Part shown: positions 1-64,000 of the stretch, piece after piece
How the letters are laid out: every line of letters starts with the position of its first letter
How positions within the stretch are numbered: position 1 is the stretch's first letter
Source of the DNA: Blasia pusilla
Lineage: Eukaryota
DNA length: 64,000 nt
NCBI GenBank assembly: GCA_050084515.1
Contig: CM114271.1
Coordinates: forward strand, 1,736,001-1,800,000
Direction: 5' to 3'
Notes under the pieces: model-generated
Databases searched by the model: none
Told to the model about the DNA's origin: nothing
Seen by the model: only the letters and a program-made list of their open reading frames with translations
Made by a program: the position numbers and the translations under genes

Positions 1-500
1 TTCCAGGATCGTTTATCGAACAGAAACTTCAATGGCACAAGGAGTGGAGCGGCAAGGAATATGACCATTACCAGGACAAAGCTCCGAGAGATCAGAGGAG
101 TGACAGGAAAGATGATCCCAGCCAAGCTGGCAACGAACAGAAACAGAGCCAAGGCGACACACACTACGTGCAAGAAAACGAAACCACCGTGCTCTTTAGG
201 GTCATGGTACTCAGGAACAGAGCTCGTGCCATCTGGGGTGACTACAGGCCGGATGAAATACATGACGCATAGGCACACAGCAGAAGGACCGAGGGCAAGA
301 AACAGAAGCAAAGACTCGGGATCGCCTTGCAAGAGAGAGACATAGATAGTCGTGAAAACTGCACCGCTGAGGCCTATGAATCCCTTAATGATTCCCACCA
401 CCGTCCCTCGACTCTTGGGGAAGTTGCGCATGGATGTCACGAGTACTGCAGTGTTGAACCACGTTGAAGTGTTGGCCGCCAGACACAGAAACACACAGAG
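1..500 (-). CDS. Coding exon 2 (runs off the window) of the same Nodulin-like/NFD4-like MFS gene
   Basis: CAG acceptor at 503-501, then in-frame LCVFLCLAANTSTWFNTAVLVTSMRNFPKSRGTVVGIIKGFIGLSGAVFTTIY, typical of this family. Intron is 501-1216. Confidence 0.85.
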
Positions 501-1216
501 CTGTTGCACGAAGAAAGTCAGTGAGATGAACACGATGATTGTTATCCTCTACCATGAAACTCATCTAAAGTACGGAAGGTCCTCAGCGAGCTGCATACAC
601 TCGAAATCCACCTCGGTGAACTAATCAACGCTAAAAGCTGCCCTTCTACGGATCACCCACTCCATGTACACATCAGGCCCGACAAGCAGCGAGGCCCTTG
701 TGGCCACTTGAAGCAATTGATGATATACTCAACTAGTGGGGAATCGCTCAAATCTGTGAAGGAATCGATACAGGCGTCCTCAGGAAGCGGGAGGGCTCAC
801 GCATGCAACCTAGGCCCGTACTGGGGGTGTACCGTGCACATACGACACAGGAATGGAAAGGCTTCCAATTCAAGACAGGAGACCACTCCATATCATTGAA
901 CAACGACTCATATCCCCACGCATAAGGCAGGTCTGATGATTCTTCAAAAGAACTCACTGCAGAAGACACTTCTAAGTTCGGATGCATCACATATTCGCAA
1001 GGACTGAACAGACGTTTTCTGAAGTATCTGCGCAACACGATCATATACCTACGCCGACATCTAAGTGGCCATATCTATCAAAAGACACATAAAGATAGGA
1101 CCTTGGACACAAACCAAAAATCAGGAAGACAATTCTTCACAAAGAAACGGACCTGCCTATCCTCAACCCAGACCCCAAAAATACGTAGCTCATCACAGTT
1201 TTGGAGTGGGCAGTAC

Positions 1217-1543
1217 CAGCCAGTATGGTAATGGAGCAATGCGCTGGGTCAAAACGAGCCACATCGTTCCATAGCCGATGAAACCACTCATAACACCGAT
1301 TGTCAAAATGCCCCACGGAGGTAGAATATTGCAGAGGATTCCAGGGAGCATCCCGACATTATCTCCAAAATCCTTCGCAACTCCCAAATTGTTGAGTTGT
1401 ACTTGATTAATCTGCAATCCGGCTTTCAGAGCCGGTGCGTAGTTTGCAAACACCGTAGCGCTTCCTCCGAAGGCTTGCACCCAGATACCGGACGCCAGCC
1501 CAACCCATTTCGTAACCTGACCCTTCGGACCTGCACCCTCCAT
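1217..1543 (-). CDS. Coding exon 1 of a Nodulin-like / NFD4-like major facilitator superfamily protein
   Basis: ORF MEGAGPKGQVTKWVGLASGIWVQAFGG...LNNLGVAKDFGDNVGMLPG...LPYWL matches the Nodulin-like N-terminal pattern. A GT donor follows ...TGG CTG at 1216. Confidence 0.85.
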
Positions 1544-1552
1544 CGTCTCTGA

Positions 1553-1871
1553 CTGAAAACGGGTTGATTCTCTGAAATGGATAACCCCTCCTCCCTAGAC
1601 TCAATTCATCGTAGCTTTCACGCCCACGATCGCGTTCATAAGCCACGCTTCCCACGCCTGTTGGCGTTCCAACTTGTTCAAATCTCTTCGGTTTTCGCCT
1701 TCAGGGGAGTGCTAGCGCCCCGACAGTTGAACATGGAGCGAGAAACCTCTGCCACGCATTCCGGTAAGAGCATTTGCGTTTGCCTTGCCGAAAATACTCA
1801 ACAACCTCAGCGCTGATTGTCTCGTGATCAACTCAGCATCTTCGAAATTGCGCCTCGACTTCCGAGCTTAC
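1553..1871 (-). other. Putative 5'-UTR intron of the MFS gene
   Basis: GTAAG donor at 1871 and TTTTCAG acceptor ending at 1553, 9 nt before the ATG. A TATA-like TATTTAAA lies on the - strand near 2190-2198. Sequence-only prediction. Confidence 0.4.
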
Positions 1872-2559
1872 TTCTCCTCGGTATCCGATGGAGACCTCCA
1901 CCCTACAACCAAATCCCTTCGCACTTCCCTTCGCGTAGAATGATCCTTCGCGGCGATCAACCACCATAGCCGAATGCTGTCACCGTCAAACAGTAAGTAC
2001 TTCCGGGATGTCCAAAGCCAACTTCGAATGAAAGCACGACTTTGCTGCGGTCGCCGTGTTGCTTTCCGAATTGCTCTTCCGAATCGAACTCCGCTTCACA
2101 CTTGACAGAATCCAGCAACGCGCATCTCTGCAAATATTGGGCGATTGACCAATGAAGGGCAACCGACATCGACAATGTGGACACGGGCGTTTAAATAGAT
2201 CAGGCTCGTACCACAGACTGCGCCTCTCCTCGCGGCTTCTACCACATGATTGATTGTCACCCGAGTTCTTACCAATTGGCCGAGACCTAAATCAGATCAG
2301 CCTTCCGCTTTCTCGGGCTGTCTCTAACCAGCTAAATCGTATTAGCCCTAACTAGTAAGGTGAAATACCAATAGAAAAACATTTCATTTTATGAAAGGAT
2401 TTTTTTACACCACATTACGGGTGAAGTGGTCTAATGGCGAGTGAAATGATCAATTGTGCTTACAGAAAATCTTGTTTGCGAATCAAGAAGGCGCTCTTTA
2501 ATAATAAAATAGATTGTGATATTAATTATATTTTTTTATCTTACTCTTGATAAGCTACA

Positions 2560-5500
2560 TGTAATTGACCATGAGAAAATAATGACGTAGATAATTAAAT
2601 TCTTACATTTTTTAAAGTTTGATCTTTAGACTTATTTATAGTCATGGCAAAAGCAATACGAACAGGAAATTGAAATTTACGTAAATCAAAAGGTAAATTC
2701 GAGTCCGATGCAATCAGTCGGATACGTGGGATAAACATTCGATCTTCAGTGTTCCTCCCAGTTATGATTTCGGCATCAATGACATGTTGCATGAATCCAC
2801 AAATCACCAATCGGGTTCCATTGGCTTGTCCCTTTGAACCGTTCAAGTTTCATACGAGCATGAAAGGTGAACCGATTTTCAAACATAGACGATGTGGTGG
2901 TAAACTAGACGATAAGCACGTATTTAAAAAATCTATGGGATAGAAATGACTCATTCCTTCTTCCGGAATGGAATCAACACTAAGGAAAGTACCTTCCTTC
3001 ATAGAACAAACATAACTTAGAAGATGATTTAAACTTCAAGGCATAATACATTTAAAGAACCCATGAAGAAATTCTTATTTAAAGTATTGGAAAACCAATA
3101 TTATCTCTCCATAAAATGAAGATATAACCTCGAAATTGATGTCATCAATGTCTAGATTTTTTGTGTAATAATTGTTGTATCTATCAAAACGTTAATATCA
3201 CGAAACTTTTCAGAATCATTTCCATAGATGATGTCAATAAGATCACTTGTTTTCTTACTCTTGGTCATCATATCATTTGGTAATTGTATAAAATCATCTC
3301 CCAAGTGAGCTTGCAAAGGTACACGACCCTCTCCCACCTCCAATAACCAATCTGCAAACGCTTGTTGTTGTTGTCACATCTTATTTCGACGTAGGGAGAG
3401 TTCTATCGTGTCGACGGCATAGAGAGTCAACGGACTATTTGGGTGTAACTTCGTCCCGAGATGTCGAATAAGGTTGGCAACAGGTCTATTGTGTCGGGAA
3501 CATTGTTTATGGCCATTTCCCTATTTTTTGTTTTAGTACGTCAAGTGACCCGTTGACCGAGTCAACGATCACTCGGTAACCTGCACACGTAGGTTACCGT
3601 TGGTAGGGATATTTTTGGGGGAAGAGCCTTTTGGCTCTTCCCAAGGGTATAAGAGTGAGGAAGATGGCTTTCCCAAGCCATCTTTCTCATGTTGAGCCTT
3701 AGGAGTGCCTCTTTTGCATAGACGTGTGTGGGTATGTAGGAGTTAGGGTGCTAGCGTCCGGATTCCCTCATAGTAGAGGATGGACGTGGTTCGATATATC
3801 AATGTAGATTCATGAGTGGAGTTTTAGGCCGGTTGAGTCATTTTTACTACTCTTGATTTTCTTGTGGGGTCCCTAGTGTATATGCGTGAGTATGTTTCAT
3901 TTATGTGTAGATCTAATCATATGTTGGGGAAGATCGGTGTTGTGTGGTGTGTAGATATGACCAGCGATGTGGATTGTGTAGCGATGTGTATGCGCACGAT
4001 ATTGTACACGTATGTTCACTTCCAAATTTTGAACCCTCATATTTGTTGTAAGCTTCATCACCCTCACATAAGGTCGTAAAAATGACCTCTTTAATGTAGC
4101 TTGAATAACTGTTGGGCGGTCTCTGTGACAAACAATAGGCAAGACTTGTCGAAAATCCCCACCGAAGATGATTAATTTGCCACCAAAAGGAACATTTCTG
4201 AAGTCTTCGGATACTACTTCCATAATATCTTGGAAGGACCAATTAACAGCCTCGAATAAATGGCGATGGGTCATAGATGCTTCATTTCATGTGATAAACC
4301 AAACCCTTTGAATTAAGTATGTAGCTTCGCTATTAGCTGGTAAACTACAAAAAAACACTCAAAGATATTAGTATAATGAGCAAAATATTTCACTCTTTAA
4401 TGGACTTGCAAAATGATGAATTGAGTAGACACTTCCTTGCAAGTAGAGTTTTCATCTACATTGATTGGAATCTTGAAACGTGAATGCGTTGTACGCCCTC
4501 CATCTAACAGCAAAGCAGCTATCCCTGATAAAGCAACAACTAAAGTTATACCTCTAGCACCTCGTACACTTGCAAGAAGAAGAGAGTATAACAAGGTTTT
4601 CCAATTTTGCCACGCCCGTCAATGAAGAACATTTTGGAATTGTGTGTAGTATCTCTCGCAATGATACTATCGAGATTATCATGTAAGGCATTCCAAATCA
4701 ATCGTTGTTCATCATTCAAACTCTCCTCTCCTAACCTATCTCGTTCATATAATGAATCTTGATCATAAAGAAGCTCTTCTACTTCCAAATGCGAATAGGA
4801 AGATGGAGCATAGAAATCAGCTTGGGGCATATTTGGGAAGTCAGATAGTCTCTTTCCTTGATCTTGAAAATAATAGTGGACTTCCAATAGTGCAGTATTA
4901 ACAATCAAAGCAGTGGGGGCAAGATCACGAATCCCTATTTTCTCTATAGATCCCATGATTCATGAAATAAGTCGATTAATAGAGGAAAGAAATAAGATAT
5001 GTGCAAAAGGAAATAAGAATAGGAATTACCTCATGTTGTTCATATAGGATATCATCTAAAATCGGGATAAGAAATTGACTCCATGGTTCAGAAGGTCGAG
5101 CAGGTATGTTATAGGACAAAATAACGACAAATAGTTGACAAAGCGCACGACTAGTGCGGATTTCATAAGCTTTTTGGAAGCATGAGTACACTTCCCTATC
5201 ATCCTTGAGAAGACCCATCTAAATAGCAGCCTCCTTAAAGGTTGGATATAAAACTCCATCCATATTTCTCAAGTACTCATATGTAGTTGCACCTTGAATC
5301 TGATGAAGTAGCAACCACAACCAATGGTGTTCTCCTTCATCTACACAAACATACATGTAAATATATATAATACATAAAGCATTGCAAATAATTTGGAAAA
5401 TGCATGAAAATGAACTCGAAGAGGGTTTAACATTATGCAAATTGCAAATAGATATACCTAGATGTGTTAGATATAAGCGACTAATCGGATGACCACAACC

Positions 5501-5790
5501 GTTTCTTTTATAAATTCTACGAATCCATTTTTTATTGCTCCAACGATAATAGAATGGAAAATCCATATACAGATATTGTCGAGCTGAGAAATCCAAAAGA
5601 TTAGTTGCAAACCATTGTGTAAGATTTGTTTCCCTATTTCTTTGTAGAATATCCGTGGCAGTATTGTGATCCTTGAAGAAAAGTGTTTGTATATCCGAAA
5701 GATGAACTGCCAATCTTACACTACTTGGATGTTCTGCATGTAAGTTGAACTTGAAAAGTCTCCAACATGCCTGAGAAGAAGAGATATATT
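2560..5790 (-). pseudogene. Helitron Rep C-terminal part plus Pif1-like helicase, fragmented and intron-containing
   Basis: Motifs YISSSQACWRLF, FFIDG..GK, ALSGIAALLLDGGRTTHSRFKIP, PFGGKLIIFGGDFRQVLP, LTTNMRV, FADWLLEVGEG, NGTRL and QFPVRIAFAMTINKS. Many stops and frameshifts. GT-AG intron at 5341-5457. Confidence 0.9.
3372..4001 (+). mobile_element. Solo A-B terminal repeat of the split-repeat retrotransposon group
   Basis: Starts TGTCA and ends GCACGATA (GACA variant). TSD TTGT at 3368-3371 and 4002-4005. About 3372-3860 is homologous to repeat A and about 3861-4001 to repeat B of elements 2/4. It interrupts the helicase frame IRVQ|QQQAFADW. Confidence 0.88.
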
Positions 5791-5835
5791 TATACAAAAT
5801 ACAGAAGAAAAATATGGATAAAGATAGATTAGTAT

Positions 5836-6203
5836 TGTCATGACCATATGGATTATGTCGTAGATTATAGTGTGCTAGTAGAAGTCATACCTTATGTAGG
5901 GTCGTAGTGTCTAGGTAGAAATGCGGTTTCATACATAGGGTTGGGGGTTACTCTGTTGAGGGTGAATTTTCCAGTAGGGCCCGCTCTTAGGTTGGAGGAT
6001 ATAGTGTGGAGTGCACTCAAAGAACAGTTAATTCTTTGAGTTGAGCCTGTTGCATTAGGAATTAGCCTTGGTAGTTAGTAGAGCTCTTGGCTATGGTGGT
6101 TCCCGCAAGCTTCGACCTGGATTCTCCCATCATGGAGTGGGTTTTGCTCGATTATATGTGATTCTATGCGTGTTTTATGACAGTAGGTCTTTCATGGATT
6201 TCA
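5836..6203 (+). repeat. Element 1 repeat A1 (368 bp)
   Basis: Direct repeat of 15156-15523, same length, roughly 6-7% differences by manual count. Confidence 0.92.
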
Positions 6204-7703
6204 CTCAAAGAACTAGAGTAGATCGATGGTAGCTTCGATTGTGGATCAGTAGGATCTGGTTAGGGATGATTGTGTACTCAACCGTGGATGTTCGTGGCTT
6301 GTGGCCTATGTTGGAGTTGGGAATCTGGTGTGTGGTTGATTGGGAAAGAGGCGCCTTGCTGAGAGCTTTCCAACGCGCTTTAGATCGCCAGATTTTGTGA
6401 AGGGAGTTGGAAGTTATCAAGGATTGAAGATTCTGGTTCGTGTTCGACGGTTTTCTGATGTGGAGAGCTTGGAGTGCGGAAGCTCTATTAAAGTTCATCC
6501 AGATTGGGTGAGAGGTTCCTGTTGCTACTTGTATTTTAATCTCATGTGAAGCTATATGCTTGAGTGTGTGGAGCGTTGCGGATTTCTACGCATGCATGAA
6601 TCTGGGCGGAGGCGCTGTCGGATTTGCTGGAGGTGTATGGACAGCAAGTTTGTCTGATTTTTAGCTCAGAGTACACAGCTCAGTTGTAGCTGATTTATGG
6701 TGGAGAGATAGCTATGGTGGTCAATTGAATTATGGTAAAAAAGATTCAATTTTGGTCTAGGATTTGTGGAGTAATTGTTGATCGAAATTTCGCGGACTAG
6801 CTCAAGGTCTGGCTATGGTGGACAGCAGATCAGAGGGGCTGGTTGGTTGGTGACTCGTTCGTTGTTGGAGACGCCTATCCTATTGGGGGCACCCTGGTTG
6901 GGCCTCTCTCCATGGCAAAGCATGGCGAAGCGTGGCGAACGGGGCATGTCTTGGCATTTTGAGGCTTCGAGGCAACTCATGGTAGCTCGGGGCAAGTGGG
7001 CGTGAGAGGCGGAGTAAGGAGCAAGGAGCAAGCAAGCAAGCTTGGGCGTGAGGCAGTTTTTGCACGATTTTTTATTTGAATGTTGCATAACTGGTCATCC
7101 ATCTTTGGGCTATTCTGCTTGGAAGACGCTTAACTGCTGAGTTCTTAACTATGCTAGTGTATACACTAGTGTAGCTCATTTGGTGTTGTTCGGAGATGTG
7201 TTAGACGCTTTATGCATCTGAGGTTTTTGGTTGATGGACCTCTAGCACATAGTACGGTGTAGTCTCTCCATGCAGGTGAGATTTTCAGGTGCTGCGAGTC
7301 CGACTAGCACGTCATCGACCCGCAGCGGAGTAGCTATTGTGTTAGAATTGTGTGGTGGGTTATGTGGATTCAGGGGGCGCCACGTTTGGTGGATTGTGTT
7401 ACCTTGATTTCCATTTGCGATTGGAGGGTTGTCGTTGGACTTCCTATGTTTGGATCCCCTCCATCGTTGCTTCTTGCTTGCACGCCCATTGTTAGGGTTG
7501 ACGCTGATTTCCAAAGTAGTGTTACTCCTGTGTGCTACCGGTAGTGAGGCTGGAGTGATGACCAGTAGACCGTGGGAGGCTGCTTGTGGTGCTGACACGT
7601 TAGGTTGCCTACACCCATAGCTAGTAGAGCTAGAATAGTACAGCGACATCGACGCCACTTGGTTACTTAGTGGTGGTAATTTGGTGGTGGTGCGGCATCA
7701 GCG

Positions 7704-10700
7704 TTGGTCATCACGGAGCTGTCTGGTGGTCTGGTTGGGGAACGTGGTGGTTTCACACGGAGTGGATTGAGGTATCGGCTACCTTTTCCACTTCCGACGA
7801 TTGATGAAGAGGAGGACGAGGTGTTCCAAACACCGAGTCTTCTACGTTGTTATCGAGTGTTGCAGCTCCATTCATTTGGGACATGGACTGGATATATGGG
7901 GCCATGAAGGGCCCACAACGATACTCGAGTGCAGTGGGTACTATTGAGTTGGAGGACTTCATGCAGAAGTTTGATACGTGGTGTGATATGCAGATGCTCC
8001 GTAACGCCACGTTATTTACACCCTCCTTGGCTTGGAAGGGGTTGTTTCAGCACTTGGAGGGACCACTCATGGATGATTACCATGAGTTTAGGAAGGACCA
8101 TGTTGCTGAGATTGAGGCGTGGAGACAATATTGGTCTCCAGACTATGTGTCTATCACCCATGGTGGTATTGGTAGTAGTGCTCCTACTATGCCAGCCAGC
8201 CCGACGTTGAGTGGTACGAGTAAGAGCCGGAGTGGGGGTACCAATGGAGGTACCAATAGGGGTACTAGTGGAGGTACTAGTGCCCCACCATCGTTCAGCC
8301 CGGTTGCAGAGTTCTTCAAGAGGTTGAAGAAGAATTATTAGGGAGTGAAGCGAGAGAAGTTGAGGAGTCTTCAGGAATTTGAGCGAAAGACTGGTGAGAG
8401 TCTTCGTGAGGCATACACTCGTATGCGACGTTTGATTCCAGTTACCTAGGGTGTGACTGAGGCTCAGGAAGTCCAGTTTTGGTATGGGATCTTGGACAGA
8501 GAGTTACGCCGCAGGGTACGTGATGTTACTCTTATGAGTGATGATTCACCCACATTGACCCATGTGCTTGCTCTATCTGAGAAGATTGAGCTTAACATGA
8601 TGAAGGAGAGAGTGGTGACATCCGTATTTAGCAGGGATACAACTACTACTTCTCGTGTTCAGCATCCCACCTTACAATCTCATAGTAGTGGTGGTGGTAG
8701 TAGTAGTGGGAGTCATGGGGGGTACACACGACCTCAGTCAGGTCCTAGAGGGACACTTGCGCAGAGACCATTGCCTTCATTTGCTGCCCCGCAGCAAGGA
8801 CAATCATGTTGGACACGTGGAGGTGATCATGTTAGGAGGTTTTGTCCCCAAGAGGATGGGAGACGGACTTTGGAGGATGGGCCTCAGTCGGCCCCAACTC
8901 AGTGGTATCATTGCGGGAGACCAGGTCATCCTCGAGAGCGTTGCTTTGATCTTCATCCAGAGTTGAGATCAGGCTGCGCCCGCGGTGGAGTAGCTCCGAG
9001 AGGCCGAGGTGGTAGAGGTGGTAGGGGTGGTAGAGGTGGACCAGTGGTTGGAGAGCCTACGGTGGCTACCCCAACCACTACGACAGAGTCAGCTATGGGT
9101 GCCAGGATTGAGCAGTTGGAGCAAAAGTTGGCTACTATGGCTGGTATCCAGCATAGATCAGGTTCGGGAGCAGGGGCTTCCACCTCTTATGGAGGGGATG
9201 ATCTCTCTTATATGGCAAGAGCAGCACAAGTTGAGGCATCAACTGCAATTACGAGAGGAGCCACTCAAGCGTCAAAGCCACGTGGTGCTACCCTAGAGTT
9301 TGACCCACATAGGGGTGAGGCTGGGAGGCAGGCTAGGCTTCCCAAGTCATTCTTGTTGTCTGAGGTGCTTAGGACTCCATCCATGGTTCCTACGCAGCCT
9401 ACTAAGCCGACAGTGGGGACTGAGGCATCTACATCGCGTGTAGTAGACACAGATGCAACATCCAGTGCAGTATTGCGGATGGCAACTTCAGTGTTGGGAT
9501 CCCCATTGTTTTTGGCCACGAAGCTGATGGCTTTAGGAGTTGACTTAGCTCATGTATTTTAGCTAGCAGCCACGTTGTGTGAGCGTGGGGGTGTTACTGC
9601 TACACTTGCTGAGGTGGATGAGGGTGTTGCGGTGGAGCGACCCTCTATGTCAATTGTAGCATTGAGTACCAATGCTACTTGGTAGGCAGCAACGGCGAAG
9701 ATGGATGCATTACCAGCCCGGCCAGCCATTGATCGTGTGAGGCTTACACCTAGTATATGTATGTTGGACAACCGGAGTGGGATATTCCGATTGGTGAGTC
9801 CTACAGGGCAGGTGTATAGACCAAATAGAGTCTTGTTAGACTCTGGTGCCCAACCTTTGATGTTGGGAAAGGCGGCATGGATTGGTTTGGGTATTCAGAG
9901 GTCAGAGCTTGAGCCTTGCCCATTCCAGATTCAAACATCACTTAGAGGATCCAATGATAGGTCTCAATTCATGACACAGGATAAGTTCTCTGTACAGTTG
10001 AGACTAGATCATGCGACAGATAGCTCCCGGTTGGGAGTACCTGCAGTGGTCACATTAGCTGAGTCGTATGATGTACTAGTTGGAGGAGCAGTATTGTACC
10101 CCGATGGGTTTTCACATGGATTACTGGACTGAGACACCGTCTTATAGACCGGGTTGGCAGTCCGGAGATGGACGTATAAGCCAAGATCCTGTGAGATTTA
10201 TTTATGGGGCTCGACCAGGAGGGTCTTCCCCAACGGTGTTAGCATCTGTGGCTGGTTTTAGTGGAGTAGTCACTTGGCCATGAGACTTTTTGGAGGGTAA
10301 TGTTTCTGCTATGGATTCTCCTGTGCATGAGGAGGTAGAGGAGGTCCCTAGTTTTGCAGCAGTGGCATTCTCATCGTTGGATGTGCCACTTTGGAGTTCA
10401 GGCGGTGCACTACGGCAGGAGGCTGATCGCCTAGTGCATAAGGCTTGGTGTGAGGCTCTTATACCTCATGAGGAAGAGGAGGCCCCACGGCAGACTCTTA
10501 CTTCTGGTCCAATTGGGTTATCCCATTTGGATACTAAACCCATTGTATGGCAGTATCCGCCGGAGGGCATTTGTGTGTTAGATCTCTTTGGTGGGATTAG
10601 CACTGGTTTGGCTACAGTGTTGCAGACCGGTATTCCTGTGCGGAGATACGTGTATGTGGAGCAAGATGAGACGGCCTAGAGAGTCTCATCCAGATATATC

Positions 10701-13700
10701 GGTCAGTTGATGCGGAGATATCCTGAGTTGTTACCGCCATCAACTATTCGTGGGTACCAGCGTGCTTTGCCGTCACATATTGCATTGTTGGGGGCGCAAG
10801 ACCTTGAGAGGGTTGGTCCTGTGGATTTGGTGATTTCTGGATGGCCATGTCAGGATCATACACGTGCTGGTCGTGGTGAGGGATTACACGACCCTAGGTC
10901 TCAATTTTTTGGGAGATGTTACGGGTGTTACGACATCTTCCGGTTCATCAGGCACGTGCTCCAACTTACATTCTGGAGAATGTTCCATTGTTGGGTGACA
11001 CTCGGACCCAGATGATGGCGAGTGTTCATGAGGTGTGGTCTTGGATTGGATCAGCGGTGTTGTTGGATGCAACGCAAGTTGGCTCATGTGCACATCGTCC
11101 ACGCTTGTGGTGGACAAACTTGTTGCCTAGGGAGGTTCTACATCGAGCATATGATGCAGTGTAGCGGAATCCTTGCCTTACAGTGGGTAGTATCTTGGAT
11201 AGTGGGCGACTTTCTCAAGTGGTGAGGGTTATTGATCGGTCACCCATGGCAATGGTGAACCGTGTGGGCCAGCCTAGGATGGCACTACCCACATTTGTGA
11301 GTTTTCCCTCGTCACATGGCTATAGGGAAGGTGGTCCCGGGCTTGTATGGGATTCTCATGTGCGACAGTTGGTGGAGCCTAACGCTGATGAGAGAGAGCG
11401 TGCGATGGGATTTTCTACTGGTGTGACAACGGTTGCTTCCATTTCTGAGGCTTCACGACGTCATGTGTTGGGTCAGGTCATGGACCTGAATTGTTTGACT
11501 TGGATTTTGAGTCTTGGTATGGCCGAGCAGCGTCAGCTTCGGACTATGTCTGTGGGTCTTCCACCCCTTGTGATGAGTTCGATGGCTACCGAGACGGTCG
11601 AGGCATCGGTTGGGGGCCAGGAGAGTAGTATTTTGCATCCTTGGAGTAAATGGGATGTAATGGCTGGGCATGTGGAGTTGGTTGCTCATGCTGGTGGAGG
11701 AGTTATTTGCTCAGATAATGGTGTAGCTAAGGGTATACCATCTTGTGAGGGGGTTGCGTTGCAGCCAATGGCATCGTCCTCTCCCTCTAGTGTGTCAATG
11801 GAGGAGACTTGGGAGCCATTACTTGGGCCCAAGCTTACGGGAGGTGAGAAACGACGCTTGACACAGTTCCTACGTGCTTATAGGAGTTGTTTTTCCTTTA
11901 GCATGAAGGAGTTGGATGCTTTGGTTGGACCCAGTATACGGATTGATTTGGCTAGTGATACGCCAATCTTCCGTCGTCCCTACCGATATAGTGATATGGA
12001 GAGGGACCTGATTCAGAGTAGGACGTTGGACCTTTTGGAGGCTGGATTAGTGGAGTTGTCGCATGGAGAGTATGCATCAACGATTGTCATGCCTGCTAAA
12101 AAGGATATGCATGGCAACTACACGGATAGGCGGATGTGTGGAGATTATAGTCCTACCAATCGGCAAACCAAGGCCAATAGGTATGCCATGCCTACACCTG
12201 TGGTGGGACAGGCAAAGATTTTCAGTATTTTGGATCTTCGGCCAGGATACCATCAATTACCGATTCGGGAGAGTGACAAGGCCAAGACAATATTTTGAGG
12301 TGTCAACTCTCATGGCAAGGATTTTTTGTACCAATGGAAATTCTTACCCTTTGAGTTGAAGAATGCACCTGCCGAGTTTCAGAGAGTGATGGACAGGACC
12401 CTAGCAGGGTTGGATTTTGTTCGGTGTTACATTGATGATATCTTGGTGTTCAGTAATACGGTGGAGGAGCATCAGATACATTTGCGGATTGTGTTTGAGC
12501 GGTTGAAAGCTCATGGTCTACGTTTGCATCCAGGACAGTGTAAGTTCTTTCATGAGGATGTTGAGTACTTGGGTCATGTGATCTATCCATGTGGTTTGGG
12601 AGTTCAGCAAGCAAAGGTGGAGGCTATTGCACTTATTTCGTGTCCGGTAGATGTGAGTAGAGTTCGGGCATTCATGAGATTGGTGAACTACTATCGGAGG
12701 TATGTGAAGGGATTTAGTGCTATAGCAAAACCTTTGAACCAATTGCTGAAATCAGATCAAGAGTGGCACTAGGGAGATGATCAGGAGAGAGCTTTTGTGG
12801 AGCTCAAGGCCTAGTTGGTGGCGACGCCTATCTTGAGGAGACCTATAAGAGGGCGCCCATTTTAGTTACACACTGATTGGAGTAGGCTGGGACTTGGAGC
12901 GGTGTTGACACAACATGATGATGAGCATATGGAGTGTGTGGTGGCCTATGCAAGTCGTTCGAATAATGCAACGGAGTCGCGCTATACTTCATATGAGGGA
13001 GAGTGCTTGGCAGTAGTGTGGACTGTGGCACACTTTAGGTGTTACTTGTTTGGCACATAGTTTACCCTTGTTATTGATCACCATCCGCTCAAGTGGTTGA
13101 TGGAGTCTGACAAGCTTACAGGGAAGCTTGCACGGTGGGCTCTTATCTTACATGAGTATGACTTCCAGGTGGTACATAGACCTGGAGTTGCCAACCTTGA
13201 TGCTGATGGGTTGAGTAGGAACCCATGTACTAGCCAAGAGGATGCAATTGGGGCTATATGGCATGGCGAGGTTGATGAGGAGATGGTGCCAAGTTGGCAT
13301 GCATCCGCCTTTTTATGTTGGTTAGGGATGGACTCTAGTATGGAGGACCACATGACTTCTTACTCTAGTTAGAGGGTAGATGGCCAGCCTTCACATCCTA
13401 AGGTTGGAGATGGTGGTACGGATCAGCATGATATTCATGATGATGCGTTGGTGTTGGAGTTCCTACAAACCAGTAGGGTGCCAGGCATAGTGAGTGCCAA
13501 GGAGCGAGACCGTGTTCTTCAACGTGCTAAGAGGTATCGATTGGAGGAAACACATATTCTCCGTGTGTGGGAGGATAGTAGAGGACAAGTAGTGCCGCAT
13601 TTGGCTCAGAATGAGCGTATTGTGCGACATGCCCATGAGGAGTTGGGACATTTTGGGGTAAAGCGTACATATAGCTTACTCCTTGGTCAGTATTGGTGGC

Positions 13701-14872
13701 GTGGCATGCATACTCAGGTGCAGCAGTTGGTGTCACGTTGTATGGTTTGTGTCCGGGTGAGGGCATCATTCAATGCCCCTACACCACAGTTACATCCCTT
13801 GCCTATTATGGGGTTGGGTTACCGTTGGAGTGTGGACTTTGCAGGACTATTACCGTTGACTGTACGACATGATCGATATGTGTTGGTGATGGTGGAGCAC
13901 TTCTCCAAGTGGATTTAGTTGGTGGCATTACCTGACAAGGCAAGTGAGGGAACGTCGTATGTGTTTCTTGATAGAGTGCTAAGTCATTTTGGTGCACCAG
14001 CTGAAGTGCTGACCGACCCGCGTACAGAGTTTTAGGGTGAGTTTTAGGTCTTGTGTGACAAGGCGTTGATTGATCATCGGACCACGTCTTGAGATCATCC
14101 AGAGGCGGATGGTTTGGTTGAGAGTGTGGTTCAGACGGTAAAGAGGGCATTGCGCAAGTATGGCCTACAGAAGGGACATCTTGGAGACTGGGATATTGAG
14201 TTGCCATGGTTAGCCATGGGGTATAGGTTAAGTCGCCAAGCATCCTTGGCTTCCTTCTCGCCTTATTTTCTGTTATACGGCCAAGATCCAGACTTGCTAG
14301 CAACAATTCTTCAGGAGTCTAATGAGGTGGTGAACCTTGATGACCCATAGATGTGGATGAGAATGTGTTCTCAGCGGGCATAGCTCTTTCGGAGAGTTGT
14401 GCCAATAGCCTTTGAGAACCTTGCCATTGCTCAACACAGGGATACGTTGAGGTATGCAACCATTCGGGGTGGAGGTTATCGACCATCGATTCATAGGTTC
14501 CATGTGGGGGACTATGTCTATTTGCAGCAGATTGCACTGACAACGTTGGATGTGACGGCATGCCGCACTATTTTACGAGTGCGCGAGGTGTTAGCTTCTG
14601 AAGTTCTCATGTTGGAGGGTCGTGATGGAGTTGTTTGGAAGGACCATGTGCGTAATCGTGCGCCATATCATCTTCCAAATGTGGATGGTACTGTTGAAGC
14701 CAGCTTAGCCATGATACGTGCTAGCTTGAGGTGCATGTTGTGTGGGTCTGCTGGTAACGCAACCCGTATGTTGGTGTGTGATCAGTGTTCTAGGGGTTGG
14801 CACATGATGTGTTTGACTCCACTTATGGATGTTGTTCCTACTGGAAGGTGGGTTTTTCCTCGATGTACTTAG
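7704..14872 (+). pseudogene. Element 1 polyprotein Gag-PR-DNMT-RT-RNaseH-IN-PHD (stops and frameshifts)
   Basis: Degenerate zinc knuckles and an RGG tract; protease VLLDSGAQ; RT RRMCGDY, NAPAEFQR, YIDD; RNase H HTDWS..GLGAVL..YASRS; IN HEELGH..CMVC, DFAG, ADGLVE; C-terminal PHD. Confidence 0.92.
10569..11525 (+). pseudogene. Element 1 C5 cytosine DNA methyltransferase domain (DNMT3-like)
   Basis: Motif I VLDLFGGISTG, II YVYVE, IV DLVISGWPCQ, VI YILENV, VIII AHRPRLWWTNL, IX ERERAMGF, X RRHVLGQVMD, in canonical order. Confidence 0.9.
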
Positions 14873-15049
14873 GAGAGGTAGATGACTTGATCTTTGCATG
14901 ATATGGATTTCAGATAGACGACTAATGATGGGGCAACCTAGCACATGGCCTTCTGATTTGTGCACCCAAGAAGGTGTATAGCATGTAGTAGATGTATAGG
15001 GCTACCCGAGAGTTAGAGGGACCTAACCGCCAGTGAGGGGGGGGCGAGT

Positions 15050-15629
15050 TGTGGTACACTTGTGTTTGTGCATGCTCTCATCTATGTTATGTATGTATGT
15101 GAGTATGGTATGTCATCGATGTATGTTGTATGACGATGTGGATTCGCACGACAGTTGTCATGACCACAGGAATTATATCGTAGAGTATAATGTGCTAGTA
15201 GAAGCCATACCTTATGTAGGGCTGTAGTGTCTAGGTAGAGATGCGGTTTCATACATAGGGTTGGGGGTTACTCCGTTGAGGGTGACTTTTCCAGTAGGGC
15301 CCGCTCTTAGGTTGGAGGATATAGTGTGGAGTGCACTCAAAGAACAGTTAGTTCTTTGAGTTGAGCCTGTTGCGTTGGGAGTTAGCCTTGGCAGTGAGTA
15401 GAGCTCTTGGCTATGGTGGTTCCCGCAAGCTTCGACCTGGATTCTCCCATCGTGGTGTGGGTTTTGCTCGATTGTATGTGATTCTATACGTGTTTTATGA
15501 CAGTAGGCCTTTCACGGATTTCAATTGTGGTACACTTGTGTTTGTGGATGCTCTCGTCTATGTTATGTATGTATGTGAGTATGGTATATCAACAATATAT
15601 ATTGTATGACGATGTGGATTCGCACGACA
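15050..15629 (+). repeat. Element 1 3' block B1-A2-B2
   Basis: B1 15050-15153 and B2 15526-15629 are both 104 bp. The B1/A2 junction is GACA-GT-TGTC. Confidence 0.92.
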
Positions 15630-15702
15630 GTATAGAATAGATTGTTTTATGAGGTCCCAAAATATTGAAGTGATAAAAAAAGAAACGAAATAAAGAATTC
15701 TT

Positions 15703-15940
15703 ACCTTGCATCGAGATAATGTGAGGTTGCATCAACAACATCCATTGTCATGGACGTAGTTGCATCATTTGACACCTTAAATGAGATGGCATGTGATTCC
15801 TTATATACATATTTATATAAGTATTTCAGAGCATAAATGATATTAGTGATTTCCAAATTGACATGACAATCAAAGAGAGTAAATAATAAAGGATTATAAG
15901 GAACAACCCAAAAATTATCCAAAGCTTGATCGCGCTTCAT
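15703..15940 (-). pseudogene. Helitron Rep exon upstream of the retroelement insertion
   Basis: DNFWVVPYNP..FDCHVNLE...KYLYKYVYK...YLDAR followed by a GTAAG donor. It joins YISSSQACWR near 5790 to give the canonical YLDARYIS..ACWR. Confidence 0.8.
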
Positions 15941-18930
15941 TATCTTTATATATATATATATTTAATATAAAGAAGAGGAATAAAACATTAAGATTTTTCC
16001 TTAAAAATATGTATAAATCATTGCAAGATAAAAAAAATTATACATGGGCATAGATTGCATACCTTCGATAAGTTGTGTCGTAGTATGTGATTGGAAATAT
16101 TCATTGGGAATCTTAAAAGTATGAGTTGTGCACCCGTTGTTGATAAAATTATCATCTTGCCAAACTATTGAAGTACTTTTGGAAAGAACATTGCGTCTTC
16201 CATCCTCGAGAAGAATAAAATCATTCTCAATAATTTTTGTTGCAGTATGTAATTGGAAATCATCATTGGGAATCTCAGAAGTATTATCATGAGTCATACG
16301 CCTGAGAAAAGAGAGTGGAAATTGTAAATTTTTAACTAAGTCAATGACAAAAGAAATTCATGAAATGATAAGTATAGTGAAAGATTACATTCCTTGCAAT
16401 AGTATTTAAAGTGTTCATTGGAATATCCTCCATCATAGTTGGTAGAGCATCACAAATGGATTGAACAATTGAGGTAGAAGAATCATGTCTTCCTTGTAGG
16501 GCTTTCCTTTTTTTGTTATGCTTAAGTCTCGGCACAAATAAGTCGTTTTCATTTTTGTGCCTCCCCGCGTAACACCTTCCGGAAATCATGTATAGAAATG
16601 GGATTTGATGGAATAAGAATTTTGCAAAGAATGTTGCAAAGATAAAAAGTTATTATCAAAAAATATCAATGGAATTGAGTATGCATACCAAAGATGAGTG
16701 GGGAGATGAGATGTATGTGCCATAGGCAAAACTTACGTTGGTGATGATTCATTGAGTTTCGGAGGTAGTTTTTTTTTTCAATTTGCCAACTTTTGAGCGA
16801 GTAAAGCTCGATTTCATTTTTGTCCCTCTATGCGGAGTACCTTTCGAAAATCAAATAAATTTGTTGGATTTTCTAGAAGAGGAAGTCTGGGAAAAAAAAC
16901 CATAGGAGAATTGCATAATAATAAACCCTAAACCCTAAAAAAAAACCATGCAAAAATTACATAACAATAAAAAAACCATTTGAATAAATGTTGAGAAACA
17001 CACAAAATATATCACTTGTAATGTGTTTCGTACTCGTGCATGGCACGGATACCTTGCATACGTCGGAGAGATTTTATTGATTTGGGTATGAAGTATTTCA
17101 ACATATCTTTGTGTAGGCGGTAAATTGGTGATGTCGCGTAGTGTTGAATTCTCCATCATGCTAATATTCATGTACACTTATCTGCTCAATACGTAAGCAT
17201 CAAACGTTAGGAAGTATAAGAGAATCAAAAAACATATGTACGGATTAAAGTAAAGTTTTTAATTAGTATCAAAAAATGATATGTGTGTACTAACTATTTG
17301 GGAATAAATTAGTAGAAAGAGTTTGGAATATCGACAGCCCATAAACAATTGAGGCAAACCCAATTTTATTCCCCAATGATTTTTAAATTTTATTGCTAAA
17401 ATTTGGAAATCATTAATTGATAAAATTGGAAAACAAGTAAGGGATCAATTAGGGGGATAATGGAAAAAAAGTTTAATTTTATAATATATGGGGGAATAAT
17501 AATGAGGAAAATGCATGAGGATATATTAAGTGCGAAATTTATTTTTTAGAAAATATGGAAATAAGGTGGAGGGAAGGGGGTCGTGCAAAACAAAGTCAAC
17601 CGTCGGATATTTTCAATTGCGACAGCTAGATCTAGGGATTTTGAATCAGACGGCCTACCCATAAAATCTAGATGAAGTCGTCTGATCTTCACCAAGATTT
17701 TCACCGCATACTACGCATGCAACTTTGAGCCTGGAGAATGGGAATGGGCGGGAGAAGCCCGCCAGAATTCATTTCTGTCTCCTCACCTCGCCTCAAGTGC
17801 GCTTCCCCTCGCGCGCTCGCCCCCAAGCATGCATATCCCCTCGCGCTCATCCCCTTGCACAATTGCGTTTAGTGTGGTCGCCCCTCGCGCCTTTCGTTGC
17901 CTGCGCTCGCCCCTCGCTCCAAGCGCCCTCGCTGGAGCCACACTTGCTGTTGTTGTTGTCGTGTGCCTTGACCTGATTTTTTGCACTGCATTGGCCCTTC
18001 AATGTGCTCCCACCTCCATCTTTGGCGCCCTGCAGAAGCTCCTATTTTCTTTGGCAATCGCTCTCGGCCGCATTGCCCATAGTTGGGATTTGCTAAGTGT
18101 TTACTCCCGTCTGACCTGAGCACGCCCGCCTTACCTTGAGCTCAATTTTTTCGATGCCTCATAGCCTTGCCCTTGATCGTAGTCCGCCTTCACTATGAAT
18201 TTCCTTTCCTTGTTGTCTCAACTTTTTTATATTCATGTTCACATTCTTGTACATGTTATAATCTCATTTTGGCCCTGAGCGCTCCCGCTCAACTATCCGT
18301 TTAGCTATTGCTTTGATTTTGTTTATCATTAGTGCATAGGGGAAGAGCCTTTACTTTGCAGAAAGCAAGCTACAAGGAAGGGGAGATCGAAATGGTTGGG
18401 ATCATATTGATTCTCTAATACTCTTGTTTTTCATAGAGATAGGGCTCACCACTTGGTGTATATTATCTTCTTCTCCTTTGGGTTCTCAATCAAAATCCAA
18501 GTTTGATTTCTTTGAATAACGTCCAACCCTCAAGGCACTCTCAAAGTTCCGAATATGACTAACTTTCCCGGAGGTGCCACAATGTTCTACTGAATGCGAC
18601 AAAAGCTTAGATGCTTGGCAATAGACTCTCCCAATGTGTCAAAACCCTAATTTCAAAATGGACTACTTAGGCGGTGATTAAGATCAACGGCTACAAATAA
18701 GCTTTCTCCATAACGGTATTAATAGTTAAAACTGCTCCATTCCCGCAACTCAAGGAATATAAACATAAGAGTAGAAACATATGGTGTGGAAATTTCAAGT
18801 ATACACGTTGTATTTTTAAGGGACGCCCAAGAGTACACATGCAACATGCCAGTGCATGGGTTGATTTCATAAGCCACGCGTTACTCAACGGAGGCTTCCT
18901 CTAACCCAATCCTCCTATAATAGTATAGAT

Positions 18931-19591
18931 GACTATCGGAATAATCACCATGTTAAAAAACACTTCTAACCCAACTTCGGCTCTTTTAAGTAATTACACT
19001 CCTCACTTAAATTTTAAATGACATTCCACTCCCTTCGATGATTCCACCCTTCCATAAAATTTAGAAAGTATATACTCCATTCCCATTAAAATATATTTTC
19101 ACTTCCTATGAAATATGATTCAAAAAAGAATATTAATTTTTTTGGGTATATTTATTTTATAATTTATTATTATTTCACTTTTGATGATCCATTATAGCAT
19201 AAATTATTATTTCTATTATAATTATTTCTATTCCATTAAAATTCACTTTTCTACCCATCTTATAAGGTCGAGGAAAACAAATTCTACCCATGTTGCCTAT
19301 TTTGTCATATTATCTTACTATTTTGTTGTATCGTGCATATGTGTTCGCCCATTATAATAAAGATAGAACTTGTTCTATTACTAGAGTGTTGTCCTTGCTA
19401 TGCATGGGTGACATTGAATTTTTGAAAAAAACAAATCTATCCGTCCCCTCTTCTTTTTCCCTGCTCACTCAATTCACATTGATTTCCCTTGTGTTAACAT
19501 GTGTCAACACCAAAAAAAAAAGCCCTCAAGGGACAAATGTCAACAAGAAGAGGATGGATTCTCTAACCCCATCCTCTGTTAGTAGTATAGA
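18931..19591 (-). mobile_element. AT-rich segment ending in a second Helitron-type 5' terminus
   Basis: The - strand reads A|TCTATACTACTAACAGAGGATGGGGTTAGAG at 19591, resembling the terminus at 18929 (TCTATACTATTATAGGAGGATTGGGTTAGAG). Confidence 0.45.
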
Positions 19592-21099
19592 TTAAGGGAG
19601 GAGGATTTCTTGGCTAAATTTTAAAGTTAGCAAGGAATTTATATAATTACTTACAAGTAGAGGCATTGCCACTAAAGGGCCCTCTTTCTGTGTCAGGGTA
19701 GGTGACTGACAAGAATATCACTGGCTTCATCTGATTCCATGTGTGATTGCGTTGACAAGGTGAATGAGGTTGATTCTTCCGTCTTTGATGTTGTGGCGGT
19801 GAAGGGTTGCTCTAACAACACTCTCCGAGGATTGTCCTAATATTCTATGACATTGGAACCCATTTATCGTCTTCTTGCTTTTCCTTTTCTACATCCTCTT
19901 ATGTTGGCTCATCAACTTACTACTCATATCGCTCATCCAATGGCAACAATAGCTTATCCGTGAAGATAGGATGTCATATGCCACAAAAGTCCATTCTCTA
20001 TTGGCTCATTGGCCAAAAAACTTTATCGACTCCTTTACAATGTCCGCTCCATCCGGACTGGGCATACTTTGCTACAAGACAAGAATATAATTAGTTATAC
20101 CACAAATATTCTAGAACCAAATTCAAAGACAATACATATACTGAAGAACATTCCTATGGCATAAGTGGTTGTATTCTCATATACCAACTTCTGGAGCATC
20201 TCATCCATCATCGCAAATACTAATGTTGCATCCACATTGACATTTGTACTATGTGATAAAAAAATATTAGTACTAACAAATTATTTCATACCAAATTTTA
20301 GTATCGAATGCTTCCTCTGCCCGCCAACATCTCCCCCACATAACCTAACATATATGTCAAGGCTCCATCCACCATCACCTAGATCCCCATGTCCATATTA
20401 GCAGCCATTGCATAAACTACTGCTCTAATAAATTAATGGAATCATTTTTCCATCCGCATGTGGAAAACCCCTTTGAATCACTAGTAGGTGACCCACACCC
20501 CTCATACAAACCCCTCAACAAACGTTTCACGACTTCATTTTGTCGTGACGTATGTGTTGTGGTTAACTACTGCTTGATTCCATGCTTTTCCAAATATTTG
20601 TTGATTTTCTTTTAAAAAAAATCATTTTCAATATGTGTGAAGCTTGTGTACCGTATTTCTTATCTCATTCTCAACGAGCTTGTGCCATACTTTAATTTCT
20701 AAAGAGCACTCGTCTTATCTCAAATAAAGTACAACTCCATCTTCCAAGTATAATAGTTGACAACTTGAAGAAAGTAGGAAGAATCCACTGATACATATTG
20801 ATATGTGCGACCATCCTAGAATTTTGCATGTAACTAAGGAAAGGAAAGCTTAGGTGGCAAATCTTTCATGTCATAACTTACTTATGGATTTTTACTCACA
20901 ATTGTTGTGAAAGCACACAACTTGAGTTTTATGCTTAAGCTCATAGATATTTCCACAATGAGTACCTTCTCCCATTACTTTTTTCCATAACGTCCTCAAT
21001 GAATATTCCATATTTTTTGAATAAAAAATTTAAGTCAAATTCACATATTGTTGCAATTGAAAGCAAACTTTGTGAAATAGCCTAGATGAATACATCCAC

Positions 21100-22100
21100 A
21101 ATTTCATTGCAGCTACAACTTGTCATCTTGGGATGATGTTGCCAAGAGTGTTGCAAATGTATACAATCAATCCTTGAGGTCAAAGCCAAGAGTTATAAAT
21201 TTGGCTACTTTTAATTTTATCTCCTCTCAACTCTTAGGTTTGCTGGGAGAGGAAGAGTTTTCCAACACACAAGAGATAAAATTATGGGAGAACTTGGTAT
21301 TATTGGTTAATCTAGAGAATTTGTATAATTTTCTTAAACGAATCAGGGGTCTTGATGGAAAAACTGAAAAAAATGGATGTTATTGTACGCATCAAAGCAA
21401 ACTCTCGATACCCATTCATTCAATGTTTCCAATTCATGGGCCAAGGAGGGAAAGAGGCTTATGCATTTGTGTTCAAAATGTCCACAACAAGTCCATCTAG
21501 CAATCTAGATCTTTTGGATAGAATGCGCCATGGAGCGGATCTCCATGAAGTTGGGTTAGCTTTGATGTGCGTCATAGGCTTCTCATGATCAATGGGTGAC
21601 ATACACTAGGTGTGTATGTTTGTGATCACGTGAGGACAAGGGTTTAAAAATAATTTTCATTTGTGAGATTTGAGGAGAGGATGTTGCGAGCATGAGAATT
21701 TGTTGGGAGCAATTGTTAGAAGTGGTGAGGGAACATGATAGGCCACCTCCCAAAATATACAGCTTCATTGTAGACAATATGGTGCTTGGATGGATAGTTA
21801 TTTGAGAAGTGTTTTGGGATAGAGGTATCCAACCAGAATGGGAAAGGTCTAATACATTCCATTGGAAATAGTCAACGGAAAGATACACAAAACCTTGCAT
21901 AAAAGATGCTAGACAAGTTGAGGACGAGCATCTACTAGAAAAATATCGTAAAAAAATCACCTTAAAGGATGCAATTAAAGTAAGTTCAAGATTAAATACA
22001 TGTTTGGTGGCCATAGGATGCCTTTATGGGAAAGGAGAAGTGTTCTTGTATGAGTTTGTGGGCTGCTAGGATGCAAAAATGGGGGAACTTCATGCTTACA
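21100..22100 (+). pseudogene. Highly degenerate transposase-like remnant (possibly MULE-type)
   Basis: Broken frames including AFVFKMS...DLLDRMRHGADL and ERSNTFHWK*STERYTK. The family assignment is from recall only. Confidence 0.3.
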
Positions 22101-24059
22101 ATGCATGCTCTTGCATTTGCGTTATAATTCCCAATAGGTTTTGTAGGTTGGTGTCAAGGGAAACCCATCACTCTTTGACAAGTTGCTCTAGAGGAGCGAG
22201 GTCAAATCACATGTGTGCCTCCAATCTTTGCTAGTCTATTTTGTTAAGGTTAGCCCATCATTTCGCAACAAATCACCCTTGAGTGAGCTTTTGAAGGTTG
22301 ACTGGTTAGTGGACTATAGGTTGAGAGCTCAACCTATAGTCCACTAACCATTCAAACTTCAAAAGCTCATTTTGATCTAGGAAATCCATCGCTTTACACA
22401 TGTATACAAAATACATGACCAATCTTCCAAAAAATGGGTAGGTCCATACACATACAGAAACACACTCATACAAATACACCAAGACCACACGGTCGTCCCC
22501 TAAATTGGCAATTGGATCTCCTAACTCCAAGTAACACACATCCCATGAACATGACTTGCTCTACTACCACATATGCATTTAAGAAATAACCATTATCTTG
22601 TGGGAACCACATCAAGAGGAGAGCTTACACATGATATGTGCCACCATCCAACGATCACACGTCAATATGGTGGTTGCATCCCTTGTAGATCTACACAGCT
22701 CGCATGTACTACTTCCAAGCTCACATCAATTTTCTAGTTTTTGGCTTTGTTCATTGAGGTCGAAACAAAATTGAATATTTGTTGGCGCAAGTCCTAACAA
22801 TCCATTGTAAAGCAATAGATTGTGGTTCCAACTCTATACTCAAGGACAAACGGCACGATACATAGAATCATAGTTTTGGACATGATACTTCCAACCCATA
22901 CCATCTCCTCCCTCCAACATGAGGACTCCGGTAGGTAACACGTTGCACATATACAAAATTTTGCACCATGCAGTAATATCTAGCATCATGGGTGCGTGTC
23001 ATCTCTTGTAAGTGTACATTATATTTGGGATGGAATTTCCTAATCCTTAGATAATATTCTCCTAAAAAAATGGTGACAAATCGAAAGATGTCTCGATGCT
23101 AATCAACAACTAAGTTCTCAAATGTGTCATGCGTATGCATAGGCAATTGAGAGGAAAGGCAAGGACTCTATAGAGTCCTTGCCTTTCCTCTCACTTTTTG
23201 TTGGTATTGGAACATAGCTTGGGAAGTACCTCTGATGTGATTTTGGAGCTTAGGTGGAGTAAAAATAACGTGCTCAATATTGGGGTTTGTTTTAACATCA
23301 CTAAAGGGACTCTTGGGTGAAAAGCTCAACCTTGTGCCCCATTTAGGGATTTCTTTGCACTCAAAGTTGGGAGTGCATTTACTCTCGAGGTTGGGGTTGA
23401 ACATAATCGCATGCTTGGATATTTCAAGATTATAAGGTGTGTTAGGTGAAGTCACTCCATAATTTTGTTGGACAGAGACGGATGAGTGAAGAGATGTTGC
23501 TTCTTTCCCTTTCCTTCACTGGATTTCATAATCGTCCTTCTTAAGGTCATTTTCTTCTCATCTTCTAGATTTTCTAAGAATATTAAGATAAGAACAAATG
23601 CAAATGATTGATATTTCTCTTGAAAAAAAGGGAGCAAATCCTAATTGCTTAATATAGGAAAATTAGATGAGAATTCATGTAACTTACTAAGATGGAGATC
23701 TCTGTATGTTTGCCTACAATTGGCAGTTTGGAGAGTCGACAATACACAAAGTAGTTAGAAGTGTGGTTTTTTTGCCTTCCATCATAGGATACTTGAATTA
23801 GGATAGTGTATTTTTCAGAGTCAAGTAGTTAGAAAGGTTCAATAGACATATCTTCATTTATTGAAGCCCACATTGAATCAAGGTGGCGCGAGAAAATAGA
23901 AGACATCTAAAGATCAACAGTCTCCATTTCATCTAGCAATAAATGTTGAACTCACTTGAATTTGAACGTGGCAGAAGTTACCTATGTTGCACAAACGGGA
24001 ACTAAAATCTACCCTAAATAAAAACAGGTGTAGAAGGAGACATGTGTCAGAAGGAGGGC

Positions 24060-24996
24060 CCACTTTAGAAGATGCATGTTGCAATAGAGGTGATTGCTAT
24101 GCGATAGGCATTCATGATATGGACGACATTAATGCAAATGTTATGTCGAGATTTATTGGAGAGGTAATCCTTCTAACATATCTACAATTTATTTTCTTAT
24201 GGGAGCTTTGTTTTTGGGAACAAGGGTAGATAGTAATATAGTAAATCTCACCAATTCATTACATGTTATGTACATGAGTATATTTATCTCAGTGTCGACT
24301 CTATTCTGAATGAGGGGATGAGTCGTATCTATCTAAGTGAATTTTTGAACATATGCTTGCCTTCCGGATTTCCTCCTCATCGTTTGTGTTTGAAGATTGG
24401 TGACCAATCATGTTCTTACGAAACATGAATGGATCACATGGAAAGCAAACGAGATAAGATTGGCGATTTGTGGATTCATGCAATATTGCATAGATGCTGA
24501 AATTATTCCATGGAAGAATATTGGAGATTGAGTCTTTATTCCACATATACCATTGATTGCATCGGATTCCGGTTTGTCATTTGATTTACGTAGGTTTCAA
24601 TTCCCTATTCGTCCACCTTTTGTTATGACTATTAATAAGTCTCAAGATCAACCGTTGCAAAAGGTTGGCATTTACTTGCCTACTCCTGTATTTTCTCATG
24701 GTCAATTTTATGTAATATTATCTAGGGTAGGGAAGAGAAGTTCCATCCACGTACCATTGGAAGTGATGAACATTCAAATTAGGAATGTGATTACACACGA
24801 AATATAATGTATAAAGAGATACTTGGATGAAATAAATTTTTGATCTGCAAACATTTTTCTATTTGACATATGCCAACAAGAAAATATTTCACATTTAATG
24901 GACAACAAACAAATTTTGAGTGAATCAATATTAGTGTCGAAAAAAAACTTCCTAAACGTTTTTATATTTCCTGTATATTGCAGGGGCACTTACTAG
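24060..24996 (+). mobile_element. Helitron 3' fragment: Pif1 helicase C-terminus plus 3' terminus
   Basis: [47 protein letters not shown], an imperfect hairpin CCTGTATATTGCAGG, then CACTTACTAG|T at 24996. Confidence 0.8.
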
Positions 24997-27965
24997 TAAA
25001 TAAAATAGAGAGAAACAAATCCACTATTGCCTTTCCGATCCGGACATCGTCGTACTTTGTCCGAGAACCCGATCAAAATTAGGGTTCGTTGAACTTCCTT
25101 ACCCTTACTGGCGAAAAACCCCGGTACGACTCGGCTTTTAACATTCCCGATCTGGACTTCCAAGATATTTCCCGTGTAAAGGTGACAGAACAGCCGACTT
25201 CCCATTAAAAAGTAAAAATGAAAAATAACTGTCCGAACCCCACGGGATGCCGCGATGACGACGGGCATAGCCGCATAGTCTCCTGGACAGGTGAGTGAGT
25301 AGTTACATATTTCCGAAGGGTAACCCATGTCCGGGGAGAACCGGCTCAACCGGGATTAAGTGTTGACCTAGTCGGCAGCATGTTTTAATTACCGATTCAG
25401 TTTCACCGGCCAAAAACCGACGGCCTATGCCAGCTCTCCTCCGTTGTATTCGTATCAGAATAGTAGACCGGCATCAGAAAACTTGCAAGGACCGGGAATG
25501 CACCGGTTCTCTCGAGAAACCTGACTCCCTGAGGATAACCCCTGCACACATGCGCACTCATTGCCGTCGGGAGTCGGGAGCCGGGAGTTCAATAAAAGAC
25601 TCGGGACTCACGGGAAAAGACGGGAATTCGGAAATGATGATTCCTTTCCACCGAGCGATCTTGATCTTGACGGCAGTTGAGGGAGTTCCATGGCGCGCCG
25701 TCTGCTGTACTGTCATCATATATGTCCTTATGTGGAAGTCAATCGAGCAGGTACAGGAGAATACATGTGGACCCGTACAACTCACGCGGATCGAGTTGAA
25801 TTTTCCGACAGTTGTGCCGTTCGATGTGGACAGTAGTAGACTAGTAGTAGTTCGCATGCATCTCGACAAAGCACCTGTTTTTTCCCCCTTTCTTTTGCCA
25901 GAGGAGAATTCAGGGGGTTCTCACCATATCGCCCGATGATATCGATCGGGGGCCTCAGAGCGCCTCTTGCGTCAAGTTTGCCACCTGTCCTTTCCGATTT
26001 CCCCGGGAATTTGAAATGATGGAAACCGAGGAGTGAGCGCGAAGTTGCGAACTAATTTGACGCGTTAATCTCGGATTAATGGATATCGTCACTGTTTTAT
26101 GGATGAAATGCAAATGAGGTCTCGAACAGTGCCATATTTTACGTTTGTATTTTGTATGTAAATACAAATTTTATACTATCATATTGTACACGGGTACATA
26201 TTATTCTCTTAACTTAGTTTGGTTGAGGCTTAATTTATTATTTTTCTTCTTCTTTAATTCCGTATAATGATGCATGTCAGCTGGAGATAAGTTTCAAAAC
26301 ACACGTCCATATTCTAATGGGCGACCTATAAATATAATAAAACATAATAGTACGTATAATAAGACATACTAGTGGGTTAATGAGACAAAAGAATCACAGT
26401 TTAAATTTCGTTTCTGGAATCAAATTAGATGAATAGAGAAAATGAATTTGAATGGGGAGAAGAAATTTTAATTAAATAAGAAATATTTTTATTAATTTTT
26501 ATTATATTGCGTGATATTAAAATATAATAAATTAAGATCATTAAAAAATATTTTTTTAAAATTCATATTTTATGGGAAAAGAAATTTTAATGGAAAAGGA
26601 GTAAATGTTATTTAAATTTGATTGAAGGATAGAATCGATTAGGAGATTGGGATATCATTTAAACTTTAATTAAGGATTGGAATTACTTAGAGAGGAAAGT
26701 ATAAACTTTAATAGAAACATTGGATTGGAATTACTTAGAAGGGTGGAATGTTATTTTTCTTCTAAAATTTATGAAAATAAAATTAGATGTAAATATTTAA
26801 ATGAAAAATTTATTATTCTTAAAAATAACCATGTTAATTCAAATTTGACATTTGGAAAAGGAAAATGAATTTGAATGGAAAAGGGAAGTGATTTCATTAT
26901 TTAAAATTAACTAAGAATTTAATTAGTGAATGTTATTATGGTAGGAAGAGTGGAAGGGGAAGGATAGATATTGTTAAAAATTTTATGGAGGAGTGAAATT
27001 ATTTTGGGGAATTGGGTGTTACTTAAAAGTATAATTTTACTACTCTTTTAAATTTTAAAAATTGTAAATATACTTAAATGTTAAATTTAAAATATTTCTA
27101 AATTATTAAAAAATAATTTTCGTGCACAAGCATAGGCATGCTAACAAGTATCAACTACAAGAGGATGGTTTTGTAAATCCATCTAATCTATTAATTAATT
27201 GGAGGATGTAATTTTATTTTCAGTTGATACTGGTTAGGACCCGTGAGGGAACTTGCGATGCACGAATCCTTGTAATTCAATGTCTTTATACATATGATCC
27301 TTTATACGTATTGTGTATATGTCAGGCGTCGGAAATTCCCAAGTTCCAAAAAACGCTTGTTGAATTCTGAAGTTTTCGCCATTCTAGAGCGCTCCTCAAA
27401 GAAAAATATAAACGTGGCAATATTTCCTCAAAAATATGTTTGGTTGCATTAATTGGGTTCATATAATGAGATTGGTAAGGAGAGTTGTCACATCTGAGTA
27501 GCCGATAGGCCGAGATCTATCGTGGATAGGGCGTAGGAGCCAGCGGACTATCTTGAGTGTAACTTTGTCCCACAGTGTCGGATGAGGTTGAGGATAGGTC
27601 CATTGTGTCAGGAACGTCGTTTCTGACGACTTCCATGTTGAGGTCTTTTACAGCCGGGTGACTTGTTGACCAGGTCACCTGCCCCTGGTAACCTGTGCAC
27701 ACAGGTTACCAAGGGAAGGGCTATTTTTAGGAGAAGAGCCTTTTGGCTCTTCCCAACCTATATAAGAGAGGAAGATGGCTTTCTTAAGCCATCTTTCTCA
27801 TGTTGGGCCGTTGGAGCACCTCCCTTGTAAGTGTGTGAGCTAGGACTAGGGTGCTAGCGTCCGGATTCCTTGATAGCACAGGGTGGACGAGGCTCGATAT
27901 GCTGATGTAGATTGAGGAGTGGAGTTTTAGGTAGGGTGTGCCGTTTTTACTACTCTTTATTTTTT

Positions 27966-27979
27966 ACATGAGAAAGATG
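27966..27979 (+). promoter_or_regulatory. Self-priming primer-binding site of element 2 (equivalents at 6203-6215, 37849-37863, 54541-54554)
   Basis: ACATGAGAAAGATG lies immediately after A1 and is the exact reverse complement of CATCTTTCTCATGT (27790-27803), about 30 nt downstream of TATATAA (27759). Confidence 0.75.
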
Positions 27980-28904
27980 TCAAGGGGCTGATGGGAATTC
28001 GCTGTTTGCAGGTAGGCAAGCGAGTTGCCTCGGTTGGGGAGCCCCCGAGACGCGTGTGTGTGCCATTTTGTGTCATTTTTCTGTTCAGAGGCGTGGGGCG
28101 GAAGCGCTGTCCGTTTTTCTCAGATTTTGCTGGTGCAGATTGTTGGGGGACAGCAGTCGAGTGTAGCGTGTGGTGGGGCGTCGGATGTATGCAAGTGAAG
28201 GCGTCGAGAGAGAAGGAACGGGCAGGTTTGGGTCTTGCGGTCCACGGGGGTCAAGTAAAAGGCTAGAGTTAGGTCTCAAATTTAGGGCGGGCGCGGACGG
28301 GCGGCGGCGGTGGCGATTTAGCCGGGGGCGTGGCGGACGGGGCGGGCGCAGCAGAAAGCGCGACGGCGGGCGGACTGGCGTGCGCGTGATGGCGCCCGCC
28401 ACGCGGGAGTGTTATGTGGCGGAGATTGTCATATCATGTGGAGGAGTGCATATTGACGGGCAAAGAAAGTTGAGGGCGTGATCAGGTTGGTTACCCATTC
28501 GAGTCCCTTTTCCCGCACTTGTCGTGGTGTGATTGAGAGTGTTGGATATCGGGTAGTAGCGGTGCTAGATGGGTGCGATGATGGTGACGAGTGTAGATTC
28601 TTTTCATGTGTAGCATGTTGGTGGATATACGGCGGTTGCGAGTAGGGTCGCGTCGCGTGTATGACTCGAGAGTGTGTCGCTAGGTTAGGTGAGTCGGTTG
28701 GGGGAGGCTCATGGTGAGCCCGAGTGTTGAGCGCGCGTGAGGCCGGGTATGTCATCACGGGATTGACGTTAGCATAGGTGAGCTAGTGAGGCGTGTGGGA
28801 GACTCTCGGTGAGTATGAGTGCTTGAGCGGGTGAGACAGGGTTTGTCATCACGGCGTTCTTCCAGGGTTCGGAAGAACGGGGTAGTCTGGCGATGGTAGT
28901 GGTG

Positions 28905-31900
28905 TGACACGGAGTGGAGTGAGATACCGAGGGGTTACCGAGGAGCTCCTCGACATCCATCGTCGGATCGATCGTCATCATCGATGGACCGGTCCGGTGA
29001 CGAGATCACCGACAGAGACAGTAGTACTTGGCAGGAGATGGATGACATGGGCCATCGGGGCATGCATCGTTTCTCGGGTGTAGTGGGCACCATCGACTTA
29101 GAGGATTTCATCCAGGAGTTCGACACATGGTGCGACTTCCAGAGATACGGACCCGACACGGTTCAACCCTTTCATGGCATGGAAGGGGTTGTTCCAAAGA
29201 TTTTGGAGGGTCCTCCGATGGATGACTACATGGAGTTCCGATCACTATATTCATTAGAGATCGATGCCTGGAGGATGTATTGGGCTCCAGGGTATGTGTC
29301 CACTAGTGGTCGCGAGGCATATGATGGGATTGTGAGAGGAGAGAGACCCACACCATCATCCCGGAGACTAGATGGAGAGGAGGGCAGTGACACAAAGCGA
29401 TGTGCAGAGACCCGGGTGGTAGAGGGCCACCCGGCCCAAACCCCCACAAGTGGAGTTCTTCCGACGGTTGGGGAAGAGCTACCGGGCGTATGCACCGGCA
29501 AGTCAAGAGTCTACAGGATTTTCAGCGACGATCGGTGAGAGTCTAAGAGAGGCCTTCACACGCATGAGGAAGCGATCATTGCTACGTTTGAGGATCGAAG
29601 CGCGGTCCCAAAGATTGGTACTGGGGTTCGGACCAAGAACTACGGAGGAGAGTCCGAGATGCGGTCTTTGATTCACACAAAAAGCCCACATTGAAGGTGG
29701 TCTTTGAGTTGTCTGAGCGTATTGAGCTCAACATGAGTGAGGAGCAGGTAGTGACCGCTAGATTTTCTCGAGAGTCAACAGGTCCACGAGCGGCGGTGAC
29801 CCCACCGGTGCCACAGCGAGCACCAGTACCACGGGAGCGGGCCAGTGTGCCTAGAGAGCAGGGCGGGTACCGTGAGCCTATGAGGCAATGACCCGCACCT
29901 ACATATGTTGCCCAGCAGGGACCGGTGTGGTCTTGTTGGACGTGTGGAGGGGCCCATAGGCAGAGAGACTGCCCACAGCATGGGAGTGGACCACCAACGC
30001 CTCCGATTGCGCAGGAGCCACAGAGGATGGCCCCACCACAGCACCAGTGTGACCATTGCCACAGATATGGTCAAACTAGGGAAAGATGTTTTGACCTTCG
30101 CCGAGGGGCACGTCCAGAGGTAGGCCGAGGGCCTGGGGGCGGTCATCCTGAAGGAGGTCGGGGAGTTCTTCCTGGACGTGGTGGTAGAGGACTACCACCA
30201 GCCAGAGGAGATGGAGCAGGAGCACCAGAGCCGGCACTTCTCTCACGCATTGATTAGTTGGAGCAGAGGATTGCTGCCATGACGATGATGCAGCTAAGGG
30301 AAGGCACGGAGCTGCGAGCGGCCTAGTGTGACTCATCTCTACCTCTTACCCGACCGGTGAGGATCTCTCCAATATGGGATTCATCTCAGAGTGCAGCCCT
30401 GGTTGAGGCAAGCTCGGTGGTGACTCAGGGTGCTCGCGAGAGGCACCGAACCATCGAGAGGTGGAGTTGAGATTGACCCACCTAGAGGGGACCGATGGGC
30501 GGCAGCCGGGTTCCCTGATCGTTCACATTGTCGGAGGCACTACACACACCATCGATGGTGCCTTGGCGACCAGCGGTGCCTCTGATTCAGGCACCTACGT
30601 CAACGTCACGAGGAGTTGGAGTGACAACTCCTATGCCGGCTCGAGTGGAGTCAGTGTCGACTATAGTGTTGGAGGTGGCCACTAGAGTGAGTCAGACTCC
30701 GCTATTTTCCGCCTTAGAGTTGGCGACGTTGGGAGTTGGACCAGCTGAGGTGTTCCGGTTGGCCACCACGTCGTGTGAGCGTGGAGAGGGGACTGCTTCT
30801 TGTTCAGAGGTAGTTGAGGAGGTGGTGGACTTGCCCTCGAGCGGGGTGCCGGGACGTTCCCCATAGAGTCATGGCATGCGGCGGGCGGGAAGTTGGTAGA
30901 TATGCCACTCGACCGCCATATAGAGAGCGAAGTGGTGACACATGGAGTAGTGTTACTCGATAACCGAGCTGGAGTATTTTGCTTGGTTAGTCCGATGGGG
31001 ATAGTATACCACCCGCAACGCGTCCTACTTGATTCGGGAGCGCAACCCTTGATGTTAGGGAAGGCGGCGTGTTTAGCGTTGGGGTTACGGAAGGCCGACA
31101 TTGAGCCTTGTCCCTTCCGATACACCTCGATTGGGGCATATCACCCACTCAAAGATATGACTCGGACAGAGATTGTTGTGAGAGTCCAGCCAGAGCATGC
31201 GACGGATAGTGCTATGGTGCACACACGTGCGATTACGACACCTGCAGAGTCGTACGATGTGTTGGTGGGGAGTACAGTGTTATATCCCCTAGGATTCATC
31301 CTTGACTTCTGGGAGAAGACCGTTGCTTATCGGCCAGGATGGCGGTGAGGTGACGGTCGGATGAGTCAGTTACCCGTGCAGTTTGCGGGACAAGGTGGTC
31401 GATCAGGAGGTGAGTCTGTGACCACGTTGGCGGCTTTCATAGGTAGTGTTAGCTGGCCAAGAGAGTTGTTGGAGGGGAACGCACATGCGGAGGATGTCCC
31501 AGTAGCGGATAGTCCCACGGAGAGACAGGCCATGGCGGGTGTCTCTTCCCATGTTAGCGATGCCTCTTCACCATTATGGGGTACGACTCGAGAGCTATAG
31601 AGGAGTGCCGACGACCTCGTGAGGCAAGCGTGGAGTCATGTTTTTATCCCAGAGCAGCGAGAGTCACGTGGCGATCGGGCTCTTGGAGTGGAGACGATGA
31701 CCCCACTAGATACCACACCTGTTGTGTGGCAATGCCCAGAGGAGGGTGTTAGGGTGTTAGATCTCTTTGGAGGGATTAGCACCGGATTGGCTGCAGTATT
31801 GCAGGCGGGCACACGGGTGCATCAGTACCTTTATGTCGAGAGAGATGAGACCGCACGGCGAGTATCATTACGTCACGTGGCGAGATTGGTCCAGAGGTAT

Positions 31901-34900
31901 CCTGAGTTGTTGTCGGTATCTGCAGTACGGGGATACCAGCATACGCTACTCGTCGACATATCTTTGGTGGGGGCATAGGATCTGGATAGAGTTGGCACCA
32001 TTCATTTGGTGATTGCTGGATGGCCATGTCAAGGTCATTCATCAGCTGGCCGAGGATTTGGATTGCAAGATCCGAGGTGAGGGATGTTTTGGGAGATGCT
32101 GCGAGTAGTACGACACTTGCAGCAGAGTCAGATATGTTCTCCAACGTACATTTTGGAGAACGTGCCGTTGTTGGGAGATACTCGTGCACGTGTGATGACG
32201 AGTGTACATCAGGTGAGGTCCTGGTTGGGACCGGCTGTGTTGTTAGATGCAGCGAGAGTTGGGTCACGTGCCCATCGCCCACACATCGTGGTGGCGAACT
32301 GATACCATCGAGGTATTGAGTCGAGCCTACGTTGAGTCGAGAGCACCACATCTCACGGTGGATGCTATTTTGGACCGGGCGCCGATCTCGGTGGTGACAC
32401 GCGATGATAGACCACCGCGTTGGCCATGGCCAATAGGGTGGGGGAGTTGAGGGCAGCCTTACCTACGCGTTGGTGAGCTTCAAAGATCCCATGCCTTTGT
32501 AGGAGGGCAGGCATGATTTGGGATGAGGTGACCGGAGTATTGAGGAGCCTATAGCGAGATGAGCGCGAGCGCGCCATGGGGTTCACTACTTGTACTACGG
32601 CGGTGCTGGGGATGACCGAGGCATCACGGAGACAGTGTTGGGGCAGCGATGGACCTCAACTGTCTCACATGGATAGTCACCTAGGTATGGCGAAAGCAGA
32701 GACGGATGCGAGTGTCATCCATGCCCTCACGCCCACGAAGTTGGACCACCGCCGGCTGTGGTTTGTACTTGGCATTGGATGGGGCGAGACAAGGAGAGAT
32801 AGGCACCCATGGACTTCCTGGGACGTCGTTCGAGCAGAGAGTGCGAAGGCGGCTAGAGTAGCACATGTTCATTTTTCGGATATGGAGCATGGTGTAGGAG
32901 GTCAGAGTGGAGTGGCTGTTGCGGAGGTGGCTAGGGTTGCTACATAGCAACCAAAGCCGGAGGTTGCGTCCTCTCCGAGTGAGGTCACGATGGAGACTTG
33001 GGAGCCTGTGATAGGTCTCAAGTTGATAGGAGGAGAGCGACGGCAAGTTCATAGGTTTCTGAGAGGGCATGTCAGTTGTTTTGCCTTCAGTATGAGAGAC
33101 TTGGGTACGCTGAAGGGTCCCGGGATACGGATTGAGTTGGCTAGTGATACGCCGATCTTTCGTCGACCCTACAGGTATTTTGATATGGAACGAGCCTTGA
33201 TTCAGAGCAGGAGTCATGACTTGTTGGAGGCAGGACTTGTGGAGTTGTCACATGGGGAGTATGCATCTGCCACAGTCATGCCGGCGAAGAAGGATATGTA
33301 TGGCAATTGGACGGATAGGCGGATGTGTGGAGATTACGGTCCTATCAACCGACAGACGAGGTCAGATCGGTATGCCATGCCTACTCCTGAGGAGATCTTT
33401 GATGCGGTAGGGCATGCAAAGATCTTGAGTACTTTAGATCTTCGTGTTGGCTATCATCGCCTTCCTATCAAAGTTGGAGGGACGGGAGAAGACATCATTC
33501 TAGGGGATAGATCGGTTCGGGAAAGATTGCTTATATCAGTGGCGGTTCTTACCATTTGCGTTGAAGAACGCGCGTGCGGAGTTTCAGAGAGTGATGGATA
33601 GGATTCTGGCTGGCTTGGATTTTGTATGATGTTACATAGATGATATTCTTATCTTGATTCCATGGTTGAGGAGCATGAGGACACTTGGAGGAGGTGTTTG
33701 GCGATTGCAGTTACATGGACTGCAGTTACATCCGGCAAGTGAGATTCTTTCAGAGCAGATTGAGTACTTGGGACACACCATATACCCGAGTGGGTTAGGC
33801 ATTCAGTAGACGAAGGTAGAGGCTATTGCGTAGATTCCACGCCCTACAGATGTGAGTCGAGTCCGAGCATTTCTTGGACTGGCGAACTTCTATCGACGGT
33901 ATGTCAAGGGTTTTAGTGCGATCGCAAAGTCTTTGACCTTGTTGATGAGACTTGATCAGGTGTGGTTGTGGGGAGATGATCAGGAGCGAGCATTTCAGGA
34001 GCTCAAGGACAGGTTGACGTCCTCACCCATTTTACAGAGACCGGTTAGGGGTCGCCCATTCCAGTTACATACGGATTGGAGCATGTTGGGTCTAGGAGCA
34101 GTGCTTACTCAGAGGGATGACGAGGAGAGGGAGTTTGTTGTGGCTTACGCGAGTCGATCGAACAACATTGCAGAGGCGAAGTACAGCTCCTATGAGGGAG
34201 AGTGCTTGGCTGCAGTGTGGGCCGTGGCACATTTTAGGTGCTATTTATTTGGCAACCCTTTCACACTTATCACCGATCATCACCATTGAAGTGGTTGATG
34301 GAGTCCGACAAGCTTACGGGAAAGCTTGCCGGTGGGCTCTATTACTACTGAGGAGTATGAGTTTGAGGTGGTTCATAGGCCGGTCGGCTGAACCAGGATG
34401 CGGATGGGTTGAGTCGTAACCCATGTCCGAGTAAGAGAGACGTCACGGGAGCTCGATGGCACTGAGAGAGTGATGAGGAGATGGTGCCCGGTTGGCATGC
34501 ATCTACCTATCTTTGTTGGTTGACTATGGCAGGTCAGCCACAGGTGAAGACTCCAGTGGTGGGATTGGATGATGAGTCTTTGGATCCGGAGGTTAGTGAG
34601 GAGGCGACAGGTGGTCGTGATATCCATGACGACGTGGAGGTTGTGGACTTCTTGCGCACAGGCGTCATTGCGAGTACAGTGAGTGCTAGGGAGCGGGATC
34701 GGATCCTACAAAGAGCCAAGAGGTTCAGGTGGGAGGGGACTCACATTTTGCGGTTATGGGGAGATGGTAGGATACGAGTGGTACCTCATCCCTCCCAGCG
34801 AGCACGTGTAGTGCGACATGCCCATGAGGAGTTGGGACATTTCGGAGTAAAGCGTACTTACAACTTACTCTAGGTTCAGTATTGGTGGCGCGGCATGCAT

Positions 34901-35965
34901 ACTGGGGTACAACAGTTTGTGGCTTGATGTATGGTATGAGATAGAGTGCGAGCATCCTTCAATGCTCCCACTCCGCAGTTACATCCTTTGCCGATTATGG
35001 GTTTAGGTTATCGGTGGAGTTTAGACTTTGCGGGACCTTTGCCATTGACAGGGCGTCATCATAGGTACGTGTTGGTCATGGTGGAGCATTTCTCCAAGTG
35101 GATAGAGTTGGTGGCACTACCAGACAAGGCGAGCGAGGGAACAGCTTATGCGTTTCTAGATCGTGGTGCTTAGTCACTTTGGTGCACCGGCGGAGGTGTT
35201 GACTCGACCAGGTACCGAGTTCAGGGGAGAGTTTCAAGCCTTGTGTGATCAGGCCGATAGATCACCGCACCACGCCCGGGATCATCCCGAGGCGGATGGA
35301 TTGGCGGAGAGAGTGGCTGACGGTGAAGAGAGGATTGCGCAAGTATGGCTTGCAGCGAGGGGGCGATTGAGGGAGTGGGAGCTCTGATTTGCCATGGTTG
35401 GCTATGGGTTATCACTTTAGTCGGCAGCATCTTTGGCGTCATTTTCACCGTACTTTTGCTCAAAGAATTTTGGGAGAGAGCCAGAGAGTTTACTATGGCC
35501 TTTGAGAACTTAGCTATTGCCCAAAGATAGGATACATTGAGGTATGCGACCATTCGTGGAGGAGGTTATCATCCAGGGGATTAGGAGGTTTCATCCTCGA
35601 GATTACGTGTATTTACAAAGGCGGCACCCACGACGCTAGATGTCACATCAGTAGGGCCACGATCCACGTGTGCGCGAGGTATTACCGACCGGAGTCCTCA
35701 TGTTGGAGGGATAAGATGGTATGGTTTGGAAGGATCATGTGCGCGATTGACAGCGCCATGTCATCTTCCGAACGTAGATGGGACAGTGGATCCAAGCTTG
35801 GCAAAGTGGTACTGCAGCTTGAGGTGTATGTTGTGCGGATCTGCGAGGGGTGCAGCCACCATGTTGGTATGTGATGGTTGTTCTCGAGGGTGGCATATGT
35901 CATGTCTGACCCCCCCTCTTGATGTGGTTCCCACGGGACGATGGATGTGTCCGAGATGTGTATAG
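28905..35965 (+). pseudogene. Element 2 polyprotein Gag-PR-DNMT-RT-RNaseH-IN-PHD
   Basis: CWTCGGAHRQRDC and CDHCHRYG knuckles, VLLDSGAQ, YIDD, HTDWS, HEELGH, DFAGP, and PHD CMLC..CDGC..HMSC..WMCPRC. Many indels. Confidence 0.9.
31748..32690 (+). pseudogene. Element 2 DNMT3-like methyltransferase domain
   Basis: VRVLDLFGGISTG, IHLVIAGWPCQGHS, YILENV, RAHRP, ERERAMGF. Confidence 0.88.
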
Positions 35966-38900
35966 GGTAGTAGGTCATGTCGAGAGATGTGATATTTTTT
36001 CTCGGAGTTAGGGGATCCAACCGCCAACTAGGGGGCGGTTGAATGATCTCCATGTATATGTATGAGTTGATTTTTGTACATGTGTGGATCGATCCGTGTG
36101 TGGGGAAGATCGATGTTGTGTGGTGTAGATGTGACCAGCGATGTATGTTGTGTAGCGATATGTATGCGCACGACAGTTGTCACATCTGAGTAGCCGATAG
36201 GCCGAGATCTATTGTGGATAGGGCGTAGGAGCCAGCGGACTACCTTGAGTGTAACTTTGTCCCATAGTGTCGGATGAGGTTGAGGATAAGTCCATTGTGT
36301 CAGGAACGTCGTTTCTGACGACTTTCATGTTGAGGTCTTTTACAGCCGGATGACTTGTTGACCAGGTCACATGCCCCTGGTAACCTGTGCACACAGGTTA
36401 CCACGAGAAGGGCTTTTTTTAGGAGAAGAGCCTTTTGGCTCTTCCCAACCTATATAAGAGAGGAAGATGGCTTTCTTAAGCCATCTTTTTCATGTTGGGC
36501 CGTTGGAGCACCTCCCTTGTATGTGTGTGAGCTAGGACTAGGGTGCTAGCGTCCGGATTCCTTGATAGCACAGGATGGACGAGGCTCGATATGCCGATGT
36601 AGATTGAGGAGTAGAGTTTTAGGCCGGGTGTGCCGTTTTTATTACTCTTTATTTTTTGTTGAGTGATCTCCATGTATATGTATGAGTTGATTTTTGTACA
36701 TGTGTGGATCGACCCGTGTGTGGGGAAGATCGGTGTTGTGTGGTGTAGATGTGACCAGCGATGTATGTTGTGTAGCGATATGTATGCGCAAGACAGAGTG
36801 GCTTTGAAACCTGAATTATTGAATATGGATTTGGGCATGGCATGGTCCCTTAGGGGTCCTTACTTGTATAGATTAAGAGAGGATAACTTTGAAGGTCACT
36901 CCTACCTCTGATTGACGTTGTCTTTTGAGGACTCTTATCTTGTTGACATGTGTTGTTTTAAAGAATTAAGTTAAGAAAGAAGGTAAGTAGTTTAGGGAAA
37001 AGAATAATATATATGCCCATGTAGTACATGAAAAATTTAATAGTTATTTAAATAATATAATTAAATTTGAATGTGACCCAAATTTATTTATTTATTTCTA
37101 AGAATTTTTTATCATGAATAAATAAATAAATTTTTTATTTTTATTTTTTAATAAAAATTTATTCACTATTTAGAATATCCATTTTTTTATAAAAATAAAA
37201 CTCAAAATAGAAAAAAGAAAAATAAGAACATCCCAAAAAGGGAAAGAATCAAGAAATGTACAATGGAATGCAAAAAAATATAGCAACAATCCAACATATA
37301 AACCAACTCACCTAGTTACATGATTAATAGCCTATCACGGCTTTTAGGATAGATCGTTGAGATGTAGTAGAGCGCCTTCGTGAGTAATGTAGGACAGACT
37401 CGGTAAGTCAAGGATGACCTTTTGAGGCCCTAGGAAACCTGAGAGAGTAGGTTTCCCCTTCGTTTCGCTTCATTTGGAGCCATATTGAGGAACTTACTAT
37501 TTTAGGTAAGTACTATTTTTGAGTATGTGATTGACTTTTTATTTTTGGTAAGTGGCCATTGACCTCCTACATCAGAACAAGAGCCAAGGAGGTGACTTGG
37601 GAGCATAGGTTACCATGGAGAGAGCTTGGGAGACGGGAGGGGTATACCTCAAGGAGAGAGAGCTTGAGAGCTCATTCTCTCTTTGTTGAACCTCTTGGCA
37701 TGAGGCGGAGGAGTTATTGTCTTGCTTGCCTTGTGTGTGTAACCCAAGCCTCCCACTAGGAGAGTGGGTTTGGTTTGACATTGATAGAGACATGTGAGAG
37801 TGCACATATTTGAGAGCTATGGTGTTGAGAAAGATTGGATCTTATTTTACAAAGAGAGAATGAATGAGTGAGAGAGCTTCATGGAGGAGCTCGCTGGTCA
37901 CTTGGTGGTTTTTCAGGTTGGAGATTGTATTCCCCGTTCAGCGGTTCATGGGAGTGCTCATCGGAGCAAGAGCTGTTTACTTGTGATGTTTCCTTTGCCG
38001 ATTTTTCGTATGGAAGAGTGGCATGCGGAAGCGCTGCCCAATTTTTATAGGAATTGAATATAGGGGCAGATTGCTCCATGCCGGTGCTCTCAGGAGCACC
38101 ATGTAGCTTGCTGATTTGTGTTCTCACAGGTTTTACATTTTCGTTGGAAGAAATCAGCGCGGAAGCGCTGCCAAATTTTGTGTACGAGAAAGAGACGTTC
38201 GGTTTTACGGCAGTCCCTGTCAGTTTTTACTTGAATGTCTGATTCAATTATTTTTTGACCTTGTTGTAGATCATGAAGTTGTGCAGGCTGTGCAAAAAAT
38301 GATGTGCAATTTGGAGTTGCGAGCAAAAAGTTATGGTCAATCTTGCAAAATTGCCATTGCTAGGTGATTTTAGGGTTAAATTTTTCAAACCCTAAACCAG
38401 CCGCCATGCCGGCGGCGGCCTTCGCCATCATAGTCACCGGAAATGGTCAATGGTCAATGTTGATGGTCAAATATCATTGTCAACGGTCAACTTTCACCAT
38501 CAACGATCAACTGTCACCATCAACGGTCCACGGTCCACCATCGTCTGTTGCCACCGCCTAGCGCTGCTCAGAGCCACGTTCGGCCGTTGTCCACCCTTTG
38601 ATTGCCGTTTCCGCCATTACAGAGTGGAGGGTCTTCCATGACGACCGTTGATCCTCTAACTTGTGCCGCCACCACATACTTTGTTTTGGCCGCCATCGTC
38701 ATTGCAGTTTCGTCATCAACGAGTGATGGCAGATGACCTCGGGTTATGGTGTTTGAGTTTTCATTTCATGCTGCTATGTTGTGATTGGTAGCCGCTCGAC
38801 GACGATCGAGTACCGTGCCGTGACGCCCGTAGCCACAACGCGCCGCTGAGTGCTGCTCGTGGCCGCTCCGCACCGTCTCGATCGTGGAGCCGCTCCTTCA

Positions 38901-41900
38901 CTAAGGAGCAGAGCGTGTGAATTTCTGATTGAGGAGGGCATGTTGCCGAGTGCCGCACCCCATTCCCGAGTGCCGTGCCGTTTGTAGCCGTTCCGTGCCG
39001 CCAGTGCCGCACCGGACCGTTGGACCTGCACCGCACATCGAGGAGGTTTGAGCAGCGTCAGTACGAGAAGAGTACGACTTGACGATTTGAGGAGTTGTCT
39101 TCACAACCAAGTTGGGGTCGAGATTTACAGTTTTCGAGGAGCGACATTGAAATTGTTGTCAGGTTACCCATTATGGTCTCTTACCCTGCAATTGTAAGGG
39201 ATTTTTGGGTATTGGGAAGTTATTTGGGATATTGGGTTTCGTGCTGATGCAAGGAGCATCAATGATGTATGGGTTTAGGGACATAGACCTGTGTGGGATG
39301 TCCAGAGTTGAGGATGGTTTGTCGATGAGATGATAGATTAGTTGATTTGCCGGACCGCGCCGCTTGTTGTCGCATAACACATGTCTCAGTGAGAGAGTGT
39401 AGATTGAGTGCCGCATGTTTAGTTTGAGTGATTGAGGGATTACTCGCAAGATTGAGAGTGATCGTGTGAGAAGGGCACGAGGGCCATCACGGCGTCCTTT
39501 CAGGATTTTGAGAGGTGATGTAGTGGACCTGAGAGTAGCTCTAGAGGGTTTACCCGGAGTGGTGCGAGGTTTCGAGGGTCTCCACGTGAGAGACCACCTC
39601 GATCTCCTTCTGTGTCGTCTTCAAACGAGGGGGAGCGTATAGAGGAGTGTGTTAGTGATCCACTGTACACATTGAGTGGTCTTACCACTTGGACGTACGA
39701 GATGGACGACGAGGTAGAGGACCGTGTAGGTTTTTGGGTGTTGTAGGCACCATAGAGCTACACGACTTTATTGTGGAGTTTAGGAGTTTGTGTGACTCAC
39801 AACGGTTTAGGAACTCTAGAGAGTTCAACTCATTTATAGCATGGAATGGTATGTTCCAACATTTAGAGGGGGCGCCCATGGACGATTACCATGAGTTCTC
39901 CCACAGATATGCCCAGGAGATTGAGGCATGACGACTCTACTATGACCCACACTATGTGTCATGGACGGAGCCATTCCCAGATGAGGAGGTGGAGTCAAGA
40001 GAGGCTACTTCCTCTTCCACTAGTGATGTTTTAGGAGGGGTCACTCGCACTGGAGCAATTGCACCGTCTAGTTGGGTTTATCCCAGGTTCAACCCTGTGG
40101 TTGAGTTCTTCGTTGAGTTGAGGGCGAGCTACCACGGGGTACGGACGGAGAAGTTGCGGAGCACCCACGACTTCCAAAGGCGCCCATGTGAGAGTTTACG
40201 TGAGGCTTACACTCACTTGCGCCGCTTCATCAACGTCACTTAGGGGATGACAGAGGCTCAGGCTATCCACTCATGGTACGCGATGCTGGACCGGACCTTG
40301 CGGACACGGGTGCGGGAGGGGGTGCTTCTTATGAACACGTCCCCTATGTTGAGAGAAGTTTTTAGGACTGCCAAGAACAGTGAGCGCAACATGGCGGAGG
40401 AGAGGGTAGCGACCATGGGTTCTGGGCGAGAGCAGTCACGATTGTCTGCACCACTAGTGCAACAACGTGGACTCCGAGATAGGTCGACTATGGCACCACG
40501 AGCTCAGGGAGGATATTGGGAGGCCGTGCCACAGAGGCTTACGCCTTCATATGCGGCGCAGTAGCAACCGCCTATGATTTCTTGTTGGTCATGTGGTGGA
40601 GCCCATTATCAGTGCGATTGCACTCGTCAGGGTCATGGACGTGTGCTTCAGCATGGAGGAGGAGATGGTGTTGCACTAGGAGGTTATCAGTGTGACTATT
40701 GTTAGAGGTATGGTCATACACGTGCCAGATGTTTCAATTTACACCGTGAGTACGTCCGGACCGAGGGCCAGAGAGGGCACCAGAATGAGTAGCCGGTCCG
40801 AGAGGGCGTGGAGATCGTGCACCACGTGATTCTGTTGGGGGACAAGGAGCTGGAGTTTCCCAACATGGTGGTGGAGCTTCCCGTGGAGGAGGTAGAGTCC
40901 CACCACCTAGACGCGTCGAGGGAGACGTTGGGCATGAGGCTGGGATGGTTGCTCAGATACAGCAGCTATAGGAGCACATTGCCGCTATGGCATTGAGGTT
41001 ACCCGGTGCCGGATCTGTGGCATCGACATCATATGGAGCAGCCAAAGATATGGAGGATCTTGGTTGGATGTGCGGGGTTGCCCAGATGGAGGCCGCCGCA
41101 GTTGTGACGCATGGAGCAGTTGCAGAGTTGGATCCACGACGAGGGGAAGCCAGGAAACAGACTAGGCTTCCTCAGTCTTTCACTGTGTCCGAGGCGATGA
41201 GGACCCCATCAATGGGTCTTGATCAGAGTTCCTGGAGAGTTGGTGATGTTGTTGGTGTGCAGGCATGGAGGTCGATGGGAGAAGCGAGTGCGACGACTCC
41301 TATTGCTGATGCTTAGGAGGGGCATGTGTCAAGCACATTGTTGGGGGCGGCCACCGTTGTGTACCGCACTCCTTTATTTTTTTCTTTCGATGTTATGACG
41401 TTGGGAGGTACGCCCGCCGAGGTTTTTTGGCTGGCCGCTATGCTATGTGAGCGTGGAGTTGGAGTTCCTTCATCGCGTTCTAAGGTGATTGCAGAGGAGG
41501 TGATGGACCTGCCCTTGGAGCGGATGCTCGGGCCATCAACGTCAGATTCATGGCAGGCTGCGGCTGCTAGGATGGCAGAGATGCCCGCTAGACTCACTAT
41601 AGAGCGTGCCATGGCTTCTCCTGGTGTTGTGTTGCTGGATAACCGAGGAGACGTCTTCCAGTTGGTGAATCCTGGAGATAGAGATTTTAGTCCGCAGCGC
41701 GTCTTGTTGGATTCAGGAGCGCAACCCTTGATGTTGGGAAAAGCGTCATTCAGAGGATTGGGTTTGACGAGAGCCGATCTCGAGCATTGTCCATTTTGGA
41801 TACAGACATCCTTGAGTGGAGCAAGTACCACACAGTATATGATCCGGCAGGAGGTCATGATGAGGATTCGCCCAGGACATCCTATAGATGAGTCCCTAGT

Positions 41901-42423
41901 GCGAGCCAAGGCGATAGTGACTGATGAAGAGTCCTACGACATCTTGGTTGGTGGAGCAGTGTTATACCCATTGGGGTTTTTCCTGGATTACTGGGAGGAG
42001 TTAGCGTCCTACAGACCAGGATGCCAGTCAGGTGATGGGCGCCTTAGCTCATTACCCGTTTGATTCACAGGTGCAGTGATGGAGCGACGGCCAGGAGATA
42101 TGGCGACCTTAGCAGCATTTAGCAGTGCTATCACTTGGCCTAGTGATTTGATCGAGGGACATGTCCATGCAGAGGATACTCCCATTCCTGACATTTCTAT
42201 GCAGAGGAATGTCATGGTAGCCCCATCAGTCCGTGGAGGAGAGGTGCCGCTTTGGGGCTCGACTAAGGAGCTTTGACGCTTAACCACTAAGCATGTGCAA
42301 ACGGCATGGAGCGAGATGTTTGCACCGGAGTGTGACAGGTCAGAGGAACCCCAAGTAGGCAGGAGTGCTGCTATGACCCCTTTGGACACCACCCCGATTG
42401 TGTGGTGCATCCCAGAGAAGGGT

Positions 42424-43385
42424 ATTCGGGTGTTGGATCTCATTGGAGGGATCACCACTAGGTTAGCTGCTGTTTTGCATGCTAGAGTGCGCGTGCAGCA
42501 ATACTTGTATGTGGAGATTGATGATACTACGAGGCGCACTTCACTTCACCATGTGGCGCTGTTACGCCTCCGTTTCCCCGACTTATTGTATGCGGCTGCC
42601 ATTCAGGGTTACCCGAGTTCCCTACCAAGGGACATTTCATTGTTGGGGTGCAGAACTTGGAGCGGGTAGGGACCATAGACTTGGTCATTGGTGGTTGGCC
42701 GTGTTAGGGCCAATCGAGTGCTGGACGAGGTAGCGGGTTAGCTGACACTCGGTCCAGGTTGTTTTGGGAGATGATGCGGATCTTGCGACATTTACATGAG
42801 CATCAGCCTCGTTCTCCACCATACATTTTGGAGAATGTGCTGATTTTGGGCGATTCGAGGTACCGCGTGGTGACGAGTGCACATCATGTGCGCGTATGGA
42901 TTGGCCCGGCAGTGTTGTTAGATGCAGCGAGTGTAGGTTCTAGAGCACACCGCCCGCGTCTTTGGTGGACTAACTTGGTACCACATTATGTGTTGCGGAG
43001 GGCTTATGCGAGAGTGGAGCATCCTTCCGATTTGTTGGTGGATTCTATATTGGATCTGGGCTGGAAATCATAGGCAGTGAGGCACGATGATCGACCATTG
43101 TTGACTGTGGTCAACAGGATTGGCATGCCATGAGTAGCCTTTCCCACATTGGTGAGTTTTCTCGCTTCCTATGCATTCAAGGAGGTCGGACCTGGCTTGG
43201 TTTGGGATGACCAGGTACAAAGGTTGGTGGATCCCAACGCCGATGAGCGAGAGCGAGCGATGGGATTCCCCACAGGAGTGACGGCAATATCGTCACTATC
43301 AGAGGTATCATGACATCATGTCTTGGGTCAGGCGATGGACCTGAACTGCTTGACATAGATTTTTAGCTTAGGAGTAGCTGAGCAA
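42424..43385 (+). pseudogene. Element 3 DNMT3-like methyltransferase domain
   Basis: IRVLDLIGGITT, DLVIGGWPC*, YILENV, AHRPRLWWTNL, ERERAMGFP, VLGQAMDLNCL. Confidence 0.88.
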
Positions 43386-45824
43386 CGTCGTTTGAGGATA
43401 CGAAAAATCAAAGTTGTTGGGTTGGTGAGCCCCCTGCCTACTGAGACGGTTGAGGCAGTGGCTAGGGGCAAGACCCGAGGACATTGACACACTAGGGGTG
43501 ATCGGGAGAGACACCCTTGGAATTCTTGGGATGTTTTGCAGGTATGCCAGGAGATGATAGCCATAGTATTAAGCGTGGTTCCGGCTACTACACGTGGAGA
43601 TGAGAGTTCTACTTTCCGAGATGGGGTTGCACCATAGCAACCACCGACATCCACGCCGGAGAGTCCTACCGTAGTCACGATGGAGACTTGGGAGCCAGAT
43701 ATGGGCCCTAAGTTGACAGGAGGAGAGCGGCGCCGGATACACTAATTCCTTAGGAGTTATAGGAGTTGTTTTGCATTTAGTATGCATGATTTGGGTATGC
43801 TGAAGGGTCCAGGATCCGCATTGAGTTCTCGAGTGACACGCCGATCTTCCGACAATCCTATAGGTACAGTGACATGGAGAGGGCTTTGATTCAGAGTAGG
43901 AGCCATGACTTGGTTGGAGCAGGACTAGTGGAGATGTCGCATGGAGAGTATGCATCTGCCACTATCATGCCTGCCACGAAGGATGTGCATGGCAAGTGGA
44001 CGGATAGGAGGATGTGTGGAGATTACCGACCTATCAATCGGCAGACGAAGTCTGATAGGTATGCCATGCCCACCCCTGAGGAGATCTTTGATGCAATTGG
44101 GCATGCAAAGCTCTACTATTCATTGGATTTGCGAGCCGGATACCATCAGCTGCCTATCAAATTGGAGGACACGTAGAAGACGGCATTTTGGGGCATCGAT
44201 CCTCACGGGAAGGATTGCTTGTACCAGTGGCGGTTCTTACTATTCAGGTTAAAGAATGCCCCGACTGAGTTTCAAAGGGTCATGGATAGGATCTTGGCAG
44301 GTTTGGATTTTTCTAGGTGTTATATTGATGACATCGTAGTCTTTAGCGCCACAGTTGAGGAGCATGAGCGACATCTAGAGGAGGTGTTTTTCCGATTGCA
44401 GTTACATGGGCTGAAGCTACATCCAGGCAAGTGCAAGTTCTTCTATGGCAAGATTGAGCACTTGGGTCATACGATATACCCAGGGGGCCTTGGTGTGCAA
44501 CAGACCAAGGTAGAGGCTATTTCACGCATTCCACGCCCTACAGATGTGAGTCGAGTTCGTGCATTCATGGGATTGGCAAACTTCTATCGACAATACGTTA
44601 AGGGTTTCAGTTCGATTTCGGAGCCGCTTACCTTGATGACCAAGGTGGATTAGAGTGTTACTTGGGGGATGAGCAAGAGAGAGCATTTCATATGCTCAAG
44701 GACAAATTCACATCTGCGCCCATATTGAGGAGACCGAATCGGGGGCGTCCTTTCCACTTGCGTACCGATTGGAGCATGTTGGGGCTTGGAGCCATGCTCA
44801 CCCAGCATGACGATGATCGTGGTGGCTTACACTAGTCACTCGAATAATACTGTAGAGGCGAAGTATAGCTTGTATGAGGATGAGTGCTTGGCTGCAGTAT
44901 GGGCTGTCGCATATTTTAGATCTTATATATTCGGAAATCCCTTTACCATCATAACTGATAGGGAAGCTTGCGAGGTAGGCTCTTTTGTTGCAGGAGTATG
45001 ACTTCCAAGTGGTGCATAGACTAAGGATGCTCAACCAGGATGCAGATGGTTTGAGCCGTAACCCATGCCCGAGTCAGTAAGATGCAAGTGGAGCTCGTTG
45101 GCATGGTGAGAGTGAAGAGGAGTTGGTGCCAGGATGGCATGCGTCAGCCTATTTGGGCTTGTTGGCTATGGAGAGCCAGATTATTGAGACTTTGATGGCA
45201 AGGATTAATGGATAGTCCTTAGATCCAGAGGCCGTTGAAGAGACGACATGTGGCCGATACATTCACAAAGATGAAGTGGTCTTGGAGTACCTACATACTG
45301 GCAGCGTCGCGAGCAGAGTGGGTGCTAGAGAGCGGGATCAGATCCTACAGTGAGCCAGAAGGTTCCGGTGGGAGGGCACACATGTGTTGCGAGTGTGGGA
45401 GGATGGTAGAGTGCGTATAATGCCTCATCCTTCGTAGAGAGCACGTTTGGTGCGTCATGCCCATGAGGAGTTGGATCATTTTGGAGTGAAGCGGACGTAC
45501 AACTTGCTCCAGATTCAATATTGGTGGCAAGACATGCAGATTGACGTTCAACAGTTTGTTGCCAGATGCATGGTGTGTGATCGAGTCCAAGCATCGTTCA
45601 ATGCTCCGAATCCACAGTTGCATCCACTTCCGATCATGGGTTCAGGTTATAGATGGAGTTTGGATTTTGCAGGACCTTTCCCTTTGACGGAGCGTCATAG
45701 TTGTTATGTGTTGGTGATGGTCGAGCACTTCTCGAAGTGGATAGAGTTGGTTGCATTGCCTAACAAAGCAATTGAGGGAGTAGTGTATGCCTTCCTAGAT
45801 CAAGTGCTCAGTCATTATGGCGCA

Positions 45825-45845
45825 CCCTAAACCCTAAACCCTAAA
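45825..45845 (+). repeat. (CCCTAAA)3 plant telomeric repeat inserted in the element 3 integrase
   Basis: Three exact CCCTAAA units flanked by the direct repeat CGCACC (45821-45826, 45846-45851). Absent from the other copies. Confidence 0.8.
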
Positions 45846-48800
45846 CGCACCAACTCACGTGTTGACAAACCAGGGTACAGAGTTCCGCGGGGAGTTTCAG
45901 GCCTTGTGTGATCAAGCACTGATCAACCACCGCACTACTTCGCGAGATCATCCTGAGGCGGATGGACTAGCGGAGCGGGTTGTGCATACGGTGAAGAGAG
46001 GACTACGCAAGTATGGCTTGCAGAGAGGTCACCTAGGAGATTGGGACCTTCAGTTGCCATGGTTGACGATGGGATACAAATACAGTAGGCAGGCATCCTT
46101 AGCGTCTTTCTCACTGTACTTGTTGTTTTATGGTGGAGAGCTAGATTTATCTACGGCCATTTTTCAAGATGTTGGTGAGGTGTTGAACCTTGATGACCCT
46201 GATGTATGGATGCGAGCATGTTCTCACAGAGCTGAGTTGTTTCGGAGAGTGATGCCATGGCGTTTGAGAACTTTGCGATTGCGCAACAGCATGATACATT
46301 GAGGTATGCGACTATTCGGGGAGGTGGTTATCGACCTACTATCCCGAGGTTTCATCAAGAAGACCATGTCTACTTGCAGCAGACGATACCCACGACGTTG
46401 GATGTGACTGCAAGGCGCACCATCTTGAGAGTGCGTGAGGTTTTGCCATCCAGTGTTCTCTTATTGGAGGGATGCCATGGTATGGTTTGGAAGGGCCATG
46501 TGCGTAACTGTGCGCCATATCATCTTCCAAACATTGAAGGTATATTTGATCTGAGCTTAGCAATAGTTCCTGCAGGCTTGCGGTGTATGTTGTGTGGTTC
46601 CGCCCATGGTGCAGCCACTATGCTAGTCTATGATGGGTGTTTGAGAGGATGGCATGTGGCATGTTTGACACCACCTCTCACTAGGGTTCCTCAAGGACGA
46701 TGGATATGTCCCAGATGTACATAGAGTAGGTAGTTCTACATTCCTACTTGTGTCTGTGACATGGATGACAAGAAGGCGACTAACGATGGGGCCACATGAG
46801 CACCCGACCTTCTTGCTCTTAGCGTCCGAGAGATGTATGTCATGGTAGGTAGGGATAAATAGCTATCTAGAGTTAGAGGGATCTAACCACCAGCTAGGGG
46901 GGCGATTGGAGATATTTTGGTACTTCCTATCTCATTGTTTGGATGCCATGAGTTAGCATGGGATCGTGCGTGTTTGTGTGTGTGTTCGGTGACAGTGATG
47001 AATGTTGTGTAGCGATGTGTATGCGCACTATAGTTGTCACGGATTTTAGGATAGATCGGTGAGATCTAGTAGAGCACCTTCGTGAGTAGTGGAGGATATG
47101 CTCAGTAGGTTGAGGATGACCTGCTGAGGCCCTAGGAAACCTGAGAGAGTAGGTTTCCCCTTCGTTTCGGCTCATTTGGAGCCATATTGAGGAACTTACT
47201 ATTTTAGGTAAATACCATTTTGAGTATATGATCTACTTTATATTTTTGTTAAGTGGCCTTTGACCTCCTATATGAGAACAAGACCACAAGGAGGTGACTT
47301 GGGAACATAGGTTACCATGGAGAGAGCTTGGAAGAGGGGAGGGGTATACCTCAAGGAGACAGAGCTTGAGAGCTCATTCTCTCTTTGTTGAACCTCTTGG
47401 CATGGAATGGCAGAGCTATGGTCTTGCTTGCCTTGTGTGTGTAATCCAAACCTCCCATTAGGAGAGTGGGTTTGGTTTGACATTGAGAGAGATATGTGAA
47501 AGTGCACACATTTGAGAGCTATGGTGTTGAGAGATATTGGATCTTATTTCAATTGGAGATATTTGGATACTTCTTGTCTCATTGTTTGGATGCCATAAGT
47601 TAGCATGGGATCATGCGTGTTTGTGTGTGTGTTCGGTGACAGCGATGTATGTTGTGTAGCAATGTGTATGCGCACGACAAGCCTGAAAAAAATTTTTTTG
47701 ACAAGAATACTAATATTTGGTCAAACGTGAATGGACAACGAGATGAGCTGCATCCAACCACTTTAACTCAATATATCAACGTGAGGCCATCGAGATGCAT
47801 TTCTAAAAATAAATAGTGACTATAAAGAGAGAACGACTATAAGAAGGGACAAGGTGATGATTCTCGAGGGAGTGGTGCATGGTTCACAAAAACAGATAAG
47901 TCCGTCTTTAGGACGGACAAGTTTGGACATGGATTACAGTAGGTGGGGCCCACACTTATAGCTTATGATGGAAGGGGGTCGATCAAATTAATGGTGCACA
48001 AAAAGAAGTGGATGTTGAGAATCCAACAAAAAAATCATCATGTATCTTCTCAAGCATTAGTATATCATAAGTTTTTCTTCTCTTGTAAGATTGGGCCTAA
48101 TCTATAGTGCCCAAGTCTGGATCATGACTATGATAGGACTTGAAATACATGGTTTAGTTGCTATTGAGCCACTTCTTGCTTTGAGCACTACTAGTGCTTG
48201 CTTACTCTTATGCGATCTCCTAAAATAGATATCTCTACCCTTGAGACTCCTCCTGCATATGCATTACATTCCACAAAGTCCACGGATGTCTACTCCATTC
48301 ACTTCTTTTTGTGAATCTTATATGTCTAAACCCCTTGCTTCACTTCAGTTAGTAATTGTATTATAAGACTCTACATCTAGTGAGAGGCAAGTTAGCTCAA
48401 TAGTGTGGAAAACGTTGCATGTGACAAAACTTCCAAGTAGACCATTATCTATCAATCATCTTTTTTTTATTTTCTAGGATTGAAACCCTAGATCCTAAAT
48501 TGAATTCACTGTCAATTGCGGCCGTCTCTCTACTCTAGTGTATGCCTTCCTCAACACCTCATGTGGCATCAAGTTTGTCAACCATATGCATGGATGGTGT
48601 ACACATAATCCACACTTACTGCATCCAATGACATGGTTGGCATAATCTATGATTGAACAAAGTGTATACTTATCACCACCCATGCAAGAGAATCACGTAA
48701 AAGGAATATTATTCAAAATATAAGGTGGAGAATAGAGTTAATACTCATGCATGATGTCACAAGATCCACCCTCTTTCCCAAAATAACATTGATTTGGGAT

Positions 48801-49011
48801 TGCCCAAGCCACCCCACACTTGACTGGCCTTGACGTGTCCAACGAATAATTTCCAAATGAATGGTGCCCATCTAGACTAAATCCTACGCCCCCAATAGTG
48901 AGACATACATCGATAAAGAACTTTGGTATCCCTCCAACATTATCTTTAATTAAAAATGTGGAAATCAAAGCCTCAACTAGGCCACATATGAAACTTGTTC
49001 GGCCATCTCAT

Positions 49012-49331
49012 CACGGTTGCATACGAACAAAGTCCATGTCCGAAAACATGTCCATGTTCGTAGACTTACGCTCGTCTTATGAAAGGACTTGTCCATGTAG
49101 GCCCCATCTTCCTCTTCTTTCTCATTCCCCCTACTTGCCTTTGTGTTCTATACTTTCCTATTTCTTCCTCCCTCCACCTCTACTTCCTCCCCGATTATTG
49201 CTCCACTCACCCTTGCCGTGCCTTCCATCATAAACTATAAGTATAGGCCTTACCTCTTATAATCCATGTGCATGGTCCTGTCCATACTTGTCCGTTCTAG
49301 GGACGGACTTGTTTATTTTTGTGCAACCATG
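49012..49331. mobile_element. hAT-type MITE inserted in the relic DNMT
   Basis: TIRs CACGGTTGCA / TGCAACCATG; degenerate 8-bp TSD CATCTCAT / AATCTTAT. Confidence 0.6.
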
Positions 49332-49483
49332 AATCTTATATGTCTCCAAAAAAAAAAAATATTTTATGTGACGACCTTATTACAAGAGGGTAGCCAATAC
49401 CAATTTGATCCCTCCAAAGAGATCAAACATTTATTCCCTCCTCAAGATACTACCACACAATCAAAGTGGTGTCTAAGATTGAC

Positions 49484-49889
49484 GAAGCTTACACACAGAA
49501 AAAGTGTGTGTCCTTGGACTTATGTCCTTGCAGACTCGAGTAGCCACGGTCTGCACCCAAGGCTACAATTGAGTCTGCCCCTAAGCCCATGAAGCCCATA
49601 ACGTAGACCCAAGCTCAGACAACCTGCACCCATTTTGTAGCCTGCATGAAGCCCGCGTGCGGTCTATAGGATGGGTTGGGCCCCCATTTGTGAGCTTAGG
49701 CCCATGCAAGGCCCGTGGTCAAGCCCGCGAGGCAAGCCTGCCATGGGTTTCATGCGGGCTACAAAATGGGTTCGGGTTGGACAAACCCGAGTCTACATAA
49801 CGGGCTCATGGACGATCTTGGGTGCGAGCGGGGGACCCGTTGGGCATGTCCGGCCCATGGACAAACTTATCCGTTTCCGTGCAACCTTG
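49484..49889. mobile_element. hAT-type MITE with internal inverted repeat
   Basis: Right TIR GTGCAACCTTG and degenerate left TIR GAAGCTTACAC. TSD AGATTGAC / GGATTGAC. Internal inverted repeat about 49601-49655 vs 49745-49800. Confidence 0.65.
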
Positions 49890-51163
49890 GGATTGACACT
49901 ATGGCACTTTATGCTACCTTGGAATCCTCTCATCCATCTTGGACTAGTCAAAAGGCCTCCCTCTAAGCTATCTATACGTCCTCATCTTCACTCTGTTGAA
50001 GCTCCTCGATTCGTTGAGCCCCATAAGGGCACCTCTCATTCGTGGGAAGGTGTATCCATAATGATGATCCTCTCAAGATTATCACTCATGGGCATGTCCC
50101 ATGCATGGATATGCTCCACAATCAAGTTTGAAACCCAGGTAAGAACACCACTAAATTCTGCTAGGCTCACTATCTCTCAAGGTTATTGCTTTATGACTCC
50201 ACTAGTCCATCGCATTGGAAACAAGCTAACTCATCTCTCATCGGAACGTCATCTTGGCCCTTTGGTGGTTTCATCCTCCTATTAATCTAGGGTAAATCAC
50301 ATCTCGTAAAATATTTCTCCATACACCAAGACTTCATATGACACTACATCAATTACCATCACCTTGGCTCGCACCACAAATCCGTCTCTTAGTTGCTTTG
50401 GACAAATCCTCTATCTAGATGGTCATCCTAGCATCACAAATAGGATCTCCCTCGATCCATCCAAGTGGTAAGCCTTTGCCTCCTCTTCGAACATATCGGC
50501 CTCCACATCCTCCTCCAAGATCACAGGAGCCTCTTAGACGAGGACCATGCCGACCATCATGTCAAGGTGGTTGCACTCCGTGGGATCCTCACATTTCATA
50601 TACAACTTCATATCGTGTGTGACCGCATGCCTTTAAAGTGGCCCTTTGTTATTATTATTTTAAATTTATTCAACCCTATTTATTTATTTTTCCTTTTTAT
50701 TGAATCGTCATCTTTATGATTATGTTTTTTGGATTTTAATAACAATCTCTCCTGCACCTCTTTATGAACTCCATCGTACTCACATTGGCTCACATAGCCA
50801 ACTTCACTATTGAATCTACGTATGGTCATCAAGCCACATCCACCCTTCACAATGAGGCAATCTAGACACTACCACCCAATCTTCCAAACCCTAAAAGGAT
50901 TACTACTCCAAAGTCTAAACATAAGAAAAATGGCTAGTGAAACACATCTCCCTCACCTTTAAACCCTTGAGAGAGCGCTTCCCCCAAAAATAGGCAAAAA
51001 TGGTAGCTTGCACACACATGTGATTGGATGACCATGGATTCGATCAACGAATCACATGGGCCACAATAGCAAGAATAGGATTTTTTAGAAATAAAACTCT
51101 CGACGCGACACAATTGTCTCCAACCTTATTTGACCACTCATGACAAAGTTATGCCCATTCAAC

Positions 51164-51409
51164 CAAGGTTGCACATGGAAAAAGTCTTTTTCAATGGACT
51201 TCCGTTTGTCCATATCCGTGCAGGCTCAGGTGCGGGCCTTGAGCCTGCCAAATGAGGGGCCACCCCGCTTGCAGGACTGCTCCAAGTTGCTATGGGATGT
51301 GCGCCAAATCCGCGCGGGTTCGGCCAACCCGGGTCTACGCTACAGGCTCAGTGGGCTTGGGTGCGGGCCGTAGGTACCCGGGCGACATTTCCGTTTCTCT
51401 GCAACCTTA
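51164..51409. mobile_element. hAT-type MITE inserted in the relic repeat A
   Basis: TIRs CAAGGTTGCA / TGCAACCTTA; TSD CATTCAAC / CAATCAAC. Confidence 0.72.
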
Positions 51410-51825
51410 CAATCAACCCGCTGAGTCTCTACGCCGTTGACACAATAGAACTCTACCTATCGGCTAACCATGAAATGACATTCTAAGTTTTTCTTCAAGT
51501 TTTTGTGACAAGGGCTAAATGAATGGTCTCTTTACTGTACACACAATGAGTTTTAAACCTAAAAGCATGCATGATGTGAACCCTTTCATACACTACTAAT
51601 TGAGGCTCATGAATTTGGGACCTCCAATAGAAGAAAATATTGCATTTTGTGTTCTCGATATATGACTAAGTTGAGTTATTAATGATACTTAATGACTAAT
51701 AATGATTGATGACTTGTAGAATCATACATCCCCTTACCGGTAATGATTAAGGTTGTCTAATCATTAATCAATAAATAAGTAACACATCAACAAAACACAT
51801 TCGTTTGCTCCTTACTTTTATGTTC

Positions 51826-52090
51826 TCCATACATCCATCCATCCATTTTCTATCCGTTGGCTCTTCCTCCAGTTTCCAATCCGTTGGTCCTCTATCCATC
51901 CATTTGCTGTCCATTGACTTTTCTTCCATCCATCCATTTTCCATCCTCCATGTGTCTGCACTCTATCCATCCATGTTCCATGTGTCGATCCTCTCTCCCT
52001 CCATCCACTTTCTATCCTCTGCCTATACTCCATCCATTGTGAAGTCTTGCACTCTTCATCCATCCGTTCGTCCTTTCTCCATCTACTATC
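51826..52090. repeat. Degenerate (TCCA)n / CATC-rich low-complexity tract
   Basis: Many imperfect ATCC/TCCATC units. Confidence 0.6.
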
Positions 52091-55000
52091 AAAACTTGAT
52101 GGGTAGAGGATTTGAACTTGAACCGTTTTCACCAAAATTAGGTTTAACATCACTACCCTATGCACTCACACATATAAGACAAGATCTCATTTCACTACAT
52201 CAATAAAAACCATATTTTTGCTCATAGTAGATTCTAAAATTCATATTTCTTTAGAAAATAAGTGATAGCCTATATGTCAGTATGTGGATGACAAAGTATA
52301 TACATTTAAAAATCTATAAATAAATAAATAAACATATACATGAATGTAATTATTTTTGGAGTATCTAAATCTTTCAAAAGAAAAAATTATATGCAACAAT
52401 TTGAAATCCATAATTGAAAATCAAAACATATGAATTTTAAAAATATTAATACTCAAAAAATTATAGGAGATAAATAGAAAAGTAAATTTTAGATTAGAAG
52501 AAAAAATTTTAGTGGATAATAAATCTACTATTCCAAAAATTTTTAAAAATCATCTTGCAACAAATTGATAGTGAACTCCATGGTAATAGTCTTGATGAAT
52601 ATTTTTTCCTTTTTCCCTTAAATTCATAAAAAATATTTTTTGAAAATATATCAAATCCTTTAAAAATAGACTACAAATAAGTGGATTTATTTTTTAAAGA
52701 AATATATATATATAATATTAAATTGTTATCATGGAAAAGAATCTATACTATGAATATTATTAAAGCAAATGTATCTTTCATTTGATATTTGAGTTCAATT
52801 AGAATATTCAAAGTAAAATCAACTTCTCATATTATAAAATTTATGGTATTTTTAAAAAAGAATATGAATATTTAATCCATCTTATGTAAATAATGTTTCT
52901 CATATAATATTGGATGATAATTCATAAAATTTTATAAATAATTTTCATATGTATGATTGTAACCAATTTATAAATCATGAGGATAGGACTATATTGGTTT
53001 AGTAAGTCATGAAAATGAAATTGAGTTTATCAAGTCATAATTTAAGATATTTTGTACATAAGTCATTCAATGATGAATCATAAAAATCATAATTTCTTTT
53101 AGTGCTCATTATTTCAAAAAATATTTTATGATAAGAAAATTATTCCTCTAAGTAGAATGTCTTTTTTGAAATTTTAATATATTCTTCCTCCTTTATTGAG
53201 GGTGGTATCTCTATATTTCTTATCTTTTGACCTATCTACTAAAACATACTTTTCAACACACTCCTCTAAAAAACCATGCTTTGAGGTTCTCTATGCTTGT
53301 AACTTGTCAAAGTGCGAACATACCACTATTGTGATATATTTTAAAAACTTTCATTAACCCATGAGGTAGTTGTGTTAGATCATTTGGAACTAAGAACTAC
53401 ATAATCTTCTATTGGACTTAGCCGTCATGCAATTATGGGTAGAATTTCCCAAAAATAAGGGGTAGGTGGGGATTAAGGATTTCAATTTCAAGACCAACCA
53501 ATTTCCTATTAGGTTTATCTTCAATGAAACACACTTACTCCCCATGTTTTATAACATATTACAGTCTTCCATATTTTTTTCGAGAGCTTTGATATTATCT
53601 TGTCCCAAAAGTTTCAGTTCATGTCTTTCTACTTTTTAAACCTCTTTAGTCTATATCTCATGGTCTCTAAGGTCTTTCTGTCCCTCAAACATAAATCATT
53701 AAATAATTAAAGGCTCAATCTTATGAACGCTAATTATTGACAAAAAGAGTAAATTTATCTTATGGGAAATCTTGAGCAAAGAATGTTGTTTGAATTAAAT
53801 CTATTGCAACACATGGCAAAGTAGAGAGCACATATCAAACATGATCCATAAATGTAGCCTATTTCATGGAAAGGGAGTAATTGTAGATCCAACACTCTAT
53901 CATCATGGGCAATCATCCCTCCACCACACCCACCACACATGCTAAACATTCCAAAATATTAATGGGGATGTTTGATAAGAGTTTCATGGCTAGTCAAGTT
54001 CAAATGTCTTGTCGACTTAAGGATGGAACCCTATCATAATTTCTTATCTGCGAGTTCATATTGTCACATCTGAGTAGCCGATAGGCCGAGATCTATCGTG
54101 GATAGGGCATAGGAGCCAACGGACTATCTTGAGTGTAACTTTGTCCCACAATGTCGGATGAGGTTGAGGTTAGGTCCATTGTGTCAGGACCGTCGTTTCT
54201 GACGACTTTCATGTTGAGGTCTTTTACAACCGGGTGACTTGTTGACCAGGTCACCTGCCCCTGGTAACCTGTGCGCGCAGGTTACCAAGGGAAGGGCTAT
54301 TTTTAGGAGAAGAGCCTTTTGGCTCTTCCCAACCTATATAAGAGAGGAAGATGGCTTTCCTAAGCCATCTTTCTCATGTTGGGCCGTTGGAGCACCTCCC
54401 TTGTATGTGTGTGAGCTAGGACTAGGGTGCTAGCGTCCGGATTCCTTGATAGCACAAGGTGGACGAGGCTCGATATGCCGATGTAGATTGAGGAGTGGAG
54501 TTTTAGGCCGGGTGTGCCATTTTTACTACTCTTTATTTTTACATGAGAAAGATGTCAGGGGGCTGGTGGGAATTCGTTGTTTGCAGGTAGGCAAGCGAGT
54601 TGCCTCGGTTGGGGAGCCCCTGGAGATGTGTGTGTGACATTTTTGTGTCATTTTCTGTTCGAAAGGCCGTGGGCGGAAGCGCTGTCCGTTTTTCTCAGTT
54701 TTTGCTGGTGCGGATTGATGGGGGACAGCAGCCGAGTGTAGCGTGTGGTGGGGCGTTGGGTGTACGCAAGTGAAGGCGTCGAGAGAGAAGGAACGGGCAA
54801 GTTTGGGTCTTGCAGCCGCCGGGGGGCTGTCAAGTAAAGACGGCTAGGTTAGGTCGAAGTTTAGGGTTCAGGGCGCGGATAGCATGGCGCGGACAACAAA
54901 GCGGCGAGCAAGGCGGACAAGAAGTCGGGCGTGATAGGCCCCCCCCCCGGCATTTAGGGCCCAAGGGGCCCGCATAGGGCCGCGGTCCAAGTCTTTCCCC

Positions 55001-55253
55001 CCTCTCCAACGTGGTAGGAGTGGATGCAGTTGTCGTGAACGTGGTAGGACGGACGAGGTCGGTCCGGCGAACGCGGTGTGCATGGGCGTGCGTGAGGCTG
55101 GGTATGTCATCACGGGATTGACGTTAGCACAGGTGAGCTAGTGAGGCGTGTGGGAGACTCTCGGTGAGTTTGAGTGCTTGAGCGGGTGAGACAGGGTTTG
55201 TCATCACGGCGTTCTTCTAGGTTTCGGAAGAACGGGGTAGTGCGAGTAGTGGT

Positions 55254-58200
55254 GTGACACGGAGTGGAGTGAGATACCGAGGGGTTACCAGTGAGGAGCT
55301 CCCGCGACATCCATCCGTGGATCGGATCGTCATCATCGGACACGGGTCCGTGACGAGATCATCGCAGAGACAAGAGTACTTGGCAGGAGATGGACGACAT
55401 GGGCCATGGGGCATGCGTCGTTTCTCGGTGCAAATGGGCACCATCGACTTAGATGATTTCATCCAGGAGTTCGACACATGGTGCGACTTCAGGAGATACG
55501 GACCCGACACGGTTCAACCCTTTCATGGCATGGAAGGGGTTGTTCCAAAGATTTTGGAGGGTCATCCGATGGATGACTACATGGAGTTCCGATCACTATA
55601 TTCAGTAGAGATCGATGCCTGGAGGATGTATTGGGCTCCAAGGTATGTGTCCACTAGTGGTCGCGAGGCATATGATGGGATTGTGAGAGGAGAGAGACCC
55701 ACACCATCAGCCCGGAGACTAGATGGAGAGGAGGGCGTGACACAAAGCGATGTGGCAGAGACCTCTGGTGGTAGAGGGCCACCCAGCTTCAGCCCCACAG
55801 TGGAGTTCTTCCGACAGTTGGGGAAGAGCTACCAGGGCGTATGCACCGACCAGCTGAAGACTCTACAGGATTTTCAGCGCCAATCGGGTGAGAGTCTGAG
55901 AGAGGCCTTCACACTGATCATTGCGAGGAGGCGCAATCACCCAAAGATTGGTGGGGTTCGGACCGAGAACTACGGAGGAGAGTCCGAGATGCGGTGCTGA
56001 TTCACACATCGAAGCCCACATTGAAGGTGGTCTTTGAGTTGTCTGAGCGTATTGAGCTCAACATGAGTGAGGAGCGGTAGTGACCGCTGGATTTTTCGAG
56101 AGTCGACGGGTCCACGAAGCGGCGGTGACCCCACCGGTGCCAAATGAGCACCGATTACACGGAGCGGGCGGTGTGCCTAGAGAGAGCGGCGGGTACCGTG
56201 AGCCTATGAGGCAACGACCCGCACCTACATATGTTGCCCAGCAGGACCGGTGTGGTCTTGTTGGACGTGTGGGCGGGCCCATAGGCAGAGAGACGCCACA
56301 AAGATGGGAGAGGACCACTGGCGCCTCCGATTGCGCAGAGCCACAGAGGATGGCCCCACCCGGCACCAGTGTGACCATTGCCACAGATATGGTCACACTA
56401 GGGATAGATGTTTTGACCTTCGCCGAGGGGCACGTCCAGCAGGTAGGCCGAGGGCCTGGGGGCGGTTGTCCTGGAGGAGGTCGGGGAGTTCTTCCTGGAC
56501 GTGGTGGAAGAGGACCACCACCAGCCAGAGGAGATGGAGCAAGAGCACTAGAGCCGGCACTTCTCTCACGCATTGATCAGTTGGAGCAGAGGATTGTTGC
56601 CATGACGATTATGCAGCTTAGGGAAGGCACGGAGCTGCGAGCAACTAGTGTCACTCTAGTCTCTACCTCTTACCTTGACCCGGGTGAGGATCTCTCCAAT
56701 ATGGGATTTATGTGTAGTGCAGCCCAGGTTGAGGCAGCTGCGGTGGTGACTCGGGGTGCTGCGAGAGGCACCGAGCCATCAAGAGGTGGAGTTGAGATTG
56801 ACCCACCAGATGGGACCGATGGGCGGCAGGCCAGGGTTCCACAGTCGTTCACATTGTCGGAGGCACTACACACACCATCGATGGTGCCTTGACGACCAGC
56901 GTGTGTCTGATTCGGCACCACGTCGACGTCACGAGGAGTTGGAGTGACAACTCCTATGCCGGCTCGAGTGGAGTGAGTGTCGACTATAGTGTTGGAGGTG
57001 GCCACTAGAGTGAGTCAGACTCCGCTATTTTCCGCCTTAGAGTTGGCGACGTTGGGAGTTGGACCAGCTTAGGTGTTCCGGTTGGCCGCCACGTTGTGTG
57101 AGCGTGGAGAGATGCGCTTCTTGTTCGAGGTAGTTGAGGAGGTGGTGGACTTGCCCTCAGAGCGGTCGGGGCGTTCCCCACGAGTCATGGCATGCGGCGG
57201 CGCGGTTGGTAGATATGCCACTCGACCGCCATAGAGCGGCGATGGTGACACTGGAGAGTAGTGTTTGGATAACGAGTCGAGTATTTTGCTTGGTTAGTCC
57301 GAAGGGGACGATATACCACCGCAAGCGCCCTACTTGATTCGGGAGCGCAACCCTTGATGTTAGGAAGGCGGCGTGTTTAGCGTTGGGGTTCGGAAGGCCG
57401 ACATTGAGACTTGTCCCTTCCAAATACAGACCTCGATTGGGGGCGTATCACCCACTCAGTATATGACTCGACAGGAGATTGTTGTGAGAGTCCATCCAGA
57501 GCATGCGACGGATAGTGCTATGGTGTGCACACGTGCGATTACGACACCAGCTGAGTCGTACGATGTGTTGGTGGGGAGTATAGTGTTATATCCCCTAGGA
57601 TTCATCCTTGACTTCTGGGAGGAGACGGTTGCTTATGGGCCAGGATGGCGGTCAAGTGACGGTCGGATGAGTCGATTACCCGTCTTTGTTTATGGACGCA
57701 GGTGGTCGATCGAGGCGAAGTCAGTGACCACGTTGGCGGCTTTCACATGTAGTGGTAGCTGGCCAGGAGAGTTGTTGGAGGGGAACGCACATGCGGAGGA
57801 TGTCCCAGTAGCGGATAGTCCCACGGAGAGACAGGCCATGGTGGGTGTCTCTTCCCATGTTAGCGATGCCTCTTCACCATTATGGGGTACGTTTTGACAG
57901 CTACAGAGGAGTGCCGACAACCTCGTGAGGTAGGCGTGGAGTCATGTTTTTATCCCAGAGCAGCGAGAGTCACGTGGCGATCGGGCTCTTGGAGTGGAGA
58001 CGATGACCCCACTAGATACCACACCTGTTGTGTGGCAATGCCCAGAGGAGGGTGTTAGGGTGTTAGATCTCTTTGGAGGGATTAGCACCGGATTGGCTGC
58101 AGTATTGCAGGCGGGCACACGGGTGCATCACTACCTTTATGTTGAGAGAGATGAGACCGCGCGGCGAGTATCATTACGTCACGTGGCGAGATTGGTCCAG

Positions 58201-61200
58201 AGGTATCCCGAGTTGTTGTCGGTATCTCGAGACGGGGATACCAAAGATACGCTACGGGTCGACATATCTTTGGTGGGGGCATAGGATCTGGATAGAGTTG
58301 GCACCATTCATTTGGTGATTGCTGGATGGCCATGTCAAGGTCATTCATCAGCTGGCCAAGGATTTGGATTGCAGGATCCGAGGTGAGGGATGTTTTGGGA
58401 GATGCTGCGAGTAGTACGACACTTGCAGCAGAGTCAGATATGTTCTCCAACGTACATTTTGGAGAACGTGCCGTTGTTGGGAGATACTCGTGCACGTGTG
58501 ATGACGAGTGTACATCGAGTGAGTCCTGGTTGGGACATTTTGTGTTGTTAGATGCAGCGAGAGTTGGGTCACGTGCCCATCGTCCACGACTGTGGTGGAC
58601 GAACCTGATACCATCAGAGGTATTGAGTCGAGCCTACAGTGGAGTCCAGAGAGCACCACATCTCACGGTGGATGCTATTTTGGACTCAGGGCGTCGATCT
58701 CAGGTGGTGACACGCGATGATAGACCACCGTTGGCCATGGCCAATAGGGTGGGGGAGTTGAGGGCAGCCTTACCTACGTTGGTGAGCTTCCCAGCATCCC
58801 ATGCCTTTCGTTAGGGAGGGCCAGGCATGATTTGGGATGAGGTGACCGGAGTATTGGAGGAGCCTATAGCAGATGAGCGCGAGCGCGCCATGGGGTTCAC
58901 TACCGGTACATTACGGGCGGTGCGAGGGATGACTGAGGCATCACGGAGACAGGTGTTGGGGCAGGCGATGGACCTCAACTGTCTCACATGGATAGTCAGC
59001 CTAGGTATGGCTGAGCAGAGACGGATGCGAGTGTCATCCATGCCCTCACGTCCACGAGTTGGACCACTGCCTACAGGGTTTGTACTGGCATTGGATGGGG
59101 GCGAGACGAGGAGAGAGAGGCACCCATGGACTTCCTGGGACGCTGTCGAGCAGAGAGTGCGAAGGCGGCTAGAGTAGCACATGTTCATTTTTCGGATGTG
59201 GAGCATGGTGTAGGAGGTCAGAGTGGAGTGGCTGTTGTGGAGGTGGCTAGGGTTGCTACATAGCAACCAAAGCCGGAGGTTGCGTCCTCTCCGAGTGAGG
59301 TCACGATGGAGACTTGGGAGCCTGTGATAGGTCTCAAGTTGATAGGAGGAGAGCGACGGCAAGTTCATAGGTTTCTGAGAGGGCATGTCAGTTGTTTTGC
59401 CTTCAGTATGAGAGACTTGGGTACGCTGAAGGGTCCCGGGATACGGATTGAGTTGGCTAGTGATAGGCCGATCTTTCGTCGACCCTACAGGTATTTTGAT
59501 ATGGAACGAGCCTTGATTCAGAGCAGGAGTCATGACTTGTTGGAGGCAGGACTTGTGGAGTTGTCACATGGGGAGTATGCATCTGCCACAATCATGCCGG
59601 TGAAGAAGGATATGTATGGCAATTGGACGGATAGGCGGATGTGTGGAGATTACGGTCCTATCAACGGACTGACGAGGTCAGATCGGTATGCCATGCCTAC
59701 TCCTGAGGAGATCTTTGATGCGGTAGGGCATGCAAAGATCTTGAGTACTTTAGATCTTCGTGCTGGCTATCATCAGCTTCCTATCAGGTTGGAGGACAGG
59801 GAGAAGACATCATTCTGGGGGATAGATCGGTTCGGGAAAGATTGCTTATATCAGTGGCGGTTCTTACCATTTGCGTTGAAGAACGCGCGTGCGGAGTTTC
59901 AGAGAGTGATGGATAGGATTCTGGCTGGCTTGGATTTTGTATGATGTTACATAGATGATATTCTTATCTTCAGTTCCATGGTTGAGGAGCATGAGCGACA
60001 CTTGGAGGAGGTGTTTCGGCGATTGCAGTTACATGGACTGAAGTTACATCCAGGCAAGTGCAGATTCTTTCAGGAGCAGATTGAGTACTTGGGACACACC
60101 ATATACCCGAGTGGGTTAGGCATTGATGAAGACGAAGGTAGAGGCTATTGCGTGAGATTCCACGCCCTCTGAGATGTGAGTCGAGTCCGAGCATTTCTTG
60201 GACTGGCGAACTTCTATCGACGGTATGTCAAGGGTTTTAGTGCGATCGCAAAGTCTTTGACCTTGTTGATGAGACTTGATCAGGTGTGGTTGTGGGGAGA
60301 TGATCAGGAGCGAGCATTTCAGGAGCTCAAGGACAGGTTGACGTCCTCACCCATTTTCTGAGAGACGGTTAGGGGTCGCCCATTCCAGTTACATACGGAT
60401 TGGAGCATGTTGGGTCTAGGAGCAGTGCTTACTCAGAGGGATGACGAGGAGAGGGAGTTTGTTGTGGCTTACGCGAGTCGATCGAACAACATTGCAGAGG
60501 CGAAGTACAGCTCCTATGAGGGAGAGTGCTTGGCTGCAGTGTGGGCCGTGGCACATTTTAGGTGCTATTTATTTGGCAACCCTTTCACACTTATCACTGA
60601 TCATCAGCCATTGAAGTGGTTGATGGAGTCCGACAAGCTTACGGGAAAGCTTGCCAGGTGGGCTCTATTACTACAGGAGTATGAGTTTGAGGTGGTTCAT
60701 AGGCCAGGTCGGCTGAACCAGGATGCGGATGGGTTGAGTCGTAACCCATGTTCGAGTCAGAGAGACGTCACGGGAGCTCGATGGCACGGAGAGAGTGATG
60801 AGGAGATGGTGCCCGGTTGGCATGCATCTACCTATCTTTGTTGGTTGACTATGGCAGGTCAGCCATAAGTGATGACTCCAGTGGTGGGATTGGATGATGA
60901 GTCTTTGGATCCGGAGGTTAGTGAGGAGGCGACAGGTGGTCGTGATATCCATGACGACGTGGAGGTTGTGGACTTCTTGCGCACTGGCGTCATTGCGAGT
61001 ACAGTGAGTGCTAGGGAGCGGGATCGGATCCTACAGAGAGGCAAGAGGTTCAGGTGGGAGGGGACTCACATTTTGCGGTTATGGGGAGATGGTAGGATAC
61101 GAGTGGTACCTCATCCCTCCCAGCGAGCACGTGTAGTGCGACATGCCCATGAGGAGTTGGGACATTTCGGAGTAAAGCGTACTTACAGCTTACTCTAGGT

Positions 61201-62383
61201 TCAGTATTGGTGGCGCGGCATGCATACTGGGGTACAACAGTTTGTGGCTTGATGTATGGTATGAGATAGAGTGCGAGCATCCTTCAATGCTCCCACTCGC
61301 ATGATTACATCCTTTGCCGATTATGGGTTTAGGTTATCGGTGGAGTTTAGACTTTGCGGGACCTTTGCCATTGACAGGCGTCATCATAGGTAGTGCGTGT
61401 TAGTCATGGTGGAGCATTTCTCCAAGTGGATAGAGTTGGTGGCACTACCAGACAAAGCGGCGAGGAACGGCTTATGCGTTTCTAGATCGTGTGCTTAGTC
61501 ACTTTGGTGCACCGGGAGGTGTTGACCACCAGGTACCGAGTTCAAGGGAGAGTTTCAAGCCTTGTGTGATCAGGCGCTGATAGATCACCGCACCACGTCC
61601 AGGGATCATCCTGAGGCGGATGGATTGGCGGAGAGAGTGGTACAGACGGTGAAGAGAGGATTGCGCAAGTATGGCTTGCAGCGGGGACAGTTGAGGGAGT
61701 GGGACCTACAGTTGCCATGGTTGGCTATGGGTTGTTGCTTTAGTCGGCAGGCATCTTTGGCGTCATTTTCACCGTACTTTTTGCTCTTTGGGAGAGAGCC
61801 AGATTTACTTGCAGCAATTTGACGTGACATGGCGGAGGTGTTAGATCTTGATGATCCAGAGGTGTGGGTGCAAGCATGTTCTCAGAGGGCAGAAGTTTTT
61901 CGTAGAGTTATGCCTATGGCCTTTGAGAACTTAGCTATTGCCCAGCATAGAGATACATTGAGGTATGCGACCATTCGTGGAGGAGGTTATCATCCAGGGA
62001 TTAGGAGGTTTCATCCTGGAGATTACGTGTATTTACAGCAGGCGGCACCCACGACACTAGATGTCACTGTAGGGCGCACGATCCTACGTGTGCGCGAGGT
62101 ATTACCGACCGGAGTCCTCATGTTGGAGGGATGAGATGGTATGGTTTGGAAGGATCATATGCGCGATTGTGCGCCATGTCATCTTCCGAACGTAGATGGG
62201 ACGGTGGATCCAAGCTTGGCAGTGGTACCTGCAGGCTTGAGGTGTATGTTGTGCGGATCTGCGAGGGGTGCAGCCACCATGTTGGTATGTGATGGTTGTT
62301 CTCGAGGGTGGCATATGTCATGTCTGACCCCCCCTCTTGATGTGGTTCCCACGGGACGATGGATGTGTCCGAGATGTGTATAG
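55254..62383 (+). pseudogene. Element 4 polyprotein Gag-PR-DNMT-RT-RNaseH-IN-PHD
   Basis: Same motifs as element 2, including CDHCHRYGHTRDRC, YIDD, TDHQPLKWL, ADGLAER and an intact C4HC3 PHD at 62243-62380. Confidence 0.9.
58054..59015 (+). pseudogene. Element 4 DNMT3-like methyltransferase domain
   Basis: VRVLDLFGGISTG, IAGWPCQGHS, YILENV, AHRPRLWWTNL, ERERAMGF, RRQVLGQAMD. Confidence 0.9.
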
Positions 62384-63399
62384 GGTAGTAGGTCATGTCA
62401 GAGAGATGTGATATTTTCTATCTCGGAGTTAGGGGATCCAACCGCCCCACTAGGGGGCGGTTGTGTGATCTCCATGTATATGTATGAGTTTATTTTTGTA
62501 CATGTGTGGATCGACCCGTGTGTGGGGAAGATCGGTGTTGTGTGGTGTAGATGTGACCAGCGATGTATGTTGTGTAGCGATATGTATGCGCACGACATAC
62601 GGTGTCATCACATCTCGAGTAGCCGATAGGCCGAGATCTATCGTGGATAGGGCGTAGGAGCCAACGGACTATCTTGAGTGTAACTTTGTCCCACAATGTC
62701 GGATGAGGTTGAGGATAGGTCCATTGTGTCAGGACCGTTGTTTCTGATGACTTTCATGTTGAGGTCTTTTACAACCGGGTGACTTGTTGACCAGGTCACC
62801 GCCTGGTAACTGTCTTGCGCGCGAGTTACCAAGGGAAGGGCTATTTTTAGGAGAAGAGCCTTTTGGCTCTTCCCAACCTATATAAGAGAGGAAGATGGCT
62901 TTCCTAAGCCATCTTTCTCATGTTGGGCCGTTGGAGCACCTCCCTTGTATGTGTGTGAGCTAGGACTAGGGTGCTAGCGTCCGGATTCCTTGATAGCACA
63001 AGGTGGACGAGGCTCGATATGCCGATGTAGATTGAGGAGTGGAGTTTTAGGCCGGGTGTGCCGTTTTTACTACTCTTTATTTTTGTTGTGTGATCTCCAT
63101 GTATATGTATGAGTTCATTTTTGTACATGTGTGGATCGACCCGTGTGTGGGGAAGATCGATGTTGTGTGGTGTAGATGTGACGAGCGATGTATGTTGTGT
63201 AGCGATATGTATGCGCACGACAATATGAAAATTGAAAAATATTTAGTCCCATAAGTCAAAATCAGTTAATGCAAGGCTCGATAAAAAAATATTATAGAGG
63301 AATTATGAACTAAATTCATATATCCAATGTATACTAGTATCAATTTAAACTCCACCATACAAGTCCATAACACATCTTTGCAATACCGGTAGAGCCCTC

Positions 63400-63761
63400 C
63401 AAGGTTGCACAAAAATGGACTTGTTTGCATGTGGGACCCTAAAACCTTTTTTGGTACGTGGGTCACGTGTGCGGGCTTGGGACACAAGAAAAGGTGTGTT
63501 CTTAGATTGAGGATGCAAGGCAAGGACCAAATGGGTATGCGAGCTTAATGCGGGCCAGTATGGGCTCGGCGGGGGTTGGATGCGGGCTAGAAAACGGATG
63601 GCAAGAACCAACAGGGGTCACTAGGCTGGTCTAACCCAAGTCTACGATGAGGTCAGGGTAGGACTAGGTACACGCAGTGGGAACTCGGGCCTGCATGGAC
63701 ATGTCCGTCCTAAGGACGAACATAAGTCTGCAGACACATAATTTTTCCGTGCGCAACCTTG
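63400..63761. mobile_element. hAT-type MITE
   Basis: TIRs CAAGGTTGCAC / GCGCAACCTTG; degenerate 8-bp TSD GAGCCCTC / CAGCCTTC. Confidence 0.62.
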
Positions 63762-64000
63762 CAGCCTTCCTCTCAAATTCTCTCTTGGGTATCCTACACT
63801 TAAAAATATTGCAATAGGAGGGTAAAAACCCCTCTTGCATATAGTAGTATATATTCAAAATAAATATGAATGGATCTGTGAGAGAAGAAAATAGCCTTGT
63901 GGACTGTATGTACAACTTTCTTTAAATGAGGAGAGTTGTCCTCACCGACCCACAAATAGCTTTGATCATGAAAAATAGGAATAGTCACAATCCAAGCCAC

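Follow-up and report, generated by a model that had tools for sequence, protein, structure and literature searches.

Split direct repeats in Ty3/Gypsy-order retrotransposons of Blasia pusilla: integrase ends inside the LTR and possible insertion from end-joined cDNA

How retrotransposons with the coding order of Ty3/Gypsy elements come to stand in the genome with split direct repeats, and not between two identical LTRs, is the question raised by a 64,000-nucleotide stretch of the Blasia pusilla genome (contig CM114271.1), which is referred to here as the window and supplies all coordinates below. The original prediction described four copies from three families with repeat A alone at the 5' end and the block B-A-B at the 3' end. 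Self-blastn and boundary prints agreed on this layout, A1-internal-B1-A2-B2, for 4/4 full elements. The division into three diverged families was also borne out, as the internal regions of copies 2 and 4 were 93% identical in self-blastn and those of every other pair 72-78%. All four elements lie on the plus strand, and each is bounded by an exact target site duplication (TSD) of the predicted sequence. Copy 1 (family 1, TSD GTAT) occupies positions 5836-15629, with A1 at 5836-6203, B1 at 15049-15153, A2 at 15156-15523 and B2 at 15525-15629; the dinucleotide GT (15154-15155) separates B1 from A2, and one extra nucleotide (15524) lies between A2 and B2. Copy 2 (family 2, TSD GAGT) extends from 27486 to 36795 and comprises A1 (27486-27965), B1 (36038-36175), a GT spacer (36176-36177), A2 (36178-36657) and B2 (36658-36795), the last two joined without an extra nucleotide. 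In copy 3 (family 3, 37333-47679, TSD AGCC) the repeats are A1 at 37333-37847, B1 at 46905-47032, whose end is mutated to TATA, A2 at 47035-47549 and B2 at 47552-47679, with the spacer GT at 47033-47034 and two extra nucleotides (CA) at 47550-47551 between A2 and B2. Copy 4 (family 2, 54062-63222, TSD ATAT) has A1 at 54062-54540, B1 at 62460-62597, a disrupted B1-A2 junction at 62598-62602, A2 at about 62603-63084 and B2 at 63085-63222, again with nothing inserted between A2 and B2. The lengths of A and B matched the earlier values, to within 1-2 nt for B of copy 1 and A of copy 3.

A further insertion, overlooked in the original prediction, is a solo A-B remnant (TGTCAC ... GCGCACGATA) on the plus strand at 3372-4001, with the TSD TTGT at 3368-3371 and 4002-4005; compared with copies 2 and 4, its A is 76% and its B 83-86% identical.

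The window thus holds five insertions, four full elements and one solo A-B, and in 5/5 an exact 4-bp TSD lies outside the start of A and the end of B. The termini of these insertions are TGTC...GACA, the A1 start of copy 3 being mutated to TATC. Within each copy, identity between A1 and A2 and between B1 and B2 was, respectively, 93.5 and 93.5% (copy 1), 96.1 and 97.1% (copy 2), 90.4 and 92.7% (copy 3) and 96.2 and 97.8% (copy 4). A chance origin of the repeat arrangement is excluded: inside each copy, A1 differs from A2 as much as B1 does from B2. The same equality held in the window copies and in the related loci considered below, and B2 was therefore copied anew in the same cycle and not inherited separately.

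The encoded order was PR-DNMT-RT-RH-IN-PHD, in which, by Pfam matches in copy 1 and in the metagenome locus L048, RH is of the RT_RNaseH type and IN consists of H2C2 plus rve. In copy 1 the PR motif (9833-9850) sits upstream of RT (12206-12583), which is followed by RH (12776-13159), IN (13613-14098) and a PHD finger (14732-14866). The segments at 10581-10987, which we take to be DNMT motifs, were read by eye only and are divided by a frameshift; DNMT gave no Pfam match in copy 1, and PF00145 matched L048 and is also recorded for the Marchantia protein matches. The predicted PR-RT-RH-IN order without a tyrosine recombinase was upheld, as Pfam found no Phage_integrase match in the six frames of copy 1 or in the three plus-strand frames of L048, and DNMT and the C-terminal PHD finger came to light as two extra domains. 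The best named protein matches were from Marchantia polymorpha, with at most 73% identity to any copy, and a Klebsormidium PHD-finger retrotransposon protein was 38-46% identical to the window copies in pairwise comparison only. Among solved structures, Ty3 Gag-Pol was the closest (E 1e-105), together with PFV integrase for the IN part. The window copies are all dead; for copy 1 this follows from the 37 stops that frame 3 carries from the gag region to the PHD finger.

The position of the LTR in such an element depends on where reverse transcription is primed. A search by eye downstream of A1 found no tRNA-type primer binding site (PBS), and a tRNA-primed reading was dropped in favour of self-priming. 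In 4/4 window copies the sequence adjoining A1 was exactly complementary, over 13-15 nt, to a site that lies about 175 nt upstream, within A, and is itself preceded by a TATA-like box some 30 nt further upstream. The self-priming PBS of copy 1 is at 6203-6215; in copies 2, 3 and 4 the PBS and its complement are at 27966-27979 and 27790-27803 (the putative RNA 5' end), 37849-37863 and 37672-37686, and 54541-54554 and 54366-54379, respectively. The paired sequences were specific to each family, giving three different sequences in the window copies. A fourth was found in metagenome loci, with an exact complement of at least 10 nt in 6/9 loci, of 8 nt in one and none in two. Minimum free energy folds paired RNA nucleotides 1-10 or more with the PBS in 8/8 RNAs. 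A Tf1-type self-priming PBS after A1 is thus strongly supported by sequence, and the RNA probably starts at the PBS complement inside A, since complementarity of the A1-adjoining sequence to the first 13-16 nt from that site is the Tf1-type signature. At the other end, the G-run of a polypurine tract (PPT) lay immediately 5' of B1 in 4/4 window copies and 18/18 loci (15037-15048 in copy 1, ending at 36037 in copy 2). As the PPT adjoins B1 and the self-priming PBS adjoins A1, standard reverse-transcription logic would give a linear cDNA of the form BA-internal-BA. The idea that the 'true' LTR is B+A is accordingly strongly supported by these two sites, the more so as the PBS complement co-varies across four sequence families.

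Relatives in metagenome assemblies comprised 80 loci, of which 40 matched the A and B probes and 40 did not. Among 31 distinct 3' ends, 19 were B-A-B and 11 were B only; the B-A-B loci come from independent assemblies and have their own flanks and diverged repeats. The arrangements B-A and A-B-A were absent from the 5' ends of all 12 distinct metagenome loci, and B-A was likewise absent from the 5' end of the 4 window copies. By eye, the TSDs of nine full metagenome elements were exact in three, had one mismatch in five and two mismatches in one. One A-internal-B element (L030) had flanks without a matching TSD, and another locus (L035) ended in B-A followed by unrelated DNA. Four contigs (L005, L061, L073 and L075) share the same 97-269 nt at start and end; they were not accepted as circles, as repeat collapse in assembly looks identical. 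B was shorter than A in 4/4 window copies and 18/18 loci.

With the LTR taken as B+A, the ends used by integrase, TGTCA... at the start of A and ...CGACA at the end of B, stand back to back inside the LTR and form the palindrome GACA-NN-TGTC. Its spacer was 2 nt long in 18/18 loci and in 3/4 window copies, and the B end was the most conserved terminus across families. The predicted form GACA-GT-TGTC was intact in copies 1 and 2; it did not hold for copy 3, which reads TATA-GT-TGTC, or for copy 4, where the junction has 5 nt plus an indel. Seven different dinucleotides occurred as spacers among the 18 loci, 15 of which had GC, GT, AC or AT. More distant relatives were among the 17 loci scanned for the motif (L057 and 16 of the 40 unmatched by the A and B probes), and GACA-GC-TGTC was present 3' of the coding region in four (L002, L008, L009 and L074). 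The possibility that the spacer is re-made in each cycle from flanking DNA was rejected, as GC, GT, AC and AT differ from one another by transitions at the CAG/CTG sites that lie symmetrically in GACA-GC-TGTC; it is also countered by the distant loci with the palindrome, all of which have GC. The ancestral spacer was GC.

The second joint, A2-B2, behaved differently from the PPT-B1 boundary. By eye, it was an exact fusion of the nucleotides after the PPT to those before the PBS in copies 2 and 4 and in 11/18 loci; copies 1 and 3 and 7/18 loci deviated from this by 1-8 nt. The PPT-B1 boundary had no indels of this kind. Since A2-B2 varies while PPT-B1 stays free of such changes, these observations fit a joint formed anew at each insertion, and we infer that it may represent the fusion of two cDNA ends.

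These results suggested a route in which a 2-LTR circle, or other end-joined cDNA, is opened at the upstream palindrome; this is the best model for the sequences and is unproven. Reverse transcription would yield the linear cDNA, the two termini of which would be joined, the A end to the start of B, either by ligation into a 2-LTR circle or by template switching of the reverse transcriptase. Within the upstream LTR, integrase would then nick the palindrome 3' of each CA, leaving recessed CA-3'OH ends with 2-nt 5' overhangs, a geometry like that of 3'-processed retroviral DNA, and the opened molecule would insert with a 4-bp stagger as A-internal-B-A|B. Retroviral integrases have been reported to cleave palindromic LTR-LTR junctions, according to the available text of three papers (PMC1905944, PMC1180852, PMC4372172). 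The A-internal-B elements and solo A-B could be by-products, arising when integrase cuts both palindromes or a 1-LTR circle, or alternatively through later B×B and A×A recombination.

The reopened 2-LTR circle of the original prediction would fit the geometry, in that the A2-B2 joint fuses post-PPT to pre-PBS nucleotides, with small variation between copies. The palindrome occurs twice, in identical form, in a free 2-LTR circle, so that opening of the other copy should give A-B-A-internal-B elements, in equal number if the choice were random. The 5' ends that could be read, 4 in the window and 12 from distinct loci, included none (0/16), and the direction of opening is the main problem for the circle model. 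Even if all A-B-A-internal-B copies had collapsed to A-internal-B, that class (11) would be smaller than the B-A-B class (19). Speculatively, the direction might be set by B being shorter than A, which places the upstream palindrome nearest a cDNA end.

The missing orientation would be accounted for by a route that is directional by construction, namely replication of the DIRS/Ngaro type with an integrase in place of the recombinase. Here a full-length RNA would run from inside A1 to inside B2, the B1-A2 junction would serve as template to restore and join the missing ends, and integrase would open the whole-unit circle at B2-A1. The repeat layout matches that of Ngaro, PAT-like and VIPER elements (PMC6681497; Fig. 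4c legend of PMC5890265, in the text available), and the B1-A2 junction does resemble a joined pair of element termini. However, the PBS and PPT are positioned as an LTR element requires, B1 and B2 match each other as closely as A1 and A2 do in each copy, which is a better fit to duplication of one template, and the A2-B2 joint differs among copies of one family, whereas a joint copied from RNA should pass on unchanged. We consider this route unlikely. Slightly less likely still is that a linear A-internal-B-A-B cDNA is made directly, by plus-strand priming at the B end and minus-strand priming beyond B2, followed by ordinary end processing by integrase. Such a cDNA would also be directional and would need no circle, and its ends would be canonical (NN-TG...CA-NN), with the 2-nt spacer as the usual dinucleotide removed by integrase; but the B end is not rich in purines, B2 is followed by random host DNA and hence by no primer site, and neither the co-varying PBS downstream of A1 nor the PPT upstream of B1 would have any function.

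That only A is repeated at both ends might suggest that the LTR is A alone, B being a duplicated segment of the 3' UTR or B2 lying outside the element. This is already contradicted by the TSD outside B2 in all five window insertions; moreover, it is B1 and not A2 that the PPT adjoins, the B end is the terminus best conserved across families, and the divergence of B1 from B2 parallels that of A1 from A2, so that we regard it as very improbable. The most improbable of all seems an artefact of assembly, or a rearrangement that ordinary BA-internal-BA elements underwent once inserted, given that the layout recurs in four window copies of three families and in 19 distinct loci of independent assemblies, each occurrence with separate flanks and diverged repeats. 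Insertion from end-joined cDNA is preferred here, and we give about even chances to the full reading, that these are Ty3/Gypsy-order LTR retrotransposons of a streptophyte lineage carrying DNMT and PHD domains, which have their integrase ends inside the LTR and insert from end-joined cDNA. The extension of this reading to an entire clade of streptophyte Gypsy elements with an integrase, inserting only via end-joined cDNA (a 2-LTR circle or its equivalent) opened at a palindrome inside the LTR, is tentative and rather doubtful.

Unintegrated LTR-LTR circles are usually regarded as dead ends, and a lineage productive only via joined cDNA ends would, if real, be a natural counter-example to that view; its 10-bp palindrome would offer a simple substrate for studying internal cleavage by integrase. 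The elements also bear on how split direct repeats and tyrosine-recombinase retroelements arose. If the end-joined route were clade-wide, the split-direct-repeat layout would have evolved in an integrase element, and the present elements would show an intermediate from which the Ngaro, PAT and DIRS types could arise by a swap of the integration enzyme. In practice, LTR finders built around a pair of identical terminal repeats will misplace the ends of such elements or miss them, and the biology of bryophyte transposons gains testable features in DNMT, PHD and the self-priming PBS.

The layout itself, which the original prediction had considered novel, is not new: a DIRS-like repeat layout was noted in 2018 for KnitGypsy-Dnmt3 of the alga Klebsormidium nitens (de Mendoza et al., PMC5890265, Fig. 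4c legend). Our literature search for earlier descriptions of the layout found only that legend and a 2026 preprint naming 'Gypsy-DNMT3'. The main text of PMC5890265, as available, gives no PBS, PPT, TSD, palindrome or mechanism for KnitGypsy-Dnmt3, and the words Marchantia, Klebsormidium, PHD and methyltransferase are absent from the available text of a large plant LTR survey (PMC6317226). What is new here is the self-priming PBS, the B+A extent of the LTR with the integrase ends inside it, the reading of the A2-B2 joint and the metagenome relatives that share the layout; the novelty is thus one of mechanism, not structure. KnitGypsy-Dnmt3 resembles the window elements in combining DIRS-like repeats with Gypsy domains and in having a Gypsy-type Pol with an internal Dnmt3-like cytosine methyltransferase, and differs in its host. 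With canonical Ty3/Gypsy elements (Metaviridae) the window elements share PR-RT-RH-IN, an HHCC plus DDE integrase, TG...CA ends, a 4-bp TSD and a PPT, but they lack two identical bounding LTRs, have their integrase ends inside the reverse-transcription LTR and carry DNMT and PHD domains in addition. Tf1/sushi and Tcn1 elements have ordinary LTRs. They resemble the window elements in a PBS complementary to the start of their own RNA and not to a tRNA, self-priming being stated for Tf1/sushi, Tcn1 and TAR in the available text of PMC6317226. They have a chromodomain where the window elements have a C-terminal PHD finger. Tyrosine-recombinase retroelements of the DIRS order are not known to produce a TSD on insertion, and in this the window elements, with their 4-bp TSDs, differ. 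Of that order, the Ngaro, PAT-like and VIPER elements likewise begin with A1 and finish with B1-A2-B2 (PMC6681497, in the text available). Unlike them, the window elements have a DDE integrase, TSDs and TG...CA ends and no tyrosine recombinase. The palindrome at the circle junction of PFV and HIV-1 has a 4-nt spacer, as against the 2 nt found here. The likeness to these 2-LTR circles is that integrase cuts a palindrome of two back-to-back viral ends, as reported in the available text of PMC1180852, PMC1905944 and PMC4372172. In the viruses, however, it is the circle junction that forms the palindrome, and cleavage there is a side route, whereas in the window elements the palindrome lies inside the LTR and the route would be obligatory.

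Comparison of the window with itself, together with inspection of each boundary, identified four full-length elements on the + strand: copy 1 (5836-15629), copy 2 (27486-36795), copy 3 (37333-47679) and copy 4 (54062-63222). Each has segment A at its 5' end and B-A-B at its 3' end, between exact 4-bp target-site duplications (TSDs; GTAT, GAGT, AGCC and ATAT, respectively). Internal identity was 93% between copies 2 and 4 but 72-78% for every other pair, so three families are represented; the predicted A-internal-B-A-B layout was confirmed in all of them. The copies start with TGTCA and end with CGACA, except that the start of copy 3 is mutated to TATCA. The two A and the two B segments were equally diverged within each copy (A/B identity of 93.5/93.5, 96.1/97.1, 90.4/92.7 and 96.2/97.8% for copies 1-4), which indicates that both pairs were identical at the time of insertion. 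A fifth insertion, absent from the original prediction, is a solo A-B copy at 3372-4001 with the TSD TTGT.

The clade's five insertions share one orientation and all fit into 60 kb of AT-rich DNA (3372-63222), with just 537 bp between copies 2 and 3. Chromodomains steer chromovirus insertion to particular chromatin; by analogy, the integrase might use its C-terminal PHD finger to reach certain chromatin. In the elements (8000-16000, 28000-48000 and 56000-64000) GC skew ranges from +0.19 to +0.26 and AT skew is mostly negative, and the AT-rich background (37-38% GC) is almost free of strand skew; the bias could come from coding-strand composition or from strand-specific editing. Outside the elements and unrelated to them is an inverted repeat pair (2556-2984 and 24288-24714; 430 bp, 74% identity), and an 86-bp palindrome at 22284-22369 is likewise not part of them.

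For the domain search, the frame of copy 1 was translated through its stops, which were written as X. One frame carried reverse transcriptase (RT), RNase H, the zinc finger and core of an integrase and, at the C-terminal end, a PHD finger, and no tyrosine recombinase was found in any of the six frames of copy 1, which bears out the claim of integrase-type coding. A protease motif lies at 9833, and between protease and RT are frameshift-split cytosine-methyltransferase (DNMT) motifs (10581-10987). Frame 3 contains 37 stops, so copy 1 is dead. Two proteins of Marchantia polymorpha that carry DNMT and RT domains were the best named relatives (at most 73% identity), and the relatives also included a PHD-finger retrotransposon protein from Klebsormidium, so a bryophyte host is probable; the closest solved structure was Ty3 Gag-Pol and, for the integrase part, PFV integrase. 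The related metagenome locus L048 shares the PR-DNMT-RT-RH-IN-PHD order of the window copies, its DNMT also lying between protease and RT (frame 2, residues 1535-1601). By eye, the consensus of 15 aligned relatives has methyltransferase-like motifs between RNase H and integrase, and the clade may hold two different DNMT positions.

A profile built from 15 clade proteins retrieved 80 metagenome loci, 40 of which matched A/B probes and represented 36 distinct loci after removal of four duplicate pairs; the remaining 40, more distant families or too short, were left out of the end counts. All 12 informative 5' ends had a single A, with no B-A or A-B-A among them. The 31 informative 3' ends comprised 19 with B-A-B (one with a shortened B2), one with B-A followed by unrelated DNA, and 11 that stopped exactly at the GACA of B1 without A2-B2 (L030, L043, L044, L045 (=L049), L058, L065, L069, L077, L080, L022 and L031). 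Four contigs (L005, L061, L073 and L075) start and end with the same sequence over 97-269 nt (98-100% identity, ~9-10 kb apart), reflecting either repeat collapse in assembly or circular templates.

A tRNA-type primer site was not found after A1. Instead, in all four window copies the 13-15 nt adjoining A1 match, as an exact reverse complement, a stretch of A that lies ~175 nt upstream, and the sequence of the pair differs in each family. The metagenome relatives have a fourth such sequence, with the complement ~130-140 nt upstream; it was exact over at least 10 nt in six of nine loci, weak in one and absent from two, both decayed. A TATA-like box lies ~30 nt ahead of the complement, and in minimum-energy folds the first 10-16 nt paired with the primer site in 8/8 RNAs tested. 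This complementarity is the signature of the self-priming known from Tf1. Self-priming is stated for Tf1/sushi, Tcn1 and TAR in a passage of PMC6317226. The signature predicts that the RNA starts inside A and that the primer binds where A1 ends; since the G-rich polypurine tract (PPT) runs exactly up to B1, the LTR made by reverse transcription should be B+A, as originally proposed and now well supported, and the accepted scheme for LTR elements then predicts a linear cDNA of the form BA-internal-BA. B (e.g. 36658-36795) is very G+T-rich, containing TGTG and TATG runs, and follows only A2, not the 5' A; one might speculate that it provides downstream polyadenylation signals missing from the 5' A copy.

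The A2|B2 joint of copies 2 and 4 links the base preceding the primer site to the base following the PPT with nothing in between, and there is one extra base in copy 1 and two in copy 3. Inspected by eye, the joint was exact in 11 of 18 distinct loci and off by 1-8 nt in seven (one with an 8-nt loss and one added base), whereas the PPT|B1 boundary of the 18 loci had no such indels. The joint therefore looks like cDNA termini joined afresh at each insertion, as would be expected of the junction in a 2-LTR circle or of a template switch from end to end. The TSD-flanked ends, where A starts and B stops, stand back to back inside each LTR as GACA-NN-TGTC. The spacer was 2 nt long in 18/18 distinct loci and in three of the four window copies, the exception being copy 4 with its indel. 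The spacer letters vary, but the GC, GT, AC or AT found in 15 of the 18 loci correspond to transitions at CAG/CTG sites within GACA-GC-TGTC, and this exact 10-bp palindrome occurs in four more distant loci. Nicking after each CA would produce 2-nt 5' overhangs and recessed CA-3'OH ends, a geometry matching that of processed retroviral ends.

The best reading, a leading but unproven model that refines the original prediction, is that cDNA ends become joined and that integrase would then open the palindrome of the upstream LTR, yielding A-internal-B-A|B. Retroviral integrases are reported to cut palindromic junctions between two LTRs (PMC1905944, PMC1180852 and PMC4372172). The original prediction of a reopened 2-LTR circle fits the layout and the A2|B2 joint but leaves direction unexplained, and this is its weak point: a free circle carries two equivalent palindromes, but the product expected from opening the second was seen at 0/16 5' ends (four window copies and 12 loci). 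B was shorter than A in every case, which places the upstream palindrome nearest a cDNA end, and that this nearness sets the direction is speculation. Directionality would be inherent in a DIRS-type route or in an RT-made joint, either of which could also have produced the structure. Under the joined-cDNA model, double cleavage or a 1-LTR circle would give the A-internal-B and solo A-B copies, which recombination explains too. The 11 loci ending at B1 could likewise reflect B×B recombination, or direct insertion of a double-palindrome-cut molecule or a 1-LTR circle; L030, the sole one with both ends visible, had no matching duplication.

PMC6681497 treats a split-repeat layout as characteristic of Ngaro, PAT-like and VIPER elements, proposed there to combine a Crypton recombinase with Gypsy-type RT/RH. 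The structure is not new for the present lineage. The literature searched, including PMC5890265 without its supplements, yielded no description of primer site, palindrome, duplications or mechanism, and a 2026 preprint names a 'Gypsy-DNMT3' of streptophytes. What the window adds is bryophyte-type members, and what the analysis adds is a concrete, testable mechanism. KnitGypsy-Dnmt3 of Klebsormidium was described in 2018 with a DIRS-like repeat arrangement and Gypsy domains (de Mendoza et al., 2018; PMC5890265, Fig. 4c legend), and so shares with the window elements both the split-repeat layout and the Gypsy-type domains.

What the first reader, a model, noticed from the sequence alone, without database searches (positions are those of the whole stretch)
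10569..11525. DNMT3-like cytosine methyltransferase embedded in the retrotransposon polyprotein between protease and RT
Seen: a complete, non-permuted C5-MTase motif series (LDLFGGISTG, GWPCQ, ENV, AHRPRLWWTNL, ERAMGF, RRxVLG) at the same position in elements 1-4 (10569, 31748, 42424, 58054), with fragments in the relic. In element 1 the MTase C-terminus runs into RT in one frame (ORF 11183-12298). The catalytic PC is retained in all four copies. Known: the motifs resemble DNMT3 (VLSLFDGIATG, AHRARYFWGNL, ERVFGFP) rather than permuted DRM. DNMT-bearing retrotransposons have been reported in dinoflagellates and charophyte algae; I do not know them as a characterised feature of land-plant elements. 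Inference: retention across diverged families implies selection, for example methylating the cDNA or circle inside the particle, or marking new insertions.
Basis: partly seen in the sequence, partly recalled or inferred. Interest (0 to 1): 0.88.

Follow-up and report, generated by a model that had tools for sequence, protein, structure and literature searches.

The report
DNMT3-type methylase inside bryophyte-like Gypsy retrotransposons
Four decayed copies of a plant jumping gene each carry their own DNA-methylating enzyme domain of the DNMT3 type, which places a kind of element so far described in a charophyte alga among relatives found in liverworts and mosses.

Summary
All four LTR-type elements carry the full, non-permuted C5-methyltransferase motif series at the stated places, between protease and reverse transcriptase. 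Pfam DNA_methylase scores 39.7-42.3 bits (cut-off 22) in 3 of 4 copies. The nearest solved structures are DNMT3A/B/C by sequence and by fold.

None of the four copies is intact; each has stops and frame shifts. Between the diverged families the domain shows dN/dS 0.17-0.28, against about 0.8 for the two sister copies, and its catalytic residues are kept across a large family.

Named relatives with the same protease-methylase-RT order come from Marchantia, Calypogeia and Closterium; Sphagnum and Riccia supply further methylase relatives whose domain order was not read. Chlorophyte relatives (Haematococcus, Monoraphidium) carry the domain between RNase H and integrase instead.

All four elements have A-coding-B-A-B split repeats, TG..CA ends, perfect 4-bp target duplications and a PHD finger after the integrase. 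This repeat layout is what de Mendoza et al. 2018 describe for KnitGypsy-Dnmt3 of Klebsormidium.

Verdict: a new, probably land-plant member of the known Gypsy-DNMT3 kind. What the methylase does (I favour methylation of the element's own cDNA) is inferred, not shown.

The parts
5836..15629 (+). Element e1, complete insertion: A1 5836-6203, coding region, B1 15049-15154, A2 15155-15523, B2 15525-15629; TSD GTAT at 5832-5835 and 15630-15633
   Evidence: A1/A2 93.5% identical; B1/B2 93.4% over 106 bases; TGTCA...CGACA ends and matching 4-bp flanks
10551..11533 (+). e1 DNMT3-type C5-methyltransferase domain (pseudogene). Motifs: I 10584-10604, IV 10839-10850, VI 10976-10987, VIII 11093-11104, IX 11390-11413, X 11468-11485. 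Stops at 10677 and 11162, a further stop at 10895 where the two frame pieces overlap, frame change near 10880-10960
   Evidence: 74-76% identical to the intact homologue P0002
7883..10132 (+). e1 gag (about 7883-9560) and aspartic protease region (about 9686-10132, LDSGA at 9836-9850)
   Evidence: tblastn to Marchantia protein P0125 residues 1-728, 62% identity; motif scan
11810..13564 (+). e1 reverse transcriptase and RNase H
   Evidence: tblastn to P0129 residues 696-1190, 68% identity; Pfam RVT_1 72.8 bits on 12299-12769
13415..14866 (+). e1 integrase (H2C2 zinc domain about 13613-13765, core) and C-terminal PHD finger (14732-14866)
   Evidence: Pfam Integrase_H2C2 59.2 bits, PHD 34.7 bits; tblastn to P0151 residues 1390-1875, 42% identity
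27486..36795 (+). Element e2: A1 27486-27965, B1 36038-36175, A2 36172-36657, B2 36658-36795; TSD GAGT. Methylase pseudogene at 31730-32644
   Evidence: Pfam PF00145 40.6 bits
37333..47679 (+). Element e3: A1 37333-37847, B1 46905-47028, A2 47037-47549, B2 47552-47679; TSD AGCC. Methylase pseudogene at 42412-43388
   Evidence: Pfam PF00145 39.7 bits
54062..63222 (+). Element e4 (same family as e2, 93% nucleotide identity): A1 54062-54540, B1 62460-62597, A2 62608-63084, B2 63085-63222; TSD ATAT. Methylase pseudogene at 58036-59021
   Evidence: Pfam PF00145 42.3 bits
48492..50395 (-). Relic of a fifth element: methylase fragments 48492-49018, protease-region fragment 50009-50395
   Evidence: tblastn to P0125, P0129 and P0002, 31-39% identity
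3370..4002 (+). Isolated A+B repeat remnant related to the e2/e4 family (about 75% identity)
   Evidence: self-blastn

Best explanation
The feature is the C5 cytosine DNA methyltransferase domain of the DNMT3 type. It is a regular part of the Pol polyprotein (gag - protease - METHYLASE - RT - RNase H - integrase - PHD finger) of a Ty3/gypsy lineage with A-coding-B-A-B split direct repeats. This is the kind described as Gypsy-DNMT3 (KnitGypsy-Dnmt3) in the charophyte Klebsormidium. The window holds four separate integrase-made insertions from three diverged families, plus a relic. All are now pseudogenes, decayed mainly by point substitutions. Shown: identity of the domain, its place in Pol, four independent insertions, conservation of catalytic residues across the family, non-synonymous change well below synonymous change between families, and sense-strand RNA of sister copies in runs that carry the same species label. 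Inferred: in working copies the domain is made as part of Pol beside RT, binds SAM and methylates cytosines of the element's own newly made cDNA before or at integration. The PHD finger on the integrase would steer integration to a particular chromatin state. A new copy would then arrive already marked like resident methylated DNA. I put about 0.45 on cDNA self-methylation as the function and about 0.85-0.9 on the identity and membership statement.
For: Pfam PF00145 above the cut-off in 3 of 4 copies. DNMT3A/B/C are the best solved relatives by sequence and by fold, in colinear motif order. All six motifs are present in 3 of 4 copies; in e2 motif X is broken by a frame shift. Four perfect 4-bp TSDs with different flanks show four independent insertions. 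Between-family dN/dS of the methylase is 0.165-0.275, against 0.78 for the sister copies e2 and e4. In a 27-protein alignment (33-76% identical to P0002), G55, G137, E183, N184, H222, R225, W228, N230, E321, E323, G327 and D352 are invariant and the catalytic Cys is kept in 26 of 27. The same protease-methylase-RT order occurs in named proteins of Marchantia polymorpha, Calypogeia fissa and Closterium sp., and in uninterrupted polyproteins such as P0236 (2188 aa). In the methylase tree the 4 window copies sit in an 8-row clade (SH-aLRT 100) with Marchantia P0128. All 22 rows of the streptophyte-type group form one clade (SH-aLRT 99). The A-coding-B-A-B repeats are what de Mendoza et al. 2018 state for KnitGypsy-Dnmt3 (Fig. 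4c legend, read; arrangement spelled out). RNA-seq raw reads of three runs cover all 30 bins of the e1 coding region with a strong strand bias. Nearly all are 95-99% alike, so they come from sister copies, and they do not carry two of this copy's stops.
Against: No copy here can make the enzyme. Of 80 related metagenome loci, none has a + strand ORF over 508 aa and only 2 have a stop-free full methylase, so the bryophyte-type branch may be largely extinct. e2 and e4 share stops at the same codons in the methylase, RT and integrase. This could mean that a dead master was copied in trans, or parallel hits at hot spots. dS between families is saturated (1.5-1.8 or undefined), so the dN/dS values are rough. 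The methylase tree is unrooted, a quick search only, and lacks host DNMT3, DRM and Klebsormidium sequences. One long-branch protein with the methylase upstream of RT (P0280) falls outside the clade. Catalytic activity, substrate (DNA or RNA, sequence context) and timing were not tested. The PWWP and ADD domains of cellular DNMT3 are absent.
Confidence: 0.85

Rival explanations
1. The methylase is a functionless passenger: a captured host DNMT3 fragment carried along, not needed for transposition and decaying.
For: All 4 copies are broken. 78 of 80 related loci lack a stop-free full domain. e2 and e4 share two methylase stops, as if an element with a dead methylase had still been copied. 10 of 27 family members have GWECQ instead of GWPCQ in motif IV.
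Against: The stops are spread over gag, RT and integrase alike, so the decay is general and not specific to the methylase. Between-family dN/dS is 0.165-0.275, as for gag. Catalytic and SAM-binding residues stay invariant down to 33% identity, and in two different positions within Pol. 235 of 398 collected proteins have a full-length domain.
Confidence: 0.1
2. The domain works, but not on the element's cDNA. It methylates host chromatin in trans (for example around the insertion site), or RNA, or it serves as a non-catalytic nucleic-acid binder.
For: de Mendoza et al. 2018 raise RNA methylation and effects on insertion-site chromatin as options (Discussion). The PHD finger on the integrase suggests contact with chromatin. 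The weak DNMT2 match shows only the common fold.
Against: The sequence is far closer to the DNA enzymes DNMT3A/B/C (E 1e-26) than to the tRNA enzyme DNMT2 (4e-3). The catalytic Cys, ENV and RxR motifs are kept, which argues against a purely structural role. No data here tell cis from trans action.
Confidence: 0.25
3. Bryophyte elements took their methylase from a bryophyte host DNMT3 on their own, so this is not the same lineage as the Klebsormidium or chlorophyte elements.
For: The methylase sits at two different places in Pol: protease-MT-RT here, and RT-RNase H-MT-integrase in 118 of 235 proteins with a full domain. The tree has no root and no host sequences. de Mendoza et al. speak of recurrent acquisition.
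Against: Window copies, Marchantia and the charophyte Closterium fall in one clade (SH-aLRT 99). The integrase-PHD part of e1 is 42% identical to that of chlorophyte-type P0151 over 490 alignment columns, so backbone and methylase are both shared. The A-coding-B-A-B repeats are shared with the printed description of KnitGypsy-Dnmt3.
Confidence: 0.1
4. Artefact: a host DNMT3 gene disrupted by transposon insertions, or an assembly chimera.
For: None beyond the broken frames.
Against: The same domain order appears in four elements with different TSDs and flanks, in a fifth relic, in 80 metagenome loci and in annotated proteins of several species. The methylase and RT share one open frame in e1.
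Confidence: 0.01

Closest known systems
KnitGypsy-Dnmt3 of Klebsormidium nitens (de Mendoza et al. 2018, Nat Commun 9:1341, PMC5890265; sections 9 and 11 read in full, further passages by search)
   Same: A non-permuted DNMT3-type domain inside the Pol ORF of a Gypsy LTR element. The repeat layout is that of DIRS elements (A-coding-B-A-B) although the domains are those of Gypsy. There is purifying selection on the domain (paper: Ka/Ks < 0.2; here 0.165-0.275 between families). The host is a streptophyte.
   Different: The nearest named relatives here are bryophytes, that is land plants, not a charophyte. The copies here are all dead. The passages I could read do not give the place of the domain in Pol or mention a PHD finger ('PHD' occurs 0 times in the main text), and the figures and supplements were not available. 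So identity of architecture, and direct sequence kinship with the Klebsormidium elements, were not tested.
Chlorophyte and environmental Gypsy polyproteins with RT - RNase H - methylase - integrase - PHD (e.g. P0151; Haematococcus lacustris P0341, P0343; Monoraphidium neglectum P0327)
   Same: Homologous methylase (36-40% identity to the window type). Homologous RT and integrase (about 42%). The same C-terminal PHD finger.
   Different: The methylase lies between RNase H and integrase, not between protease and RT. I found no paper that describes these elements.
Cellular DNMT3A/3B/3C (animals) and plant DNMT3 / DRM
   Same: Catalytic fold and motif order. DNMT3A/B/C are the best sequence and structure matches. 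The variable region between motifs VIII and IX is short.
   Different: There is no PWWP or ADD domain next to the catalytic domain. The domain is made as part of a retroelement polyprotein. About 21-22% identity to human DNMT3A in the structural alignment. DRM is permuted; this domain is not.
SymbioDIRS-Dnmt3 of dinoflagellates and the adenine-methylase domain of DIRS/PAT elements
   Same: A retroelement Pol that carries a DNA methyltransferase, with A-coding-B-A-B split repeats.
   Different: Those elements integrate with a tyrosine recombinase. The elements here have a DDE integrase with an H2C2 zinc domain, TG..CA ends and 4-bp TSDs. The DIRS methylase is of the adenine type.

Membership tests
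C5 cytosine DNA methyltransferase (Pfam PF00145) | Profile match above the curated cut-off | tested here: met
   e2 40.6, e4 42.3 and e3 39.7 bits against a cut-off of 22. The e1 pieces score 17.9 and 12.9 because a frame shift splits the domain.
C5 cytosine DNA methyltransferase (Pfam PF00145) | Motifs I (FxGxG), IV (PC), VI (ENV), VIII (RxR), IX and X in canonical order | tested here: met
   All six motifs are present in e1, e3 and e4. In e2 motif VIII reads HRPH and motif X is frame-shifted.
C5 cytosine DNA methyltransferase (Pfam PF00145) | Open reading frame able to give an active enzyme | tested here: not met
   The guide alignment shows in-frame stops in the methylase region of all four copies: e1 3, e2 8, e3 5, e4 4. 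e1, e3 and e4 change frame once; some of e2's stops lie in out-of-frame stretches. These copies are pseudogenes of a member.
C5 cytosine DNA methyltransferase (Pfam PF00145) | Transfer of a methyl group to cytosine C5 | not testable with these tools
   Needs an enzyme assay or expression with a bisulfite or EM-seq readout.
DNMT3 subfamily | Closest to DNMT3 among solved methyltransferases, by sequence and by fold | tested here: met
   Profile E-values: DNMT3A 1.3e-26, 3B 5e-25, 3C 2e-24, DRM 1e-12 to 3e-9, HhaI 5e-8, DNMT2 4e-3; DNMT1 is not listed at E 0.01 or better. All Foldseek ranks shown, 1 to 49, are DNMT3A/B/C.
DNMT3 subfamily | Non-permuted motif order (unlike DRM) | tested here: met
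   Colinear alignment to DNMT3A in three blocks, I, IV-VIII and IX-X.
DNMT3 subfamily | N-terminal PWWP and ADD reader domains | tested here: not met
   Pfam finds none beside the domain in the window pieces or in 6 homologous polyproteins. A PHD finger lies far away, after the integrase.
DNMT3 subfamily | Placement inside the DNMT3 clade in a rooted tree with DNMT1, CMT, DRM, DNMT5 and bacterial outgroups | not tested
   No named host or reference sequences could be obtained. The tree holds retroelement domains only.
Gypsy-DNMT3 retrotransposons (KnitGypsy-Dnmt3 type) | DNMT3-type domain within Pol of an element with Gypsy domains (protease, RT, RNase H, DDE integrase) | tested here: met
Gypsy-DNMT3 retrotransposons (KnitGypsy-Dnmt3 type) | A-coding-B-A-B repeat layout | tested here: met
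   4 of 4 window elements and the loci L056 and L073. The printed description was read.
Gypsy-DNMT3 retrotransposons (KnitGypsy-Dnmt3 type) | Purifying selection on the methylase domain | tested here: inconclusive
   0.165-0.275 in 5 between-family pairs, but dS is saturated and post-insertion decay is included. The same-family pair gives 0.78.
Gypsy-DNMT3 retrotransposons (KnitGypsy-Dnmt3 type) | Sequence kinship with the Klebsormidium elements themselves | not tested
   No Klebsormidium protein appeared. The nearest named charophyte is Closterium sp. NIES-68 (P0294).
Ty3/gypsy LTR retrotransposon | Integrase-type insertion: TG..CA termini and a short target-site duplication | tested here: met
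   5'-TGTCA (TATCA in e3) ... CGACA-3' and perfect 4-bp TSDs in 4 of 4 elements.
Ty3/gypsy LTR retrotransposon | Two identical terminal LTRs as the only long repeats | tested here: not met
   A second repeat B flanks the 3' copy of A and has no copy next to the 5' A.

The most novel reading that the evidence does not exclude
A very old lineage of Gypsy elements, present across the green lineage, carries its own epigenetic kit: a DNMT3-type writer in Pol and a PHD reader on the integrase. It replicates with DIRS-like split repeats yet integrates with a DDE integrase. It moved the methylase once within Pol (RNase H-MT-integrase in chlorophytes, protease-MT-RT in streptophytes), it survived into land plants, and it is still transcribed there. 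In this reading the element pre-methylates its own cDNA and inserts into chromatin with unmodified H3 tails, so a new copy arrives already silenced and costs the host little.
Probability: 0.3. Interest if true: 0.75.

Novelty: new member of a known kind. Interest (0 to 1): 0.5.

Why it matters
DNA methylation is the host's main weapon against transposons, so a transposon that carries its own de novo methylase is a paradox, and its function is still open. Finding the same kind of element close to model bryophytes, with annotated but unnamed gene models in Marchantia polymorpha, and seeing sense transcripts of sister copies, would put the question in organisms with genetics, methylomes and transformation. 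The two alternative positions of the domain, the PHD finger on the integrase and the split repeats joined to integrase-type ends give concrete handles on how the element uses chromatin.

Tried and rejected
1. The whole-genome search of the window's own genome was not possible: none is held.

2. My one search of protein representatives used alignment A1, which held four long polyproteins. The profile therefore had 1002 positions and the best 150 hits were ranked largely by RT and integrase, not by the methylase alone. It gave a survey of architectures but no host DNMT3 or DRM sequences, so I built no rooted tree.

3. The ESM Atlas look-up only repeated 'C5 methylase'.

4. The sequencing-run search listed no holder on record as RNA, and organism names were coded. 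I then laid three RNA raw-read runs with the same species label and one DNA run.

5. The search for intact copies found none: 0 of 80 related metagenome loci has a + strand ORF over 508 aa, and 2 of 80 have a stop-free full methylase.

6. A host gene broken by insertions, or an assembly chimera, is rejected.

7. A DRM-type or bacterial origin is rejected on the E-value ranking and the motif order.

8. The same-family dN/dS values (e2 vs e4) are inflated in absolute pN and pS, because tblastn-guided codons include out-of-frame stretches. I use only the ratio, and with caution.

Supplementary Figs 13-14 of de Mendoza 2018 and the supplement of PMC12344493 may list bryophyte or chlorophyte elements that I could not see.

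Full report
OBSERVATION. The window holds four long elements on the + strand that stand out by G+C content and a strong G>C skew. Self-comparison gives long direct repeats (A1/A2) at these places:
- e1: 5835-6203 and 15155-15523, 93.5% identical.
- e2: 27480-27965 and 36172-36657, 96.1%.
- e3: 37335-37847 and 47037-47549, 90.1%.
- e4: 54064-54540 and 62608-63084, 96.7%.

e2 and e4 are 93% identical to each other. e1 and e3 are 66-74% identical to the others, so three families are present.

Three-frame translation and a motif scan show the C5-methyltransferase motif series in canonical order in every element. tblastn with an intact homologue places the domain at 10551-11533, 31730-32644, 42412-43388 and 58036-59021.

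Pfam DNA_methylase scores 40.6, 42.3 and 39.7 bits for e2, e4 and e3, against a cut-off of 22. The two e1 pieces reach only 17.9 and 12.9 bits because a frame shift cuts the domain. This is far beyond chance.

No copy is intact. The guide alignment shows in-frame stops in the methylase region of all four (e1 3, e2 8, e3 5, e4 4). e1, e3 and e4 change frame once; some of e2's stops lie in out-of-frame stretches. Stops are equally frequent in gag, RT and integrase. A fifth, minus-strand relic keeps methylase and protease fragments (48492-50395).

WHAT THE DOMAIN IS. Against all solved structures, the e3 read-through (stops as X) matches DNMT3A at E 1.8e-11, DNMT3B at 4e-9, DRM2 at 7e-4 and M.HhaI at 7e-3. 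A profile of 27 family members sharpens the ranking:
- DNMT3A 1.3e-26, DNMT3B 5e-25, DNMT3C 2e-24.
- DRM 1e-12 to 3e-9.
- M.HhaI 5e-8, DNMT2 4e-3.

The alignment to DNMT3A is colinear in three blocks (motif I; IV-VIII; IX-X), so the domain is not permuted as DRM is.

An AlphaFold model of the intact homologue P0002 (74-76% identical to e1) has mean pLDDT 87.3. All of its Foldseek matches shown (ranks 1 to 49) are DNMT3A/3B/3C, with E down to 4.8e-19, TM about 0.8 on the target and 20-23% identity. The PWWP and ADD domains of cellular DNMT3 are absent.

ANATOMY OF THE ELEMENTS. In e1 the order is as follows:
- gag, about 7883-9560.
- Protease, with LDSGA at 9836-9850.
- Methylase, 10551-11533.
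- RT and RNase H, 11810-13564.
- Integrase, with its H2C2 zinc domain.
- PHD finger, 14732-14866.

The methylase C-terminus and the start of RT lie in one open frame (11165-12298).

Each element has a second repeat B on both sides of the 3' copy of A and none next to the 5' copy. In e1, B1 is 15049-15154 and B2 is 15525-15629. The layout is therefore A1-coding-B1-A2-B2.

The inserted unit begins 5'-TGTCA (TATCA in e3) and ends CGACA-3'. It is flanked by a perfect 4-bp duplication in 4 of 4 elements: GTAT, GAGT, AGCC and ATAT. These are four independent integrase-type insertions. The internal B1|A2 junction reads GACA-GT-TGTCA, which is the two termini joined with two bases between them. Two related metagenome loci that contain both ends (L056, L073) show the same layout.

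RELATIVES. Word-indexed protein searches found 187 near-length relatives and 34 longer ones. All the named ones are bryophytes:
- Marchantia polymorpha: many 'hypothetical proteins' of 960-1333 aa. P0129 carries methylase, RT and RNase H by Pfam and a protease by similarity.
- M. paleacea, Riccia sorocarpa and Calypogeia fissa.
- Sphagnum troendelagicum and S. fallax.

More distant polyproteins of 1885-1978 aa carry the methylase between RNase H and integrase, followed by a PHD finger. A third search named some of these as Haematococcus lacustris and Monoraphidium neglectum.

Of 398 proteins collected, 235 have a full-length methylase. Of those, 118 read RT-RNase H-MT-integrase-PHD, and 22 have the methylase after the protease or before RT.

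In a quick maximum-likelihood tree of 76 methylase domains, the four window copies fall in an 8-row clade (SH-aLRT 100) with Marchantia P0128. All 22 rows of the protease-MT / MT-RT group form one clade (SH-aLRT 99). The exception is the long-branch protein P0280. One member of this clade is from the charophyte Closterium sp. NIES-68. The tree is unrooted and contains no host DNMT3.

SELECTION AND DECAY. Nei-Gojobori estimates on tblastn-guided codons give the following:
- Methylase, five between-family pairs: dN/dS 0.165-0.275 (pN 0.24-0.33, pS 0.66-0.68).
- gag: 0.16-0.22.
- RT-RNase H: 0.10-0.17.
- Integrase: 0.08-0.18.
- e2 vs e4, the same-family pair: 0.73-0.87 in every domain.

dS is saturated, and post-insertion decay inflates the ratios. 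The result says 'constrained like the rest of the polyprotein', not more than that.

Catalytic and cofactor residues are invariant or nearly so in the 27-protein alignment. The catalytic Cys is kept in 26 of 27, while the Pro before it is Glu in 10 of 27.

Decay is mostly by transitions. 22 of 40 polarised LTR substitutions are C>T or G>A. 38 of 89 stops lie opposite Q, R or W of the guide proteins, which make up 15% of the aligned residues.

Among 80 related metagenome loci, none has a + strand ORF above 508 aa and 2 have a stop-free full methylase. Uninterrupted polyproteins with the window-type order do exist further out in the clade: P0236 (2188 aa), P0154 and P0253.

EXPRESSION. Three RNA-seq raw-read runs carry the same coded species label as the best DNA holder. 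They cover all 30 bins of the e1 coding region, the methylase included. 1401, 1241 and 1490 reads were laid, of which only 2, 7 and 6 are 99% alike or better. The first mate lies almost always on the minus strand, which in the usual stranded libraries means sense RNA. The reads therefore come from sister copies 1-5% away. At two of this copy's stops (one in gag, one in the methylase) they do not carry the stop. A deletion form that lacks about 1 kb of the integrase is also transcribed.

HOW IT LIKELY WORKS. The following is shown:
- A DNMT3-type catalytic domain is a conserved, constrained part of Pol, next to RT.
- The integrase ends in a PHD finger.
- The elements insert by an integrase-type reaction.

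The following is inferred. In working copies the domain methylates the element's own cDNA before or at integration. The PHD finger directs integration to a chromatin state. Its best solved matches are the PHD fingers of KMT2C, DPF2/3, CHD4, ATXR5, KDM5A/B, PHF21A and UHRF1; from memory, most of these read the unmodified H3 tail.

cDNA methylation is the option de Mendoza et al. favour for their DIRS elements. They also list trans effects, RNA methylation and self-restraint (Discussion, read in full). I give cDNA self-methylation about 0.45.

COMPARISON WITH WHAT IS KNOWN. de Mendoza et al. 2018 (sections 9 and 11 read in full, further passages by search) describe KnitGypsy-Dnmt3 of Klebsormidium nitens:
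- A non-permuted Dnmt3 domain in the Pol ORF of a Gypsy element.
- A repeat structure like that of DIRS.
- Ka/Ks below 0.2.

The window's elements meet each of these features. Direct kinship with the Klebsormidium copies could not be tested.

Later texts speak of DNMT3 in retrotransposons 'in streptophytes' (PMC12344493, passages) and of 'streptophytes (Gypsy-DNMT3)' (bioRxiv 10.64898/2026.05.21.726589, passages). The split-repeat terms come from PMC4157794 (passages).

Eight full-text searches found no paper that describes such elements in bryophytes or chlorophytes, their PHD finger, or the two positions of the domain. Supplements were closed and may hold such lists.

VERDICT. This is a new, probably land-plant member of a known kind, seen here only as pseudogenes. 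The side observations extend what I could find in print:
- Two positions of the domain within Pol.
- A PHD finger on the integrase.
- Split repeats combined with TG..CA ends and 4-bp duplications.
- Sense transcripts of sister copies.

They need a rooted tree and bench work before more is claimed.

Noticed in passing
window 5832-15633, 27482-36799, 37329-47683, 54058-63226: All four elements have A1-coding-B1-A2-B2 split direct repeats together with integrase-type ends (TGTCA...CGACA) and perfect 4-bp TSDs. The internal B1|A2 junction equals the two termini joined with 2 bases (GT) between them. How a DDE-integrase element regenerates B2 is unexplained.
   Followed up: partly
window 14732-14866 (e1); CxxC..GWH motif also at 35870-35896 and 62288-62314: There is a PHD finger at the C-terminus of the integrase, where chromoviruses carry a chromodomain. 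It is conserved in chlorophyte relatives. Its best solved matches are PHD fingers of KMT2C, DPF2/3, CHD4, ATXR5, KDM5A/B, PHF21A and UHRF1.
   Followed up: partly
proteins P0149, P0151, P0152, P0341, P0327 and others: A large set of green-algal and environmental Gypsy polyproteins carries the homologous methylase between RNase H and integrase: 118 of 235 proteins with a full-length domain. The streptophyte type has it between protease and RT. The two placements separate in the methylase tree, except for the long-branch protein P0280.
   Followed up: partly
alignment A2, motif IV: 10 of 27 family members have GWECQ instead of GWPCQ. The proline before the catalytic cysteine is replaced by glutamate while the cysteine is kept.
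   Followed up: no
window elements e1-e4 and loci L001-L080: The sense strand is G-rich and C-poor, with T above A (window elements: G 30-33%, C 18-20%). The skew is family-wide: median GC skew is 0.21 in the methylase region of 80 loci. Symmetric deamination of double-stranded DNA does not explain it.
   Followed up: partly
window e1-e4 coding regions: Decay is dominated by transitions. Stops recur at the same codon in different families; one codon between RNase H and integrase is a stop in all four copies (TAG, TGA, TAG, TAA). e2 and e4 share identical stops in the methylase, RT and integrase. Either they inherited them from a dead master copied in trans, or these are parallel hot-spot hits.
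   Followed up: partly
window 13391-14400: RNA reads of three runs (14, 26 and 43 reads) join 13391 to 14400 with 9 other letters between. This is a transcribed family member that lacks about 1 kb of the integrase; the ends are not GT..AG.
   Followed up: no
window 15701-16650, minus strand: ORFs just downstream of e1 look, from memory, like the N-terminal part of a Helitron-type helicase/replicase (motif ...LKYLYKYVYK...). This was not searched.
   Followed up: no
window 3370-4002: An isolated A+B repeat, about 75% identical to the e2/e4 repeats. It may be a solo remnant of another family member.
   Followed up: no

What the first reader, a model, noticed from the sequence alone, without database searches (positions are those of the whole stretch)
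15140..15165. The integrase attachment site appears to have moved to an internal palindrome, GACA-GT-TGTC
Seen: the B1/A2 junction is CGACA GT TGTCA in elements 1 (15149-15160) and 2 (36171-36182). It is mutated in element 3 (47028-47039) and corrupted in element 4. The element termini are this same junction with the central GT missing. The last ~35 nt of B (...GATGTRTRTTGTGTAGCGAT.TGTATGCGCACGACA) are conserved between otherwise dissimilar families. The canonical LTR ends are not conserved: A ends in TTATTTTT with no CA in elements 2/4, and B starts differ. Known: retroviral integrases remove a dinucleotide after a conserved CA. Inference: integrase cuts this internal palindrome. It does so in only one of the two copies, because A-B-A-int-B is never seen here.
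Basis: partly seen in the sequence, partly recalled or inferred. Interest (0 to 1): 0.8.

Follow-up and report, generated by a model that had tools for sequence, protein, structure and literature searches.

The report
Gypsy retrotransposon integrating from internal palindrome
This plant jumping gene appears to join the two ends of its DNA copy together and then reopen it at a short palindrome inside its end repeat before inserting, a route that textbooks treat as a dead end for this kind of element.

Summary
Confirmed and extended. The window holds four Ty3/gypsy elements (DNMT3-like domain, RT, RNase H, DDE integrase, PHD) laid out A-internal-B-j-A-B. They have 4-bp target duplications and TGTCA...CGACA ends.

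The junction j has 1,233 and 594 pattern matches genome-wide. Its spacer is almost always 2 nt (GC, GT, AC or AT), so the original is probably the perfect palindrome GACAGCTGTC, not GT.

A Tf1-like self-priming site follows A1 and a polypurine tract precedes B1, so reverse transcription should yield B-j-A-internal-B-j-A. A|B joints sometimes retain primer-site or polypurine-tract bases, the signature of ligated cDNA ends. Inserted copies therefore begin and end at j, not at the cDNA ends.

The permutation A-B-j-A-internal-B was not found (0 of 1,748 pattern matches; 0 of 101 junction matches inspected). Best model: integrase opens an end-joined 2-LTR circle at the left LTR's j. The cut itself is inferred, and why only that copy is used is unexplained.

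The layout was noted once in print (KnitGypsy-Dnmt3, a figure legend) without a mechanism. This scan reported it twice before on other DNA.

The parts
15149..15160 (+). Junction j of element 1: B1 end (CGACA), 2-nt spacer (15154-15155), A2 start (TGTCA); the inferred integrase site, left uncut in this copy
   Evidence: genome-wide counts
5836..15629 (+). Element 1, A1-internal-B1-j-A2-B2; target duplication GTAT at 5832-5835 and 15630-15633
5836..6202 (+). A1 (5' repeat; starts at the A half of j, ends at the predicted cDNA right end)
6203..6215 (+). Self-priming primer-binding site, complementary to a stretch inside A
   Evidence: 13-nt match to A2, 10 nt to A1; no control 26-mer reached either length
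10569..11530 (+). Broken DNMT3-like C5 cytosine methyltransferase region upstream of RT
   Evidence: tblastn with relative P0045, E 1e-27 and 2e-15; weak Pfam DNA_methylase E 0.002; a relative's natural ORF hits DNMT3A at E 5e-11 and Pfam at E 7e-9
11804..14872 (+). Broken pol: RT, RNase H, H2C2 + DDE integrase, C-terminal PHD finger
   Evidence: relative P0012 (61% identical over this region) is closest to Ty3 Gag-Pol among solved structures, E 4e-101
15035..15046 (+). Polypurine-tract-like primer directly before B1
   Evidence: B1/B2 identity starts exactly after it
15047..15153 (+). B1 (predicted start of U3; last 40 nt conserved across families)
15156..15522 (+). A2, with a TATA-like motif at 15320-15324 and the self-primer stretch at 15349-15361
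15523..15629 (+). B2; the A2|B2 joint at 15522/15523 is the inferred ligation of the two cDNA ends
27486..36795 (+). Element 2: duplication GAGT; A1 27486-27965, primer stretch 27790-27803, PBS 27966-27979, PPT 36030-36037, B1 36038-36175, j 36171-36182, A2 36178-36657, B2 36658-36795
37333..47679 (+). Element 3: duplication AGCC; A1 37333-37848, PBS 37849-37863, PPT 46896-46904, B1 from 46905, mutated j 47028-47039
54062..63222 (+). Element 4 (same family as 2): duplication ATAT; PBS 54541-54554, PPT 62452-62459, corrupted j 62593-62612
3372..4001 (+). Solo A-B of a fourth family, duplication TTGT

Best explanation
A Ty3/gypsy retrotransposon whose reverse-transcription ends and integration ends have come apart. 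(1) Inferred: RNA starts inside A1 about 25-30 nt after a TATA-like box. Its first 13-16 nt fold onto the site just after A1 and prime minus strand, as in Tf1. Plus strand is primed at the purine tract before B1. The cDNA is therefore B-j-A-internal-B-j-A. (2) Shown in fossil form: the right end (A end) and the left end (B start) are ligated, usually bluntly and sometimes with leftover primer bases. Within one molecule this is a 2-LTR circle. (3) Inferred: the DDE integrase nicks after CA on both strands of the palindrome GACA-RY-TGTC in the left LTR. That leaves two CA-3'OH ends with 2-nt 5' overhangs, the same shape as processed retroviral ends. It inserts them with a 4-bp stagger, giving A-internal-B-j-A-B, and the spacer of the cut junction is lost. 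(4) The uncut j before A2 is transcribed and supplies both junction copies of the next round. Why the right-LTR copy is spared is not known. My preferred guess is that the left copy becomes double-stranded first and captures integrase.
For: Termini equal the two halves of j, with exact 4-bp duplications in 13 of 14 elements whose two ends were found (24 examined). Spacer is 2 nt in 97 of 100 and 95 of 100 listed junctions across unrelated families. A 12-16-nt PBS/primer complement was found in 13 of 13 elements in three families with different sequences, and no control 26-mer reached that length. 41 A|B joints of one family begin with PBS-type bases; several carry 6-24 PBS bases, and one carries both PBS and PPT. 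Two more retain PPT bases. B2 is closer to its own B1 (0.924) than to other B1s (0.893) or B2s (0.892), n=23, so it is recopied each cycle. PPT-B-j: 773 matches. A-end|B-end: 1,748, of which 4 continue into j. Those 4, and a fifth locus, are tandem repeats, not the permutation. 0 of 101 inspected junction matches show A-B-j-A-leader or flank-B-j-A-leader. Integrase is H2C2-DDE-PHD, and Pfam scans of the longer ORFs found no tyrosine recombinase. The same layout and termini occur in metagenome contigs, with exact duplications in 3 of 3 complete copies. Precedent: HIV-1 and foamy virus integrases cut palindromic 2-LTR junctions after CA in vitro (PMC1905944).
Against: No biochemical or cDNA data. 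A closed circle has two junctions in identical local context, so the one-sided outcome is not predicted by the model. Ligation after strand transfer, or an RT end-to-end jump, gives the same fossil. The transcription start is inferred only; RNA reads from a related organism did not mark it. The sister test is weak: own B1 was the best match in only 8 of 23. The primer-complement search in metagenome copy L160 found no match of 8 nt or more. The E2/E3 spacer counts do not fit simple independent deamination from GC (p 0.0007), although the E1 counts do (p 0.34). Some PBS-derived inserts (17-24 nt) run beyond the 16-nt primer complement and need shifted priming to explain.
Confidence: 0.68

Rival explanations
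1. Same integrase site, but no free circle. Integrase cuts the left j on the linear cDNA (it lies only 106-138 bp from the end) and inserts both halves. The leftover cDNA ends (A end, B start) are then joined in the chromosome by host repair. Alternatively, reverse transcriptase joins them by an end-to-end jump, giving a three-junction linear molecule.
For: Gives the same product and the same primer remnants. Offers natural reasons for one-sidedness (distance to the end, or pairing of half-sites from different junctions). It would also yield A-int-B and solo A-B directly, and both exist with 4-bp duplications.
Against: Needs a chromosome break to be repaired correctly at every insertion; duplications are intact in 13 of 14. 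Head-to-tail dimers would also give the missing permutation. No direct evidence.
Confidence: 0.2
2. Integrase cuts either junction equally, but the permuted product A-B-j-A-int-B collapses quickly by deletion between its two nearby A copies into A-int-B.
For: A-int-B copies exist. 16 of 40 sampled non-canonical PPT-B loci had no A after B, and 6 of 8 with A1 in reach had exact duplications. They look common among metagenome relatives (not de-duplicated).
Against: They are only about a fifth of PPT-B copies in this genome (estimate), not half. No uncollapsed example in 1,748. Tandem B-j-A-B-j-A arrays with the same A spacing persist.
Confidence: 0.05
3. Ngaro/PAT-like route: the RNA runs A1 to B2, reverse transcription makes the TGTC...GACA ends itself using B1-j-A2 as a splint, and the A|B joint is inherited.
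For: Same repeat order as Ngaro (PMC3783388).
Against: It does not explain the self-priming site after A1, or B2 beginning exactly at the PPT boundary. It does not explain variable PBS/PPT remnants at A|B. 4-bp duplications and a DDE integrase are present, and no tyrosine recombinase was found.
Confidence: 0.05
4. Ordinary LTR element (LTR = A-B) whose 5' LTR lost B and whose 3' side gained a duplicate by accident or misassembly.
For: A2-B2 and solo A-B look like canonical TG...CA LTRs.
Against: Hundreds to thousands of copies in at least three families and in independent metagenome assemblies share the layout. The PPT precedes B1, not A2.
Confidence: 0.01

Closest known systems
KnitGypsy-Dnmt3 of Klebsormidium nitens (de Mendoza et al. 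2018, PMC5890265; read section 9 whole, other passages, and a term search of supplements)
   Same: Gypsy domains, a Dnmt3-like methyltransferase in Pol, and per the Fig. 4c legend a repeat structure 'the same as that of a DIRS retrotransposon'. Our elements carry a DNMT3-like region before RT.
   Different: That paper gives no termini, duplications, priming sites or mechanism in the parts I saw, and 'PHD' does not occur in its main text. Here the host is, by its homologues, a bryophyte-like land plant.
Tf1/Sushi and plant Tcn1 Ty3/gypsy elements (PMC11042837, PMC6317226; passages)
   Same: Self-priming instead of a tRNA primer; cDNA ends that often keep PBS and PPT bases.
   Different: They integrate from the cDNA ends and show two full LTRs, with a chromodomain. 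Here there is a PHD finger, split repeats, and ends defined by an internal site.
Ngaro/PAT tyrosine-recombinase retrotransposons (PMC3783388; passages)
   Same: A-pol-B-A-B repeat order; a circular intermediate (recalled).
   Different: They lack a DDE integrase and use a tyrosine recombinase; this element has DDE integrase and 4-bp duplications.
Integrase cleavage of retroviral 2-LTR circle junctions, HIV-1 and foamy virus (PMC1905944 abstract and section 10; PMC2884000 passages)
   Same: A DDE integrase nicks after CA on both strands of an internal palindrome.
   Different: [quoted passage not shown] Here the palindrome is a heritable site inside U3, separate from the end joint, and appears to be the main route.
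IS3/IS30-family circle-junction transposition (recalled, no call)
   Same: A DDE enzyme opens two abutted ends separated by 2-3 bp.
   Different: Bacterial DNA transposons; the junction is made by the transposase each time rather than copied through RNA.
Gypsy-7a_cRei of Chlamydomonas (PMC9940879; passages)
   Same: Gypsy with a PHD finger; the legend notes that the left LTR lacks the last 8 bp of the right LTR.
   Different: PHD is listed before the integrase; whether the 8 bp recur before the right LTR could not be checked. Lead only.

Membership tests
Ty3/gypsy LTR retrotransposon | Gypsy-type RT-RNase H-integrase order with H2C2/DDE integrase | tested here: met
Ty3/gypsy LTR retrotransposon | 4-6-bp target site duplication and TG...CA termini | tested here: met
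   13 of 14 exact 4-bp
Ty3/gypsy LTR retrotransposon | Two complete LTRs flanking the inserted copy, PBS after the 5' LTR and PPT before the 3' LTR | tested here: not met
   Inserted copies are A-int-B-j-A-B; PBS and PPT bound a permuted unit B-j-A
Ty3/gypsy LTR retrotransposon | Placement within a named plant clade on an RT tree | not tested
   No named references were in hand; 'PHD' does not occur in the REXdb paper's main text
Tf1/Sushi-Tcn1 self-priming chromoviruses | PBS complementary to the RNA's own 5' end | tested here: met
   13 of 13 by sequence; the RNA start itself was not mapped
Tf1/Sushi-Tcn1 self-priming chromoviruses | C-terminal chromodomain | tested here: not met
   Pol ends in a PHD finger followed by a stop
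Ngaro/PAT (tyrosine recombinase) | A-B-A-B split direct repeats | tested here: met
Ngaro/PAT (tyrosine recombinase) | Tyrosine recombinase, no DDE integrase | tested here: not met
   DDE integrase present; no recombinase family in Pfam scans of 21 and 20 sequences; not every short or minus-strand frame was scanned
KnitGypsy-Dnmt3 group | Dnmt3-like domain in a Gypsy Pol | tested here: met
KnitGypsy-Dnmt3 group | DIRS-like repeat layout | tested here: met
KnitGypsy-Dnmt3 group | Direct sequence kinship to the Klebsormidium element | not testable with these tools
   Its sequence was not retrieved; the supplement search gave no sequence

The most novel reading that the evidence does not exclude
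An old green-plant Gypsy lineage (streptophyte algae to bryophytes) for which the 2-LTR circle is the obligate substrate. Its integrase acts as a site-specific endonuclease on a heritable internal palindrome and tells two identical copies apart by strand age or by marks laid by its own DNMT3-like enzyme. This would be a third integration route for LTR retroelements, convergent on Ngaro's repeat layout but with a DDE enzyme. The methylation part is speculation.
Probability: 0.55. Interest if true: 0.9.

Novelty: new variant of a known kind. Interest (0 to 1): 0.78.

Why it matters
LTR elements with DDE integrases are taken to integrate from linear cDNA ends, and 2-LTR circles are treated as dead ends. 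Here more than a thousand insertions in one genome record the opposite, with the end joint and the integrase site physically separate so that each can be tested alone. This makes an old question, whether circle junctions can be true integration precursors, directly testable on a natural system. It also suggests why self-priming elements with untidy cDNA ends might move their attachment site inward. Practically, finders that need two full LTRs will miss or mis-annotate this abundant family. It also extends methyltransferase-carrying Gypsy elements from one alga to land plants.

Tried and rejected
1. Inverted hybrids as proof of integrase cutting. Some copies read A end, then the reverse complement of A from the primer site back to TGACA (L123, L140/L142; 23 pattern matches in the own genome). 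I first read these as integrase cutting an inverted j. One search (15 of the 23 inspected) showed a mixed class. At least one is a simple inversion between the primer and PBS inverted repeats (L204), and others may be invasion of an existing A. They support A-end/primer continuity only.

2. A genome-wide j-A-PBS count could not be made with one long pattern. That question rests on 101 inspected junction matches and the short-range patterns.

3. Mapping the transcription start. No RNA holder was listed for the stretch. Reads of a related organism laid at 85% identity were mostly sense-strand over the internal region but marked no start. I draw nothing from this.

4. Telling whether A-int-B and solo A-B come from direct insertion or later recombination: not separable here.

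5. The REM1 paper was not held, and the Gypsy-7a_cRei sequence was not in the searchable supplement (that file was cut when stored). Either may bear on novelty.

6. The two other GACA-NN-TGTC matches in the window (19532, 24039) are not in element context.

7. tRNA priming was not tested against a tRNA library; the bases after A1 simply do not begin TGG.

8. No RT tree was built.

Full report
1. Observation. Self-comparison of the window shows four elements laid out A1-internal-B1-A2-B2 and one solo A-B. The junction reads CGACA-GT-TGTCA at 15149-15160 and 36171-36182. It is mutated at 47028-47039 and corrupted at 62593-62612. Each element starts at the A half of this junction and ends at the B half, inside a 4-bp duplication: GTAT, GAGT, AGCC and ATAT for elements 1-4, and TTGT for the solo. 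The last 40 nt of B are 75-95% identical between four families; other end segments are 40-63% identical outside the sister pair E0-E2.

2. Coding content. Pfam finds RT, RNase H, the integrase H2C2 finger and a terminal PHD finger. The translated stretch shows a broken DDE-type core. Homologues come from liverworts, Sphagnum, Coleochaete and metagenomes. The Coleochaete relative is closest to Ty3 Gag-Pol among solved structures. All four elements also carry a broken DNMT3-like region before RT. A relative's natural ORF matches DNMT3A at E 5e-11, and 60 of 116 loci tested show the region (many are too short to include it). No tyrosine recombinase was seen in the frames scanned.

3. The junction genome-wide. 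The exact 15-mer occurs 504 times, control 0. Family patterns with a free spacer give 1,233 and 594 matches. Among the first 100 listed in each, the spacer is 2 nt in 97 and 95. It is GC, GT, AC or AT in 92 and 89 (counted by eye). GT and AC are equally frequent, as expected if both decay from GC by deamination of methylated C on either strand. An independent-decay model fits the element-1 family (p 0.34) but not the pooled element-2/3 families (p 0.0007), where GT and AC may also be inherited. The site is best written GACA-RY-TGTC and is probably a perfect 10-bp palindrome in origin.

4. Where reverse transcription puts the ends. A G-rich tract lies directly before B1, and B1/B2 identity begins exactly after it. 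The 12-16 nt directly after A1 are the perfect complement of a stretch inside A, about 25-30 nt after a TATA-like motif. This holds in 13 of 13 elements from three families with different sequences, and control 26-mers from the following 3 kb never reached that length. This is the Tf1 self-priming arrangement (PMC6317226 and PMC11042837, passages). The LTR as reverse transcriptase sees it is therefore B-j-A, and the cDNA should be B-j-A-internal-B-j-A (inference). One metagenome copy, L160, gave no complement of 8 nt or more.

5. The A2|B2 joint. It is usually the exact join of the predicted right end to the predicted left end. In one family 41 joints begin with PBS-type bases. Most carry two to four, several carry 6-24, and one has both PBS and PPT between A and B. 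Two further joints keep PPT bases (L080, L099). Tf1 cDNA often keeps PBS and PPT at its ends, and HIV-1 circles are reported to retain both (PMC11042837 passages). B2 is closer to its own B1 than to other B1s or B2s (0.924, 0.893, 0.892; n=23), though it is the best match in only 8 of 23. So the joint is made anew from cDNA ends each cycle, and the inserted ends are not the cDNA ends.

6. One-sidedness. PPT-B-j matches: 773. A-end|B-end matches: 1,748, of which 4 continue into j. These 4 and one more locus are tandem repeats of the B-j-A unit, none followed by leader. Of 71 junction matches inspected in the element-2/3 families, 55 are int-B-j-A-B and 8 are truncated or interrupted after A. 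Three have disturbed upstream context, 3 are head-to-tail tandems (B-j-A-leader; 2 with internal sequence confirmed upstream), and 2 are chance matches. Of 30 in the element-1 family, 29 show A-B downstream and 1 is truncated. None is A-B-j-A-leader, and none is an uncut flank-B-j-A-leader. Samples come from the start of contig C1, and the patterns demand exact motifs, so old copies are under-counted.

7. Other products. Of 1,408 PPT-B ends, 635 lack the exact junction. In a sample of 40 of these, 22 have a mutated junction, 2 are A|B joints and 16 run into flank. Eight of those 16 had A1 within reach; 6 show exact 4-bp duplications, 1 is ambiguous and 1 does not match. A-int-B is thus roughly a fifth of copies. 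It may come from 1-LTR circles, from cutting both junctions, or from B-B recombination. Among full elements, 14 of 24 examined had both ends in reach; 13 have exact duplications and 1 has a single mismatch.

8. Other hosts. Eighty metagenome loci related to element 1 (69-84% protein identity) show the same PPT, B, junction and A. Three of 3 complete copies have exact duplications, as do 5 of 9 A-int-B copies. Several loci are the same insertion in different assemblies, so these are not independent counts.

9. Mechanism. Nicking after CA on both strands of GACA-RY-TGTC yields two CA-3' ends with 2-nt 5' overhangs, the geometry of processed retroviral ends. HIV-1 integrase cuts its circle-junction palindrome in just this way in vitro (PMC1905944, abstract and section 10). 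The conserved B tail is unlikely to be a promoter for genomic RNA, because A1 has no B upstream; an integrase-binding role is the simpler reading (inference). Shown: termini, duplications, priming signals, ligated ends, one-sidedness. Inferred: the cut, its agent, the circle, and the order of ligation and insertion. I put about 0.9 on ends defined at j with a ligated end joint. That splits into about 0.68 for a circle and 0.2 for linear or post-insertion joining.

10. What is known. The layout was noted once: the Fig. 4c legend of de Mendoza et al. 2018 says KnitGypsy-Dnmt3 has DIRS-like repeats with Gypsy domains (PMC5890265, section 9 read whole). Nine library searches turned up no paper that describes termini or a mechanism for such elements. 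I judged most of those hits from listings only. The library lacks most subscription papers, theses and Repbase, and REM1 could not be read. Two earlier notes of this scan report the same layout in other genomes; they are not independent support.

11. Verdict. Real, abundant and widespread. It is a Ty3/gypsy variant that fails the two-LTR criterion and whose insertion route differs from the textbook one. Interest 0.78.

Noticed in passing
window 10569-11530 (also about 31750-32450, 42650-43370, 58530-59020): All four elements carry a broken DNMT3-like cytosine methyltransferase before RT; relatives hold it in natural open frames. I found this reported only for Klebsormidium.
   Followed up: yes
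window 15516-15527; L258-L287: In the element-1 family the A|B joint itself reads CA-GT-TG, and all families start B with RTTG and follow A with an early CA. These may be vestiges of ancestral canonical ends.
   Followed up: partly
L123, L140, L142, L203-L217: Hybrids in which the A end runs into the reverse complement of A from the primer site; mixed origins (inversion, invasion or long primer).
   Followed up: partly
L017, L221, L030: Head-to-tail tandems sharing one uncut B-j-A, about 3 in 69 junctions; resembles the integrase-independent tandems described for Tf1.
   Followed up: no
L061, L062/L065, L063, L064, L066: Tandem expansions of the B-j-A unit.
   Followed up: partly
window 22384-23122 and about 49999-50992 (minus strand): Old fragments of related families; the first keeps a degenerate PPT and the start of B but no junction.
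   Followed up: partly
window 2542-2984 and 24288-24729: A 444-bp repeat, 74% identical, in opposite orientation; unrelated to the element.
   Followed up: no
L030 (G000:C1 near 6314130): A long (TG)n expansion inside B1.
   Followed up: no
L033, L086: A nested insertion inside B1 (L033) and a short duplication at the junction (L086).
   Followed up: no
P0161, P0145: Metagenome relatives in which the methyltransferase lies between RNase H and integrase rather than before RT, so the domain order varies in the clade.
   Followed up: no

Follow-up and report, generated by a model that had tools for sequence, protein, structure and literature searches.

Four elements (E1 to E4), belonging to three families, lie in the window, i.e., the 64,000-nucleotide stretch of Blasia pusilla contig CM114271.1 analysed here (positions 1,736,001 to 1,800,000). 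In all four, the 13-15 nt directly 3' of the first repeat, A1, are complementary without mismatch, in reverse orientation, to a segment within repeat A itself. Tf1-type self-priming, in which the element's transcript would supply the primer with its own 5' end, is very probably the best reading of this pairing. The priming mechanism itself is not new, self-priming having already been predicted for many plant elements according to the available part of an earlier survey (PMC6317226).

Pairing of the primer-binding site with repeat A

In E2, repeat A1 (27486-27965; all features given here are on the + strand) begins with TGTCAC after the 5' target duplication GAGT (27482-27485). The primer-binding site (PBS, 27966-27979) runs from the first base after A1 onward and is complementary over 14 nt to the primer segment at 27790-27803; the copy of this segment in A2 (36482-36495) differs by one transition. 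In E1, where A1 (5836-6202) follows the target duplication GTAT (5832-5835), the 13-nt PBS (6203-6215) is complementary to positions 15349-15361 in A2, and the A1 copy of the segment (6029-6041) carries a single mismatch, a transition. In E3, the 15-nt PBS (37849-37863) behind A1 (37333-37848) pairs with both copies of the segment, 37672-37686 in A1 and 47374-47388 in A2. The same holds for E4, with A1 at 54062-54540 and a 14-nt PBS (54541-54554) complementary to 54366-54379 and 62910-62923. On rechecking, all coordinates and sequences given for these pairs in the preliminary description are correct. The primer segment is also present in a solo A-B unit (3373-4001), a relative of the E2 family with about 75% identity, flanked on both sides by TTGT target duplications.

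In every element the end of A lies 161-163 nt downstream of the end of the complementary segment. The segment itself starts 29-31 nt downstream of a TATA-like motif identified by eye, namely TATATAAG in E2 (27759-27766, 31 nt upstream of the segment) and E4 (54335-54342), ATATAG in E1 (15319-15324, in A2) and GTATAC in E3 (37643-37647, in A1). The distance of about 30 nt initially described is thus found in four of four elements. Inspection by eye of the first 20 nt past A1 in E1-E4 reveals no TGG, which agrees with the earlier statement that no tRNA-type PBS follows A1. A tRNA scan of the window and of 36 related loci detects no tRNA genes, and an Rfam scan returns no matches.

The complementarity is not due to chance. 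Among dinucleotide-shuffled LTRs, a match of at least the observed length arises in 1 of 2000 cases for E1 and in none of 2000 for each of E2, E3 and E4, while random 23-nt window probes give none in 5000 for each of the four elements. No further reverse-complement match of at least 11 nt to the probe covering the A1 end and the PBS is found in any whole element. The spacing class as such is not enriched: inverted repeats of at least 12 nt with loops of 150-170 nt number 7, vs 11, 3, 2 and 1 in the other loop bins, and it is only the placement at the LTR ends that sets the PBS/segment inverted repeats apart. A scan of all DNA in the analysis for inverted repeats with 150-170 nt loops yields no additional PBS type. 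The idea of an additional priming site, located where A starts or where B ends, was rejected, as only matches of 9-10 nt, at chance level, are present there.

The A repeats of the three families give no BLAST match among one another. As the preliminary description had noted, the sequences diverge without loss of the pairing: 9 of the 11 aligned pairs of the duplex show double-sided changes, a count drawn from seven sequences that represent only three independent families, with the consensus structure taken from the same alignment. It is extremely unlikely that the pairing lacks a function and is a by-product of an LTR palindrome and a duplicated PBS-like stretch, or mere coincidence. Duplication does play a part, since an imperfect PBS-like copy adjoins the segment within the LTR; against such an origin stand the shuffle and random-probe controls, the agreement in placement, spacing and length among three families with such dissimilar A repeats, and the compensatory character of the changes.

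The first base of the duplex is precisely the one at which the likeness between A1 and A2 stops. This is the position at which minus-strand DNA is required to start, and the coincidence favours self-priming. Long-range pairings near the 5' end are common in retroelement leaders, which counts for a different assignment, with a host RNA (a tRNA half, a fragment or another small RNA) as the primer and the LTR complement serving circularisation, dimerisation or packaging. Half-tRNA priming is, moreover, known in plant copia elements, as reported in the accessible text of PMC6317226. A host primer is nevertheless very unlikely for the present elements: three families would need three host primers, each equal to the RNA at its own predicted start, and the duplex starts at the exact minus-strand start base without a TGG within 20 nt.

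Predicted start site, hairpin and proposed course of priming

Transcription would start at the first base of the primer segment, approximately 30 nt downstream of the TATA box in A. In E2, positions 27790-27803 would accordingly be the first 14 nt of the transcript and the start of R, giving a predicted R-U5 of 176 nt (27790-27965); the corresponding length across the elements is 175-177 nt. The E1-like relatives carry a clean TATAAAG 26-30 nt upstream of the segment, and in the least decayed copies the complement ends 26 nt past the TATA box, a distance in keeping with a start site.

A hairpin lies between the TATA box and the presumed start site in each of the families, and its 3' arm is formed by the primer segment, an arrangement that is a new observation. 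In E2 this hairpin (27768-27799) has a predicted energy of -22.4 kcal/mol with a z score of -6.25, unmatched in 500 shuffles; its 5' arm (27768-27781) is an imperfect same-sense copy of the PBS, and its 3' arm (27786-27799) overlaps the primer segment. The corresponding hairpins span 15335-15361 in A2 of E1 and 37650-37685 in A1 of E3, and the z scores are -3.5, -6.3 and -4.3 for E1, E2 and E3, respectively.

The minimum-energy folds of the presumed 5' RNA place the PBS/segment duplex as the closing helix in all three families, and the E1 fold is no better than those of its shuffles (z -0.40). The adjacent helix, GTTGRRCC/GGYYYGAY, is 96% paired over seven sequences, with the structure derived from the same alignment. 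In a hairpin of this fold, 6 of 11 pairs covary, again over seven sequences from three independent families and a structure taken from that alignment. Taken as modelled, the R-U5 fold appears to be conserved, likewise a new observation.

From the complementarity and its position, both directly observed, we infer the following course. The first 13-17 nt of the RNA would fold back onto the complement, whose first base directly follows U5. By analogy with Tf1, cleavage at the segment's 3' end would then yield the primer, and its extension would produce strong-stop DNA of about 160 nt. Plus-strand DNA copying the primer would rewrite the PBS in every cycle, which would explain why the pairing is kept despite sequence drift. 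The copy of the segment in the 3' repeat may be locked in the hairpin with the upstream PBS-like arm, so that only the 5'-terminal copy would be free; the start-site hairpin would thus act as an anti-primer silencing the 3' self-primer copy.

Further evidence comes from related copies. The metagenome scan for relatives gave only the E1-like family, and therefore more copies rather than new families; relatives sought in viral contigs were not found. In one locus (L048=L049) the complement extends to 17 nt, and in another (L006) a compensatory CA/TG change in the extension brings the pairing to 19 of 20 positions. The preliminary description had called for a covariation analysis over more families. 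The double-sided changes reported above speak for covariation; no new families were found, and the E1-like family gives no signal. Within that family, the PBS differs from its own segment by 3.61 mismatches and from those of other copies by 3.90 over 17 nt, i.e., the fit to its own segment is no better, and in many copies PBS positions 13-17 mismatch their own LTR.

Another E1-like copy (L052) has the order PPT-B-A-PBS (PPT, polypurine tract); its 17-nt PBS continues into A in reverse complement, running from the segment back to the first base of the repeat. This copy is a fold-back, in which the 3' PBS end annealed to the segment and was then extended. Such a product is also expected from plus-strand copying of a long RNA primer, and would in that case fit self-priming from a copy of the segment that lies internally or at the 3' end, or from a transcript terminating in it whose 3' end snaps back onto the PBS. 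This variant is very unlikely: the conserved 29-31 nt between the TATA-like motif and the segment would have no role in it, the 3' copy lies within a strong predicted hairpin in all families, and the 26-nt distance in the least decayed copies resembles that of a start site. Priming by the 5' end of the transcript, as in Tf1, is supported by the duplex at the repeat boundary, the segment at the predicted start, the conserved R-U5 and the fold-back copy, all of which are consistent with the mechanism originally proposed for these elements on the basis of their sequence.

Split repeats and integrated ends

The integrated elements follow the order A1-PBS...PPT-B1-A2-B2, observed in all four copies of the window and in nine distinct related loci. 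In E2, the polypurine tract region (36019-36037) ends in GGGGGCG and abuts B1 (36038-36175), which ends in GACA and is followed by a GT spacer (36176-36177), A2 (36178-36657; 96.1% identity to A1) and B2 (36658-36795; 97.1% identity to B1); the element ends in GACA, next to the 3' target duplication GAGT (36796-36799). The 3' end of E1 (15025-15629) comprises the PPT (15025-15046), B1 (15047-15153), a GT spacer, A2 (15156-15522) and B2 (15523-15629), with the 3' target duplication GTAT at 15630-15633. E3 starts with TATCAC, mutated from TGTCAC, and is flanked by AGCC (37329-37332 and 47680-47683); its 3' end (46885-47679) contains the PPT (46885-46904), B1 (from 46905), A2 (47035-47550), an extra A at 47551 and B2 (47552-47679). 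In E4, flanked by ATAT (54058-54061 and 63223-63226), the 3' end (62440-63222) consists of the PPT (62440-62459), B1 (62460-62597), A2 (about 62608-63084) and B2 (63085-63222).

The 5' end of these elements thus consists of A only and the 3' end of B-A-B, and the two ends do not carry the same complete LTR. The ends TGTC...GACA and perfect 4-bp target duplications are found in four of four window elements, and the solo unit likewise has such ends and a perfect duplication; the 12 related elements share the TGTC...GACA ends, and 10 of their target duplications are perfect, the other two matching at 3 of 4 positions. Since the PPT precedes B and the PBS follows A, the repeat defined by reverse transcription is B+A, as read from the sequence. 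The earlier proposal of B+A as the functional LTR is upheld in this respect and fails for the integrated copies, which begin at the first base of A and terminate at the last base of B: B upstream of the 5' A occurs in none of the four window copies and in none of 17 related loci. At the B|A boundary the sequence reads GACA-GT-TGTC, which places the presumed integrase sites (TGTC...GACA) inside the reverse-transcription repeat. The ends of reverse transcription and those of integration can both be read from these elements, and they differ.

With the integrase sites in this position, the form A1-...-B1-A2-B2 needs a cDNA in which U5 is joined to U3. The A2|B2 joint supports such a form, as the final base of U5 is joined there to the base that comes directly after the PPT; in variants of the joint, 10 nt of the PBS are kept (L041=L065) or 19 nt are inserted (L011). 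Across nine elements, no difference between B1 and B2 is fixed, which suggests that B2 is rebuilt in each cycle and fits poorly with the rejected possibility that B2 is inherited from the parent's B2 through read-through RNA. A cDNA with its U5 end joined to the start of U3, opened at the B|A site adjoining the PBS-side A, is the probable source of the integrated form. The joining may produce a circle or result from an end-to-end strand switch, and opening of the junction by the DDE integrase would give a DIRS/Ngaro-type A1...B1-A2-B2 provirus with target duplications. Random opening of a two-LTR circle predicts in addition an A-B-A-PBS form; this form is absent from all 13 long copies, and the polarity counts against the end-joint model. 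The short A...B form was also considered as the primary product and rejected: a short copy (L008) and a long one (L074) share one insertion site, and at least some of the short forms are therefore B1/B2 deletions. A terminator active only at the U5|B joint may have its downstream half in B2. The complete scheme, i.e., integrase sites inside the repeat, U5-U3 joining, opening at GACA-GT-TGTC, a rebuilt B2 and the hairpin as anti-primer all together, can be advanced only tentatively, at slightly less than an even chance.

An integrase-bearing element with a split-repeat layout, shifted with respect to the ordinary members of its class, is new here; full-text searches of the literature brought up no integrase-bearing element for which split direct repeats are described. 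In the present elements, this layout, previously tied to tyrosine-recombinase retrotransposons, occurs together with a PBS and a PPT that can both be read. Programs that demand identical terminal LTRs will mis-delimit or overlook such elements. If true, the end-joint reading means that replication of the LTR type and of the DIRS type are linked in a single element whose PBS and PPT can be identified.

Lineage and comparison with known systems

The elements are decayed copies of an integrase-bearing Ty3/gypsy lineage. The domains RVT_1, RT_RNaseH and Integrase_H2C2 occur in that order in E4 and E1, which is the Ty3/gypsy pol order, and the DDE region of the integrase can be read in the E1 frame, with PF00665 and PF17921 listed for the relatives. 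No match to the tyrosine recombinase PF00589 is present in the 19 ORF pieces scanned. The pol region contains a cytosine methyltransferase, and a PHD finger follows the integrase. The closest proteins are from bryophytes and, besides PF00145, have RT, RNase H, integrase and PHD domains. The chromodomain PF00385 is found in none of the 34 closest proteins, and PF00628 in 4 of them. At the integrase C-terminus, where Tf1/sushi chromoviruses have a chromodomain, E1 has a PHD finger (PF00628, 34.7 bits).

Self-priming frees an element from host tRNAs, and annotation tools that seek tRNA-type PBSs fail on self-primed elements; it is therefore worth recording in a further plant lineage, one with its own DNA methyltransferase.

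The primer duplex of Tf1 measures 11 nt and is surrounded by further conserved U5 structure. The duplex of the present elements is longer (13-17 nt). Tf1 of Schizosaccharomyces pombe is primed after the 5' LTR by the beginning of its own transcript, which loops back, according to the available text of PMC5006619 and PMC6317226, and in about half of its cDNA the PBS remains single-stranded at the 3' end, according to that of PMC11042837. The fold-back and PBS-remnant copies found here fit such a retained 3' PBS. Like Tf1/sushi elements, the Blasia elements are without a tRNA-type PBS and have, after the 5' LTR, a stretch complementary to the presumed start of their own transcript; unlike them, they show a hairpin over this start site and shifted terminal repeats. 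They also differ from chromoviruses in having a PHD finger in place of the chromodomain and a DNA methyltransferase in pol.

In the portion of the survey by Neumann et al. 2019 available to us (PMC6317226), self-priming is predicted for 12% of the elements surveyed, including the Tcn1 clade of mosses and clubmosses and the Ty1/copia lineage TAR. The present elements resemble the Tcn1 clade in their non-seed-plant host and in the prediction of self-priming from sequence; the Tcn1 elements, by contrast, belong to the chromoviruses and group with Tf1/sushi, and that portion describes no unusual LTR layout for them. KnitGypsy-Dnmt3 of Klebsormidium nitens, a Gypsy element of the LTR type, encodes a methyltransferase of the Dnmt3 type within its Pol polyprotein, as given in the accessible part of de Mendoza et al. 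2018 (PMC5890265). It shares with the Blasia elements the character of a streptophyte Gypsy element with a methyltransferase in pol, a likeness by domain content as far as that description extends.

DIRS-order elements are not known to make target duplications. The present elements share with the PAT-like and Ngaro-like members of that order the split direct repeats A1...B1-A2-B2. In place of a tyrosine recombinase they have a DDE integrase with an H2C2 finger, TG...CA ends and 4-bp target duplications, and in contrast to DIRS-order elements they show a clear PBS and PPT. The arrangement A1 - coding region - B1 - A2 - B2 is typical of DIRS-type elements in the parts of PMC5890265 and PMC7192593 available, the latter of which presents the primer of the tyrosine-recombinase members as not identified and their priming and end restoration as unsolved.

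The B|A boundary, GACA-GT-TGTC, resembles the junction of a two-LTR circle. Retroviral integrase (foamy virus, HIV-1) can open abutted ...CA-NN-TG... LTR-LTR junctions of such circles, according to the available text of PMC1905944 and PMC1180852. In retroviruses, as far as this text covers, the junction exists on circles only and its use is a side path, whereas in the present elements it lies inside every reverse-transcription repeat and its use appears to be obligatory.

Coding content and age of the elements

Four full elements, all in the same orientation, are delineated by self-comparison of the window on the plus strand: E1 (5836-15629), E2 (27486-36795), E3 (37333-47679) and E4 (54062-63222). 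In this comparison, E2 and E4 are ~93% alike; across the three families (E1, E2/E4 and E3), pol is 65-74% alike, and the A repeats of different families give no BLAST match to one another. The two copies of this repeat, A1 and A2, share 93.5% identity in E1, 96.1% in E2, 90.1% in E3 and 96.7% in E4. Many stops interrupt the reading frames, and the copies are consequently old; indeed, every copy analysed, in the window or among related loci, is decayed. The coding strand shows a strong G-over-C skew (+0.18 to +0.28 per 2 kb at 6001-16000, 28001-47000 and 54001-64000), which is lacking in the AT-rich spacers between elements. These spacers hold inverted fragments of related elements (22384-23122, 24288-24729 and 49999-50992), and 49628-49771 is spanned by a 15-nt inverted repeat whose loop is 114 nt.

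Pfam matches in the elements comprise RVT_1, RT_RNaseH, Integrase_H2C2 and a PHD finger. The E1 polyprotein carries a methyltransferase domain between gag and RT (10284-11100), for which PF00145 (C5 cytosine methyltransferase) scores 17.9 bits, a weak match below the cut-off; among the closest bryophyte proteins, many are annotated with the same family. Inspection of the E1 pol frame by eye reveals the integrase HHCC and DDE regions as well as methyltransferase motifs. The PHD finger (PF00628, 34.7 bits) is located 3' of the integrase at 14732-14872, within an ORF at 14384-14872; chromoviruses, in contrast, have a chromodomain at that place. The closest proteins come from Marchantia polymorpha, Sphagnum fallax, Calypogeia fissa and Closterium and contain PF00145, RT, RNase H, rve and PHD domains, with a chromodomain listed in none of these 34. 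These affinities make a bryophyte the probable host.

Repeat layout and integrated ends

The elements are organized as A1-PBS...PPT-B1-A2-B2, where the conserved purine tract (...AACCRCC....GGGGGCG) is directly seen to end exactly at the start of B1. With the PPT before B1 and the PBS after A1, reverse transcription should make the repeat B+A. The proposal in the preliminary description that B+A is the functional LTR thus holds for the reverse-transcription repeat and fails at the integrated 5' ends, which are never B+A: B lies upstream of the 5' A in 0 of the 4 window elements and in 0 of 17 distinct related loci. Integrated copies have TGTCA(C/T), from A, as their first bases and ...GCACGACA, from B, as their last, and are flanked by perfect 4-bp target duplications in E1 (GTAT), E2 (GAGT), E3 (AGCC), E4 (ATAT) and the solo unit (TTGT). 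Among 12 related elements, the duplication is perfect in 10 and matches at 3 of 4 positions in 2. The internal B1|A2 boundary, GACA-GT-TGTC, is, judged from its sequence, two abutted integrase ends. In E4, this boundary holds a 10-nt insertion at 62597-62608 (TACGGTGTCA) that partly repeats the A start.

The last ~38 nt of B (...GCGATGTATGTTGT.TAGCGAT.TGTATGCGCACGACA) are conserved in all families, for example at 36138-36175, 15116-15153 and 47642-47679, while the repeats are otherwise unalignable; at the A start, conservation across families is limited to ~6 nt. An integrase end usually needs less than ~38 nt. Rich in UGUA, the conserved B end may belong to a terminator.

Complementarity after A1 and putative self-priming

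The PBS/segment pairs reported in the preliminary description, in which the sequence after A1 is the reverse complement of a segment inside A, are all borne out on re-check, in sequence and in coordinates. From the first base 3' of A1, exact reverse complements of the segment extend over 13, 14, 15 and 14 nt in E1-E4, respectively. In each of E1-E4, 161-163 nt separate the segment end from the end of A, and the segment starts 29-31 nt 3' of the TATA-like motif. Each mismatching segment copy (E1 A1 and E2 A2) carries a single transition, as expected for decay after insertion. A match this long occurs in 1, 0, 0 and 0 of 2000 dinucleotide-shuffled LTRs (E1, E2, E3 and E4), and none of 5000 random probes per element gives one; no further reverse-complement match of at least 11 nt to the PBS region is found within any of E1-E4. 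As a class, inverted repeats of at least 12 nt show no enrichment at this loop size (7 in 800 kb, compared with 11, 3, 2 and 1 for the other bins of loop length); all 7 sit at PBS positions.

Tf1-type self-priming, in which the 5' end of the element's own RNA primes minus-strand DNA, is the best reading of these sequences. The duplex begins at the exact base where A1 and A2 stop matching, which fits priming because minus-strand DNA begins where the A1/A2 likeness ends. Furthermore, the orientation of the duplex brings the LTR segment's 3' end beside U5, and from the conserved TATA spacing, transcription is predicted to start at the segment. In all three families, the predicted fold of the putative 5' RNA is closed by the PBS/segment duplex; fold z scores against shuffles are -3.2, -3.2 and, for E1, -0.4, so that E1 folds no better than its shuffles.

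The primer segment is also the 3' arm of a strong predicted hairpin in all three families (-14.1, -22.4 and -20.4 kcal/mol, with z of -3.5, -6.3 and -4.3, for E1, E2 and E3), whose 5' arm is an imperfect same-sense PBS copy between the TATA box and the putative start site. An RNA starting at the segment has no 5' arm, whereas the copy in the 3' repeat has one; the hairpin would then silence the primer copy in the 3' repeat. In a 7-sequence alignment of the inferred 5' RNA, 9 of 11 pairs of the PBS/segment duplex have changes on both sides. The consensus structure of this alignment also contains a second helix (GTTGRRCC with GGYYYGAY), which lies directly 3' of the primer segment and is 96% paired, and a hairpin in which 6 of 11 pairs covary. 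All these pairs were counted on the very alignment that gave the structure, and it spans three independent families only. Copying of the primer into plus-strand DNA would rewrite the PBS in every cycle, which makes the retained pairing a signature of the mechanism and not proof of selection.

The metagenome scan gave 290 pattern matches, of which 116 were relatives and 80 were kept. All belong to an E1-like family with a PBS core in common, adding one family only. The complement reaches 17 nt in one copy (L048, identical to L049), and another (L006) has a compensatory CA/TG change, with 19 of 20 positions paired. A contiguous complement of at least 10 nt is present in 8 of 18 E1-like copies, and the 12-nt core with at most one mismatch in 11 of 18; PBS positions 13-17 frequently disagree with the segment. 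The PBS fits its own segment no better (3.61 mismatches) than those of other E1-like copies (3.90), which counts against the self-priming reading. In the aberrant copy L052:3244-3878, PPT-B-A-PBS leads straight into an inverted stretch of A that runs from the segment to the A start (the first 181 nt of A, reverse-complemented) and ends in ...TCATGACA before the flank. This fits the product expected if a PBS-bearing DNA 3' end annealed to the segment and was extended; L052 seems to be a fold-back product using the inverted A start as its right end. Its structure agrees with Tf1, for which passages of PMC11042837 report that about half of the cDNA retains a single-stranded PBS at the 3' end.

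Forms of the 3' end and proposed replication route

At the A2|B2 joint, the last U5 base is followed by the first base 3' of the PPT, and this composition has the look of a joint between the two ends of finished cDNA. One extra A is present in E3, a 19-nt insert in L011, and 10 nt of PBS plus 5 nt of filler in L041 (identical to L065). The latter, one locus in two contigs (L041:11197-12092 = L065:4923-5818), has a rearranged 3' end that reads inverted A fragment, then ~500 nt on the R-U5 part of A, the PBS and filler stretches just named, and B. Subfamily variants are common to B1 and B2 of one element, and no column holds a fixed B1-vs-B2 difference in 9 elements. This indicates that B2 is rebuilt every cycle, and inheritance from the parent's B2 is rejected on the same grounds.

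The long 3' end (PPT-B-A-B) is found at 9 distinct related loci, and the short one (PPT-B, then flank) at 15 with at least 400 nt of room. A short and a long copy (L008:13368-13575 and L074:7604-8263) occupy the same insertion site with the same target duplication, their interiors being 91% and their distal flanks 99% alike; hence, B1/B2 deletion accounts for at least part of the short forms. Its A1/A2 counterpart is the solo A-B at 3373-4001.

In the proposed route, RNA would begin at the primer segment, and self-priming would yield a canonical cDNA, B-A-PBS...PPT-B-A. Its U5 end would then be joined to the U3 start, through a ligated two-LTR circle or an end-to-end strand switch, and integrase would open the abutted-ends site beside the PBS-side A and insert the product. 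For foamy virus and HIV-1, integrase is reported to cleave palindromic LTR-LTR junctions (PMC1180852 and PMC1905944). Random circle opening should also yield an A-B-A-PBS...PPT-B form; its absence from all 13 long copies, namely the 4 window elements and 9 related ones, indicates a polar process. Such polarity would be explained if the right end of a linear molecule were extended on a left end. More speculatively, B2 may supply sequence 3' of the poly(A) site, with termination only at U5|B and not at U5|PBS.

Relation to known systems

DIRS-type elements are not known to have target duplications. The layout A1 - coding - B1 - A2 - B2, called typical of them in passages of PMC5890265 and PMC7192593, is the same in the window elements; DIRS-type elements encode a tyrosine recombinase, whereas the window elements encode a DDE integrase. 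In the full-text literature searched, split direct repeats are nowhere described together with a DDE integrase, target duplications, PBS and PPT, and neither is the start-site hairpin; other papers may describe either. The priming mechanism itself is already known: according to passages of PMC6317226, self-priming is established for Tf1 and predicted for the Tf1/sushi group, the Tcn1 clade (mosses, clubmosses) and TAR copia, amounting to 12% of the plant elements surveyed. The present lineage, as assigned from its sequence, is not noted for self-priming in those passages, and by the chromodomain criterion the window element would fall outside the Tf1/sushi clade. The lineage resembles the Gypsy-Dnmt3 elements of Klebsormidium, as these are described in passages of PMC5890265.
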